In this document: positions 1-64,000 of the stretch, one piece after another
Numbering within the stretch: position 1 is the first letter of the stretch
How the letters are laid out: every line of letters starts with the position of its first letter
Source of the DNA: Azolla caroliniana
Taxonomy: Eukaryota; Plantae; Polypodiophyta
Assembly (NCBI GenBank): GCA_043228905.1
Contig: JBHGNT010000020.1
Location: 11,160,001 to 11,224,000, forward strand
Direction of reading: 5' to 3'
Length of the DNA: 64,000 nucleotides
Position numbers and translations under genes: made by a program
Notes under the pieces: model-generated
The model's database searches: none
What the model was told of the DNA's origin: nothing
Seen by the model: only the letters and a program-made list of their open reading frames with translations

Positions 1-950
1 AATTTTTTAACGAGTATATCCCGACATTCATGCAAGTCTTTCTCGACTACTTCGCCGTGTATGGCCAACAACTAGAACACATGGCCCAGTTACGTCTCTA
101 TCTTGATCGATGTCGCCAGGCTCGGTAAAGTTTAAACTCGGCAAAATGCGCGTTCTTGGTCACAAGCGACAACCTACTCGGGCACATCGTTAGTCAAGAA
201 GGTATCGCCATGGACCCGGAATAAAGTACAAGAAATCCTAAACACCCCCGCACCCTCGAACACAAAGGCCCCTCAGCCGATTTCTGGAACAAATCAGATG
301 GCACAGCCGGAGGATACGCCACCTCGCCGATTTCGTGACACCACTACACGCGGCGGTGCATCGACTTGCTTTTCAATGGACTTCAATCGAGGACGAGGCT
401 TACCAAGCTTTGAAACTAATGCTCTCGCATGCCCAAGTTGTACAACCTCCGATATGGTTGGAACCTTTCATGTCTTCGTGGACGCATCAGATATCGCCAT
501 CGGGAGCACACTTATGCAATGCACGCCCCCAAATTGGTATCAACCAGTGTATTATGCTAGCTGACGTCTCTCGGCCGCGGAAAAGAACTATTCAACCACC
601 GAACGAGAGGCCCTCGGTATGATCTACAACATCAGTAAATTTCAGCATTACCTCTTAGGCCGAAAATTCACATTTCACGTCGATCACTTGGCCCTCCTTT
701 ACCTGGTCAATAAACAAGCCCTAAGAGATTGCCTGGCTCGATGGATGCTCCTGTTACAAGAGTTTGATTTTCATATACAACATCGACCCGGAGTCCAACA
801 CGCCGTCGCTGACTACCTAAGCCGCCTCGAGTCAGGGGGACCCTATTGAGCCCACGTATGACGATTTACCTGATGTCGGCCTATTTAATCTCACAATGCT
901 GCTAGACAACAAAGAAGATGAATGGATCATGGAGATGACCCATTTCCTAC
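1..950 (+). pseudogene. Gypsy RT C-terminus and RNase H, frameshifted
   Basis: ORFs 298-564, 335-622 and 619-849 together give a Ty3/Gypsy RT thumb and RNase H, with stops and frameshifts. Confidence 0.85.
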
Positions 951-3727
951 AAGTATGCCACAAAACAAAGCGGCGATCATTATCAGTGAATACGAGGGAA
1001 ACAAAATCGACTGGGGTATTATCACCGGCGAAGGCGTACGCGTTGCACTGGCCTCGTTTCAATCGGGTAAGAAGTTGCTTTCTGTGATGATGCATTTTTT
1101 TACAGTCCTCTACCCACCACCTTCGCTTTCTTGCCCTCGCACCCTCTCTTCCCCATCACAACCACGGAAGCAGAGGGAGAAGCTCTTGGCCTTAAACCAG
1201 GAACTGTGGGAAGAGCCCACACCCCCTTCGCCTCCTTCACCCGCTCAAAACCCTACCCACATCTCGGTGCCACCCCCGCCAAAAACCCAAAAGAAACGGG
1301 CGTTGCCCGACAAGTGTAAGGAATGGGACGAGGAAGATGTCATCGAGGACAACGTCACCGAGGATGTCACCACAGACATCGGTGACTCACCCACAGCCAA
1401 GCCCGCGCCCCACCAATCAGCAACCCTTGGAAACACGGTCCCAAAAACGGAAACAAGCTGAGGGACCAACACCACCAGCCCCTGAAGCACATGCCCAGCC
1501 GAACAAAAAACAACGACTCAACCGCGAGTCCAAGATGGAAACCGAAGGGCCCCAAAACCCGAAGGAAAACGTAGTCAGCCAGAGCTCCCTGGCAATAGTC
1601 TAGTCGAGGCGTCACTCCAGGGTAAGATCGAGCATGGACAAACAACTCAGATATCCAAGGATGAGGGCCTGGGCTACAAAGACCTCCCCACGGAGGCATA
1701 TGAATTCAGTGCGTTACTTCGACTCGGCACAACATTCGAGCTGATGGATTTCCTGGCACATGCCCAAGTAGCAGCCGCAGCTCGCATGGCTAAAGAATAC
1801 GCCGAATTAAAGATGATTCAACGCGCTTTAATGGGAGAGCTCGAACCTAAAGACGATCGAGCCATACAAAAGATCAGGAGAAAGAAGTAGGCTAAAAACG
1901 CCGCACTTCTCATGGAGGTACTTGAGCTCAACACCGCCTTAATAGAGGCATATCGCGACCTCGACCGCACCACTTGGGCCGCCAAGGACTTGGCCCGACG
2001 CATCAAGACGACCCAGCAACGGGCCAAATGGGCTACCCAACTGTGGCAAGCCGCAGAACTAAGGCTGGCGTCATTAGAGCAACAATTGCAACAACAACCA
2101 CCCTTGAGCCTCCCTGCTCCGATTAACAAGGCCTTTCCAACCGCTTCCCCAAAACCAAGCTTGAGTGCTTCTACCCCAAGCGATGGCGACCGAGCTCACC
2201 ATAGGGTAGCCACGGCCGAAACTAACACAATGACAGACTCGGTACAGACGAGCGAGGCAGCATCACTGCACCCCCAAACCAGCCACCACCGACACATCGC
2301 CAGAAGTGGATAGGGCACCAGCACTCCAGACCAGCCACGGCTCCACGCCCCCACTTCCACCGCCTATCGTCATGGAGCAATTTGCCCAGAAGGACACCAC
2401 ATCACTTCCTCAAACAATGTAGGCGGCAACACAGACAGGGCGTCCGCTCCAGGACTACCGAGCAGAACTAAAGGTCGAAATTGCGCGGTCCGAGCATTTG
2501 GAGAAATGGCACAAGGAAGCCATGGGCTGCCTAAGGGAACAGGCCACAAGCCGGGAAGACGAGCTCAAGGCCGTCATCGCACACGCCGAGCTTATGGCAT
2601 AGTAGTACAACGCGAGTCGAGAAGCCGAACTCGCGCAAAAAACAGAGGAACACTCGGTTGCCTTAAAGGCAAAAGAAAAAGAGTTACTGGACCTTCAGGT
2701 AGCTCTCACCGACGCCAAAGAACGTATCCTCCGAGAAGAAGAAAGAAATTGCCAAAGGGAGCAGGAACTGTTCGCCGAAAACGAGGAGATTCGGAGGCAA
2801 CGCGGGGAATGGGAAGAAAGGGCCAATGAGTTCATGCTTAAGTGGCGGATTGTTGACGAGCAAAAGGAGTAACTTTCGGACTCCTATAACAAATTACAAG
2901 AGGAAAGTATCATCGCGAGAGAACGAGTACGAAACGAATGGATAAAGGAAGTGGAGGAAGCTACAACACAACTCACCAAACACTACGAGCAGACTATTGC
3001 GCTCGTGACCGCGAAAGCAAAGAATAATCAAGCCACTTGGGAGCTCCTTATTCCAAAGTACCAAGCCGACGCCAAAAGCGCAAAGGAAGAATTGGAAACC
3101 AATCGAGCACAACCCGGCATGGACGATATACGCATACGAATTCTGATCGATAAACAGCGCCAACACGTCACCAAAAAGGTTGAGGAATCATTCGGCCGTG
3201 CAGGCGAAGAATGGGCAACCCAAGCTGCTGAGCTACACATCTTATGCGCCGACACCGAGAACCAACAGAAGGAGGGACGAGGATTTTACAAGATGGATGA
3301 AGCCAGTATCCAAACCCTCCGTGCGGACTTAACCGAGGATTATCATACATTGGTGAAATCCCACACCGCGGCAATCGAGCAATTGCTGGAAGACTTCAAC
3401 GATAATCAGATGATGTTCTGATTGGAAGCCGAAGCATATGAACAAGAGCGACTCGCGGCTATACAGACCAACCCCCCCACGCCCACGGAGCAGAACGACG
3501 AACCCTGAAATGAGGACACCACGGATGCTAGACAGTAGGAACCCGCCCTTGCAGAGCGACCACCCGAGCCTACCATGCCTGACCTGGTAGCAACAGAGGA
3601 CAGATCGCTCGAAGACACAGAACCCCCGACATCAACAGTTCAACCCCCATCACCAACACCACAACCTAAGCAACCTACCCACACCCACGACCCCGAGAAC
3701 ATTCTTGACATCTTAGAAGAGGAGTAG
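950..3727 (+). pseudogene. Extra (env-like position) ORF of the Athila/Tat-like family: N-terminal domain fragment, Pro-rich linker, long coiled-coil-like region
   Basis: IDWGIITGEGVR, LNTALIEAYRDLD and EWATQAAELH..QKEGRGFYKMDE match ORFs at 47792, 57907-59205 and 35651-36200 (-). Confidence 0.75.
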
Positions 3728-3900
3728 CACGGAAGTTACGCCTGCTTGTCTTAAGAGGCAACTTTGTAAAATTTTGTTTTGTTGGAAATTGCTTTTGTTA
3801 CCACAGGTACTCTTTTGTAAATCATGGGTCTGACGGACAAAGTCCTGTCCCACGGGCGTGCCTGGTGTTGTCCATGGGACAAAAAGATAAATTAGTTAAA

Positions 3901-4355
3901 TGTAATATGCCGATAAGTAACGCTAGTAGGTGAGGAAGGTAGAATTTAGGAAAACGCCGAGTTTCAAGTCTCGCAGTCAGCCGACGGCTTGGCTCTGGAT
4001 GAAGAAAAAGTATATAAACCGAGGTCTACGTACCTCGGCAGGGGGAGATATTGAGAGTATAGGCGAGATCGTTTTCATAGTTACAAGAGCTTTGTAAGGT
4101 CACCAGCCGTGAGCCGTGTTTTGTAATCATCGATAACTGTTTGCAGTAATACATATCTATTAGCTCTTATTGTTTTCATCTGTGTTCCTTCGTTCCTACG
4201 ATCTCAACTACATATATGCCCCGGGTTATATTCCAGGTATGCTCTCCGTTCTCTTCCCCTAACGACGCCTCCGTGTACAAGTCTTCACGATACACTTCCC
4301 TTGATACCGATAGCTTGTAGGCATATCGATGGTGTTTCCAAAGGAACGGATAACA
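3901..4355 (+). repeat. Putative 3' LTR of element A
   Basis: Starts TGTAAT after a purine-rich tract, has TATAAA near 4013, and ends AACA. The U5 end resembles 60140-60206. The start is approximate because the partner LTR lies outside the window. Confidence 0.55.
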
Positions 4356-7300
4356 TAAAGTCCTTTTAATAGTCGTGAATATCTTCTCTTTTTTTTTCTT
4401 TTTTCCCAATAGTAAAGTACAACATTATTTTTACATTTTGCTACCAGTGGGTCCCGTCTACTGGTTAGTCTGGGATCCATCTGCCGTTTTCGTTACGATG
4501 TGAAACGGGTTTGGGGGCATGGATCCCAGGTAAGGCTTTGATTGGAATCCGTTCACTTTTTGGCGTAATACTTCTCCAGCGAGGGTACCTAACTGAAAGG
4601 TCCCATTTTCCACCCCAATTATCCAGTACGGCCCTGTCCAGCGGAATCATAACTTTCCTGGCATTGGCCTCATGCGTGTTTGAAAGACCAGTACGCCTCT
4701 CCCAAACTTGAATTCTTTCTCTCGTGTGCCCCGATGTCGATCTACGAACGCCTTACGTCTTCGCTGCTCTTGTTCCAATATGGCCATGTTGCGGACCCGA
4801 GCTTCGCCTAGTTCGAGAAGTTGTTCCAATATGGCCATGCTCGGACTGGCCTTCCAACAGTCTGTCACGTACTTGAATCCGCAAACTGGGCACCTGGAAT
4901 TTGATGGGCATTACGACCTCTAACCCAAACGCTAACCGGAAAGGCGTGGACTATATACTCGTTTTGTAACTCGTTCGGTACGCCCACAAAGCACTATGCA
5001 ACTTTGTGTACCAGTCTCTTCTATTCTCATTCACTATCTTTTTCAAGATAGGGTGTAGCATCTTGTTCGTGGATTCTGCTAACCCATTTACCTGTGGGTA
5101 ATATGGCGTACTCTTCTTGTGTACTATGACGTAGTGGTGCGTGAGTTCGTGGATGACAAAATTCAAGAAATGGCTCCCTTGGTCGCTTATGAGCTCTATT
5201 GGGCAACCAAAACGACACCGGCTGTGTTCATAAGGGAATCTTGCCGTGGACGTCACAATATTGTCCCGTAAAGGTTTGTCTTCTACCTGCTTTGTGTAGT
5301 AATCTGTGGCCACGAGAATGTATTTGTTGCCTCTCTTTGTTGTTTCCGGCATAATGGGACCGAAAAAATCGAGACCCCATGTTTGGAACGGGTCAAGCGG
5401 GAGTACTGGTTGGTGAGGCATTCTTGCGAGCTCCGTAGGTTGTGCCAAGCGTTGATACAAATCACATTGTTTACAGTATTGATACGTGTCCTTTTACGTA
5501 GTTGGCCACCAGAGACCCGCTTGCCATGCTTTTCTAGTTGTGACATCACTTGCGTAATGCCCTCCGGCCTTGCCACAATGAGCTTCACGTAGTACGGCTT
5601 CCTTCTCATCCTGCCATATTCCGCGCTGCCAAATTCCATCGCTACCTTTATGGTAGAGTATGCCTTTGACCAGACAAAAGTTATGACTCCGGATTGCCAG
5701 TCGTTTCTTTTCGTTCGTCCGTAGCTGTGGATAGTCCCATGGTAAAAAAGTAAGTCATCTCCATTAGCCAAAGATCCGGAAAATTCTTTTCTTCTCGTGA
5801 CGCCGTGGTCATGACCCACAGAATATCAGCGTCGGGAAATTCATCATCTTGTCGCAACGCGTTATCACCATTATCTATTCTGCTTAAGAAATCAGCTACG
5901 ACATGCTGCATACCCGACTGATGTTGAATCACGAAGTCGAACTCTTGGAGCAACAACATCCATCTAGCGAGCTTCCCTGTCAACGTCTGCTTCTCGACTA
6001 GGTAGAGTAATGCCGCGTGGTCTACGTGAAACGTAAATTTCTGCCCGAGTAGATAATGCCGGAATTTGTTAATGTTGTAGTTCATACCCAAGGCCTCACT
6101 CTCAGTCGTGCAGTAGTTCCGTTCGGTATCTGATAACTTACGACTAGCGTAATAAACCGGTCGGTACCAATTAGGCTCTGTGAGCTGCCTTAATGCGCTG
6201 CCTATTGCGATATTTGAGGCATCTACAAATACGTGAAAAGGTTTCGTCTAATCTGGTGGTTGTACGACTGGTGCTTGGGTTAGCATTATCTTCAGTGCCT
6301 CGTACGCTTTGTCTTCTACTGCCGTCCACTTGAACGGAGTACAATGTACGATGGCGTGTAATGGAGTCGCAAAATCCGCCAGATATTGTAACATACAGTT
6401 GTGCCAACGTATTTGCCCCAAGAAGCGGCTAAGGGCTTTGGCATTAGTCAGGCTCTTCGCTTCAATGATTGTTGTAATTTTGTTAGGGTCTACTGCTATC
6501 CCCTCCTTTCTTACTATATGTCCGAGGAGTGCTTCGCTGGTGACACCAAATGCACATTTCGCCGGATTAAGATTGAGGCGTGACGTATGGAGTGTTCCAA
6601 ACAAAGCCGTAAATGACCCAAATGTTCACCTCGTGTTCCATACACCGCAAAGTCGTCAAGAAAAACTTGCATAAATGCAAGTATATATTCTCCAAAAATA
6701 TCTGTAATTCTTTCCTGGAAAGTGGCGTGCGCCGTTTTTAGACCAAACATCATTACTACGACGACGAAAACGCCCTAGTCTGTGACGAATGAGGTATTTT
6801 CTTGGTCGTAAGGGTGCATGCATACTTGATTGTATCTGCTGAAGCCATCCAAAAAACTATACCTGTCATGGCCTGCAATGGTGTCTAGTAAGCTATCTGT
6901 AAAAGGCAAGGGAAACGCATCCGTAATTGTTATAGCGTTTAGCTTACGATAATCCACATAGACGTGTATTTTCCCATTTTTCTTCGGCACCACAACTATT
7001 GGACCCAGCCACGTGGCTTGTTTTACCGGCCAAATGAACCTGCTTTCAACAATTTGTCAATATCTTCTTTTACACGCGACCCGAATAATTCGGGTTCATT
7101 CGATAGTGTCGTTGCTGCACAGGTTTCGCGTTGGTGGACAAGTTGATCTTGTGCTGATAAAATTTCAGATCCAACCCTTTCATGTCATCGTGTGACCATG
7201 TGAAAACATCCTTATATTCCCGGAGTAGTTCTGTCATTGTCGTCTTCTCACCTAAGGTCAGGTCCCTAGCAATTTAGAGTAATCGTGGCATCATCGTAGT

Positions 7301-9070
7301 TCTGATGTTGACTTCTTCTAATGCAGAAGCGGTGACTTGACGCGAGATTTCCATTTCTTTTTCGAATGCTTCTCGTGCCCTACTTAACTCCACTATCGAC
7401 TCAAGATTAGGCTCGTACTCCTCTTCTTGAAGCGTACTGGTTGGGACGTACTCCGCAATGGTTTCCATTACGTCAATTTCGAATAATGGCACGATCCGCA
7501 GGTTTTCATCGAGGTATGCCTCAAGCTTAGTATCATCCAATCCTTCCAGCATATTACTATCTTCAGCGTATAATGGCGTTATGCCCTTGGTTGGGGCCGC
7601 CGTTTCCTGCGTAGGTACATGGACTTTGTTGCGGCATCGTCAGAAGCTGATATAGTTATGCTGCCAATTCTACTTGATGTTGGTAGAGTGTAACCATGGT
7701 CTGCCTAGCAAAATTGGATACACTCCCGGAGCGTCTAATGTGAACACTACCGCAGAGATGTCAAAGTGATGGCCTCCGACGACAATTCCTAATTTCTGAA
7801 TTAAAGCCCGAGGGGCCTGATAGAACAGGTTTCCGCCATACGGAGCCACAAAGGGCATGCTTCCGAATCTATAATGCCCAGTTGAGTACACATGCTTGTA
7901 CTAATGATGTTTATGTTGGACCCCCCATCGACGATGGATCCCTGTACTTCTTGACCCTTCAGTACCAATTTAATGGCCGAATTGTGGTGATCTACTACTG
8001 CTGGGATGGTACTAGACTTCGCGAAATTGGCCGAGACGTCTAATCCGATTGTGCCTTGTATATACAATTGTCTACCACTTGTCGGAATCGAGGAACCAAG
8101 CAGAGGAGCTTATCCATGGTCAACGTTATTTCACAGTCTGCCAATGCTTGCCATATGGGGTCCGATGATAATGTGTTATCATCTGTCTCCAAGCTGGCGT
8201 TTGTTGATTCTTGTCTCATACGCTCCGTGTTCGCCGCATTTGCTTTTTCTACCCCAGCTTGGGCTACTTTGCGTATCTCATCTTGTTCTGCCCATTCTGT
8301 GTTTTGTGCCTGTTGCCGCATTGTGACCTGGTGGACTTCAGTTGGGATTTTATTTACGACGGTTCCTTACCTTTGCGACACGGACACTACGTCGCGTAAT
8401 GACCGGGCTGCTAGCACACGAAACAATGTACGCTTGACTCACTTCTCTCTACAACTGGTGGTGTATTGGTTTCTACCGGTACGACTTGCTCTTCCCGGTT
8501 TTGCTAAATTCGCCTGTTATTTTGGGGTTGTTGGCGATATTCTCAGTGTGGCTCTGGGCATTGTTCATCTTCTGAAATCTCCTCAGAATGGTGCAGGTCC
8601 CTAGGCTGATGATTGTTACCATTTGGATGAGGCCCATTGAATCCTCTGCGATTGTTGGTAGGTCGTTGATTGTCATAGCGATAGGTCGTTGTAAGGCTAC
8701 CAAAAACGTTTCCTTGGTCTCTTTGTCTGCCTGGGCCCGTGTAAGGTTCTTCTGTTGCGCCATGTGATTAGCATTCCATACATTGAGGAACGATCGTATA
8801 TGGCTCGCAATGTCGGTTTCTCCGTTGAAGCGGGGGTATGAAAAAGCTATGCCGGTCGCGATGGTGACGGTCAGCAAAGGAAGGTTACTATTACCACGGT
8901 GTGGACTAGTGTGGCGTTTGTTCGCACTACTTTGGTCGTGCAATGATAAGACTCAGTGATCAAAGCTGCTCTGTTCTGTGAGCGTGGAGTCTACCGTGTA
9001 CTCCTAAAAAGAGGAGGCGGGGTGTCTGCTAGACATCCATTCCTTGCTTGCTTGGTCTGCGAGGATTCAC

Positions 9071-9088
9071 AGATCATCAAGCGTGCCA
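9071..9088 (-). promoter_or_regulatory. Primer binding site TGGCACGC... (tRNA-Arg type, as in Tat-related elements)
   Basis: Lies 4 nt after the LTR end. The tRNA assignment comes from family knowledge and was not aligned. Confidence 0.55.
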
Positions 9089-9092
9089 AAAG

Positions 9093-9564
9093 TGTTAGCA
9101 ATTAGGAACGCAGTCCACCCTCAATCCTTCGGGGTAGCTTACAAGGTGATCTTGGTGCAAGGGAATAGGGATGCGTAGTGCGTGATTTGTAAGGCGTAAG
9201 GGGGAAACGGAACCTCCGTAGGAGTGTAGTTATCCCAACCCATACTTACCTTGTATTTACTACAACACAGTCTTGTACAGAGAACGAGAAACGAAAAACA
9301 AGAGACCAATAGGCAGAATACCAAGATTAGAGAAGATAAAACTATAATAAAATGACACTCTTACAATACGCTACTTTTTACAGTGGTCTTTCGCCCCTTA
9401 TATACACAGGGTTTCCAATCGGTTAGGCTCCCTGCATGAACCGTTACCTGTGTTACTTTAACGCTTCTAATATAATACTCTATTTTCCATGCGTTATGTC
9501 CGTTGGTTACAATTCCGGCGAACAACACTTCACTCTCTCTACAGTGAATTTGAAGGTCTCAACA
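9093..9564 (-). repeat. 5' LTR of element B
   Basis: Reads TGTTG...GCTAACA on the minus strand, directly followed by CTTT and a PBS. Confidence 0.65.
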
Positions 9565-9591
9565 CTCCGGATGGGATATGATTTCGGTTAG

Positions 9592-10281
9592 TGTTAGGAT
9601 TTCGGTCCCTCCGGATGGGATATGATTACCCGGCAAGGAAGACCCGGTGAGAACCAGATGACGAGTACCCGGCAAGGAAGACCCAGTGAGAACCGGATGA
9701 CGAGTACCCGGCAAGGAAGACCCGGTGAGAACTAGATTATGAGTACCTGGAAAGGAAGACCCGATGAGAACCGGATGATGCAGGCCCAGTGAGAACGTCT
9801 CACCGGATGAAGGGACATATAGGTAAATATGTTTCTGAGAGCGCATTGGGGCTATATCTGTAAATAGTCCTAATGTCATATTAGTATAAATATGACCTAG
9901 GGCAAACACTATATGGTGTGTTGTCATTATTTGTTGTATAGAGTTTTTGAGTGTAACTACTGTATAGAGTGAAAAGAGAGAGTGAGAGAGAGATACAGAG
10001 TGAGTCTTTATTGTAACTGCCGCCAGACAAAGATTGTGAGCAAGAGGTTGTTGCCTTTGTGTTCACCTGTTGTATTCCTCTCGACATAGTGATAGTTGGA
10101 GTTTGTGGACTCTTGTGCTTTTTCCCATTTAGGGTTTTCCACGTAAACATACTGTGTAGCCTCTCTCATATTGTCTGTGTGTACGTGTATTAACCTCCAT
10201 TCCCATTCTCGGTGTTCGATTTGAAACGACACGATCTGAGACTCGGTTGTGGCCGAGTAATATTCTGCATATTTCGCGTCA
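9592..10281 (+). repeat. Isolated LTR related to the Tnt1-like Copia LTR at 11478, with a 39-bp tandem array
   Basis: Begins tgttaggatttcggtccctccggatggg and shares the tataaatatgac and tttagggttttccacgtaaa blocks. About 4 copies of gtacccggcaaggaagacccggtgagaaccggatgacga at 9627-9780. Ends ...cgtCA with no clean TSD. Confidence 0.75.
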
Positions 10282-11226
10282 GAAAGCCATAGTCACCACG
10301 GATGTAGAGCTATGCCGGTCCACCCGTGGAAAGAACCCCATAAGCCGTTTCGGCTATGACGAGTACATGGCGTATCATTACGCGTTCATTATGAAGGTAG
10401 CGTTAGTACGGGAGCCGGAGATGCTTTCCGAAGCTGTAGAGGATCCGTGATGGGTCGATGCAATGAAGGAGGAAATGGAAGCGTTATGCAAAAACGAGAC
10501 CTGGGATCTCATTCCTCACCCTCCGAACAAGAAAGCAATTGGCTGCAACTGGATTTACAAAGTGAAACACAATGCTGACGGCTCTGTAAATCGCTTTAAA
10601 GCACGACTCGTTGCGAAAGGATACACACAAACACACGACATAGACTACGAAGAGACCTTTGCCCCGGTGGGAAAGATGACAATTGTGCAGACCATAAGCG
10701 CAATCGCGACAGCAAAAGGGTGGCACCTCCACCAGATGGACGTCAAGAATGCCTTTCTTCAAGGCGAATTGGAAGAGGAGGTGTACACATGATCCAACCA
10801 CCCGGTTTTGAATTGTGCAATCATCCAAACGACGTGTGCCGACTCAAGAAGGCTCTCTACAGCCTCAAACAAGCACCACGTGGATGGCACTCGAAGATCA
10901 CGCAATATCTTCATCAGATCAGACTTTGAATGTAAAAATCCGATACTTCTCTGTACATCCGAAACGAGTCAGATAGCCTGATTTTCATCATCCTTTACAT
11001 GGATGATTTGGTCATGGGAGGAAAGGATCTCGCCGAGATTAACAAGGTCAAATCCCTTCTTCCCGGCATATTTGAAATGAAAGATCTACACGAGCTCCAT
11101 TACTTCCTTGGCATTGAAGTAATTAGGACACCAGTAGGAATAATGATTTCTCAACGACACTACATTCTCAACCTTCTGTACAAGTTCAGAATGACCGAGT
11201 GCAAACCAGTGTCTATCCCTCTGGAC
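10282..11226 (+). pseudogene. Ty1/Copia reverse transcriptase fragment
   Basis: [28 protein letters not shown] and YMDDL motifs. Breaks off after PVSIPLD. Confidence 0.85.
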
Positions 11227-11477
11227 AAAGGATTCAGTACTTTGGATGAGAGTCCGATCTCATTCCGGCTAACTAGGCCGAATGATCGACTAAGTCGGAA
11301 TGACGAGTCAGATGACGAGCCGGTGAGTAGTGGAGACTCAATCGTGCTTTCCCCACGCAAGGAACCGAGGGGACGGTTCACGCGCACAGAAAAAGGGAAG
11401 AAGAAGATGCCAGATTACGACACCGGCAAACAAGAGTCGAATTGGAGCAAATCCGACTCCAGGAAGAAAGAAGACAG

Positions 11478-12067
11478 TGTTGGGATTTCGGTCCCTCCGA
11501 ATGGGATGTCCGGAGATGAATGACGGCAATCCCGGTTACGGTTACGGTCCCGGCTACGGAGCCGGATGATGAAGACCCCGGCTACGGAGCCGGATGATGA
11601 ATGTACCCGGAGCGAGATCCGGATGCGGGGACATATTTGTGAATATGTTTGCCAAGGGCCCTTGAGGCTATATTTGTAAATAGCCCGAAAGTCATATGCG
11701 TATAAATATGACTTAGGGCAAACAGTTTTATGTTGTTGCTCATTTTATGTTTTCAGCCGAGAGAGCGAAGTGAGAGCAGCCGAGAGAGAGAGAGAGAAAG
11801 GAAGAGGTCGACGCCTCTGTGTATTACCGCCGCCTGTGGCGAAGACAGTGAGCTCAAGGTTGTTGCCTTGTAGCTTCACCATTGTACATCTCTGTGTATA
11901 GGGATAGTTGGAGTTTGAGGACTCCCGTGGTTTTTCCCATTTAGGGTTTTCCACGTAAAACACCCTGTGTACTCTTCTCTCTATTGTCTTCGTGCACTTT
12001 GTATTTCCCGTTTTCTGTGAGTTGATCCTATTCCTCGGTTTGTGACCGAGCGCTGTTTTGCACATCA
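11478..12067 (+). repeat. 5' LTR of the Tnt1-like Copia (590 bp)
   Basis: Direct repeat of 16183-16800, with about 6 substitutions by eye and one fewer 28-bp unit. Confidence 0.95.
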
Positions 12068-12097
12068 AATTGGTATCAGAGCACGGTAACACAGAAA

Positions 12098-15000
12098 ATG
12101 GAAGGCGGCGGTAGTGGGCCTCCGGGCATGATGGTGTTGAACTCACAGAACTACGCCGACTGGAAGATAAAGATGGAAGACCTTCTCATCGTCCGAGACC
12201 TGTATGAACCGATCGATAATGCCGAGATACCCAAGGGGGTAATAGAGTCGGAGTGGAAGCTCCTGAACCGGAAAGCCGTAGCGACGATCCGGCAATATGT
12301 CGATGTAAGCGTTCTACAACATGTGGCGAATGACACCAACGCATATGAGATGTGGAAGAAGCTGTCGGGCCTCTACAAGAGGAAGAATGCGTTGAACCGG
12401 ACCTCCCTGATGAGGAAGATAGTGAACCTCAAGTACCGGGACGGCGAGAATATGGTGGAACACGTGAGCACGTTCATGGGATTCGTGAACCAGCTTGCGG
12501 CGATCAAGTTCCCGTTGGAGGATGCAATGCAAGCCATCATTCTGATGTGTACATTGCCAGAAAGCTGGGAGAACTTGGTGGTGACTCTCAGCACCTCCTG
12601 CACCGAAGATAACTTGTCTCTACAAACGGTAAAGACAAGCATTTTGAACGAAGAAGCGCGTCGGAGAGATAAAGAACCGGTTTCCGATCCGAAGATGCTG
12701 CTTACCGAATCGGATCGGGGAAGACAATGGAACCGGAGTCCGCAAAGACGGGAGAAGTCGGGGACCCGGTCGCAGTCAAGAGGAAGACCCACATGCTTCC
12801 ACTGTGGGAAGCCGGGGCACTTCCGGAAGAATTGTCGGCATTACCGAAAGGACAACGGAGCCGACGACACCGATTCGAAGAAGTCACCGGAGAGAAACGG
12901 TGCATACCGGGGAGCCACGGACCGGAGAGGTCCGGATTGGCGAGGGCAGGGCCGGAAAGGAACGACGGCACTCGCGGCAAGTGAAGAAGAGATAATGCTC
13001 ATTACCGAAGAGAGGGAGCTGAACCTTGCCGGTGTAGAGATGACCTGGGTGGTCGATTCCGGAGCGTCGTTCCACCTGACCCCGGAGAAGAAATACTTCT
13101 CATCCTACACAGCCGGTGAGCACGGCTGTGTCCGGATGGGAAATGAAGGTACATGCCGGATTGCCGGCATAGGAGACGTGTCGCTGATGACATCAACCGG
13201 ATGCAAGATGTTGCTGAAGGATGTTCGACACGTTCCGGAGGTCCGATTGAACCTGATCTCGGCCGGGAGGCTAGATGATGAAGGCTACACGAGTAGCATC
13301 CGGAACGGTGTCATGAAGTTCAGAAAAGGGAGCCTGATAGTGGCTCGGGCCCGGAAGGTCAATACACTGTACTTGATGAATTCCCGGCTATGTCCGGAGG
13401 AGCTGAACGTGGCAGCCGACACTACCGGTGAGCTGTGGCACAAGAGACTGTGCCACATGAGTGAGAAGGGGATGAAGAGGCTTGCCGATGACAACCTGAT
13501 ACCGGTAAAGCACGTACACCTGGGGAAGTGTACCGATTGTCTGGCCGGTAAGCAAAACCGAACCTCCTTCCACTCAAGGCCACCGACGAGACGTAGCGCA
13601 CCATTGGAGTTGGTACACACTGATGTGTGTCAAGTAGAAGCGAAGTCACATGGCGGAGCTCAGTACTTCGTAACATTCATAGATGACCATAGCCGGAAGC
13701 TGTGGACGGCACCGTTGAAGACAAAGGACCAAGTATTGTCCGTCTTCAAAGAACTCCACGCGAGAGTGGAAAGAGAATCCGGCAAGAAGCTGAAAGCGAT
13801 ACGAGCGGATAACGGAGGGGAATACCGGGGGCAGTTCGCAGAGTACTGTCGCTCGAAAGGAATCCGGCTCGAGTTTACTGTGCCGAAGACGCCGGAACTG
13901 AATGGGCTGGCCGAGAGGATGAACCGGACCATAATGGAGAGGGTCCGGAGTATGCTAGCACATGCGAAATTACCCAAGGGATTTTGGGCTGAGGCAATGT
14001 CGACGGCGACGTATGTGATAAATAGATCACCCTCAGTACCTTTGGACGGAGACAAGCCGCAGAAAGTGTGGACCGGTAAGGAAGTGTCCTACCGGCATCT
14101 GAAGGTGTTCGGGTGTCTCACATACGTGCATGTGGCAAAGGACCGGAGAGGAAAGTTAGATCCAAAGACCCGGCCATGCATATTCCTCGGTTACGGCGAC
14201 GACGAGTTCGGCTACCCAGTATGGGACCCGGTCGACAAGAAGATATTCAGGAGTCGAGATATCATCTTCATGGAGGACAAGACACTCGCCGACTGGGAGT
14301 CGGAGAAGAAGATGAAGAGCTCCAAGTCGACCGGTGAGGATCAACTCTACGAAGAGCAGTCCCGACCGGCAAGGGACCGGTTAGCACTCGAGGATCCGGC
14401 CGAAGACGGTGAAGAAACAGAACCGGCCGAGGAAGATGAAACTGATACTGGAACCGGCCCCGATCCCGAAATGGATTCGGATGAAGAGGAAACGGAGGAG
14501 CCGGTTACCGAAGCTCCGGAACGGAGATATCCTCTAAGAGAGAGAAGGGCCCCCCGGAGATTTCCGGAACCAGAGCACGTGCTGCTAACCGACGAGGGGG
14601 AGCCGGAGAGCTTTGAAGAAGCAAAACTTGACACCCATAGCCGCAGGTGGTTAAGTGCCATGCAGGAGGAGATGGATTCCCTGCATGAGAACCACACATA
14701 TGAACTTGTGGAGTTGCCGAAAGGAAAGCGGGCACTTCCAAACAAGTGGGTGTTCAAGCTGAAACCGGGAGATGTCGGAAACCCCCCGAGATAGAAAGCC
14801 AGGATCGTAGTGAAGGGGTTCCAGCAGAAGAAGGGCGTCGACTTCGACGAGATATTTGCCCCAGTAGTGAAGATGACCTCCATCCGGACGGTGCTGAGCA
14901 TAGCGGCAAGCGTGGACCTCGAGGTAGAACAGATGGACGTGAAGACGGCATTCCTTCACGGTGACCTCGAAGAAGAGATCTACATGCAGCAACCGGAAGG

Positions 15001-16172
15001 ATTCGAGAAGAAAGGGAAGGAGCACCTGGTATGCCGGTTGAAGAAGAGCCTTTACGGACTGAAGCAGGCTCCCCGACAATGGTACCGGAAGTTCGACTCT
15101 TTCATGACCGACGAAGGCTACCACAAAACGCAGTCTGATCACTGCGTGTTTGTGAAGAAGTTCGAAGGAGGAGACTTTCTAATACTCCTCCTGTACGTGG
15201 ACGACATGTTGATCGTCGGACGGGACCAGGCCAAGATACGGATGCTGAAGAAAGCGCTTCACCGAACTTTCTCAATGAAGGACCTGGGTCCGGCGAGGCA
15301 AATACTAGGGATGCACATCATCCGGGACCGGAAGAAGAAGCAGTTGTGGCTGTCACAGGAGAAGTACGTGACAAAGGTGCTTCACCGGTTCAACATGTCG
15401 GAAGCAAGACCGGTCGGGTCAACCCTCCCGGCAAACTGCAGGCTGTCCAGCAAGCAAAGCCCCAAGACAAAGGGTGAGAAGGAGGACATGATGAAAGTAC
15501 CATATGCCTCTGCCGTCGGAAGCTTGATGTACGCAATGGTGTGTACAAGACCGGACATAGGATATGCAGTCGGAGTGGTGAGCCGGTACATGAGCAATCC
15601 CGGCAAAGAGCACTGGAACGCGGTCAAATGGATACTCCGATACCTGAAGGGCACGGCAAACGTGTGCCTCCGATTCGGCTCCGGTAAGCCCGAACTCGAC
15701 GGCTTTACCGATTCGGATATTGTCGGCTGATGCAGATACCAGCCGGTCCACATCAGGGTATGTGATGACGTATGCAGGGGGAGCTGTTTCGTGGCAGTCG
15801 AGGCTGCAGAAGACGGTTGCGTTGTCAACTACGGAGGCGGAGTACATGGCAGCTGTTGAAGCCGGCAAGGAAATAATATGGATGAAGGACTTCATTAGAG
15901 AGCTCGGTATCCGGCAGGAGGAGTACCGACTCTACTGCGACAGTCAGAGTGCCATCCACCTTGCGAAGAATGCGGCCTATCACTCCCGGACGAAGCACAT
16001 CCAGCGTAGATACCACTGGATCCGGGAAAGGATAGAAGACAAGGACTTCGTGCTGACGAAGATCCACACGGACGAGAACGGGTCGGATATGCTGACCAAG
16101 GTACTCTCACCCGACAAGCTGGAAGCATGCCGGAAGAGGATCGGATTGGAGAGACATCCCATGCCGAAGTGA
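12098..16172 (+). pseudogene. Copia gag-pol polyprotein (gag, Zn knuckle, PR, GAG-pre-IN, IN, RT, RNase H) with one nonsense codon and one frameshift
   Basis: CFHCGKPGHFRKNC, WVVDSGAS, HTDVC/RADNGGE/NGLAERMN, QMDVKTAFL, YVDDML and SDMLTK motifs. TAG at 14792-14794 and a frameshift near 15720. Confidence 0.93.
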
Positions 16173-16182
16173 AGGGGGAGTT

Positions 16183-16800
16183 TGTTGGGATTTCGGTCCC
16201 TCCGGATGGGATGTCCGGAGATGAATGACGGCAATCCCGGTTACGGTTACGGTCCCGGCTACGGAGCCGGATGATGAAGACCCCGGCTACGGAGCCGGAT
16301 GATGAAGACCCCGGCTACGGAGCCGGATGATGAATGTACCCGGAGCGAGATCCGGATGCGGGGACATATTTGTGAATATGTTTGCCAAGGGCCCTTGAGG
16401 CTATATTTGTAAATAGCCCGAAAGTCATATGCGTATAAATATGACTTAGGGCAAACAGTTTTATGTTGTTGCTCATTTTATGTTTTCAGCTGAGAGAGCG
16501 AAGTGAGAGCAGCCGAGAGAGAGAGAGAGAAAGGAAGAGGTCGACGCCTCTGTGTATTACCGCCGCCTGTGGCGAAGATAGTGAGCTCAAGGTTGTTGCC
16601 TTGTAGCTTCACCATTGTACATCTCTGTGTATAGTGATAGTTGGAGTTTGAGGACTCCCGTGGTTTTTCCCATTTAGGGTTTTCCACGTAAAACACCCTG
16701 TGTACTCTTCTCTCTATTGTCTTCGTGCATTTTGTATTTCCCGTTTTCTGTGAGTTGATCCTATTCCTCGGTTTGTGACCGAGCGTTGTTTTGCACATCA
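16183..16800 (+). repeat. 3' LTR of the Tnt1-like Copia (618 bp)
   Basis: Direct repeat of 11478-12067. Confidence 0.95.
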
Positions 16801-16890
16801 GACAGACCTTCGGGAATGAAGTTCGAGCCAGCCAAGAGGGCTTTGAAATCAGCTAACAAGAGGTTACGTCGATCGACCCGCCAGAAGAAC

Positions 16891-17345
16891 TATTAGATAT
16901 CGAGGTACTAAAGTAAGCTTAAGATAAGGATAAAGTAATGATAGATAGAAAGGAGAAAGAGAAAGAAGGGTGCCGATCCACACGACCACCCCCGAGCGAA
17001 GGGATCGAGACGGACTCGAGCCTCGATCGGCATCCCATACCACCGCCGTGGCATCGAGCCGTACCTGGTGTTGGCGCGCTCACAACAAGAGTTGACCCAC
17101 CACAAGAGCAGAGTCTCGATGTAGTCAAAAGATGATCAAATGAGGGTAGCTTGGCCTCTTAATTATAGCGATACCCAAGGCCCCTAGGCAAGTTCACACT
17201 TGACCTAATGGGTTGTCTCAATCCTGAGGATTAAAAGTAATCCTCCCCTTCATTACACTCTCGTTTAACCCTCACACCTATCCATGTGTATAAAATACTA
17301 CGGTAAATTCTCACCACGGGATATTAAATGGTCATGCCCGTAACA
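16891..17345 (-). repeat. 3' LTR of the chromovirus
   Basis: Repeat of 31750-32204 with about 18 differences by eye. Confidence 0.93.
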
Positions 17346-20300
17346 TACTCCCCCCCCTCTTTAAAACATTGCACTCTTGCAATGGAAAGTTAGGGAAATT
17401 AGTTCTGAGAGTATTTTCGTGTTCCCATGTGGCATCTTTTATTGATTTATCCATCCATTTTATTTTAAATTCTCGGATTTCTTTAGTACATAATTTTTTT
17501 GTTTTAATATCAAGAATTCTTTCTGGTACATGTGGTTTAGAAGATAATTCTTCAGAAGTAACCTGAGTTTCAGTTGTAACTGTATTGTCGCCAGAACCTA
17601 GAAGTTCTTTTAGAGGACTCACATGGAAGACAGGATGAATTCCAACACCATCGGGAAGATCAAGACGATAGGTTGATGACCCAATGCATTTGAGGACTGT
17701 AAAAGGTCCACAAAACCGTGGGGCTAACTTAGCGCACTTACCCGTAGACAATGTCTTAGAATTGTGAGGTACACGTAAAAATACCTTCTGTCCAGGATTG
17801 AATACACGAGGTTGCCTATGATGGTCGGCATAAAAACACGCTCTATCTTGAGCTATTTTTATATTATCTCGTGCAATATGCAACATATCTTGCATATCCC
17901 GAAGAAAGATTTACGTACTTCGCAACTCATCATGATGTATATTAACATCAATCGGGGCTCGTGGTTGAAAACCATACATCAACATAAAAGGACTATATCC
18001 CGTCGACGTATGCTTGGAGTTGTTATAAACAAACTCCAAAATTGGGAGATAACGTTCCCATTTTGTCGGTTTTGCACCAACGTATGCTCGAAGCATGTCC
18101 TCAATAATTTGATTTACTCGTTTTGTCTGTCCATCGGCAACATATCTTGCATATCCCGAAGAAAGTTTTGCGTACTTCGCAACTCATCATGATGTATATT
18201 AACATCAATCGGGGCTCGTGGTTGAAAACCGTACAGCAACATAAAAGGACTATATCCCGTCGACGTATGCTTGGAGCTATTATAAGCAAACTCCAAAATT
18301 GGGAGATAATGTTCCCATTTTGTCGGTTTTGCACCAACGTATGCTCGAAGCATGTCCTCAATAATTTGATTTACTCGTTTTGTCTGTCCATCGGCAACAT
18401 ATCTTGCATATCCCGAAGAAAGTTTTGCGTACTTCGCAACTCATCATGATGTATATTAACATCAATCGGGGCTCGTGGTTGAAAACCATACATCAACATA
18501 AAAGGACTATATCCCGTCGACGTATGCTTGGAGCTGTTATAAGCAAACTCCAAAATTGGGAAATAATGTTCCCATTTTGTCGGTTTTGCACCAACGTATG
18601 CTCGAAGCATGTCCTCAATAATTTGATTTACTCGTTCTGTCTATCCATCGGATTGAGGATGATCCGTGGAGCTCATGCTCAACGTAGTTTCTAACTTCTT
18701 AAAGACTTGCGTCCAGAAGTCACTAGTAAACTTTGGATCTCGATCACTCACGATATCCATTGGTAACCCATAAAAACGAAATAATTCGTCAATGAATTGG
18801 TAAGCCAATTCAGAAGCTGTTACCGTGGTTTTAGTAGCAATAAATCTGGCCATTTTAGTTAGTCGATCAACCACAACCCAGATGGCATCATGGCCTTTTT
18901 GGGTGCGAGGAAGGCTAACAATAAAATCCATGGATATGCTTTCCCACTTATTATTGGGAATGTCCAAGGATGTAAAAGTCTTGCAACTTTAAGTAGCTCA
19001 GCTTTGTTAAGCTGACACTGGTGACATTTAGTCACATAGCTATGTATGTTAGGACGCATCTTAGGCCAATAAAATTGAGTGGAGATGAGAACGAGTGTAC
19101 GATGTATTCCAAGGTGCCCTGCTGAGGGTGCATCATGGCATTAAAAAAGAATCCTCTTTTTGACCTCGGGTAAATCTGGAACACAAACCTTCCCATTACG
19201 GTAGAGCAAACCGTTAGCAATGTGGAAGTATTCCTTCGAGGATGTGGTGGTGTCTGTTCCAGACTCAACTCTTGCCTAGTAATTTGCAAAATAACTGTCA
19301 TCAGGATACTTTCCTTGAAGGTGATCATAAAGATCTGATGTTATTTCAGTGAAACTAAGCATGTTAACTTCACGGATGCGACTTAGTGCATCAGCGACAG
19401 TGTTCATGGAACCTTTACGATATCTTATGGAAAAATCAAAGTCCTGGATGAGATCAGCCCATCGTGCCTTACGACCTTTCAGGTCTTGTTGGTCACAAAA
19501 ATATTTCAAGGACTCGTGGTCCGTAGTTACCACAAAACGATTTCCATAAAGATAATGGCGCCATGTTTTGAGCGCATGTATAACTGCAAATAATTCCTTT
19601 TCTTGAACGGTATACCGACATTGAGCAGAATCAAGTTTCTTACTCTCGAATGCTATTGGTTTACCATCTTGATACAAGACAGCACCTATAGCATAATCGC
19701 TTGCATCGGTTTCAACCTCAAAAGGTTTTGAAGGATCAGGTAAAAGAAGTGAAGGAGCCTTGCAAACTAGGTCCTTGAGTTCCTTAAAGGCGAGGTCTAG
19801 TGTAGCATTCCACACAATAGGTTTTGTAGACTTGCGCGTTTGACCTTTTAAAAGATCAGTAAATGGCGTCGTCAATTGGGAGTAATTATGAAGAGCCTTT
19901 CGCAAAAACCCGACAAAACCAAGGAATGATCGAACTTCTTGAATATTCTGAAGAGTGGGCCAAAGCTTGATTTTCTCAATGCGAGAAGGATCAATTTCAA
20001 CGCCTCGTTCGGTTATGAGATGTCCTAGATAAGTAATTGATTTCTTGAAGAATTCACATTTTGAGATCTTCGCATAAAACTTTTTGTCACGCAATGTTTG
20101 TAAAACAAAGCGGACATGTTTAGCATGTTCTTGTAATGTACGGCTATAAAGTAAAATATCATCCAAGAAAATAACGACGAATTTTCCAAGTTGTTCTCGG
20201 AAAATGTCATTCATTTCTTATTGAAAAGTAGGCGGAGCATTGGTCAAACCAAAAGGCATAACCAAAAACTCATAATGGCCATAGCGCGTACGAAATGCCG

Positions 20301-21300
20301 TTTTAGGAACATCGTCCTCACTTATACGTATTTGATGGTAGCCAGTACGGAGATCAAGTTTCATAAAATACCGAGCTCCCTGGAGACGGTTAATTAGATC
20401 GTCAGCCCAGGGTAATGGATACGAATTCTTGATCGTCACTATTCAAGCGTCGGTAATTAATACACATACGCCATGTGCCCTCTTTCTTTTTTACCAAGAG
20501 AACTGGTGCACCCCATGGAGATTTACTATAACGTATATAACCCATTCGTAAATAGTCCTTGAGTTGCTCAGATACCTCATCTTCTTCGGATCGACTTAAG
20601 CGATACGGAGGTATACTTATTGGTGCAACACCAGGTACAATATCTATATGATGGTCTATATTATGTTTAGGAGGTAACCCATCAGGTAGTTCACTTGGAA
20701 AAACATCATGAAAATCATTTAAGATTTCATCAAGTTGTTGTTGTTCAAAATATGTTAATTTAACAGGGACATTATCGATATTGTAAACGTGAATGTCCGG
20801 ATCAAGTACACAATAAAATAACGTAGAACAAGACAACTCAGATTTTGATGAACACGAGGAAACAATCGAGAGGGATTGTTTTTTGATACATTGAATAAAA
20901 TGCGTACAATCGTTCAGTACAAAAGAAATGGAATGGCGAACCCAATCAATAAATAAAGAAGAGTTTTTATTAAAAAACTAGGGATAACCCAGTATTACAT
21001 CGGTGGTACAAAGGTTCATTACATGGAAGTCTACTTCCTCTATATAAGTATCAATCGAAATTCCTAATGAATGAATCGCCCCGTTGATGTATTGTACTCT
21101 TCCATCAGCCAAGTGCACCGTGTAGGTGTGATCACTTACGGTGGGTTGGATTCCCCATATCTGAACCAAACGATCATTCACAAAATTGTGTGAGCTTCCC
21201 GAATCAAATAAAAATTGTACGGGAGATCCATTGATATACCCGTTTGCACGTAGTAAATCATTGGGACCCAATACATAGTGAGGGAAAGAACATTGACAAT
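17332..21300 (-). pseudogene. Chromovirus pol (PR, RT, RNase H, IN, chromodomain), disrupted
   Basis: [50 protein letters not shown] and GPF motifs, plus chromodomain PERILD..FKIKW..DATWE. Confidence 0.92.
17881..18651. repeat. 257-bp tandem triplication inside the integrase
   Basis: Units start at 17881, 18138 and 18395, with a few SNPs between units. Confidence 0.92.
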
Positions 21301-21322
21301 TACTTAAATGATGTGTATAGAC

Positions 21323-22210
21323 CTAAAGGACATTAGGAATTTGACCTTTATGGTCTGCAGCTTTAGCTTTGTTGTCGTGCTCTTTCCGTTGGAGCTTTCG
21401 ACATTGATCTTTTGTATGACCCTTCTTTTTGCAGAATACGCAAAAAGGATGTTGTCGCTTACAATCGCGATCCAGGAATTCGTTGGGTGTCTTGCGTTTC
21501 CCAACAAATTGCGACTGCTTAGTCCCGGGCGCTTCGTTGGGTTTGTTGTGGTCCTTCTTCGAAGTGCATTGATAGCGAAGAACTATTTCAACAGCCTCTT
21601 CGAAGGATTTTGGATCCTTATCGTGCACTATCCAGTGATAGTCTGAATTGGGGATGCCATTGACAAAACAAGCTATCAACCAATTGTCCCCTTCTAGACC
21701 CGATTTTTGGATTTGGGTTCTAGTATGGTGAACATAGTCTTCTAGCGAGGAAAATTTCCTGCTAGAGAGGTTTATTAAAGCTTGTGCTGCCTCGGTTCGA
21801 GAGGGAGGTTGCAGAAATTGGCCCTTAAAAACCGTGACAAAATCTGTCCAGGTATCAGGCAATTTCCCCATAGTACGGAGCCCACGCCACCAGGCGGCGG
21901 CCTTACCCCCGAGTTCTCGGCCGACATATGCAATCTTCATACTATCTGGCATGGGATAGAGCTCAAAATGAGACTCCCATCGTCCTAGCCATGTGCAGAT
22001 TGCTTCTTCGGTTCTTTCCTTTTTGTCTCCTGTAAATGGCTTAACGACAAATGATGGTTCACCTTGTCGCTCATCAGGTTTATTAGTCTCACGTTGTAGA
22101 CTAATGACACGTGCCTCAAGAGCACTCTGAGATTGCCGAAGTTCGGTCATCTGTTGAGCGGTGAAACTAAGGTATTGGGTTATTTGTGCCAAATACATCT
22201 CAGTGGACAA
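21323..22210 (-). CDS. Chromovirus gag (retrotransposon gag domain plus CCHC knuckle)
   Basis: LGGKAAAWW..W.DF..F and CVFCKKKGHTKDQC motifs. The start codon is uncertain. Confidence 0.85.
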   Translation of the reverse strand: MSTEMYLAQITQYLSFTAQQMTELRQSQSALEARVISLQRETNKPDERQGEPSFVVKPFTGDKKERTEEAICTWLGRWESHFELYPMPDSMKIAYVGRELGGKAAAWWRGLRTMGKLPDTWTDFVTVFKGQFLQPPSRTEAAQALINLSSRKFSSLEDYVHHTRTQIQKSGLEGDNWLIACFVNGIPNSDYHWIVHDKDPKSFEEAVEIVLRYQCTSKKDHNKPNEAPGTKQSQFVGKRKTPNEFLDRDCKRQHPFCVFCKKKGHTKDQCRKLQRKEHDNKAKAADHKGQIPNVL

Positions 22211-23864
22211 TTTAATGTCTTTCCCTGATCTCTATATCGATTTTTTTGATGGCGGCTCCCCGAGGCTCAACCATGTATGTTCGCGTCATGAGTAGTTTAT
22301 ACACGAAAAATATGTTAACAATAAACTATGTTTCGGTGCCCACATATGTGGTTTTGGCTCTTTAAGTCCTATTACGAGGACCCCGGGGTGCACTTAGACC
22401 TTAAGTCTAAACATGTGTTATAGGCATATGTATCAAGGATGTTGTATGGTCTTGGTCATATTTGAACTCGAGACCTCGAGAACAAATACATTAAACACTT
22501 GAGCCAACCAAGTGAGTTGCTCTTCTCGAATGCTTAATGTTTAATGCGTATAAGAGATATGTGAGGCATTTGATCATATATGTTTTTTTTAAAAGAACAT
22601 ATATTTCAAGGGTCCTTATTTCGCCCTCATTTACCAAACTATGTTGGTACGTTACCTAACCTCAAGTCACGTAATTATGATGGCATACGCCAAAGTGCAA
22701 CCTAATGGTCAAGCCAAATGAGCCCTCGTTTCGTAGTAGGCCCACGTGGCCCATCACATGGTCGTGTCATTACGAATGCTTCTCGTAAGAACGAGCTCAT
22801 GGTGGCATCGTATCCATGTAACGAGGGAGGGATGTTGGATACGTGTGTCATTGGAGCGACCTCACTTGAAGTGGGTCAAGCCCTACGTACTCAACATCAT
22901 TATGGCTATTGGCGTTTCTTTACGTAACGAAATCGAGGTCATCAACGGGGTTGTCAACAATAAAGAATTGTTGAAAAAGGGATGGTGACAACGCCATTCT
23001 CACAAAAATGTGAGGACGGCCACCAACATCCTTTTCCCGACAAGGACAACTTTCGATATAATCACGTAATAACGAATATACACATATGTTTACTTATCAC
23101 ATATATACGATCAAATACGTATATACGTGACCACATATGCCTATATTAACATATCGTTATATTAAATAGCCACAAATGATGTGATCGAGATACGTAATCG
23201 AGGTATATACCTCTACGCACACGAAACATCCACAAATAAGAGATCATCGTAATACGCAATTGAGGTATTGACCTCTTACGCATACAAGACCAAACGCATA
23301 TCCTTTACAACAAATCAAGGTATTAAACTCATACGCAAACGTAACATATGTTTGTGAACGTAATACGTAATTGAGGTATTAACCTCGTACGCATACGACA
23401 CTCATCACATATTATTTATATGTCAAACAAGGTATTGACCTCGTGCACATATGTAAACATTTTAGATAATCAATTAAAGACCACTACAACATCATTGACT
23501 TAATGAAAAAAATTGACATATAAACTAAACACATGATTAAAGATGGGAGAAGAGAGAATAGAAAGAAAAAAAATTATTACGGAAAGAGTTACCAAAGTTC
23601 TTTGTTGATCGTTGTCTGGATCAAGGCCGACCGCACATCGATCGATCACCATCAATCAAACGACAAATGAAAAACAAAGAAACATTAGTACATAAATCTG
23701 ATACCAAATATTAGAGATCTAGGTACTAAAGTAAGCTTAAGATAAGCTTACGTTAGTACCTAGATCCTTTCCCCGACAAGGACAACTTTCGATATAATCA
23801 CGTAATAACGAATATACACATATGTTTACTTATCACATATATACGATCAAATACGTATATACGT

Positions 23865-24656
23865 TGTCGTGAAGAAAACCGTCCATAAGCGGAATCGGCG
23901 CACCAAGGCGTGGGAACCAGTTCTTCACGCGCGCACGCTCCAAGTTGTACATAGAAGCGAATTAGGAGGATAATCGGCAGGAACGGGCCCTAACACAAGT
24001 GGAGACAAAGACCGCGCGAACAGTCTTTTCGGTCGTGCGCGCGAGCTAAGGAACTGTACGAGTCGGCGGCGTAACTACGCGGATGCGTGAAGAACGGAGC
24101 GGATCCCTGTTCGAAAGGGACAGGGAATAAAGCTGACATGACGGCCTGCTCGTCGGCCTATATAAGGAGCAAGAAAGAGCTGTTGCAGGCATCTCGCGCA
24201 GAGAGGACGAAGTGCTGTCGGACCGTTTCTGGACGCTTCTCTCTCTGTTTCCTTCCTTCTTGAGCTCCATAGCTTTCTGTGCAGGGTTCCGAGGAGGCTC
24301 GCGCTGTTTCGAGGAACGCCCGAGTGCTTCCGGCAGCACCTCCGACCTGCTACCCCCTTTGTGCGTCGAAGCGAACAAGCATCGGCATCTGTTCGCCGGC
24401 CTGTTCGGTTGTAACCAACCTGTGCCCCATCGAGGGTTGTAGTCGTGTTAGCCATTTTGTTAATATACGTATTTAGTCATTCGCATTTGTCTGTGTCGGT
24501 GTCTGTTCGCGTTCTCCGTGCTGAAGGGCCGTGTCCCTGTGTATCCCCGGTCCTGCGTAGCAGGTTCTCTCTCTTTCTCCTCCCTGGCTTGCTCTTTGGT
24601 TCGAGACCCCCGCGGTCCCGGCTCGTTCCCACACGCACTTGCGTAATATCTCGACA
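23865..24656 (+). repeat. 5' LTR (792 bp)
   Basis: Direct repeat of 30378-31167. TATA-like ctatataagg near 24159. Confidence 0.95.
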
Positions 24657-24660
24657 TCTT

Positions 24661-24678
24661 TGGTGAACCTGACGTGAA
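24661..24678 (+). promoter_or_regulatory. Primer binding site complementary to tRNA-Trp
   Basis: TGGTGAACCTGACGTGAA versus TGGTGAACCCGACGTGAA, the recalled complement of the plant cytosolic tRNA-Trp 3' end (one mismatch). Also retained at 57232-57249. Confidence 0.8.
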
Positions 24679-24700
24679 GGAGGCGGCAGAAGAGCAGAAG

Positions 24701-26827
24701 ATGAGGGGGTCGGATCTTGCAGAGGCCATGGCTTCGGCCGTGGATCGGATTGTAAACGCGCGCGAGGGCACCGGTGCCCTCGACATAGCTATTGAGGCGG
24801 TCGTTGGCACGATCGGCCGGTTCGATGGGAAGGATGCCACGAAGTATTTGGCGTCCTACGGTGCAGAGATGCTGATGCGGGACATTCCGGAAGAAAGGCG
24901 TCTTGCCGGATTTCCCCGAGTGGCGATGCCGAGCATCCATGCGGAGGTGCTCGAGGTGCGGGCGGAGAGCCGTACCTGGGAGGAGTTCGAAGGTCGGCTC
25001 CTAGAGAAATACGGGCTGGACGACGCGCTCCGGCTTTCGAAGCGAAGGTTCATGGAATGGGTGGAGTCCCCGGGGAAGGGAAGAAACGCGTCGGCACTCC
25101 TCCGGGAGTTCGAGGAAAACTTTGCGCGCCTTTCGACGCTCGACCGAACCATCCTGGACACGAGCCGGGTCTTGCTGTTTGTCAAGTCGGTCGACGAGCG
25201 GGATCGGGAGCAAGTGGGCCTCTTGCTGGAAACCGAAGACGGGCTCACTACCGACTGGGCGGCTGTCAAGAAAGTCTGTGGCCATTTCGACAAACGGCGA
25301 GAATGGGCGGATAACGGGGCAACCGGGTCGGGCTCGGTCGTAGCAAGGAAGCTCGAACCAGCGCCACAGGTGCGAAAGGAAGAGACCCGAGAGTGGTTGG
25401 AAACCGGTTTGGCTTCGACCGGCGTAGTCAGAGGCTCAACCGGAGGAGCGGCGCTGGAGGAATTGACGAGGGCGATAAAGGACCTCCAAATCGCGCAGGC
25501 CCGAAGGGAAGGTGGCGAACCGGCTCGTGACCGACAGCCGGCGGCAGGAAACAGGTGCATGTGGTGCGATGAAGTCGGCCACATTCGGAAGGACTGCGGC
25601 GACTTCGCGGAGGCGCTGAGGAACAGGGTGGTGTACCTGTGGGAAGGACGGGTGCATGCCAGCGACACCCGAAGGGCCCTGAGCCGAAACGACGGGCGAG
25701 GTGGTATGAAAAGGTTGATGGAAGAGGCGGCGGCCCGACACGCGGAAACCGTCCACTACTCGGCGTCGGCCGGCATTCGAGTCGGGGGCGGCGAGGCCCG
25801 AAGGGAAAGCAAAGCCGGATTCTGGCCGACGATGCTGGAAGGCCTTGCCGGTGCAAGGCTTAAAAGGGAGGAATCGGACCGTGCGGAGAAACGGGTACGG
25901 GAGATGACCGGGTGGAGCGACCCGGTCGAGGAAAAGACGGGCTTCGTGGAAGCCGCTTGCCAGAACTACGAGGCTCTGGTAGAAGAGAAGCGGGTGGGGA
26001 AACCCGGGACGACCGGGCCCTCACAACGATACGAGACCCGGTCCGGGCCACGACGGGACGAAGCCGGCGGGGCCGGTACGCAAGATAAACCCCAGAAGGG
26101 CGGGTACCGTCTGGGGACGGAGATAGAAAGGACCACGGACTTACGAAAGGTCCTGGAGGAACGGATCCTCGACAGCAAGGTGGAGCTGTCGTTACGAGAG
26201 GTGCTGGGAATCGCCAAGAAGGAGTTCCACGACTCCATCGTGGACTTGGTGAAACGGAAGAGGTTGTCAACGGAGACAGAACCGGAAAGACCGGTGGAAG
26301 TGCGGACGACGCACCTAGACGACATGACGCTGGGAGACGAGTGGGCGGAAAGCCACTATTCGAGACCACACTGGGCCCGAGCGACCACGGAAACCCCGGT
26401 GAAGATCGGCGATGTCCAGGAACCGGTGATAGCTTTGGTGGACCACGGATCGGAGATCAATTTGATGTCCATGGACTTCTATAAGAAGGGCAAATGGCCG
26501 ATCAACACCAAGCACGGGTGGAAAATAAGGGCAGCAACGCGCGCCACCGAGGAACTGCACAGGGCCTGTCCGAATGTGCGAGTCAAGATCGGCGACGTCA
26601 AGATTGACCAGCACTTCTTTGTGCAGGAGACGTCTTCGCATCCGGTCATACTGGGAGAGCCGTACATCACGGCGGCGCGAATGGAGACCAAGGTGCTGGA
26701 CAATGGTTCGGCCTACGCGAGGGTCAAAAGCCAAGACGGGCGCCATTCAGTCCAGTTTCTGACGGTACGGCTGAACCACGAACGTAACCGCGACTCCCTC
26801 GGTTCCGAAAACCGAGAGGATTTTTAG
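24701..26827 (+). CDS. ORF1: Gag (CCHC knuckle) plus aspartic protease
   Basis: ATG at 24701 (the ORF track starts at GTG 24674, inside the PBS). CMWCDEVGHIRKDC knuckle, ALVDHGSEINLM and VILGEPY. Confidence 0.9.
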   Translation: MRGSDLAEAMASAVDRIVNAREGTGALDIAIEAVVGTIGRFDGKDATKYLASYGAEMLMRDIPEERRLAGFPRVAMPSIHAEVLEVRAESRTWEEFEGRLLEKYGLDDALRLSKRRFMEWVESPGKGRNASALLREFEENFARLSTLDRTILDTSRVLLFVKSVDERDREQVGLLLETEDGLTTDWAAVKKVCGHFDKRREWADNGATGSGSVVARKLEPAPQVRKEETREWLETGLASTGVVRGSTGGAALEELTRAIKDLQIAQARREGGEPARDRQPAAGNRCMWCDEVGHIRKDCGDFAEALRNRVVYLWEGRVHASDTRRALSRNDGRGGMKRLMEEAAARHAETVHYSASAGIRVGGGEARRESKAGFWPTMLEGLAGARLKREESDRAEKRVREMTGWSDPVEEKTGFVEAACQNYEALVEEKRVGKPGTTGPSQRYETRSGPRRDEAGGAGTQDKPQKGGYRLGTEIERTTDLRKVLEERILDSKVELSLREVLGIAKKEFHDSIVDLVKRKRLSTETEPERPVEVRTTHLDDMTLGDEWAESHYSRPHWARATTETPVKIGDVQEPVIALVDHGSEINLMSMDFYKKGKWPINTKHGWKIRAATRATEELHRACPNVRVKIGDVKIDQHFFVQETSSHPVILGEPYITAARMETKVLDNGSAYARVKSQDGRHSVQFLTVRLNHERNRDSLGSENREDF

Positions 26828-26883
26828 AGAGGACTGCCAAGGCGTGGGGCCGCGACAGTCCGGATGCTCCGGGAAAACCCCAC
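26818..26883 (+). promoter_or_regulatory. Predicted -1 programmed ribosomal frameshift signal (slippery heptamer plus pseudoknot)
   Basis: G GAT TTT TAG in the ORF1 frame. The -1 frame is open into ORF2. Stems GGACTG/CAGTCC and GTGGGG/CCCCAC. Conserved at 55038-55105 (-). Confidence 0.75.
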
Positions 26884-29800
26884 ATCTGTACGATAAAACC
26901 GTGTACAATAGGTAGGAAATTTTGCTTCTCCGACAGCGGAGCATGTACGATGGTCGGCATCGCCAGCCGAGAGAAAACAAAGACGGAGGGGAGACTTCGA
27001 GCGTGCGGAGTTCTCGGCCCTGACGAAGAAATCAACGGAGCCGTGGAGGCAGTCTCCTTCGACGACACCTTGGGAATGCTGGGGAAGGTAGTCGAAGAAG
27101 ACCTTAACGAAGACCGGACGATACCGGTATGTTCCGAAGAAATGTACGAAGTCATCGCGGACTTCGGTCGAGGGCTCGAGTCGGAACGGACGGCCCGAGT
27201 TAGCACCAAGTACAAGACTGTGGACCGGAAGGTGAGGCCAGTTGCGGCGCCCTTACCGGAGGGCAGCGAGTCGCGAATCAAAGGGGTTGCATCGGACCCC
27301 AGCTTACGAGATCCGGCCTGCATAGGACACACCTTCACCAACGAGACGCTCCGGGAGCTCAAAATCGGTGGAGGCGGGTTCCTACTACCGGCGGAGGAAG
27401 ACCGGTTTCGGAGAATGCTCGGAAGGCACGGGAAAGCCTTCGCATTCTCACCGGAGGAAATCGGGTGCGTAGACCCGACGATCGTAGAGCCGATGGTGAT
27501 ATTCACGGTACCGCATGTACCGTGGAATCTCAAGCCAATTCCGGTTCCGAGAGCTCACATCCCGAAGTTGATGGAGCTGTTGAAGCAGAAAGTTGATATG
27601 GGCATTCTCGAGCCGTCGAGCGCCCCGTATTCAAACCGATGGTTTACCGTACCAAAGAAAAACGGATCGTTGCGCTTCATTCAGGACCTGCAGCCGGTCA
27701 ATAGAGTGACCATTCGGAACGCAGGGATCGGACCGACCATAGACGAGTTCGCGGAGGCCTTCGCCGGAAGGTCGATTTACTCGGTCGGTGATCTATACTC
27801 AGGGTACGACCAGTTCCAGCTAGCCGTGGAGAGCAGAGACATTATGACGATGCGAACTCCCCTCGGCCTAGTGCGGATGTGTACGCTGCCGCAAGGAGGG
27901 ACCAACTCGGTGGCCCACATGGTGAATGTAATGAACAAGGTGCTGAGGGACTGCATCCCGGACATCACCATGCCGTTTCTAGACGACATCCCGATCAAGG
28001 GATGCCCGGTAGAAGAGAAGGACGAGACGATCGGGCCAGACGGATGCCGGCGATTCGTGATGACGCACATCGACGACTGCGAGAAGGTGCTGCAAAGGCT
28101 AGAGGATGCGAGGCTCACCTTCTCGGGGGAGAAATCAGCCTTCGGGCAGTCGGAAATCATGGTGGTCGGACACTTATGTGGGCCATATGGCCGGAAACCG
28201 TCTCCGGCAAAGGTAGAAGCCATCTCCGCGATGAAGCCCGACTGCAGCTCGGTCACGGAAGTACGGAGATTCCTGGGGGCATGCGCATTCTACCACATAT
28301 GGATCCCGCATTACGCCCACGTTGCGGAGCCGCTATACGGATTATTGAAGAAAGGGCGAAGATTCGAATGGCTAGACAAGCACACGGAGTCGGTCCGGAA
28401 GCTGAAGGAGGCTCTTTCGGCAGCACCGGCGCTCCGAAAGGCCGTCTACAGGAAGGGCACCCCAGTGTACATAACGGTTGACACGAGTCCGACCGGAATC
28501 GGGTGGGTCGTCAACCAAGAAGACGAGGACGGCAATCGGTTTCCGATCCGATTCGGCGCGAAGGTCCTCAGTGAGCGGCAGCGAGGATACGCCCAGGTTA
28601 AACGCGAACTCTGGGGTATCGTTTCGGCGGTGAAGGCCGACAAGGACTATCTGATCGGGACAGAGGTAATCATAGAGACGGATTGCATGCCGATTCTCGG
28701 CATGGTTTTCGGATGCGCGACGCCGGACCTGGCAATGCTCAGGTGGATAGCGTACATCAAGTCCCTGGACCCGGAAATACGACACATTTCCGGGAAAGAC
28801 AACGCCATAGCCGACATGCTTTCAAGGGCGAGATTCGATGACGAGGGCGGCATGGTTTCGGAGGACGAAGAGGTCGGCGTGGACTTCTTCGAGACTGCGT
28901 TTGTAACAACCGACGGAACAAGCACTCCGGCGCTTAGCGACTTCGACGCGAGCAAGTACGACGGGGAGTGGCTGCAGATCGGTGGGTTTTTGAAGACAAT
29001 GACGCCCGATGCGTCATGGACGAAGGACGAGGCCAACCGGATCCGGAAGAAAGCGTACCGGTTCTTTCTCCGGGATGGATACTTGTGGAAGCACCCGAAG
29101 AAGAGGAACGGCGTCCCGCTCCGGGTGGTGGCAATGAAGGAAGATCAGGAGGAGCTGCTAGCGGCCTACCACGACAGCCCTTGGGCTGGACACCGTGGAA
29201 CATGGGCTACGTTTGAGAAACTGAAGGGGAAGTATTGGTGGCCGGGGCAGTACCAGGACGTGCATCGGTTCGTGACAACTTGCGAGAGCTGTCAGATGCA
29301 CTCCGTAGTCCGACATCGAGACAAGCTTCACCCTACGTACCCTCCGGCCATCCATTTCAAATGGATGGTAGATCTGGTAACGATGCCAATGGGAGTAGGA
29401 CAGATGCGGTACCTGGTCCTAGCGCGGGAGGATCTGACGAACCAGGTGGAAGGTCGGGCCCTTCCGAACAAAACGACCGCGGCCGTATGTCGGTTCCTAA
29501 TCGAGGACGTGATATGCCGGTACGGGTGCGTCAGGAAGATCGTGGCTGACCGAGGGGAGTTGGACGCCGAAGAAGCCGCGGAGCTGTTCGACCGGCTGGG
29601 AGTCAAGCTCTCGCTCACCACTGCGTACAATCCGGAGGCGAATGGAAAGGTGGAGCGCGGACACGGACCGATCGTCAAGGCGTTGGTTCGGGCATGTGGA
29701 GGCCGAGTCGGTAACTGGCCGCGGCTGCTACCTTATGCTTTGTGGGCAGACCGGACCACGCACAGTTCGGTAACCGGGTACATGCCGACGGAGCTTATGT

Positions 29801-30306
29801 TCGGCCAGAAGCCGATCATGCCGATGGAACGGACGATCTCCTCATGGGCAACGGTCGATTGGAGGGACGAGATGAGCCGGGAGGAGTTGTTGGCCGCGCG
29901 TATACGACAGCTCGAGCGGAGACCGGAGGACGTGGAACTGGCTGCGGAGAAGCTCCGAGTGGCGAGGACGAAGAACAAAGCCAGGTTCGACCGAACGCAC
30001 CGGCTCCGACCGAAGAAAATCGAAGAAGGTGACTGGGTGCTTGTCTACGACAGCAGCCTCGACAACCAGCACCGAGCTACACGGAAGTTCGCACGAAGGT
30101 GGTTCGGGCCTTACGTGGTACGGAGCGCCAATGACAACGGGACATATCACCTGGCGGAACTCGACGACACGAGAATGGCGATACCGGTTGCAGGGAAGCG
30201 GATCAAAGCGTTCAAGAAGCGACACGACGACGAGCCAGACCCGGCTCTCCTAGTCAGCAGTGACGAACGATCCGAAAACGAGGAAGAACCGACGGGCGAG
30301 GAATGA
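26821..30306 (+). CDS. ORF2: RT, RNase H and integrase (no chromodomain)
   Basis: DLYSGYDQF, LPQGGTNS, FLDDIPIKG, VDTSP, ETDC, ADMLSR, HHCC, WMVDL/VADRG/KVERG and FGPY motifs. The frame is open from 26821; the first ATG after the ORF1 stop is 26950. Confidence 0.93.
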   Translation, partial: FLERTAKAWGRDSPDAPGKPHICTIKPCTIGRKFCFSDSGACTMVGIASREKTKTEGRLRACGVLGPDEEINGAVEAVSFDDTLGMLGKVVEEDLNEDRTIPVCSEEMYEVIADFGRGLESERTARVSTKYKTVDRKVRPVAAPLPEGSESRIKGVASDPSLRDPACIGHTFTNETLRELKIGGGGFLLPAEEDRFRRMLGRHGKAFAFSPEEIGCVDPTIVEPMVIFTVPHVPWNLKPIPVPRAHIPKLMELLKQKVDMGILEPSSAPYSNRWFTVPKKNGSLRFIQDLQPVNRVTIRNAGIGPTIDEFAEAFAGRSIYSVGDLYSGYDQFQLAVESRDIMTMRTPLGLVRMCTLPQGGTNSVAHMVNVMNKVLRDCIPDITMPFLDDIPIKGCPVEEKDETIGPDGCRRFVMTHIDDCEKVLQRLEDARLTFSGEKSAFGQSEIMVVGHLCGPYGRKPSPAKVEAISAMKPDCSSVTEVRRFLGACAFYHIWIPHYAHVAEPLYGLLKKGRRFEWLDKHTESVRKLKEALSAAPALRKAVYRKGTPVYITVDTSPTGIGWVVNQEDEDGNRFPIRFGAKVLSERQRGYAQVKRELWGIVSAVKADKDYLIGTEVIIETDCMPILGMVFGCATPDLAMLRWIAYIKSLDPEIRHISGKDNAIADMLSRARFDDEGGMVSEDEEVGVDFFETAFVTTDGTSTPALSDFDASKYDGEWLQIGGFLKTMTPDASWTKDEANRIRKKAYRFFLRDGYLWKHPKKRNGVPLRVVAMKEDQEELLAAYHDSPWAGHRGTWATFEKLKGKYWWPGQYQDVHRFVTTCESCQMHSVVRHRDKLHPTYPPAIHFKWMVDLVTMPMGVGQMRYLVLAREDLTNQVEGRALPNKTTAAVCRFLIEDVICRYGCVRKIVADRGELDAEEAAELFDRLGVKLSLTTAYNPEANGKVERGHGPIVKALVRACGGRVGNWPRLLPYALWADRTTHSSVTGYMPTELMFGQKPIMPMERTISSWATVDWRDEMSREELLAARIRQLERRPEDVELAAEKLRVARTKNKARFDRTHRLRPKKIEEGDWVLVYDSSLDNQHRATRKFARRWFGPYVVRSANDNGTYHLAELDDTRMAIPVAGKRIKAFKKRHDDEPDPALLVSSDERSENEEEPTGEE

Positions 30307-30377
30307 AGACGGGCCGGTTTTCTCCGTCCCAACTCTCTTGGCGCATACCGGAGGATGCGCGGTTAGGTGGGGGCGGA

Positions 30378-31167
30378 TGTCGTGAAGAAAACCGTCCATA
30401 AGCGGAATCGGCGCACCAAGGCGTGGGAACCGGTTCTTCACGCGCGCACGCTCCAAGTTGTACATAGAAGCGAATTAGGAGGATAATCGGCAGGAACGGG
30501 CCCTAACACAAGTGGAGACAAAGACCGCGCGAACAGTCTTTTCGGTCGCGCGCGCGAGCTAAGGAACTGTACGAGTCGGCGGCGTAACTACGCGGATGCG
30601 TGAAGAACGGAGCGGATCCCTGTTCGAAAGGGACAGGGAATAAAGCTGACATGACGGCCTGCTCGTCGGCCTATATAAGGAGCAGGAAAGAGCTGTTGCA
30701 GGCATCTCGCGCAGAGAGGACGAAGTGCTGTCGGACCGTTTCTGGACGCTTCTCTCTCTGTTTCCTTCCTTCTTGAGCTCCATAGCTTTCTGTGCAGGGT
30801 TCCGAGGAGGCTCGCGCTGTTTCGAGGAACGCCAGTGCTTCCGGCAGCACCTCCGACCTGCTACCCCCTTTGTGCGTCGAAGCGAACAAGCATCGGCATC
30901 TGTTCGCCGGCTTGTTCGGTTGTAACCAACCTGTGCCCCATCGAGGGTTGTAGTCGTGTTAGCCATTTTGTTAATATACGTATTTAGTCATTCGCATCTG
31001 TCTGTGTCGGTGTCTGTTCGCGTTCTCCGTGCTGAAGGGCCGTGTCCCTGTGTATCCCCGGTCCTGCGTAGCAGGTTCTCTCTCTTTCTCCTCCCTCGCT
31101 TGCTCTTTGGTTCGAGACCCCCGCGGTCCCGCCTCGTTCCCACACGCACTTGCGTAATATCTCGACA
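30378..31167 (+). repeat. 3' LTR (790 bp)
   Basis: Preceded by PPT-like AGGTGGGGGCGGA at 30365-30377. Confidence 0.95.
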
Positions 31168-31749
31168 ACGTGACCACATATGCCTATATTAACATATCGT
31201 TATATTAAATAGCCACAAATGATGTGATCGAGATACGTAATCGAGGTATATACCTCTACGCACACGAAACATCCACAAATAAGAGATCATCGTAATACAC
31301 AATTGAGGTATTGACCTCTTACGCATACAAGACCAAACGCATATCCTTTACAACAAATCAAGGTATTAAACTCATACGCAAATGTAACATATGTTCGTGA
31401 ACGTAATACGTAATTGAGGTATTAACCTCGTACGCATACGACACTCATCACATATTATTTATATGTCAAACAAGGTATTGACCTCGTGCACATATGTAAA
31501 CGTTTTAGATAATCAATTAAAGACCACTACAACATCATTGACTTAATGAAAAAAATTGACATATAAACTAAACACATGATTAGATGGGAGAAGAGAGAAT
31601 AGAAAGAAAAAAAATTATTACGGAAAGAGTTACCAAAGTTCTTTGTTGATCGTTGTCTGGATCAAGGCCGACCGCACATCGATCGATCACCATCAATCAA
31701 ACGACAAATGAAAAACAAAGAAACATTAGTACATAAATCTGATACCAAA

Positions 31750-32204
31750 TATTAGAGATCTAGGTACTAAAGTAAGCTTAAGATAAGGATAAAGTAATGA
31801 TAGATAGAAAGGAGAAAGAGAAAGAAGGGTGCCGATCCACACGACCACCCCCGAGCGAAGGGATCGAGACGGACTCGAGCCTCGATCGACGTCCCATACC
31901 ACCGCCGTGGCGTCGAGTCGTACCTGGTGCTGGCGCGCTCGCTACAAGAGTTGACCCACCACAAGAGCAGAGTCTCGATGTAGTCAAAAGATGATCAAAT
32001 GAGGGTAGTTAGGCCTCTTATTTATAGCGATACCCAAGGCCCCCAGGCAAGTTCACACTTGACCTAATGGGTTGTCTCAATCCTGAGGATTAAAAGTAAT
32101 CCTCCCCTTCTTTACACTCTCGTTTAACCCTCACACCTATCCACGTGTATCGAATACTACGGTAAATTCTCACCACGGGATATTAAATGGTCATGCACGT
32201 AACA
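31750..32204 (-). repeat. 5' LTR of the chromovirus
   Basis: Reads TGTTAC...CTAATA on the minus strand, followed by TT and the PBS. Confidence 0.93.
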
Positions 32205-32209
32205 AGAAC

Positions 32210-33765
32210 CCCGTCAAACGGTATGGGTATAACAAGTACACGGCACATCAATATGTATACATGACGAAACTGGAGAGCTACTCAGAAGCAGCAAAAGACG
32301 CACAATGGTATGCCACTATGGAGGAAGAGATGTTGGCACTTGAGGCCAATAACACATGGGACTGGTTGAGAAGGTGGTGTACAAGGTGAAGTATAATGCT
32401 GACAGTTCGGTCACCGGTACAAGGCCCGGTTAGTGGCCAAAGGATACGCGCAGACCCACGGAATCGACTACGATGAAACCTTCGCTCTGATAGTGAAGAT
32501 GACGATTGTTCGTGTGGTGGTAATAGTTGTTGCGGCAAGGGGGTGGCATCTTCACCAAATGGATGTGAAGAATGTGTTTCTTCAAGGTGACCTTGAAGAA
32601 CATGTCTACATGATCCTACCCCCTGGTTTTCAGTTGGAGATGAACAAGTCAGCAATGTGGTGACTCAAGAAGTTGCTTTACGGCCTAAAGCAAGCCTCTA
32701 GTGCTTGGAATTCGAAGATCACGCACCGGTTGCGTAAGATGGGGCTTGGGGCCTTGAAGTCGAATCCTTCCCTGTTCATTCGGAATTGACAGTCCTGTAT
32801 GTATCCTATTATATGTAGATGATCTAGTCATCACCGGACCCAGCCTCACTGAAATCGGCCGAGTGAAGTCCCAACTGTCAGATGCATTCGAAATGAAGGA
32901 CCTGGGGACCTTCATTACTTCCTCAGGATCGAAGTGATCCACACCCTTGATGGCATATTGTTATCTCAGCAACATTATGTGTTTAATATGTTGTACAAAT
33001 TCAGCATTATAGATTGTCGACCGATCTCCACACCCCTGGACCGGAACCTGAAGCTTTGTCCCAACTCTGGACTAGCTTGCGATGAGAAACGGTTTCGAAA
33101 TTTTTTCGGAAGCCTCATTTATTTGACAATCACCCGATCCGACATTAGCTATCCAGCCGGACCGATCAATCAGTTTATGCAAAAGCCATCTGTGGAGCAC
33201 CTTCAGTGCACACACCGAATACTGAGGGTATGTTAGCGGCACTAAGGACCCAGGATTGTTATACCGACACGATCTAACCGAAAAGTTGGTCGGTTATATG
33301 GATGCCGACTGGGCCGGAAATGTGTCAGATCGATGGTCCACTTCCGGAATCATGTTTTCTCCGAGTAGCATAGGTGTTTCATGGAGCAACAAAAAGCAGC
33401 CAATTGTGGCTCTATCGAGCACTGAGGTTGAGTATCGGGGCACTACCGTTGCCACCTATGAAGCCATCTGGCTTCGGTGGTTGTTGCAAGACCTCCGGAT
33501 TGAAGTCCCAACTCTAATCCCAATCTACTGCAACAACATGAGCATCATGAAACTAGCCAAGAACTCTGTGTTCCATGCTCAGACGAAACACATAGAAGTG
33601 CATTATCACTTTGTGCGCGAATGGGTCCTCGCTGGTGAAGTAGAACTTCAGTATGTCCGGATGGATCAACAAGTTGTCGACATCTTCCCCAAACCTGTCG
33701 GCCTGGACAAGTTGCAACATTTTTGGAGATGCTTGGTCTTCAACATCTCGACATGCCGCACTTGA
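32210..33765 (+). pseudogene. Copia RT and RNase H of the old host element
   Basis: [40 protein letters not shown] and KHIEVHYHFVRE motifs, with many lesions. Confidence 0.9.
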
Positions 33766-34380
33766 GGGGGAGAACCAAGACTAATACGGGGAGAACTGAA
33801 ACGGAAACTGGGAAAATAGGTGATGGCACCGAAAAACGAGCCTGAGAGATAGGGGGAGTCAAGAAGAAGAAAAAGGAAGTCGAGTCGACTCAAGAAGTCG
33901 GCACATCCAATAAAATCCGAACAAGCGGCGACGGCGACAAAGTCAAGAAGGATCGAGCCAACTGGAACGAGAAGGCCAACATGTGGTTCGATGTGGTGAA
34001 GGCCCTGAAGGTTAAAGATGAATTGGAGACAGTCAACTCGGACAAGAGCTAGAACGAAATAGAGGTAGCCGATTCTGAAGAGCAGTTTTTTTCGGAGGAG
34101 CCGAATCAACTGAAGGCCAAGCGGACCAAAAGGCAACCGAAGTCGACACCAACACGGAGGAACCAACGGGTCGAGGAGTGCCGAAGTCACAACAACGAAG
34201 GAGCTAAGAAGGGCCTTATGAGCAGACATGCCGATCGAGAAGGTCAAGAAGTGCGGAACCGGACGAGTGGAGGGAAGCAAAACCGGACCGGACGAGGAGC
34301 GCAAGCCAGGCAGGAGGACGCTAGGAGGAGAGTACCGGCTACCACAAACACTAACATTGTGATTTGACCTCAAGTTGAGG

Positions 34381-34788
34381 GAACAAGCTCAACCGGATCC
34401 GGACCAGCTGAATAAGCGAGTTGGATCGGTGTCCGGATAACATCCGGAAACTAGAGCCGGATCGGATTGTAACCGGTAGGCCATTAGAGGCCGACGAATC
34501 TAGCCTAGTACGTAGGCATATTTCTAGGAGTCAGTGTTAGTCGCTTGTATGAGCATTGAAGTACTTGTCAATACTTTTGTTTGTCCTTTTCAAGGACTTG
34601 CATAAAAGTGCTCAGTGAGCACATTGTATACACAAAGTGTTATTATTTTGAATTAAGTTTATGCTATTATGCTGTCTATGTCTCTCTTGTGAACTCTGTA
34701 TTCTAAGCTTCCATTAAACCTATGTTTATTCTCTATTGCTATCCGGTGTAACCGGTTTTGTCAAAGCTTCCACATATTAACTTTCACA
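34381..34788 (+). repeat. 3' LTR of the old Copia (5' tip lost)
   Basis: Homologous to 45418-45848. Ends ...ctttcaCA. Confidence 0.75.
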
Positions 34789-35026
34789 ATAAAGGCCTTT
34801 CGCTGACGTTGGTCTTGCTCTGTCACCCACATGCTATGCAACTGTCCTTCTTCCAGTTTCAATAATTCCTTGAGTTAATGTTGTTCCGACTCCGTCTCAC
34901 CAAACTGTTCATAAACCTGGACTCGGAGGCTCGAAACCACAACCACGATTGGCATGACAGCCTCTAGTCCGAATGCGTGTCGGAACGGGGTTGACTAGAT
35001 ACTGGTCTTGAAACTTGTCTGATATG
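34789..35026 (-). pseudogene. Athila/Tat-like integrase C-terminal fragment
   Basis: Manual translation YQTSFKTSI*STPFRHAFGLEAVMP..LRVQV..LKELLKLEE..QRKAF matches 46600-46860. Confidence 0.7.
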
Positions 35027-36950
35027 TGTTGATTTGCCAACAGGCGACAGTTGTAACCGATAGACATAATAAGTCGGACGTTCAACTCCGAGCGTTCAGT
35101 CAAGAAGATTCTGGTGGAGAGATGGGTTGGTCGACCCTAGTTCTACACTTAGAAATAGGTGTATAGATATTAGTTCTTACGATTAGACTTATGATCTTGA
35201 TCGATTGCTAGTATAATATAGTTGGTGCAGTAGAGAACATTCGACATCGTAGATATATAGTAGAACAGAACATAATAGTTAACACAGGAACACTCCAACT
35301 ATCAAAAACCATATTAAAACCAAAACAAAATGATAGAAATACAATGCTCTCGGTTCCTTTTTAGAGGCGACCTGAGAGTCTCTCTCCAAGATTTACACTT
35401 GCCTTGTTCAACAAGAACCTACAATTATACCAAAACCGTTCTATTTCCTAATATTACTCTAATTTTTTATACTTGGCAAATTTATATTTAAAATTATATA
35501 TGAATTGTGTCCTTTCATATTTTGACTACTGTTCATACTTTTGGACTTCGATTCTGACTTCTTTCCACAGTCGTCCAACTCTGGGTAGTTGACTAGCTGA
35601 CACATGGCACACCTGTGGGACAGTGCCTTGCACGGTCAAACACCACCCTTTTACTCATGGTCATCCCCTTCATAGTTGTCACCGACTTGCGCGTCTCCAA
35701 TCAGGTCGTCGTTGTTGATGTCACTTGTGTCCTTGTTCAGTATGTCGAATAGGTTGAGGTCTTCTTCTTCTTTAACTTCTACGTCAGTCGGATTTGATTG
35801 GTTTTCTGTGTTAAGCTCTTCCTCCGACCGCAATGTTGATTCCGCCTCAGCCTCCTCCTGCTTGATTTCTCTGTCCTGCTTGTCGTCGCTGATTGGTACT
35901 GTGTGGCCAGATTCCACCTGAGTCGGTTCGGTGTCGTCATTGGCCCTTAATTCTCTTGTATGTTGATGATGTTCCTTCTTATAGGCGTTGAGTTGCACCG
36001 TTGTGGCCATCTGTTGGTCATCATATTCCTCCATGAGCTTGGTGATCTCTTCCCTGTGGCTTGTGGAAAGCTCATATATGTCCTTGGCAAGCTCTTCTTC
36101 TACTGTGGCGATTGTTGCTTCGTCCATCTTGAAGAAGCGTTGACCTTGCTTCTTTGTGTTCTCATGGTTGACTCTTAATAATTGTAATTTCGCAGCTTGG
36201 GCCGATCACATCTTCCAGTCTTTGTCCAGGGATTCGATAACCATCTGGCGTGCGTTGGTCTTATGCACAAATAAGATGCAGCACACTTTTTCCTCTCCCA
36301 TGCTTACTCTGTATTGCACAATGGCCAGTTCCTTGTGCATTTCGGCAAGTCGAACTTCTGCCGAACCTTGGTCAAATTGCAATTTTTCTTCTACCACTAT
36401 TAATGCCAGCCGCTTATGTTCATACTTTGCCACCACTTGCTCATACTTCGTGGTCATTTCCAACTTCTCTAGGTCGAGCTTACCACAGTGTTCCAAAAAA
36501 TGTCTCCTGCATTTTAATATACACAGTGTTGTTGTAAATGCCGATTAAGGGCATTTATTTGTCCATCCTTGGCATTCAGCAGGGCCCCGAGTTCGGTTTT
36601 TGCTAACTCGATTCAATCCTTCATTTTCTACACTTTTGTTTCGGCTTTCTCTGCCCTTCGATTGGTGCGTTCAGCTTCTTTCTCCATTGCTCGTAGCTAA
36701 TCCCATAATTGTTTTTCTTGTACATATGGGATTCCCGCATAGTCACAGGTTTGGAGACGTTCGTCCGGTTCTTTTAACTTTGCTTCCGCCTGTTGGAGTT
36801 GGGCCGACAATTCTTCATTGGTCTTCTTGGCTGCCAACTACTCCGTGTGCATCAGGTCTAAGGCCTTTGTCGCCCTCTTGCCAACTTCTGCCATTTCTTT
36901 TGTTGTCCTAATGGTCTTCGCTAACTCTTGGTGTACTTCAACATTATGCT
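35027..36950 (-). mobile_element. Element D remnant: C-terminal extra ORF plus probable 3' LTR, inserted in the integrase fragment
   Basis: QAAKLQ..ENTKKQGQRFFKMDEATIA matches copies A and C. Shares the aaggcactgtcccac motif. An LTR-like end ..AACA at 35027 interrupts the integrase frame. Confidence 0.6.
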
Positions 36951-37560
36951 CTTCCTATTGGTGATTGGTTGAGACAACATCAACAATATACCTGTGGATT
37001 GCATTGTGGCGCACCTACTGAATCGATTTTGCATGTGTTTTAGTTATGTCCCAAGATTAAGAAATTTTGGAGTAAGTTGTTTTTATTGTTGAGACGGCAC
37101 TACTCTCATTCAATATTCTCTTGTGGTGCAGTATTGTGGGGTGTCCTTCATAGAGAGTTTATGAGGTATGAAAGTGTGCATGCTTCACATATTTTGCGTT
37201 TTTCTTATGGACACCTCTCTCTCACCTCGTTTCCTTCTATTCCATGGTTCAAAATTAAAAATCTGGTTATTTGGCATATTATTACGTCATTGGCTCTTTG
37301 GATAATATGGAAAGCGAGATGTGATTCTGTTTTTAACAATGTCCACATACATCTCCACACTATGCTTATTGAATTATGGATGTTATTTGTTCACATACTA
37401 CGTGGTCAATATGATGATCTGGTTCGGATGATGTTTTATGGCAACAAGTGGCCTTTAAGAACCGATGGCAAGGACTTCACTTATTTTCAGATACAACTGT
37501 TGGTCCGAAGTGGAATTATGCCATACCTTCTTTTATGTTGGATAGTTAATAGTATTGTTC
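36950..37560 (+). pseudogene. Non-LTR retrotransposon (LINE) ORF2 3' remnant
   Basis: C..C..E...H.F..C-like remnant near 36995-37050, then WHII..ALWIIWKARCDSVFN, typical of plant L1 C-termini. Confidence 0.6.
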
Positions 37561-40065
37561 TACTTTTGTGTGTGACATCTTATTGTCTGGATCATAGAGG
37601 CATAATTAATTGAGACCTCAATATCACCCTCTAAGCATGACATTGTAGATGGATAGACATCGATATTGTGATGGAAAGTCAACTTTGAGCATTGGAACCA
37701 AAAAAGAAAGTAAAACACATTCTTTTATTGTGAATAACGTCCAAAAAAATAAACAAAAAGCGAATCCCAAGTGGTTGCAAGTCTCACAAGGTTGTTGAGT
37801 CAACAGAGCTCTTGATTTATTGATTGGCTCCATAGACAATCATTCATCTTCTACTTATCAAGCTTGATACATCTTCTTATTTGTGTCTTGCGTAATCCAA
37901 CATTTGGCCTATGTGATTGGCGTGAAATCATGGGTCAAGCTTCTTTGATGTATGCAAATGAATATGATGAGAGCGAGGCTACTACATGGGAAATAGTGTG
38001 CAAAGGGATGTTAATACCTATTGGGAAGTTTAGAAAGAAATTTCATATTAGCTTGATGAAATGACAAATTGCTTAAAAAGAGATTGGTGATTTTATTTTC
38101 ATGACAAACAATTAGCATGTAGATCATGGCTTTATGTACCTTGTAGATAACATTATATTTGGCTATCATTTTGGGTTTTACTTGTCTATTTTTGTGGACG
38201 TTTGTCCTGGAATTGGTGGGAAGATTGGATGGAAAATTTTGTATATGGTAATGGAACTCAATGAAGACTATATAAACCTAATTGAAAATCATGATGATTG
38301 GATGCTCATGAGTCACAAGGTGTCTTTTACATGGTATGCTACCCAATGTTGAGTGGAAGTGTTTCTTTGGCAAGTTATAGTGGGCTAATTGTTTGCAAAA
38401 GTAATGAAGATGAAGAGCTTGCTTCTCATGTCATCGCTATAACCAAAACATTGCAAGAACCTCCATTCATACGAAATTGGTAATCCTCTTGGGAAAAACT
38501 ACTATTACAAATAGCTTGCAAAGACTCTTGGCACTTTGTAGTTCTTTTAGAACTCACAACATTCCACCATATTGTCCCAACTTTCATGTTTCCCAACATT
38601 ATGTAACGTTTGTCATTCCAATAAAGAATGACTTCATTTCTCTTTGAGGTTGTACACTTAAAAAACATCAATTGAATGGAACTCTCTGAGTCACCATATG
38701 GTCATACTAGTTCAATAATGTTGCCATGCCAAGTCATACAGGATTACAAGTATGATTTCATGCAAACCAAGAAATACTAGTTTTCCTTTTCCTTTTCCTA
38801 TTCCATAATAATGATTGCATTCAATTCATCATCTTCTCAATAGCCTTCTTTGACAATTGGCAAGAATGGCCATTGTAATTGTTTGCATCATCTTAGGGCT
38901 TGCTTGAAACAATTATGACAGAATCTCCAATACATATAAATGAGAGACCTCCACCACAATTGGGCAGTCTAGATGTCGAAAAGTCACCCATGATGTGCTA
39001 TTTTCCTTTAACCACCCAACCTCATTTATATATCCTTCATGTTAATCTTCGACCTTGAAACAACAACAAACGGATTCCCAAATCTCCTTAGCCTTATTAA
39101 TGTTGTCACATGTAGCTCTTAGAAACATAATATGAATAATCAAGCTTTATGAGGGCAAGGCTTGCATGGTGGAACCTCCACAACCTCATATAATACATGA
39201 TTGACCCAATCATTCCCCAAACACATTTAGAGCATGTTTAACATTATCATCAAAATGAACTTCTATATCTAACAATTGTAAATAATATTCCACACATTTG
39301 GCAACAATGATGTGAGAAGTTGTAAGCATTTGTAAATAAGAGCTAAAGTAATTAATGCTACGGGTGATGCAATGTATTTTAATGTTGTTGATGATGGTGT
39401 TTTGTGGCATGTACACCCTGCATCATATGTATTTTTACTACACTTATAGTCGCAATCGATGCACTAATTACAACTCACATCAATACCTTTGTATTTTCCA
39501 TTTACAATTCAAAATCAAAGAAGCAAATGACTATAACTACAACTCTGATAATGGTTAAGGGGTTGTTGATTGACATTTTCCTTGAACTTTATATAAAAAT
39601 ATGGGTGACAAGGGACATTAGGTAATATTTTTAGAAATACAAATGGCATGCACGATACTATCACCATTTATTTGAGCGATAATATCAAGCATTCCCCTTA
39701 TCTAACACTATCCCTCTTGTGTATCTAGCTCTCCCATTAACCTCCGCTTCTCTTCCAATTTCTTACCCTCTATAATCTCTCCCAAACCAACTTGCTCTTC
39801 CCTTTCCTAACTAACAAATCCCTTTCTTTCTTTATTGTACCAAGGTTGGATTCAAGTGGTCCGACAAGTTCACTTTACGAGGACGGTATTGACTACATGA
39901 CCCAAAACACAATCTTATCTCAAATCTATGCACATAGAACCCTATGTGTCTATGTGCATGTGTGTATAGAGAAACTTTATGGTCGTTGGACACTAAATAT
40001 ATACATATAGTGGTATGGTGATGTAGCGTTACATGTATTGGAGGAGCACACTTTATATGCATATT

Positions 40066-40099
<34 letters not shown>

Positions 40100-40120
40100 C
40101 AGTAGTAGTAGTAGTAGTAG
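40066..40120. repeat. (AGT)n microsatellite
   Basis: Seen directly, with one AGC interruption. Confidence 0.95.
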
Positions 40121-40199
40121 TATATATAAGATATGTGATGAGTACCGGAGAGACATTAAGAGAAGATGCATATTAGGCAGAATTTAGTGTGATCACGTA

Positions 40200-40615
40200 C
40201 ATCTACTGGGTCTCCTATGGTGTGGAGATGGCCTTCGAGGACCTGAATTCGGAGGATATGTACAAGTAGTTGGTGGCAGTGAACCTGGCCAGGTTCTGGG
40301 CCAAGCAAACCGAGGATGGAGAAGCAGATCGCTTATTTTCGTGGAGATCGCCAGGAAATTGATACGCGGCAACAGTAGTCGGGGGCGGACGCGGCCAAAG
40401 CTCCACCCATTTCTGAAAGGGGTAGTGGATTCATGGAGTGGCAAGATGATCATGGAATTTATTGGACATGGTCCCGTGAAGAGGTGGGCCTTCCACCATA
40501 CGATTGGATTTTCGTGACTATCCGGCACGTGGAAGAGATAACTCTTAAGAACATTCTCGCCAATGGCCCAGCGATGGAATGGCATGGCCTGGTGATTGGT
40601 ATTATAAAATCCTAA
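40200..40615 (+). pseudogene. Unknown coding-like remnant, paralogous to 42720-43260
   Basis: EDLNSEDMYK*LVAVN..YWTWSREEVGLPPY versus QDLNYGDMYK*LVTVN..YWTWS..MGLPPY. Confidence 0.45.
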
Positions 40616-41876
40616 GAAATACAAATGTTGTGTTAGATAAACGAATATACCAACTGATTCCCTTGTACTCTCATCATGGCCGACCGATTTGATGTGTATA
40701 TACAATAACCACACATGGACAGTCAACATTGGCAAATGGTACTAGAATTTGGGGAAAGTGTTTGGCTATTGGGAGCGTTGAGAGAGGCAAGGGATTATGT
40801 TTAGGATGTCTAGTTTGTTTGTTGCCAAAGACTATTATTGTTGTGCATGCTATTCTTTTTAAGTTAGCATAATAATTGCAATGGATCAAGAATTGTAAGA
40901 TTGAGATTGCAATAAAGGAAGACTTGCATTCATAAAGCCTAATTATTTGTATAACGTTTTGAGGAGCTACACATGATGACATTAACAAGGGTAAGGAGAT
41001 TGTGGGAATATTGCTTGTTATTGCTTCAAGGTTGAAGATTTAAATGAGTAAATATGCTTCTCATTTCATGTATTGAACAAGATATAAATGAGCTGAAGTG
41101 GTTAGGGGAAGATACCGCCCATCATGGGTGATTTGTTGACATCTATTTAATTGAGACATTGCTTATGTTTCTTGTATAGAGATAATTATATATTTAATTG
41201 AGATTAACATATTTCTTAATAAGAAATACATATGCCAATAGGTGGATTACAGAGGACACAAATATGAAGTTTTAAAAAAGATGCATCAAGCTTGCAAAGT
41301 AGAAAGATGCATGATTGTCCGTGGAGCCAAGCAATAATCAAGAGATATGTTCACTTGCAAAACCTTTTGGAGACTTACCACCACTTGAGAATGGAGATCC
41401 ATTAACACTTCTCATTTCGTTTTTTCTATAGAGTTGCTCATAAAATGAGTTCAATGTCTTGTATTTTTCTCTCATTATGATATCATCTATCTACAATCTC
41501 ATGCATAGCCGATGGCATCACAATGTCAATTATTTATCTCTTTATGATCAAGTCAATAAGAGGTCACACACAACCCACATCAAAGCTTCAATTAATTATC
41601 TCTCTATGATCAAGTCAATAAGAGGTCACACGCAACACACAGTGATACAACATAAAGAGAGTTGACAACAACTCATCTCACTATAATCGAGTGGTCCCAG
41701 ATCCCTACTCCTTGTGTGTGGCATATATCTCCTATCATTTTATCATTGTTTAATTCTCTGGAACGTAGTAATCACATTATCCATTTATTTATTTATTTAC
41801 CTCACTCTTTGTTCAATCCATTATCTTTAGGAGACATAAATATACCCCACAGCTTAAAATAATATGTTAACATTGA

Positions 41877-41910
<34 letters not shown>
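41877..41910. repeat. (CTA)n microsatellite
   Basis: Seen directly. Confidence 0.95.
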
Positions 41911-41911
<1 letters not shown>

Positions 41912-42779
41912 ACTTATTATGTTTTCTACATAATCAATCATTGAGAAGGACACACTAACCACACATTTATAATGTGTATTTAGACTATAGTAATTAACAA
42001 TATGGTTAGTACTAATTTGATAATTTTTTGTAATTGATGTGATACATCAAGATCGGTATTTCTAATCATCCAAGCACTAAGCACAATGTGCATAAATATC
42101 TAGCTATTCTAATTAATGTAGTTATAAATGCATTTGATCTACTAATTATTATTCACAACTCACATCGCTACCCTCATATTTTCCATTAGGCAAGTCTAAT
42201 CACCCTAAAACCTAATTCAATATTAAAGAAGCAAACAATGCTAATTACGACACTCTCAATGGTTACATGTTGTGGATTGGAATTTTCCTTGAACTTGAAA
42301 AAATTATGAATTGAAGTTGCGTGTGGGGACATCTACTCCCCAACCCGGTACTTAAGGTAATATTTCTAGAAATACAAACGACATGCACGATATAACCCCC
42401 ATTTATGAGACCGATAATATCAAGCATTCCCCCTTTTCTCAATTTATTCCTCAACTCGGTTTCATTGTTTGTCTCGATCTCATTGTTATCTCTCCCTAAC
42501 TAACTGGCTCTCTATTTCCTAACTTACTAGGGTAGGATAGATCAATAGGGCACAAGTGGTAAGACAAGTTGTTGCAAACCAATTAATGCAGCCAGGTTCC
42601 AAATCTCACAACATGCATTAGGTCACAAGATGCCAATGTGAAAGGAAGGCATTGACTAACCCTACCCTAGGGACAATCTTGTCTCTCTCAAATGTCTCCA
42701 TACATTTCCGCAAGGCCCCACGTGTATTCCAGGACCTGAATTATGGTGATATGTACAAGTAGTTGGTGACAGTGAACGT

Positions 42780-43106
42780 TGTTAAGATTACCTGTTTACA
42801 CCACAAATGATAAAACATGAGTTATGAGAATAAAGACAAAATATGAGTTACAAAGAACAATAAGAAAAAGACAAAACAATAGTTACAAAGAAGTAACGGC
42901 TAGTTGTTACTTCTTTGTATATATATATATGTATGAAGTATTGTTTAGTTATGTGTGTGATACTACATCTAGAGTTGTTATTCTAGGTTCTTACATTGTA
43001 ATACACTTGTCTTAATATAATATCTTACCTTGTTCTACATTCTTCGAAAACTCTGTCTGGTTCTCTGTTGTCAATCCAACCCATTATGTTCTGAACTTTT
43101 CTTACA
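42780..43106. mobile_element. Solo LTR (327 bp) with 5-bp TSD AACGT
   Basis: TGTTAAG...CTTACA flanked by AACGT at 42775-42779 and 43107-43111. The paralogue at about 40285 lacks the insert. Confidence 0.8.
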
Positions 43107-43911
43107 AACGTGACCCAGTTCTGGGCCAGCCAACCAAGGATAGAAGAAGGAGGTGACTTTATTGGACATGGTCTGTGAGGAGATGGGCCTTCCGCCCTAC
43201 AACAACTGGACTACTGTGAATGTCCGAGACCCCGAAAAGATAACTCGTAACAATCATTATAGCGCATGACTGGTCTCGTGGTGGGATCAGAGGCTTCCTC
43301 CTGAACCTTTCATGTGGATTCTAAAAGTGAGCTTCTTGGTTGGTACCACATTCTTGTCCCATAGATGTAATGGTTTCTCCCTTTGTGACATTCACGCCTA
43401 TATATGGTTGTTATCCATGTCAATCTTTCCCTTCTAGCTTTGCCTACACATGTCGCTTCTGTACCATATAAATGTATAGTAAAAGAAACATAGAAACTTA
43501 TAGAACATTAGAGCGCCACATGATGATTGTACTTTGGAGACGATGCCATGGGGTATTTGCCCATGTTTTCCTAAATTAGATTCAGAATGCATATATATAG
43601 TAGTGCTTTCACACAATGAGTGTAAATCTCTTAAGTTGAAAATGTTCCTCGGGGGATATAAACCCCATTGCTATGATCATCCAATTCTCTTTATTCTTAT
43701 ACTTCAAGGGTGCATTGATGTATGTTGGGATTGTAGGATAGGAGGTGTCATTTTTGTCCAAATATACTTAAGATCCCCTAACCAAATGTGTGTGCTCCTA
43801 TGTTTACCAAATACACTTAAAATGTGGAAGAAGTATAAGGCGGAATTATCAACTTTTTGTTGAATGTTTTTCTTCTTCACCTTTTCCTCATAAAGCTAGA
43901 GCTTCAACTCT

Positions 43912-43916
<5 letters not shown>

Positions 43917-43971
<55 letters not shown>
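43917..43971. repeat. (CT)n microsatellite
   Basis: Seen directly. Confidence 0.95.
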
Positions 43972-43975
<4 letters not shown>

Positions 43976-43993
43976 AGATTTGATCTTCCTCGA

Positions 43994-44640
43994 TAATCTA
44001 GTGCCTAAGCCTTATTATTCAGTTTAAGTGTCTTATCCCTATTCTGTTGCGAGATTAGGTTGCCAACTTCGTCCTTTTGTCCCTAGGGATGAAGGCGTAG
44101 GCTTCGCATCCAAATATACGGAGCCTATTGTAGGTCAGTTGTTTGCCTGACCATAGTGCATGTGGCACTTCAAGCTTGATTGCTCTTGACGGCACCAGAT
44201 TTATCAGATATACTGTCGTTTGCAATGCCTCGGTCCAAAATTCCAACTTCAACCTAATCTAGTGCCTAAGCCTTATTATTCAGTTTAAGTGTCTTATCCC
44301 TATTCTGTTGCGAGATTAGGTTGCCAACTTCGTCCTTTTGTCCCTAGGGATGAAGGCGTAGGCTTCGCATCCAAATATACGGAGCCTATTGTAGGTCAGT
44401 TGTTTGCCTGACCATAGTGCATGTGGCACTTCAAGCTTGATTGCTCTTGACGGCACCAGATTTATCAGATATACTGTCGTTTGCAATGCCTCGGTCCAAA
44501 ATTCCAACTTCAATCCGGCTTGTTGGAGCATTGCCGTCACCCTCTCATGGATCGTTCGGTTGATCCGTTCAGCCACCCCATTCTACATGGGTGTGTAAGG
44601 AGTGGTATTTTGATGTCGGATCCCTTTTTCAGACTAGTAC
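43994..44640 (-). pseudogene. Copia integrase fragment with a 261-bp tandem duplication
   Basis: GVAERINRTI..FWTEA..YLIN..LRIFGCEAY..RTKL. Units start at 43994 and 44255. Confidence 0.85.
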
Positions 44641-44689
44641 TATTTGAAGGCTCTAAAGGTGTACTCACATGTTGCATTGTCGACTGATT

Positions 44690-44955
44690 CTCTTAGCATG
44701 GCCTTTTCGATCATTTCCCGATCCTTATGTTCTTGCGCTAAGAGCTCCGAAGCGAATTGTAAGCGTTTCGCTAGCCAATCGAATAGCTCATAAGTGGTAC
44801 CAAACTGTAACTCAGCTACGAATTCATGATTCTGCTACACGGTTGACCGTGTCAATCCAGCTTTACTCCTCTAGGTCAGCCGACCCACTTCCTCATGCGG
44901 TTGTTCGGTTGAAACGCGTTGTGGTGCCGACCGCTAACTCTTCTATTTCCAACAT
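44690..44955 (-). pseudogene. Fragment of the Athila/Tat-like extra ORF
   Basis: Manual translation LQFGTTYELFDWLA resembles LRLGTTFELMDFLA (about 1720) and LQHGTSYELINFLA (about 48690). Confidence 0.5.
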
Positions 44956-45848
44956 GGTGACGACGGCAAAGTCAAGAAGGACAGAGCCAACAGGAATGCG
45001 AAGACCCGGACATGGTCTGATGTGGTAAAGGGCCTAAAGATTGAGGGTGAATTGGAGACAGCCAATTCAAACAAGAGCTGGAACAAATCGGAGTCACCCG
45101 ATTCAAAAGCGGTGCTTGATTATCAACTGAAGGCCAAATGGACAAGGAGGCAGTTGAAGTCAACACCGACACGGAGGAACCGACGGGTCGAGAAGCGCCA
45201 AAGTCGCAAAAGCAAAGGAGGTTAGATGGGCCCTATGAGCAGACAAGTCGACCGAGGAGGTCGAGTTGCACAGGACTAGATGGGTCATGGGAAGCGGAAC
45301 TAGACGAGTCGAGGAGCACAAGCAAGGTGGGAAGATGCTAGGGGGAGCCAGAGGAGAAGACCAGCTACCACAGACACTGACATTACGATCCGACCTCAAG
45401 TTGAGCTTAAGAGGAAGTGTTGAGCGGACAAGCTTAACTGGATCCAGATCGGCTGAATAAGCCAGAGCCGGATCGGTATCCGGAACGAAGAATCGAATCA
45501 GTGTCTGAATCGGTATCCGGAACCAAGAGCCAGATCGGAGAGATGGATCGGATTGTAATCAGTAGGTCGTTAGAGGCCTGCAAATCTATCCTAGTACGTA
45601 GGTGTATTTTTGGGACTCAGTGTCAGTCGCTTGTATGAGCATTGAAGTACTTGCCAGTACTTCTGTCAACCCTTTATTGAGTACATTGTATGTACAGAGT
45701 GTTATTATTTTGAATTGAGTTTATGCTTTGTGCTCTCTTTGTCTCTCCTATGTATTCTCTGTTCTTAAGCTTCCATTAAACGTTCATTCTCTGTTTTCTG
45801 TTGTTATCCGGATAAACCAGTTTGTCAAAGCTTCCACATATTAACTTT
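44955..45848 (+). mobile_element. Copia 3' internal region plus 3' LTR (45418-45848), same family as 33930-34788
   Basis: Colinear similarity. PPT AAGAGGAAG precedes TGTTGAG at 45418. The terminal CACA is missing. Confidence 0.8.
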
Positions 45849-48800
45849 GAAAAAACGAAATGATTCACTTCCTCAGCATAGGACTTCCACCCGAACACTT
45901 GCCCCTCGATGCCAAGAAGTGGTTAGCAATTCGAAGCCGAAATTTTTGCCTCTTCATGAATACACTCCACCGCAAGGGTTCGGACGGCATCTGGCATCGA
46001 GCAGTGCGGCAATTCGAAAAGGACGGTATCCTGCAAGAAGCACATTATGGAATAGTCGGGGGACACTATGCTAGACATGCCACGGCTCAGAAAATTTGGT
46101 AGAGTAGTTTATGGTGGCCCACCACGCAAAAAGATGCCCACGAATTCTGTGGGCAATGCGATTTATGCCAGGGCATGGACCAGCCTACCGAGCAAGCTGA
46201 ATACCTCACCAACTGATTCTTCTACTAGAACCTTTCCAAAAGTGGGGCTTGGATTTCGTCGGTCCATTCAAACCGGTCGCTACTTGGACAGGAAATAAAT
46301 ATATCATTGTCGCGACTGATTATTGCACCAAATTGGTCGAAGTGAAGGCGCTTCATGACAACACAGCCATGTCTATTGGGAAATTCATTTACGAATAATT
46401 ATGGTGTCAATTTGGCTGCCCAATTGAGCTCGTCAGCGACCAAGGAGGTCATTTTCTCAATCAACTTATTCGAGATCTCACTACACATTACGCAGTAGTC
46501 CATAAGAAAAGCACGTCGTACTATCCACAAGTAAATGGCTTGGCTGAGTCCACAAATAAGACCGTGAACCAAAATCGAACAAATTGCGATGATAAGCTTC
46601 ACAGTGAACTCTGGGTGTATCGAACGACGTTCTAAACTAGTATCAAATCCACACCTTTCGTTCTGGCTTTCGGTTTGGAAGCAGTCATGCCTATTGAGTT
46701 CCAGGTCCCAAGTCTGCGAGTCCAAATCACCGAACAACTTCCTAAATCTGAGTCAGAGCATAAACGACTCGAACAATTACTCAAAGTTGGCAAACATTAG
46801 ATCGTCAGTCTTGCCCAATTAGAACACAGACAACAGCAGTGGAAAGCCTTCGTCAACTGACATCCAAAGGGCTCGGAGGAATCATTCTTAATCAGCAAAT
46901 TGGTCCTAGTTTTTCAAACTCGGCTCGGCTCAATGCTAGGAAAGCTTTGTTTCCAATGGATAGGGCCTTTTCGGATCACTGATGAATTTAATGGGACGTT
47001 CCAGCTTGGGACACTAGCCGGTGACTTCATGCCGAAATGGGTCAATGGGTTTCAGTTAAAACCGTATCTTGGTTGTACCCCACCAAACCCTTTCGCTAGT
47101 AAGCAACACGATCACGATCGGCCCACAGTAGGTGAGATAGAGGATCTCAGGGGCCAATCACCTCAATCACGGTAGTTACCCCACCTACTCCCCGAAATTG
47201 TATACTATGTGAATGTTTTTTGAAAAAGACCCACTAAGTTAAGTATTTAAGAAGCATGCATGACTTATGAGAAAAGAAAGTACAAGTGGTTTTCGACGCA
47301 TGGTCTTTAAACCTTATTATGGTAAGCAAGATTCTCAATCTAGTGTACAAGACCACTCGCAAATCAAGGAAAATACATAAAGTAGATAACCAAATGCACA
47401 ATACTCACACACGCACAGACACCCATAGCCTTCAAGCTCTCTCACTCTCACACCCCGTCCGTGCTCAGAAGCTTTAAATCTCTCTCGCTCTTGCACCCCC
47501 TACTCAGAAGCTTTCAAGCTCTCTCGCTCTCAACCTCATTACTCTTCTTACTCTGAGACAACCATGTTGCTCGAAGTTTCCAAGGATCTCCACACTTGGT
47601 TTAATAGGCACGGCCTAGGTGGATATCTCAAAGTAGTGGATGCACCTCCCCACCCCGAAGCACAAGAAATCGAACGTCGCATGCATCCGGACACCATCAC
47701 CAACAATCAAATCTGGTCGGTGTTGGGCTAGCAGCATGGGGGAGAACATGACATCGAGGCTCCGCCTTAGACCGTCATCGAGGAGTAATCCGTGTCGCCC
47801 AAAGCGTATCGGATAGAGGGAGGGCCTAACGAGTTTTTTGGAGATCTGGCCAGATTTCTGTTGGAGTTCGGTTGTGTACTCGCCAATGCGTATAGTATGC
47901 CAAAGAAAAAGGCAGGGATAATCATCACGACTTATAGACGCGACGCCATCAATTGGGGAATCATTACTGGGGAAGGAGTTCGCGCCAGCTTGTCGGCTTT
48001 TCAGGAAGGAAAATGGTTCTTACCTGCTTTAGCACACTACTTATCTGTGCTTTACCCCCCCTCCCAAATCCCTTACCACACCACATTGAACCCTTACCCT
48101 CACCACTCATGCGAAATGACAATGAGATTTACAGTTAGCTCATTGAGAAGAATGGCACGATGCTACGCCTGTCCGAACCCCAAACTCGCCATTGCCAATA
48201 CCCAATGCCAAGGCCTAGGAAACAAAAGATAACATCATCATAAGGGGGAGCGAAAAACCTAAACTAGCTACCCCAATGGAAAAACCGACTACCCTAGAAG
48301 AAAAATCAAAACTAAAGTTGGCTAGCCCGCGATCGGACCACCAGGAGGAGACCCAAACAACCACAACTGAAAGCAGTTGGTAAACCTTGGGGCAAACAAA
48401 ATTGCTCCGCGAGGAATCAACGGACGTGAAGACGTCCTCACAGATGAGCCCCACAAAGAAGCATCACAGGTTGCAATGGCGCAATGAAGAGAAAACTCAA
48501 GGGGACTCCTCGGCCGAGAACCTCCGATTGATCATCACGCCCGAAAAGATTGTCACCGTCATCACCAACAAGGTTTTGTCCTTAACAGGAAATACAAAGC
48601 AAGGGCAACCTTCCTGGTTCTCAGAGGAAGAAGTGATGACCTTCAAGGACATGCCCTCTGAGTCCTATGAGCTCAGTGCGATCTTACAACACGGCACGTC
48701 GTACGAGTTAATAAACTTCCTCGCTCACCTCCAGGTTGATGTTGTGGCACGGCATGGCCCAAGACCATGCCGAACAACAGATGGTCCAGCGAGCGATAGC

Positions 48801-49308
48801 CAATGAGCTCGAATGGGACGAGGAGCTGAAGCTACAAAAGATCGGCCGGAAGCGCGTAACCAAAACCCGTTGTCGTGTTATTCTACACGCGTAGGAGAAA
48901 CCAAGGCGGAACCGCGGGGGCCCTGAACCAGGGAATAACCGAACAGAGGGAGGAGCGACACAAAACCACGGCTGAGCCGTGCACACAAATACACAGAGAA
49001 CTCACAACGAAGATCGAACAACGAATAAGGAAAATATATATTTATGATCAAGATTACAGCCGGCTAGCCGATAAGCGTCAACGCTCTAACACCAACTCAC
49101 ACAACACACACAGACAACGCGAGATGGAGCCTCTACCGGAAGCACTCGGGCTTTCCACGAAGCAAAGGCAGCCTCCCAAAACCTGTAGAGAACAATGAAA
49201 GACAAAGGAGAAGAGCTCGGTCCCACTCCGACAACACTTCATCCTTCACAACGTGATCCCTTCTCTGTCTTCTTCCCTTCCCTTTTATAGTCCATCGGGA
49301 GGGACCGT

Positions 49309-50353
49309 TGTCGTGAAGATCCGTCACTACGTGTGGATCGTGAGGCAGAACCGTCGGGGTTCTGGACCGAAAGGACTCGAAGTTGGTGCTAGCTTTAACG
49401 AGAAAGGATTTAAGATAGATTGAAAGAGAGAGAGATTGAGATAAGATAGAACTCTTGATTTTAGATTGAGAGAGAGATTAAGATTGAACTCTTGACTTTA
49501 GATTTGAAGAACAAGGTATATCATCATAAGGATAACGAATTTTCTTCTTAATATTAATTTTGATATAAAGTACAAAGCTCTTGATAAGAATTTTACCTTC
49601 CAAAATCCCCCTCTTTTGTAAATGCCCTCATGCATTTGAGGGTTCAAGACATGCATAAAATGAATGTTTGCCATTTGGCGCTCATGTATTACATATGGTG
49701 CATAATAACCACATCACTCATTTTAGCTCTCATGTATGAGAATTTACATACAAAGTTACAATGATAAAAACATCATTTCAAGAAAATGTCTTGGTTTAGT
49801 TGTAAGCCTATAGACTCTCAACTTGGAGGTGCCAGGTTCAAATTCACACTTGCACTCCTTGTGTATACATATATTTATTTATTTATTTATATATCTATCC
49901 GATCGCCGGATGACGTCGGACCGCCGGTTACGTTGCCGATCTGGTTTTGGTTGGGCAAAACCTTTGCAAGTAGCTAAGCCACACCCATTCATCCAATAGC
50001 TTAGTTCAAGTCACCTAGAACTCTCTATGCTCCACACATAGACACAAAGATAATAGCTTTTGCTCTACCTTATATATGGTAAGATCCTTATTTCCTATCT
50101 ATGTGGGATATCTCACAGTTTTATTTTTCTCTTCTTCCTTCTCATACTTCACTCCCACATAACTTGTCACTTAGATGTCCGTTTTTTTATGTGGTAAAGC
50201 ACATTTGAAAGCTCTTGAAGACCTCCATCTTTTTGTACTAAGATATTAAACATATTTAAAATAGTATTTTCACTATTATTGTTTTATATGATTCATACTC
50301 AATTTCGTATGTTTTATGCGATTTTCACACCATTGCCGAAAATCTTCACGACA
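49309..50353. mobile_element. About 1-kb solo-LTR/TIR-like insert in the 3' LTR
   Basis: TGTCGTGAAGAT...ATCTTCACGACA. TSD CCGT/CTAT (the second copy has decayed). The empty site is visible in the partner LTR at about 57689. Confidence 0.85.
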
Positions 50354-52398
50354 CTATTATACCTTGGTCACATCAGCTTTATTCTCTGTCCCTTTGGACA
50401 GAGATACACATCGATTCCCCAAACAATAAATCTCCCCTACCTAGTATGTTTACATCAGCCGACCTATCCCCAATTATGTACTCCTCATCAATCCTTGTGC
50501 CCGCATGTAAGGGCCAGTTCATGCTCTCTATTTACCGATTCCTCCTAGGGATGGTTTTCCCCACGACATCCGCCCCCACCTAACCGCGCATCCATCAGTA
50601 TGCGCCAAAATAGATCTTTGCTGGAGAAGACCGACCCGCGCTTATCTTACGATCTCTGGATCGCCATCTGCTCCGAATCGGTCGTCGTCGTTATCCATGT
50701 CCTCTAGGTCTAGTTCGTCCTCGTGCTACTTATTGAACGCCTTGGTCCTCTTCCCGACCACCGACACAGTTATTTTTGTTCTGTCGATCTCCGCGAGATG
50801 GTAGGTGTCGTTGTAGTTGGCGCTTGTCATCTCCTCGCAAATTTCCGCATCGCCTTGTGCTGGATGTCGAGGTTGTTGTCGTAGACTAAAAGCCAATCGC
50901 CTTCCTCAATTTTCTTCGGTCGTAGTCAGTGAGTTCAGTCGAATCGCCCCTTGTTCTTTGTCCTTCCCGCACGCAGCTTCACCGTTGCTCATTCCACGTC
51001 CTCCGGTCTTCGCTCAAGCTGTCGGATTCGCATCACTAACAGCTCCTCCCGGCTCATCTCGTCTCTCCAGTCCACCGCGGCCCACGAGAAGATCGTTCGC
51101 TCCATCGGCATGATCGGCTTCTGCCCGTACATCAACTCCGCCAGCATGAACCCGGTTACCAACTGTGCGTAGTTCGGCCCGCCCACAACACGTAAGGTAG
51201 GAGCCGCGGCCAGTTCCCGACTTCACCTTCACATGCCCGTACCAATGCCTTTACGATTGGCCCGTGTCCGCGCTCCACCCTCCCGTTTGCCTCTGGATTG
51301 TACGCCGTGGTGAGCGAAAGTTTGACCCCTAACTGATCAAACAGTTCTTCGGCCTCTTGTGCATCCAGTTCTCCACAGTCCGCTACGATCTTCCCTACGC
51401 ACCCATACCGACATACCACCTCTTCGATCAGGAACTAGCACACGGCCGCGGTCGTCTTGTTTGATAACGCTCGGCCCTCCACCTGGTTCATCAAGTACTC
51501 TCGTGCTAGCACCAGGTATCGCATCTACCCTACCCCCATCGACATCGTCACCAGATCCACCATCCACTTGAAGTGGACGGTCGGCGGGTAAGTCGGGTGT
51601 AGCTCGTCCCGATGTCAGACTATGGAATGCATCTGACAGCTTTCACAAGTCGTTACGAACCAATGCACGTCTTGGTATAGTCCCAGCCACCAGTACTTCT
51701 CCTTCAGCTTCTCGAACGTTCCCCATGTCCCCCGATGCCCGGCCCAAAGACTCTCATGGTACGCCGTCAGTAATGCTTCCTGCTCCTCCTTCCTCGCCAC
51801 TACCCGGAGTGGGACGTCATCTCGCTTCTTCAAGTGCTTCCATATGCTTCCGTCCCGTAGGAAGAATTAGTATGCTTTCTTCCGGATCCGGTTAGCCTCC
51901 TCCTTTGTCCACGTCGTGTCCGACGTCATCGTTTTCAGGAACCCACCGATCTAGAGCCACTCCCCGTCATACTTGCTCTCGTCAAACTCGTTAAGCACCG
52001 GAGTGCTCCCCTTTCTCATCGTCACGTAAGTCGTCTCGAAGAAGTCCACAACGACTTCCTCTTCCTTTGAAACCATGTCGCCCTCGTCATCAAACCTCGC
52101 TCTCGAAAGCATGTCGACCATGGTGTTGTCCTTCCCGGAGATGTGCCATATCTCCTGATTTAGGGACTTAATGTACGCTATCCACCTAAGCATTGCCAGG
52201 TCCGGCATTGTGCATCCAGAAACCATACCAAGAACCAGTAGGCAATCTATCTCTATTATTACCTCTGTCCCTATTAGGTAGTCTTTGTCGGCCTTAACCG
52301 CCGAAACGATAGCCTAGAGTTCGCGTTTAACCTGGGCGTATCCTCGTTGTCGCTCGTAAGTACCTTCGCACCGAATTGGATGGGGAACCTCGTGCCGT

Positions 52399-53382
52399 TG
52401 TCGTGAAGATCCGTCACTAAGCGCGGATCGCGGGGCAGAACTGGCGGGGTTCTGGACCGAAAGGATTCAAAGTTGGCACAAACTTTAGCGAGAAAGTATT
52501 TAAGATAATTTGAGAGAGATTGATATGGCGAAAGAGAGAGAAGCAATTGACTTTAGATTTAAGAAACAAGTTACACGATCAATTCGATAACAAATTTTCT
52601 TCTCTTAAATTCGTATATAAAAAAAAGTACCCTCCCTTTCTCTTTTTCATCTCCTCTTTTATAGATGCTCTCATGCATATGATGCATGTGATGCATGCTT
52701 GCCATTTGGCGCTCATGCATTACATGTGATGCATGAGAATCATGCTAATCAATCAAGGTCTCAATGTATGAGAATTTACATGTAAAATTATAATGATAAA
52801 AATATTATTTTAAGAAAAATGTATTAGCTTAGTGGTAAGCCTATAGAATCTCAACTTGGAGGTCCAAGGTTCAAATCCACACTTGCACTCTTTGTGAATA
52901 TATATATGTGTATACATATGTTTATTTATTTATTTATATATCTATCCGGTCGCTAGATGCCGCCGGTTCGCCGCCAAAACTTATATAGTTAGGCCACACT
53001 CATTCATCATATTAACTTTGTTCAAGTCACCTTGAACTTTCTATGCTCCACACCTAAACACAAACATAATAGCTTTTTATCTACTTTATATATTGTAGGG
53101 TCCTTGTTTGTCCTGTCTATGTGGGATATCTCATAGTTTTATTTTTCTCTTTTTCCTTCTCATACTTCACTCCCACATAACTTGTCACTTAGATGTCTGT
53201 TTTTTAAGTGGAAAAGCACATTTGAAAGCTCTTGAAGACCTCCATCTTTTTGTACCTAGATATTAAACTTATACAAAATATTATCTTCACTATTATTGTT
53301 TTGTTTTTCTCGTGAGAAGAGCCACACTCGATCTCGAATGTTCCTTACAATTTCCACACTATCGCCGAAGATCTTCACGACA
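52399..53382. mobile_element. Second copy of the ~1-kb insert, within RNase H
   Basis: TGTCGTGAAGATC...GATCTTCACGACA. TSD CCGT at 52395-52398 and 53383-53386. The host frame EDENG|TRFP rejoins. Confidence 0.9.
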
Positions 53383-56300
53383 CCGTTCTCATCCTCCTAG
53401 TTGATCACCCATCCGATTCTAGTCGGACTCGTCTCTACAGTTACATGAATCGGCACATGTTTACCATAGACCGCTTTCCGGAGTGCTAGTGTTGCGGCAA
53501 GCGCTTCTTTCATTTTTCAGACCAACTATGCATGCTCCCTACCCCACTCGAACTTGTGCCCTTTCTTCAACAACCCGTAGAGCAGCTCCACAATATGGGT
53601 GTAATGCAGGATCCAAATGTGGTAGAACACTCAAGCTCCCAAGAACCTCTGGACTTCTGTAACCGACCTGCAGTCTTCCTTCATCGCGGAGATAGCTTCT
53701 ACCTTAGCCGGAGACGGTTTCCAGCCATAAGGCCCGCACAAGTGTCCGACGACCATGATTTCCGACTGTCCGAAAGCCGATTTCTCCCCAAAGAAGGTGA
53801 GTCGCGCGCCTTTCAGCTTCCGTAGCACCTTCTCGCAGTCTCCGATGTGGTCCGAGAAGAATTTCCGACACCTGTCCGATCTGATCGTTTTGTCCTTATC
53901 CTCCACCGAACATCCTTTGATCGGAATGTCATCCAAAAACGGCATGGTGATGTCTGAGATGCAGTCCCTTAGCACCTTATTCATCGTATTCACCATGTGT
54001 GCTATCGAGTTTGTCCCCCCTTGAGGAAGGCTACACATCCGCACTAGGCAGAGAGGAGTCCGCATTGTCGTAATATCTCAGCTCTCTACGGCTAGTTGGA
54101 ATTGGTCATACCCCGAGTAGAAATCCCCGACCGAGTAAATTGACCTTCCGGTGAAGGCCTCCGCGAACTCGTCAATGGTCGATCCGATTCCTACGTTCTG
54201 AATGGTCACCTTGTTGACCGATTGCAGGTTTTGAATAAAGCACAACGTGTCGTTCCTCTTTGGCACGGTAAACCACCGATTCGAGTATGGGGCACTCGAC
54301 AGTTCGAGGATGCCCATCTCCACCTTCTACTTCAGCAATTCCATCAGCTTTGGGATGTGAGCTCTGGGTACTGGAATCGGTTTGAGATTCCACGATACAT
54401 CCAATACCATGAAGATAACCATCAACTCAATGACCGTCAGGTCTACGCACCCGATCTCTTCCAGCGAGAATGCGAAGGCCTTCCCGTGCCTCCCGAGGAT
54501 TCCCCGAAACCGTTCCTCCTCCGCTGGCAGTAGAAAGCCACCCCCACCGACCTTGAGCTCCCGTAGCATTGTGTTGGTGAACCGGTGTCCTATGCCGGCC
54601 GGATCCCGTAGACTTGGGTCCGACGCGACCCCTTTCATCCGTACCTTGCTGCCCTCTGTCAAGGGTGCCGCGACTGGCCTCACCTTCCGGTCCACAGTCT
54701 TGTACCTTGTATCCACACGAGCCATCCGATCTGACTCGACCCCTTCCCCAAAGTCGGCGATGACTTCGTACATCCGTTCCGAACTAACCGGAAATTTCTG
54801 GTCTTCACTGGGGTCTTCTTCGAGCACGTTCCTCAGATCTCCCAAGGTGTCGTTGAAAGAGACCGCCTCCACGGCATTGCCTATCACTTCGTCGGGGCCT
54901 AGAACTCTGCATGCCCTAAGACGTTCCTCCACCCGCTTCTTCTCCCAGCCGCTAATGCCGGTTATTGTACAGTCTCTGTTGTCGGAGAACCAACATTTCC
55001 TGTCTATAGTACAGGGTTTCCTTCCTATGGTACACTTGTGGGGTTTTTCTGGGGTGTCCAAACTATCGTTGCCCCACGCCTTGATAGCCCTCTCTAAAAA
55101 TCCCCTCGACCTTCACCGCTGAAGGTCTCGCGGTTGCACTCATGGTTCGGTCACACCGTTAGAAATTGGACGGAGTGCCGCCCATCTTGGCTCTTCACTC
55201 GGGCATACGTCGAACCATTATCCAGCACCTTTGTCTCCATGTGTCCCGCCGTGATGTATGGTTCGTCGAGGATCACTGGGTGCGAGGATGTCTCCTGCAC
55301 GAAGAAGTGGTGATCAATCTCGACATCGCTGATCTTTACTCGTACATTTGGGCAGGCCCCGTGTAGTTCCTTTGTGGCGCGCGTCGTTGCTCGTATTTTC
55401 ACCCATGCTTGGTGTTGATTGGTCACTTACCCTTCTTGTAGAAGTCCATGGACATCAGGTTGATCTTTGAACCGTGGTCTACCAACGCCACCACCGGCTC
55501 CTGGACGTCTCCGATCCGAACGAGGGACTTCGTAGTAGCTCTAGCCCAATGTAGCCTCGAATAGTGGCTTTCCGCCAACTCGTCCTCCAAGGCCATATCT
55601 TCCAGGTGCGTCGTTCGCACCTACACTGGCTTCTCCGGCTCCAGTTCGGTCGAAAGTCGTTTCCGCTTCACCAAGTCCACAATGAGGTTGTGGAACTCCT
55701 TCTTGGCGATCCCGAGCACTTCCCTTAATAACAGCTCCACCTTGTTGTCAAGGATTTGTTCCTCCAGGACCTTTCGTAGATCCATCGTCCTTTCTATCTT
55801 GGTGCTCAGTCGGTAACCGGCCTTCTTTGTCTTGTCTGGTGCGTCGGTGGTATCGGCACCATTCTGCTTCGACCCGAACCGGGTCTCGTACCATTGTGAG
55901 GGTCCGGCCCCTCCGGCTTTTCCCGCACGCTTGTCCTCTACCAAAACCTCGTAGTTCTGGCACACGGCTTCCACGAAGCCAGTCTTTTCCTCGACCGGGT
56001 CGCTCCACCTGGTGACCTCCCGGACCCGTCTTTCCGCACGGTCTGCTTCCTCCTTCCTCAACCGCACGTCGGCGAGGCCTTCTAGCACCAACGGCCAGAA
56101 CCCGGAGTTCTTCGTCTTCCGGCCTTCGTCACTCCTGACCCGGATTCCTACCGACGCCGAGTAGTGGATGGTCTACGCATGGCGCGCCGTCGCTTCTTCC
56201 ATCAGCCTTTTCATTCCTCCTCGTCCGATATTCAGCTCCAGGGCTCTCCGGGTCTCGCTAGTGTGCATTCGCCCGTTCCATAGGTACACCACGTTAGCCC

Positions 56301-59300
56301 TTATCGCTTCTGCGAAGTCCACGCAGTCCTTCCAGATGTGACCGACTGCGTCACACCACAAGCACCAATGCCCATCCGGAGGCCTCCGGTCGCGAAACTG
56401 CTCGTCGCCGTCCCTCCTTGCCTGTGCAATCTGGAGGTCTTATACCATCTGCATCAGCTCTTCTAGAGCCGCTCATCCGGACGGGCCCTTGACCACGTTG
56501 GTCAAAGTCAAGCCTGTCTCAAGCCAATCCTAGGTTTCCTCCCTTCCCGCCAGCGGGGGTCCCTCGAGCTTTCATGCTACAACCGCTCCTGCCCCCAATG
56601 AGCCCTTGTCGACCCACTCACGCCATTTGTCAAAATGGCCACAGACTCTCTTTACCACGACCCAGTCAACCGTTAGCCCATCATCCGTCTCCAATAGGAG
56701 ACCCACCTGATCTCGATCCCGCGCATCCACGGATTTGACAAACAACAAGACGCGGCTCGTGTCCAGCACTACTCTGTCCAATGCCGAGAGCCGTGCGAAG
56801 CATTCTTCAAACTCCCGGAGAAGCGTCGACGCATTCATCCCCTTTCCAAGGGTCTCCACCCAATCCATGAAGTCCCGCTTTGATAACCGAAGCGCGTCAT
56901 CAAGCCCATACTTCTCAAGGAGCTGACCTTCGAATTCTTCCCAGGTCCGGCACTCAACCTGCACCTCAAGCACCTCCGCGTGGATGCCCGGCATTGCCAC
57001 CCGAGGGAATCCGGCCAGCCGCCTATCCTCCGGAATGTCCCTCATTACCATTTCGGCTCGGTAGGCCTCTAGATAGCTCGTGGCGTCCTTCCCACCGAAC
57101 CGGCCTATTGTACCAACAATCGCTTCGAGGGCGCATGTGCCCTCACGCGCACTCACTATCCGATCAACGGCAGAAGCCATGGCTTCAACAAGCTCCGATC
57201 CCCTCATCTTTTGATTCCTCTACTGCCTTGTTTCATGTCGGGTTTACCAAATTAATGTTGTGTTATTCTGCACGCACAGGAGAAACCAAGGCGAGACTGC
57301 GAGGGCCCTGAACCGGGGAATAACCGAACAGAGGGAGGAGCGACACAAAACCATGGCCGAGCCGCGCACACAAATACACAGAGAACTCACAACGAAGATC
57401 GAACAATGAATAAGGCAAATATATATTTATGATCAAGATTACAACCGGCTAGCCGGTGAGCGTCAACGCTCTAACACCAACTCACACAACGCACACGGAC
57501 AATGCGAGATGGAGCCTTTGCTGAAGCACTCGGGCTTTCCACGAAGCAGAGGCAGCCTCCCAAAACCTGTAGAGAACGATGAAAGACAGAGGAGAAGAGC
57601 TTGGTCCCAGTCCGACAGCACTTCGTCCTTCACAACGTGATCCCTTCTCTGTCTTCTTCCCTTCCCTTTTATAGGCCGCCGGTAGGGACCGTTACACCCT
57701 GGTCACATCACCTTTATTTTCTGTCCCTTCGAACAGAGATACGCATCGATTCCTAGACAATAAATCTTCCCTACCTAGTATGTTTACATCAGCCGACCTA
57801 TCCCCAATTATGTACTCCTCATCAATACTTGTGCCCGCGTGTAAGGGCTAGTTCACGCTCTCTATTCACTGATTCCTCCTAGGGACGGTTTTCTCCACGA
57901 CACCGTCGTGCTCGGATCGAGCTACCGAACCTCAACAGGGTCTTGGTCAAGGTTTACCGCGAATTGGAGAAAGCAACTTGCGTTGCCAAAGACATGGCAG
58001 TCAGCAGCAGACAAGCACGCAAACAGGCCAAAACGGCTACCGACTTGTGGTAGGATTCGAAGAGCCGACTCACTGATCTGGGACAACGGCTCAAAGAATC
58101 CGGGCCAACCAATCTTCTCACCCTACCAACCCCTTCTTCCAATCATGTGGATGTGTGCACACAGACCGAAGACACAACCGACTCGGTGTCGGACACGGAG
58201 ACGGTCAAGGACCCAACACCCAATTCCAAGGAGGATATTGTGGCGCAATCGACAATGGCCGAGAAAGCAAAAGAGCATTATGAAGCGGCTAAAGAAGAAG
58301 CTGACCAACTCTGTGCGCAGGCAGCAAAACACAATGTAGAACTCCAACAATTGTTCGACGGACAGACGGCTCAGCTTCAAGAGACGGAAAGGAAAGTCGT
58401 CGCATCTCTCAAGGCCGCTCATGACCTCGCCACAGCAAAAATAGCCGAAGTTGAGGAAGGGCATCAATGGGCATACAACCGACAATCTGAAGAACTCCTA
58501 ACTCTACAAAACAAACTCTCAAAACTTCATATCCGCTCCAGTCAGCACCTTCAAATGTTAGACGTAGTTGAGCAGGAGAAACATACATTGTCAGAGTCCC
58601 TCCACCAATTGCAAATCTCCAGGACGCTCGAACTCGAACAGCAGTGGGATCAATATATGCAAGAGTTAGCCGATAATTCGGATCGCCTCCTCTGACGCTA
58701 CGACCTACATACGAAGGAAAATGAGAAAAAGCTCGTCGAAGTTGTCGTATCGTGCAAGATCCTCAAAGCCAAGCTCGAACGGAACATCACGACGACTAAA
58801 GAAGAACTCGACACCCTCCATGCCAAATATGAAATGGGCGAAACCAAAGTGAAGGCACTAGTGGCAAAGCATCTGCTGAAGCTGAATCAAAAAGTTGAAG
58901 AAGCACTCGCTCGTGGATGGAATGAATGGGTACCTCAAGCAGCCGAGTTACACGTCTTCCGAGCATATGCCAAAAATCAGAAAAAAGAGGGTCGTGGTTT
59001 TTACAAGATGGACGAGAATAGCATTCAGATCCTTCGTGAAGACCTCACCGAGAAATTCCAAGCCCTGGCCCGCACACACACCACGGCCATCAGGAATCTC
59101 CTCAAAGAATTTAACAATAATCAACTATTGCTCACGATTGAAACAGAAGGCTATCTGAACGCCTCCAAGCTAAGAAAGAAGTTGAAGCCGCAACACAGGC
59201 CTTAACAGGCCACATGACTGAAGAAGCAGTCCAGCAGCAGAACGAAGACGCAGCGTAGCCTAGGGGCTGACAGAAGAAGAGGGGAGGTGCCTGAGCCAAA

Positions 59301-62300
59301 AAGGGAACAAGTGGTTGAACAGACCATAGAGACAAAGCAGGAGGAAGGGGCTATGGAAGCCACAGCGGAAATTATAGACCAATAACTCTATTTGTCGGTT
59401 GATTTCCACGTGGAAGATCCAGAACATGAGGAAGCACCTCAAGAGACAGCAGAGCAAACCGAAGCCCAGGAGAACACGGAGCAAAGGGTCAATTTGACGG
59501 TTGATCTCAAACCAAGGGAGTCAGAGGAATCGGAGGGCATTAGATCAATTTTGGAAGAAGAATGAGTGTACAATAGTAATTTTCGGCTCTTTTCTCCATT
59601 TCGTCGATTTTTTTAAGCAAATGTTTTGGGTTCGACGTGCAAGGCACTATCCCACGACCGTGCCAGGTATTATCTATGGGAAAAAAGGGCATGAGGTGTG
59701 AAACGAATCTAAAGAGACGAGTAGGGCAAGTAAGTAAAAAAAGGAATCAACCGAGCACTCACGGTCGAGGAAGGTAGAACGAAATATATGCAACTAAGTA
59801 TGAAGGTTGTGAATTAGGGGAAGTAGTTGTAGTGCACCAAGGAGAAAAGAGGTTATATAAATCGTGGAATAGTAGAAGAAAAAAGGAGAGCAAATATATA
59901 TATGCCTATGTTATGATATAAGAGAGTGTCACTGTGACATGTATAATCGGCATGTGTTGTCTTGTAATCGATTTTATTTCGTAATCAACAAACATACTTA
60001 TTGGGTCACCCCTGTGTTTGTTTCCGTAATCTGTATTGTCATTTCGGCTATTCTTAAGTCATAAGTAAATTACCGATTGTGGCCGGTTATCGTGTAACTG
60101 ATGGGCCTACTCCGCCCTATCGTAACCTCCTACATAACCACGACCCCTTGACCCGATTACTCAAGGGGGAAGTAATCGAAGGTGGATCCCCGTGAAGGAG
60201 ATAACAATGGGGGCATAGTAGATTTGGATATGTTCCATCAATAGAGAACAAAAGAAACTCAAAAGAGTAAATCTCTGAGGTTATTTTAATACCTCTAAGT
60301 CTTTGGCAAGATGGTTCACATGGACAATATGAAATCTAAGAAACAAGGCAATATGTTCAAGTGGTGAAGAGTGATTTAATGGGGGTGGTTGTAAATTTTT
60401 GTACCGAGAGCAAAGGAAAACATGAGTTTGAAAATTAAAAATGCAAGGTATCTTTCTATAAGCAACAAAAACATTTAACCAAACACTTGCTCTTGCGTTC
60501 GGAAACGATGAAAATCCTTATGAAAATTATAATGATCCCAATTCCAATGAGGTTCGTATAGAGTGGGGAAATGGAATTGAGAGGTAATTCCATGTGTGCC
60601 AAAAATATACTAATACCTACAACCCAATGTCCACAAAGTCTCCCCTTCAGATTGTGTGATATAAAATTTATGGGTTATAATTTATTTATCGATTAAAGTG
60701 CATTAAAAATAAACAGTATGCGCAAAACTTTCATGAATGTCCATACTATGGAAGATTCCCCATGGATATCTACATATTCGCAAAGCCTAGGCTTTGGTAT
60801 GTCAACTCTAAATAAAATTATTGACTCTTTTGAGACGAAATTATGTGTGTAACTTGCGTACTTATCTTGATGCAAAAACTAACAAATGAGGTATGTCACA
60901 AGTGCAATTGTTCAAAGTATTGAATATTCATGCACAACTTCTAGCCACAAATTTTGAATGTATCACATTTTCAGTATGTTGAATTGCATGTTCATTTTGT
61001 CTTCCATGCATGCTTTGAGAACATTCAACGTTGAAGCAAAACCCTAACTTCCAATAATAATACAGAGAACATCGTGGGTACTTCAATGTTTGAATCTTTC
61101 AATGTTCTTCTACCTACCATACGAGTGTGATAATAGCAATGCCAAAACTAAGGAATCTCTTAGGTTTTCTATTACTAGTTACCTAATTATTGTCCTTGTA
61201 AGTCGATGGTAGAAAAATTTGAAATGCTAATGAGATCACTATTATCATGAAACTCCTTCAATTTTACAACTTTTACATGGACGTAGGATTTTTGATTATT
61301 CACTATTTGATCAAATCATATTTCAATCCATATTGCGATCTTTTATAGATAATGAACCCACTTGTTTTTTGCTTTTCTAAGCCACATTTTATGCCTCATT
61401 TTAAAGCATTGATAAGTTATTTATGGGTGTGGAGTGGAGTGTGTTTTATTTAATTGTGAGATGAGTGGCTATTATCACATATGAGGAAAACAATGTCATC
61501 CTATAGTGATTATGGTGGGCTATTATTGTATGGATCTAGTTTCACAAAATATGTGAAAGTCTCTCCTTTCCAGATCCTCCAATATCGTAACATTTTCGAC
61601 ATAGAAGGAGCCACCCACATGCTGAGCTACAGAGTTGCCCACTATCATACTATTCACGGTGATAGTGGGCAAGTGTCATTAAAAAGTGATTAAGAGACAA
61701 TATTGAACACTACAAGTTTCATTGCGTGAGAGCATGCCTAGATCTTCAAGGGATTAGTAGTCTATGTGCACATAAGATCACTAGTTCGTAGCATGAGAGA
61801 AAAGCCATTTACCAAATTGCCTTAAGATTGAGTCAAGGTTCTTCATTAGCATTAAATTGCTCTAAACTAGGGAGAGTTAAAGCGTTTTTGCACATGGAAT
61901 TGATGCAAACACATGCATATTCATAATCACAACTAATGATATGATTTAATATGATTGTTCGCTCCTCCAAGGCCTTTGAAAATGTCACAAGTCTATATAT
62001 TAGTAACTTTATGAAGTGCTCATCCAAAAGAAAATATATGCCATAATTTATATGGTTTATGCACAATTATATGATCTGCAATGTAGGTTCCTAGCTAGTA
62101 GCGATTAACAAGGATGAATCTTATGGTTTCAAATAAATGGGACATCCAAAATATATGCAATATGCACCAATTATTTTATGCTTTCACAAATTCAAAGTCC
62201 CCCTCAATATTGAGCTACATTAATATTTTATTTAATAGTTTGAATTTGATTCACTTTTTTATATATAATGTAAATAATTAAAATAACTTCATCTTGCAAG

Positions 62301-62536
62301 CATCATTGCTCAATGTTTATCAATGTTGGTATAAATTGTGATTAGTAAGAAGAGAAGGACCTCTTGGGTCATTCTTGATCACTTTGTTTAAAAAATGTTT
62401 CTAGGTGATTCTATGAAATTTTATTTGTTGACTATCTAGAGTGAAGTCAGTCGAATGGCTCAACTAAATCCTACATCCTTCAAAATATTTAATTTTACAC
62501 TAGCGTGCAAAGCTTATGACTTGACCAATGTTCCTA

Positions 62537-62930
62537 TGATCCATTTACGTTAAATCTATATAAGAAATTGGATTATGGCATTATATGATCATTTTAAGAA
62601 TGATTTTGATAGATTCAGAGCGAGAAAGTTCTTTTGTCCATAATAATACAATAAAGACTTGAAAAAATACAAGACGGTAGTTACAAGCGTTACGCAATCG
62701 ATTTTGGGAAGGATTCATGCACAACGTATCACAGGGACAAATGCACCTACTTCAATGATCCATTTATGTTTAAGCTATATAAGAAATTTGATTATGCATT
62801 TTGCAATCATCTTAAGTATGACTTTCAAAGATTTAGAGTTGCAAAGTTATTTTGTCCATAGTACTATGATAAAGACTTGGACAAATACAAGAGAGTAATC
62901 ACTAGTGTTACGCAATCATTTTGGGAACGA
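62537..62930. repeat. Diverged ~218-bp tandem duplication
   Basis: atgatccattta..ctatataagaaatt at 62537 and 62755; ataaagacttg..tacgcaatc..ttttgggaa also repeated. Confidence 0.75.
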
Positions 62931-64000
62931 TAAGTGTGCAATATTGGGTAGTCAAGGAGAATGTAATATCTCACGACATACATGTTGAAATATCATCTTC
63001 ATATAATAATGTGTGTCGGTTTACATTTGTTTTTTCCCGTATTGGATTACATCCTCTTTCTATAACAAGTTACGAAAAAAATACAAGGCATTTTTTGTAA
63101 TATGATGTGGATTTATGAAAAATATCTTATATTCTGAGCAATTAAAAGAAATTTTAGAATGTTAATGGACTATCAAGTTAGAAATTTTCCACTCCGCGAA
63201 TTATACAAACAACTGGTATCATCCATGGATAAGCTTTGGCTTCTCAAGTCCATCATTAACTAGTTCTTAGACACTTTTTCATATGTTTGAACAAATCCTA
63301 CATGATTGAACCATATAAAATTATTTCCCCTAACATTATGGTGTTATGCATCTAGTTATTGTAACTCAAGAGTTAGAAATCCTCCCTTGGACAACACCAA
63401 TGGAAGACAGAGTTCAGTACATAATAAGCAAAAGCAAACCAAAAATGGACTAGAGAGGAATTGGAGTTATAAAACGATGTGACTTTGAGAAAAGGAAATG
63501 ATGTGCAGGTAAACATGAAAACCAACCTATTTTGTATTAGCTATTTTCCTTTACAATTTCAAAAACTTAACATTTCGCACCCTAAGGAATATTCTTTTGT
63601 CACGTAGGATTTTTTGAATACCTTTTCATTATTAAGGTTTTTTTTAAGCTTCAAATATCATTAGTTTTGTTAGTCAGCAATTTACGTTACAAAGTAGCTC
63701 CTAAAGTTCCGAATATTTCACCGATTATTGTGTGGCCCCACCATGAATCTTAGTGATAATCTAGAATCATTGGTTCTTCATATTATTGTAAACCAATAAA
63801 AAAAACTTTATCAACAATTGGCAGCCATGCATGCAATTTGCATTCGCACTACAAATACTTTTTTTACCTATTTTCTTGTTATGTAAATGCTTCAAAATAA
63901 GCATCTACAAGGAGGGATATAATACTAGATGTAAAGTTTAAATTCATTGAGCTTGGAGTCTGGACATTGATGATGCTTGAGTGAGTTTTTGTGCTTTCAG

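What the first reader, a model, noticed from the sequence alone, without database searches (positions are those of the whole stretch)
23861..57906. CpG-centred 4-bp target site shared by all four insertions of the TGTCG..CGACA group
Seen: the TSDs are ACGT (23861/31168), CCGT (48867/57903), CCGT (49305, partner decayed to CTAT) and CCGT (52395/53383). All read xCGT on the plus strand. The inner LTR borders (gcgga|TGTCG and CGACA|tctt) show that CGT is not part of the LTR. The Copia and the chromovirus here have unrelated 5-bp TSDs. Inference: this chromodomain-less integrase has sequence preference for CpG, possibly methylated CpG. That would steer it into other CpG-rich transposons, and all four hosts here are retroelements.
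Basis: partly seen in the sequence, partly recalled or inferred. Interest (0 to 1): 0.8.

Follow-up and report, generated by a model that had tools for sequence, protein, structure and literature searches.

The report
Known CG-targeting bryophyte Gypsy retrotransposon (Phygy)
A family of jumping genes here inserts almost only at four-base sites with CG in the middle, a real pattern that is already published for the moss Phygy lineage to which these elements likely belong; whether the CG must be methylated remains untested.

Summary
All four junction pairs are as described, and each has a copy without the insertion that fits a single site. An independent test agrees: 75 of 82 distinct outer LTR junctions of the same LTR family in metagenome contigs read NCGN, and 4 more read as one-step decays, against a CG background of 3.3%. 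The best site is the palindrome ACGT (31); TCGA is never used; ACGG and CCGT occur equally often, so 'xCGT on the plus strand' is not directional. It is not new. Neumann et al. 2019 report a 4-bp NCGN duplication in 100% of 186 Phygy elements. The anatomy fits Phygy: Gypsy order, no chromodomain, no extra RNase H, no extra ORF. Placement against reference Phygy proteins could not be run. The likely mechanism is local target reading by the integrase at a sharply bent CpG step. Methyl-CpG sensing is untested and has weak evidence against it. Nesting in transposons is common (at least 29 of 83 flanks) but not exclusive.

The parts
23865..31167 (+). Element A, full-length Phygy-like Ty3/Gypsy (7303 bp), LTRs 23865-24656 and 30378-31167, 99.1% identical
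23861..23864 (+). Left target duplication of A, ACGT
31168..31171 (+). Right target duplication of A, ACGT
23125..23128 (+). Empty copy of A's site (one ACGT) in a tandem duplicate of the host chromovirus leader
24661..24678 (+). Primer binding site of A, conserved in 10 related loci; tRNA-Trp identity is recalled, not shown by a tool
   Evidence: failed tests 49, 53, 57
24647..26827 (+). gag-protease frame of A (stop to stop; DUF4100 hit)
26788..30306 (+). RT-RNase H-integrase frame of A, in the -1 frame overlapping gag-protease; no chromodomain, no second RNase H
30361..30377 (+). Polypurine tract abutting the 3' LTR, shared with B and with C-type elements
48871..57902 (-). Element B, decayed relative of A (about 77% nucleotide identity inside; 6995 bp without the nested LTRs; LTRs 92% identical)
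48867..48870 (+). Left duplication of B, CCGT (ACGG in element orientation)
57903..57906 (+). Right duplication of B, CCGT
49309..50353 (-). C1, solo LTR of a sister family in B's 3' LTR; duplication CCGT (49305) / CTAT (50354, both strands of the CpG changed)
57689..57692 (+). Empty copy of C1's site (one CCGT) in B's other LTR
52399..53382 (-). C2, solo LTR of the same sister family in B's RNase H region; duplication CCGT 52395/53383
16891..32204 (-). Host of A: chromodomain Gypsy with 5-bp duplication AGAAC (16886/32205)
11478..16800 (+). Copia used as control, 5-bp duplication GACAG (11473/16801)
45926..59205 (+). Host of B: another Gypsy, integrase at about 45926-47067 followed by a long extra ORF that B interrupts

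Best explanation
The four insertions are Ty3/Gypsy LTR retrotransposons, likely of the bryophyte Phygy lineage, that duplicate a 4-bp site centred on CG, best ACGT, likely because their integrase reads the target locally. Shown: the site bias, its symmetry, the exclusion of T at the first base, and the anatomy. Inferred: the integrase multimer cuts 4 bp apart and bends the target sharply at the central step, as foamy-virus integrase does; a CpG step suits that bend; base contacts narrow the choice from any pyrimidine-purine step to CG, because the TA step is never used. Retroelements are frequent hosts likely because they are abundant, comparatively CG-rich and tolerate insertions, not because a tethering domain aims at them.
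For: 75 of 82 distinct 5' outer junctions are NCGN and 4 more are CA/TG; background CG 0.033; binomial about 1e-102. 17 of 21 outer 3' ends have CG at bases 2-3, which with the 5' side fixes a 4-bp site. ACGT 31 observed against 4.6 expected, TCGA 0 against 9.8. T at the first base 1 of 82 against 35% of background NCG, matching the near-universal retroviral avoidance of T there (PMC4422553). 4-bp-duplicating retroviruses favour a central pyrimidine-purine step with a severe bend (PMC4422553). Best solved relatives of the integrase are foamy-virus and Ty3 integrases by sequence and fold. Phygy is described with NCGN in 100% of 186 elements, a tRNA-Trp primer and no extra domains. Named relatives are liverwort proteins, for example 64-65% over pol.
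Against: No reference Phygy protein could be obtained, so clade placement is untested. A and B (7303 and 6995 bp) fall below the published Phygy range of 7656-9968 bp. The primer tRNA was not confirmed by a tool. The metagenome junctions are one-sided: of 11 loci with both outer ends only 3 match exactly and 1 as a decay, the rest probably being assembly chimeras. No base-reading residue was shown.
Confidence: 0.82

Rival explanations
1. The integrase needs or strongly prefers 5-methyl-CpG and so homes to silenced DNA without a chromodomain.
For: The genome shows a methylation footprint: 33 of 52 differences between B's LTRs are C>T in CG or CHG. All four hosts in the window and at least 29 of 83 outside flanks are retroelement DNA. 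Phygy-labelled domains are enriched at centromeres in a liverwort (PMC12885004 passage). A 1992 paper title on CpG methylation and retroviral integration appears in a reference list (paper not read).
Against: Two flanks are host-gene-like (L049 glycosyltransferase, L116 methyltransferase), and moss genes are mostly unmethylated (recalled); both could be pseudogenes. Drosophila ZAM-group elements use CGCG in a genome with negligible CpG methylation (recalled). The integrase shows only zinc-binding and core Pfam hits and a short acidic tail.
Confidence: 0.12
2. The elements are a sister lineage of Phygy, or TatI, with a shared or convergent CG preference, and not Phygy proper.
For: Size is below the published range. 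TatI also has a 4-bp duplication and a Trp primer. Relatives extend to fern and fungal proteins.
Against: TatI always has an extra RNase H, which is absent here. NCGN is reported only for Phygy among the plant lineages surveyed.
Confidence: 0.12
3. The bias is only DNA bendability at any pyrimidine-purine step.
For: Central pyrimidine-purine preference is general for 4-bp integrases (PMC4422553).
Against: Centres are CG 75, CA 2, TG 2, TA 0 of 82, in flanks that are 57% A+T. Retroviral enrichment averages only 63% over random.
Confidence: 0.04
4. Chance, or mis-set LTR ends that include CGT.
For: Only four sites lie in the window, three of them in one nest.
Against: Inner borders lack CGT in A, in B and in 39 polypurine-side junctions. 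The outer four bases vary around a fixed CG.
Confidence: 0.01

Closest known systems
Phygy lineage (non-chromovirus Ty3/Gypsy of Physcomitrium patens; Neumann et al. 2019, PMC6317226)
   Same: 4-bp NCGN duplication; no chromodomain, extra RNase H or extra ORF; coding region fills the interior; nesting in chromoviruses is reported (PMC6911290).
   Different: Slightly shorter than the published range. The finer consensus (ACGT best, no T at the first base, symmetric) and the -1 overlap between protease and RT are not given in the passages and table read. The per-element table could not be read and may hold the finer consensus.
Drosophila errantiviruses of the ZAM subgroup (PMC5408687)
   Same: Gypsy-type integrase with a palindromic 4-letter target, CGCG among them.
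   Different: Insect lineage with an alternating consensus; NCGN here.
Prototype foamy virus and gammaretrovirus integrases (PMC4422553)
   Same: 4-bp duplication, central pyrimidine-purine step, T avoided at the joining base; best structural relatives.
   Different: Their preference is weak. The residue that aligns to Ala188/Ser119 is small in retroviruses but Glu here, in a conserved DRGE motif.
TatI and Selgy (PMC6317226)
   Same: 4-bp duplication; TatI has a Trp primer.
   Different: TatI has an extra RNase H; Selgy uses tRNA-Ala and is about 5 kb; neither is listed with NCGN.

Membership tests
Ty3/Gypsy LTR retrotransposon | LTRs with TG..CA ends, PBS, polypurine tract, order gag-PR-RT-RH-INT | tested here: met
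Phygy | Clusters with P. patens Phygy RT/RH/INT references (the primary definition) | not testable with these tools
   Reference FASTA too large to read; no Physcomitrium-named protein among the listed hits; the tree has no Phygy reference
Phygy | 4-bp duplication with NCGN | tested here: met
   4 of 4 in the window (one partner decayed); 75 of 82 and 17 of 21 outside
Phygy | No chromodomain, no extra RNase H, no extra ORF | tested here: met
   pol stop lies about 70 bp before the 3' LTR
Phygy | PBS complementary to tRNA-Trp (81% of members) | tested here: inconclusive
   PBS conserved in 10 loci; Trp identity recalled; no tRNA gene found in 31 of 31 viral-contig matches and no paper hit
Phygy | Size 7656-9968 bp (descriptive range from one species, not a criterion) | tested here: not met
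   7303 and 6995 bp
TatI | Additional archaeal-type RNase H in 100% of members | tested here: not met
   One RNase H region only, residues 528-657
Chromovirus | Chromodomain after the integrase | tested here: not met
   No Chromo hit in A, whereas the host element has one

The most novel reading that the evidence does not exclude
Phygy-type integrases read the methyl mark itself: the catalytic core (candidate: the lineage-wide DRGE motif where retroviruses have a small residue) or the C-terminal loop selects 5mCpG in ACGT, giving a tether-free way to home to silenced DNA in bryophytes and a naturally CpG-specific integrase.
Probability: 0.12. Interest if true: 0.7.

Novelty: already known. Interest (0 to 1): 0.22.

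Why it matters
As seen, it confirms in another sequence set a published exception among plant LTR retrotransposons and sharpens the motif (ACGT best, T excluded, symmetric). It offers a young, apparently intact element (A: both frames open, LTRs 99.1% identical) for asking how an integrase reaches more than 90% CpG specificity and whether methylation matters. None of four searches listed a paper whose title or abstract start addresses that test for Phygy; most were seen as listings only, and subscription papers are missing from the library.

Tried and rejected
No whole genome is held, so no genome-wide census in this organism. Laying run contigs on A's LTR showed a multi-copy, diverse family in four runs but did not print the flanks that run off the ends, so a junction census in runs of the same organism remains open, for A and for the C type. 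PBS identity: 31 viral-contig matches held no tRNA gene; no tRNA or Rfam hit in the window; no paper hit. Cluster look-up gave no organism names. The Atlas search of the host's extra ORF gave only generic coiled-coil look-alikes with low recognition. The idea that C1 and C2 are DNA-transposon-like elements (12-13 bp inverted ends) was dropped because locus L009 shows a C-type start behind the same polypurine tract. An exact C-type motif had 0 matches in 121 loci. A first regex for LTR 3' ends was too narrow and was replaced by a profile. The integrase model (pLDDT 82, pTM 0.55) matched integrases only and named no base contact. The integrase-core tree has long-branch warnings and was used only to see that A and B lie close together and far from the window's other Gypsies. 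Earlier scan notes: nothing found. PMC7466625 passages had no TSD data.

Full report
Observation. The window is a nest of LTR retrotransposons. Each site has an internal control. A's host leader is tandemly duplicated (99.0% identical) and the uninterrupted copy has one ACGT. B's other LTR has one CCGT where C1 sits, so CTAT is best read as a CpG changed on both strands. A has one ACGG where C2 sits in B. B's flanks are colinear with a paralog at the window start. The Copia and the chromovirus have 5-bp duplications GACAG and AGAAC. Four CG-centred sites by chance: about 9e-6.

Independent test. No genome is held, so I scanned metagenome contigs with the 20 bases that begin the LTRs of both A and B; the pattern contains no flank. 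They gave 124 matches: 39 behind the polypurine tract and 85 outer. Three were dropped as sharing a flank (L016, L060, L098), leaving 82. 75 of 82 are NCGN, 2 are CA-centred, 2 TG-centred and 3 other; one of the three (L063) looks like a chance match outside the family. Background CG in the flanks is 0.033. On the 3' side, a profile built from 14 LTR ends found 33 hits: 11 before a PBS or its first bases, 1 low-scoring false hit, and 21 outer ends, of which 17 have CG at bases 2-3, 2 are CA/TG and 2 other. CG at -3/-2 on one side and +2/+3 on the other fits only a 4-bp site. Caveats: most loci come from a small set of related assemblies of unnamed hosts; exact matching favours young LTRs; and only 3 of 11 loci with both outer ends match exactly (1 more as a decay), which points to assembly chimeras across LTRs.

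Shape of the motif. With both orientations pooled, ACGT is seen 31 times (4.6 expected), ACGG/CCGT 20 (7.6), ACGC/GCGT 11 (6.6), TCGA 0 (9.8), ACGA/TCGT 1 (14.1). ACGG and CCGT are 10 and 10, so the preference is symmetric.

What the elements are. A encodes gag-protease and, in an overlapping -1 frame, RT, RNase H and integrase, with no chromodomain or second RNase H. C1 and C2 are solo LTRs of a sister family: L009 shows a C-type start behind the same polypurine tract, and a C-type insertion in L030 has GCGT. Named relatives are Riccia proteins, and for the integrase also Ceratopteris and a fungus, so the host is inferred to be a bryophyte. Neumann et al. 2019 (PMC6317226; passages, supplementary file 5 whole; files 1 and 3 unreadable) state that Phygy elements are the exception among plant LTR retrotransposons in preferring NCGN: 186 elements, 4 bp in 100%, tRNA-Trp primer in 81%, no extra domains. 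Jedlicka et al. 2019 (PMC6911290; passages, section 7) find mostly 4-bp duplications for Phygy and Phygy-in-Tcn1 as the commonest repeated nesting in P. patens. Membership is therefore likely but not formally shown: the defining tree could not be built, the primer tRNA is recalled, and the sizes are a little short.

Mechanism. Serrao et al. 2015 (PMC4422553; passages) describe 4-bp integrases as bending the target sharply at a central pyrimidine-purine step and avoiding T at the joining base through a methyl clash. Both features are seen here (T first in 1 of 82 against 35% of background NCG). Foamy-virus and Ty3 integrases are the best solved relatives. Bending alone does not explain CG 75 against TA 0, so base reading is inferred. 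One lead: the position that aligns to foamy Ala188 is Glu, conserved in at least 80% of 97 aligned integrases. In retroviruses that position contacts bases outside the duplication, so its role here is a guess.

Methylation and steering. The genome bears a CG/CHG decay footprint, but that shows methylation after insertion. Of 83 outer flanks, 27 match the window (25 in annotated retroelements, 2 in an unannotated part). Of 145 ORFs from the 55 remaining flanks, four flanks hit retroelement families and two hit host-type genes. Flanks with repeat evidence have a median of 4.8 CG per 100 (n=33), those without 1.7 (n=47), so the element also finds CpGs in CpG-poor DNA. Drosophila ZAM-group elements use CGCG (PMC5408687 passages), where methylation is negligible (recalled). 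A liverwort paper reports Phygy domains among those enriched at centromeres (PMC12885004 passages). None of this decides the matter; I put methyl sensing at about 0.12.

Verdict. Real, strong, and already published for the lineage to which these elements likely belong. The added value is a sharper motif and a young element suited to the open methylation test. Interest 0.22.

Noticed in passing
window 26788-26827 and 55097-55112: A and B both keep a GGATTTT run just before the gag-protease stop, with pol in the -1 frame: a likely ribosomal frameshift after the protease rather than after gag.
   Followed up: partly
L058 (3' LTR end) against window 31168; L014 and L060: Different LTR subfamilies abut the same ACGT in diverged copies of a host repeat, suggesting reuse of sites; assembly chimeras are not excluded. 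The host leader has 13 ACGT in 1515 bp.
   Followed up: partly
window 23022-23746 / 23758-31787: A 725-bp tandem duplication of the chromovirus leader (99% identical) that includes its PBS and about 40 bp of LTR end, with a short inverted junction at 23716-23766.
   Followed up: partly
window 16891 and 31750: Both LTRs of the chromovirus end in TA, not CA, on the element strand, and its PBS looks tRNA-Met-type (recalled), unlike most Tcn1.
   Followed up: no
window 47565-59205; paralogs near 922-3448 and 35654-36460: A second Gypsy family has a long extra ORF after the integrase with a coiled-coil-like part and no Pfam hit; three copies lie in the window.
   Followed up: partly
window 17880-18651 and 43994-44513: Near-perfect tandem repeats of 257 bp (three copies, inside the chromovirus integrase) and 261 bp (two copies, 100% identical); real duplications or assembly artefacts.
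   Followed up: no
L049 and L116: Family insertions next to or into host-type coding sequence (UDP-glycosyltransferase; Methyltransf_29).
   Followed up: partly
P0369, P0376, P0382: A fungal integrase (41% identity) and fern integrases (56%) are among the hits; P0369 and P0382 show the same DRGE motif. Their target sites would test CG bias in other methylation settings.
   Followed up: no

Follow-up and report, generated by a model that had tools for sequence, protein, structure and literature searches.

Ribosomal -1 frameshifting by a slippery heptamer and a pseudoknot is a textbook class of mechanism. In Rous sarcoma virus, the protease is encoded in the Gag frame. According to excerpts of a 2016 review (PMC5009743), a heptamer and a pseudoknot direct the -1 shift into pol in this virus, and many animal retroelements have -1 heptamer sites. 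The same excerpts give a spacer range of 5-9 nt for -1 signals and list G_GA as a tolerated variant of XXX and as an established shift site in plant viruses. They also place G_GA at the P-site position in dianthoviruses, some umbraviruses and insect-specific flaviviruses, as at the locus described here, and the dianthovirus and umbravirus sites are likewise read by plant ribosomes. However, the stimulators of these two virus groups are bulged stem-loops with long-range pairing (same excerpts), whereas a compact local H-type knot is predicted here.

In plants, splicing is named as the well-characterised route (2025 review). Ogre and Retand of the Tat clade have a break at the protease/RT boundary and an excess of Gag-protease over RT-RH-INT; the break is an intron in Ogre and mostly a single in-frame stop in Retand (PMC6317226). 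In addition, the gag and protease frames of Tcn1 and Selgy overlap (PMC6317226). Two-ORF Gypsy elements are not rare in plants, a caveat to the original prediction's statement that plant Gypsy elements mostly use a single ORF or splicing. For Phygy, the ORF organisation is given as not determined (PMC6317226, Additional file 5). Our literature search found no description of a -1 frameshift signal in a plant retrotransposon.

Here we describe an element in a 64-kb window (the whole stretch of DNA that was analysed). Judging from its sequence and from its relatives, it is a Phygy-like Ty3/Gypsy element in which pseudoknot-stimulated -1 ribosomal frameshifting very probably takes place at the protease/RT boundary. 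Like Ogre and Retand, it has a break at this boundary, but its family has overlapping frames in place of an intron or a single stop. Only the layout resembles that of Rous sarcoma virus, an enveloped animal virus with a different heptamer and structure. The element shares with Phygy (Neumann et al. 2019, PMC6317226) the NCGN 4-bp target duplication, the absence of a chromodomain and an internal region filled with coding sequence. The Phygy entry lists a tRNA-Trp primer site (PMC6317226), and the motif here is a candidate for this type. Its gag-PR frame overlaps RT-RH-INT in the -1 frame, a feature that the survey's Phygy entry leaves not determined. Its length is 7.3 kb, compared with 7.66-9.97 kb in 186 Physcomitrella Phygy elements, a range that is descriptive and not classifying (PMC6317226). 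We filed the element as Phygy-like because its 7303 bp fall outside this range. Features and homologues together suggest a Phygy-like non-chromovirus Ty3/Gypsy element.

Structure of the element and of its frame junction

The features of the element, of its junction and of a second copy in the window are as follows.

23861..23864, + strand: left target-site duplication ACGT, NCGN type (4-mer repeated at 31168-31171)
23865..24656, + strand: 5' LTR, TG...CA (98.9% identity with the 3' LTR over 792 nt)
24661..24678, + strand: primer-binding site (sequence motif)
24701..26827, + strand: ORF1, a fusion of Gag (capsid-like domain, CCHC knuckle, DUF4100) and protease
26384..26767, + strand: retropepsin-type aspartic protease domain (weak Pfam match under the cut-off; predicted-fold matches)
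26788..30306, + strand: ORF2, -1 frame, stop to stop (open reading frame and domain scan)
26818..26824, + strand: slippery heptamer G GAU UUU (sequence; GGATTTY before the stop in 67/79 relatives)
26825..26830, + strand: 6-nt spacer, starting with the ORF1 stop UAG (26825-27) (sequence)
26831..26838, + strand: 5' arm of stem 1, with C26837 unpaired in the window copy
26844..26849, + strand: 5' arm of stem 2, GTGGGG, within the loop of stem 1
26854..26861, + strand: 3' arm of stem 1
26862..26877, + strand: loop 3, 16 nt here and 11-16 nt over 21 representatives
26878..26883, + strand: 3' arm of stem 2, CCCCAC
30365..30377, + strand: polypurine tract (sequence)
30378..31167, + strand: 3' LTR (LTR comparison)
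31168..31171, + strand: right target-site duplication ACGT (same 4-mer as on the left side)
48871..57902, - strand: another copy of the element, now decayed (91-92% similarity between LTR pieces, CCGT duplication, two insertions of ~1 kb)
55038..55103, - strand: heptamer (55103-55097) and pseudoknot arms in this older copy

The whole element (23865-31167, 7303 bp) is intact, its domains being arranged as GAG-PROT-RT-RH-INT between the LTRs, and ORF1 and ORF2 fill the internal region with no extra ORFs. The primer-binding site is putatively of the tRNA-Trp type. No tRNA was found in the window, and the motif had no match in the literature search. With C replacing the T of the window copy, the motif occurs at 38 further places in related loci.

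The ORF1 product is 708 aa long from the first ATG and ends in Glu-Asp-Phe before the stop. The predicted fold of 24779-25360 is capsid-like, with dArc and retroviral capsids as weak best matches (E 0.08, probability 0.98). In addition, the C-terminal domain of ORF1 is, by its predicted fold, a retropepsin that matches Ddi1 and the proteases of XMRV and HIV (E 2e-6 for the best match), in agreement with the original prediction that the shift site lies after the protease. Its active site is a D-H-G variant (Asp codon 26441-26443). Meanwhile, ORF2 was confirmed to run open in the -1 frame from 26788 into RT and on to 30306. It includes a 128-codon linker, RT (~27649-28173), RNase H (~28369-28758) and integrase (~29140-29634) in this order, and the Pfam scan of both ORFs found no chromodomain and a single RNase H region.

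On checking the sequence, the heptamer, the UAG, the spacer and the arms GGACTG/CAGTCC and GTGGGG/CCCCAC all lay exactly where the original prediction had put them, and the H-type interleaved topology held in the window copy and on testing in 80 related loci. Stem 1 had been drawn with six pairs; these are present, but the family stem is 8 bp (26831-38/26854-61). In the window copy, this stem has a C.A mismatch at 26837/26855, which is also seen in most RNA reads (20/20 in X23 and 12/14 in X21); both C and U occur naturally at 26837. Nested folding of the window site is no better than that of shuffles (z = -0.71), and the rival nested fold consists of stem 2 and an inner hairpin. The best pseudoknot of the site exceeds ~95% of control windows from its own element (p 0.047). 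The window site alone is marginal, and the evidence above chance comes from the relatives. An Rfam scan of the element returned a single weak irrelevant match. The summed contig depth in two DNA runs peaks over 26822-26847, which fits high conservation among copies; the depth is no copy number, and it carried no weight as evidence.

The second copy carries the heptamer and arms on the minus strand as had been described. It is decayed: ORF1 contains nine stops and is broken in frame, and the first 577 codons of ORF2 contain six stops. One of the ~1 kb inserts has a CCGT duplication, and CCGT is single-sided at the other. Stem 1 of the second copy has two terminal G.U pairs, found in 1/46 distinct sequences, and these pairs look like decay. 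The double change from G-C to A-T between the two copies, offered originally as evidence of covariation, is present but weak as proof. We set it aside, since the two changed bases each lie in a CHG context and the second copy is decayed; the family alignment replaces it. At this pair, the 46 distinct sequences include A-U in 35, G-U in 5 and G-C in 2. With A-U as the usual pair in the family, the state of the window copy is probably the derived one.

Conservation and covariation in related loci

The relatives comprised 80 related loci, with 79 sequences reaching the ORF1 stop and 23 families. The host breadth at the DNA level is narrow, because 76/80 loci belong to assemblies whose accessions are neighbours in a single block. 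Two loci were in prokaryotic genome contigs and are probably contaminant plant DNA; one of them (L082) is too short to reach the shift site. Homologues of the element reach a liverwort and a fern, and those of Physcomitrium are close (58-70% in the protease region).

G_GAU_UUY stands directly before the stop in 67/79 sequences, followed by UAG in 28, UAA in 28 and UGA in 11. The predicted GGAUUUU is conserved, but the pairing with UAG in particular is not. Other in-register heptamers were GGGTTTT, GGTTTTC and GGTTTTT. The base 5' of the Asp, Gly or Val codon is G in all 75 heptamer-bearing sequences, over 14 different codons. Four of the 79 sequences have no in-frame heptamer and a fifth has a spurious one only; these five look broken or chimeric. 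In addition, 149 homologous proteins included ends in DF (76), GF (3), NF (2), [DG]F-xxx-P[LF] (28) and VFx (2).

The RT start motif could be located in 62 sequences. In 59 of them, the -1 frame is open for 119-154 codons, and stops interrupt both frame 0 and frame -2 in all 59. Where at least 900 open codons follow the junction (n = 33), pol is in the -1 frame in 31, in the -2 frame in 2 and in frame 0 in none. Purifying selection acts on the linker (dN/dS 0.15-0.48 in four pairs). A search of longer proteins for single-ORF relatives gave six matches, all eukaryotic gene models with the junction region missing or replaced. In a distant contig-derived protein (P0166, 43% identity), protease and RT are in one frame; this is possibly a true single ORF. 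Stop-codon readthrough was rejected: a long frame-0 ORF follows the stop in 0/33, and all three stops are used. Viral contigs gave five pattern matches, of which none was confirmed, and neither these contigs nor the Rfam scan pointed to a sequence relationship with the G_GA-type viral sites. The term RNA-virus-type used at the outset is apt for the mechanism, but nothing indicates transfer from an RNA virus.

Covariation was tested over the relatives, and both stems covary across 21 family representatives. Two families (L036 and L070) were dropped from the arm-swap test and from the further register-free analysis of stem 2 as decayed low-coverage copies. In the arm-swap test, none of 20000 permutations equalled the observed value for each stem. 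The swap tests are somewhat inflated by relatedness, since one of three negative controls was mildly positive (510/20000). RNAalifold recovered stem 1 unaided, with 8 pairs and double changes in 6, and 0/500 shuffles equalled the observed values. When the register was slid, pairing fell from 84.5% to 35-50%. In stem 2, partners change in step (U-A/C-G and G-C/A-U). As the length of loop 3 varies, the stem-2 counts from the ungapped alignment A2 cannot be relied on, and register-free tests were used instead. Furthermore, a simple two-helix scorer placed the pseudoknot above 95% of own-locus control windows in 21/23 families, the failures being L036 and L070. Stem 1 starts 6 nt past the heptamer in 19/21 representatives, those with -1 pol. 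A locus fetched afterwards (L081) has an entirely different stem-1 sequence at the same place. Synonymous third positions keep the pairing base and change with the partner, and amino acids vary where pairs are kept.

Weighing of the alternatives

The junction has the canonical components of a -1 signal, namely an in-register heptamer, a 6-nt spacer, a covarying structure and a conserved long -1 ORF. The intron of Ogre sits at the same protease/RT boundary (PMC6317226), and pol might be obtained here by similar splicing, with the conserved structure regulating splicing or packaging. Gene models of Physcomitrium, Riccia and Adiantum do link protease to RT over the junction. However, they skip differing and inconsistent stretches, and one Riccia cluster also has adjacent two-gene models. 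An intron would not need a -1 frame open through the whole linker (59/62), and no GT offset near the junction is common to more than 8 of 23 representatives. The bypassing spliced RNA considered in the original prediction did not appear: relatives' RNA reads had no splice at the site at a depth of ~14-20, and three poly(A) runs and one RNA contig set, at low depth, listed no joint that spans the junction. We regard splicing as very improbable.

We give the same slight credence to separate production of pol by reinitiation or from a subgenomic RNA at a linker Met, with the structure as an initiation or packaging signal. Many families do have a Met ~20 codons ahead of the RT start motif, and pol-frame AUGs lie at -26, -17 and -1 from the ORF1 stop in L055, L067 and L079, respectively. 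However, 18/23 representatives, including the window copy, lack an AUG in the pol frame within ~36 nt of the stop. The part of the linker that lies 5' of the internal Met is open and subject to purifying selection, and no accumulation of RNA starts was reported in the low-depth data. Moreover, the invariant in-register heptamer would be left unexplained. Just as remote is the explanation that the conservation reflects protein constraint (a protease cleavage site and a motif in the linker) or slippage during transcription of the U run, the pseudoknot being incidental. A cleavage site is expected close to the protease end, and the transframe peptide shows conservation of its own (F-L-x-R-T/A ... 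D/N-S-P). Yet synonymous third positions stay with the base that pairs and change when their partner does, amino acids vary at places where pairs persist, and protein constraint alone offers no way past the ORF1 stop. The U run comprises just 5 bases, and the RNA reads, at a depth of ~14-20, listed no base insertion at 26820-26825.

Pseudoknot-stimulated -1 frameshifting is supported by the sequences of 80 related loci; recoding itself, with the pseudoknot forming in vivo and ribosomes shifting at some rate, is inferred. For most ribosomes, translation would end at the ORF1 stop, with Gag-protease as the product. A minority would be stalled by the pseudoknot with GAU in the P site and UUU in the A site, move back by one base to pair anew with GGA and UUU, and go on to complete the Gag-PR-RT-RH-IN polyprotein. 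The frameshift would set a high ratio of Gag-PR to RT/IN from a single unspliced genomic RNA.

A -2 clade and the meaning of the signal

The two relatives with pol in the -2 frame, L055 and L067, have an AG_GUU_UUU shift site and a 5-nt spacer. Their -2 frame stays open for 1151 and 1098 codons and their -1 frame soon reaches a stop; the two have diverged to dS ~1.2 (dN/dS ~0.075). A strong stem 1 begins 5 nt past the heptamer in both (z -2.3 and -2.6). A second search for further members found the same two clusters only; a Riccia family with the ending Val-Phe-Pro-Asp-Ser-Leu-Leu is a candidate for another -2 group. In L055 and L067, the same knot is likely to stimulate a -2 shift. On balance, we favour the view that the lineage-wide knot signal was retuned in this clade from -1 to -2 through G_GAU to G_GUU and the loss of one spacer base, which put pol into the -2 frame, and that the elements stayed active over ~1.2 substitutions per synonymous site.

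The shift site resembles GG_GUU_UUU of the arterivirus PRRSV (nsp2TF, -2/-1), and a long ORF lies in the -2 frame. In excerpts of the PRRSV literature (PMC4937337), the stimulator is an nsp1beta/PCBP complex on a C-rich motif, without RNA structure. In contrast to this protein stimulator, that of L055 and L067 would be a pseudoknot 5 nt downstream, and their product is an essential polymerase, unlike nsp2TF. The resemblance is at the shift site only. If the retuning is real, an RNA structure would here drive a natural -2 frameshift that yields an essential reverse transcriptase. The -1/-2 pair would then be a natural test of the spacer-tension model, hitherto shown with engineered spacers, and would make the spacer-length model testable with natural sequences.

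The 23 families amount to a natural allelic series for a single compact geometry of the pseudoknot, and the frameshift reading would explain the introns invented by gene finders in these elements. It would also fill the ORF organisation left not determined for Phygy. With a covariation-supported -1 signal throughout a Gypsy lineage, ribosomal frameshifting would join the known plant routes, and the protease/RT boundary would then carry three devices in related plant lineages, namely an intron, a single stop and a frameshift.

A Phygy-like element with its frame break after the protease

The proposed -1 frameshift signal lies in an intact LTR retrotransposon at 23865-31167, with an LTR identity of 98.9%, an ACGT target duplication and a polypurine tract. 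Its coding features are as follows:

24661, + strand: primer site of the main element
24647-26827 (stop to stop; first ATG at 24701), + strand: ORF1, terminal codons GAG GAT TTT TAG
26788-30306, + strand: ORF2, in the -1 frame, with RT, RNase H and integrase

No chromodomain was matched in a domain scan of ORF2. The N-terminal part of ORF1 has a predicted capsid-like fold (pLDDT 88), and its best matches, the dArc, MLV and PNMA2 capsids, are all weak (none below E 0.001). In addition, structure prediction and fold search gave a retropepsin fold for the final ~130 residues (best E 2e-6). The frame break is therefore placed, as originally predicted, after the protease and not between gag and protease. 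The protease active site (26441-26449) is D-H-G instead of D-T/S-G; of the 149 homologues scanned, 136 have D-H-G-S as their first motif of this kind. The homologues with species names belong to Physcomitrium patens, Adiantum nelumboides and Riccia sorocarpa, which makes a seed-free land plant the probable host.

In Neumann et al. 2019 (PMC6317226), Phygy is the sole lineage with an NCGN duplication; it is listed there with tRNA-Trp as its primer and 'ND' for its ORF organisation. We class the main element as Phygy-like, short of a full Phygy assignment. A decayed second copy (48871-57902, - strand) is ~77% identical to it and holds two ~1 kb inserts (49309-50353 and 52399-53382). These inserts share 74% identity, have inverted ends, are flanked by CCGT and are probably solo LTRs from another NCGN-targeting family.

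The intact element is inserted in a decayed chromodomain Gypsy (about 16888-32046, - strand) with Ty3 capsid, RT, RNase H and chromodomain, whose gag and protease share a frame with one TAG between them (21323-21325), which may be either a readthrough site or a product of decay. A young Ty1/Copia at 11478-16692 has LTR pieces 99% alike and a single stop (14792-14794) within RT. Tandem repeats of about 257-261 nt, 97-100% alike, were found at 17880-18651 (3 copies), breaking into the chromovirus integrase region, and at 43994-44513 (2 copies).

Conservation of the heptamer and the predicted pseudoknot

The predicted coordinates were all right on recheck. The interleaved order of the stem arms is that of an H-type pseudoknot with four arms; the spacer is 6 nt long and loop 3 is 16 nt. 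The window site alone is unremarkable: its nested fold has z = -0.71 plus a competing fold, its best pseudoknot exceeds only ~95% of control windows from its own element, and no Rfam match was found for it. Its stem 1 has a C.A mismatch, which RNA reads show to be frequent in close relatives.

An Asp-Phe C-terminus was present in 53 of 120 homologues among the matches listed. The ORF1 endings of 149 pooled proteins were 76 DF, 3 GF, 2 NF, 28 [DG]F-xxx-P[LF] and 2 VFx; the remainder were 8 other, 5 without anchor, 2 truncated and 23 running on, all 23 being eukaryotic gene models as judged by source names. For DNA, the best 80 of 175 confirmed loci from a metagenome scan (76 of the 80 from a single block of accessions) were used with the two window copies, and the ORF1 stop was reached in 79 of 82. 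Directly before this stop stood GGATTTT in 64 sequences and GGATTTC in 3, followed by UAG (28), UAA (28) or UGA (11). Seven more carried a heptamer one or five codons ahead of the stop (GGTTTTT twice, GGGTTTT twice, GGATTTC, GGATTTT and GGTTTTC), 4 of 79 had none and 1 merely a spurious one. The base 5' of the Asp/Gly/Val codon was G in 75/75, over 14 different codons.

The original prediction of a -1 frame open into RT holds in relatives. An RT start motif was identified in 62 of the 79 sequences; in 59 the -1 frame was open for 119-154 codons, with stops in frames 0 and -2 in every one, and the other three were open in -2 (2) or broken (1). Among 33 sequences with at least 900 open codons after the junction, 31 continued in -1 and the other 2 in -2; no sequence continued in frame 0.

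Both stems change in step across related copies. RNAalifold on 46 distinct sequences recovered stem 1 unaided (8 pairs, 6 with changes on both sides). None of 500 shuffles matched the pairing counts, and with the register shifted the paired share fell from 84.5% to 35-50%; stem-2 counts in that alignment are unreliable because loop 3 varies in length. The G-C to A-T double change predicted in stem 1 is real, but the G-C of the window copy is the rare state (2/46, with 5 G-U intermediates).

Relatedness was limited by reducing 74 loci to 23 families (80% identity over the 300 nt upstream). With a simple finder for H-type knots, 22 of the 23 representatives gave a hit, better than 95% of same-locus control windows in 21; the two failures (L036, L070) were removed as decayed copies before arm permutation. 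Own-arm duplexes of both stems then beat all 20000 permutations (-9.4 vs -6.1 kcal/mol for stem 1, -10.8 vs -8.1 for stem 2); two negative controls were null and a third mildly positive (510/20000). Stem 1 spans 31 nt and is paired in 21/21. One stem-2 position is U-A in 7 and C-G in 7, and another G-C in 13 and A-U in 5, in a register picked to maximise pairing. A locus obtained later, L081, has G GAU UUU UGA with pol in -1, and its centroid fold keeps the stem-1 position with unrelated sequence. L081 (a cyanobacterial metagenome-assembled genome record) and L082 (a Streptomyces assembly) are short contigs with a plant-type element, probably contamination.

Proposed tandem slippage and its alternatives

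The arrangement observed at the window site is real, and the mechanism proposed for it is of a textbook class. By tandem slippage, tRNA-Asp would re-pair from GAU to GGA while tRNA-Phe re-pairs from UUU to UUU, stimulated by the pseudoknot 6 nt 3' of the heptamer; most of the output would be Gag-PR, with Gag-PR-RT-RH-IN as a minor product. For -1 shifting, both G_GA heptamers and spacers of 5-9 nt are well documented (PMC5009743).

Pol could instead be supplied by splicing, the characterised plant route as cited in PMC12786077. However, the linker stays open under purifying selection (dN/dS 0.15-0.48 in 4 pairs), a search for a donor position common to the families found none, and RNA reads of relatives (depth ~14-20) contained no joint across the junction. 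In the same reads the U run had gained no base, and the indels listed in its neighbourhood were all 9-nt in-frame insertions in the linker. Reinitiation would need a pol-frame AUG nearby, which 18 of 23 representatives lack; in L079, a locus on a single low-coverage contig, the ORF1 stop does overlap one (AUGA). Stop readthrough was rejected, since pol is never in frame 0. A protease-RT single ORF in six longer proteins was also discarded, all being gene models without the junction; a distant contig protein, P0166, may by its sequence be a true single ORF.

A candidate -2 clade and relation to earlier work

Two loci form one clade (100/99) in the tree, with these sites:

2836-2905 of L055: AG_GUU_UUU, 5-nt spacer, pol in -2
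2498-2567 of L067: AG_GUU_UUU, 5-nt spacer, pol in -2

Both junctions read CAG GUU UUU NAC UAG, with strong stems (z -2.3 and -2.6). Pol is open in -2 for 1151 and 1098 codons, respectively, and -1 is shut after a few codons. Protein identity is 81-83%; dS of about 1.2 and dN/dS of about 0.075 in both ORFs indicate that both were under selection for as long as the loci shared the -2 register. An assembly slip is unlikely, since each ORF1 ending was seen again on separate contigs, in 6 and 2 of the cluster members checked.

We favour, with some reserve because two DNA loci are the sole support, a natural -2 frameshift in this clade. Rival readings are a +1 shift and reinitiation, the latter at non-homologous AUGs that lie 26 and 17 nt upstream. 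PRRSV shifts -2 on GG_GUU_UUU through a protein stimulator (PMC4937337), whereas these loci combine AG_GUU_UUU with stems; on U6A with a pseudoknot as stimulator, taking 1-2 nt from the spacer favours -2 (PMC3458567). L079 (1258-1300; G GUU UUC, 6-nt spacer, pol in -1) has a form one step from this clade, yet is not its sister. In Riccia sorocarpa, the ORF1 of P0101, P0309 and P0311 ends Val-Phe-Pro-Asp-Ser-Leu-Leu, and from the proteins this family may carry another GUU UUN shift site.

For plant retroelements, the 2003 survey as reported in a 2016 review (PMC5009743) held only +1-frame cases, and the available text of PMC11963269 contained nothing relevant to such a signal. Among the results listed by our literature search, which covered few subscription papers and no repeat databases, no published description of it was found. 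Gag/protease overlaps were tabulated earlier for Tcn1 and Selgy (PMC6317226), and a plant Gypsy element with two ORFs is therefore no novelty. What does appear new is the overlap between protease and RT, together with the defined signal and the -2 clade.
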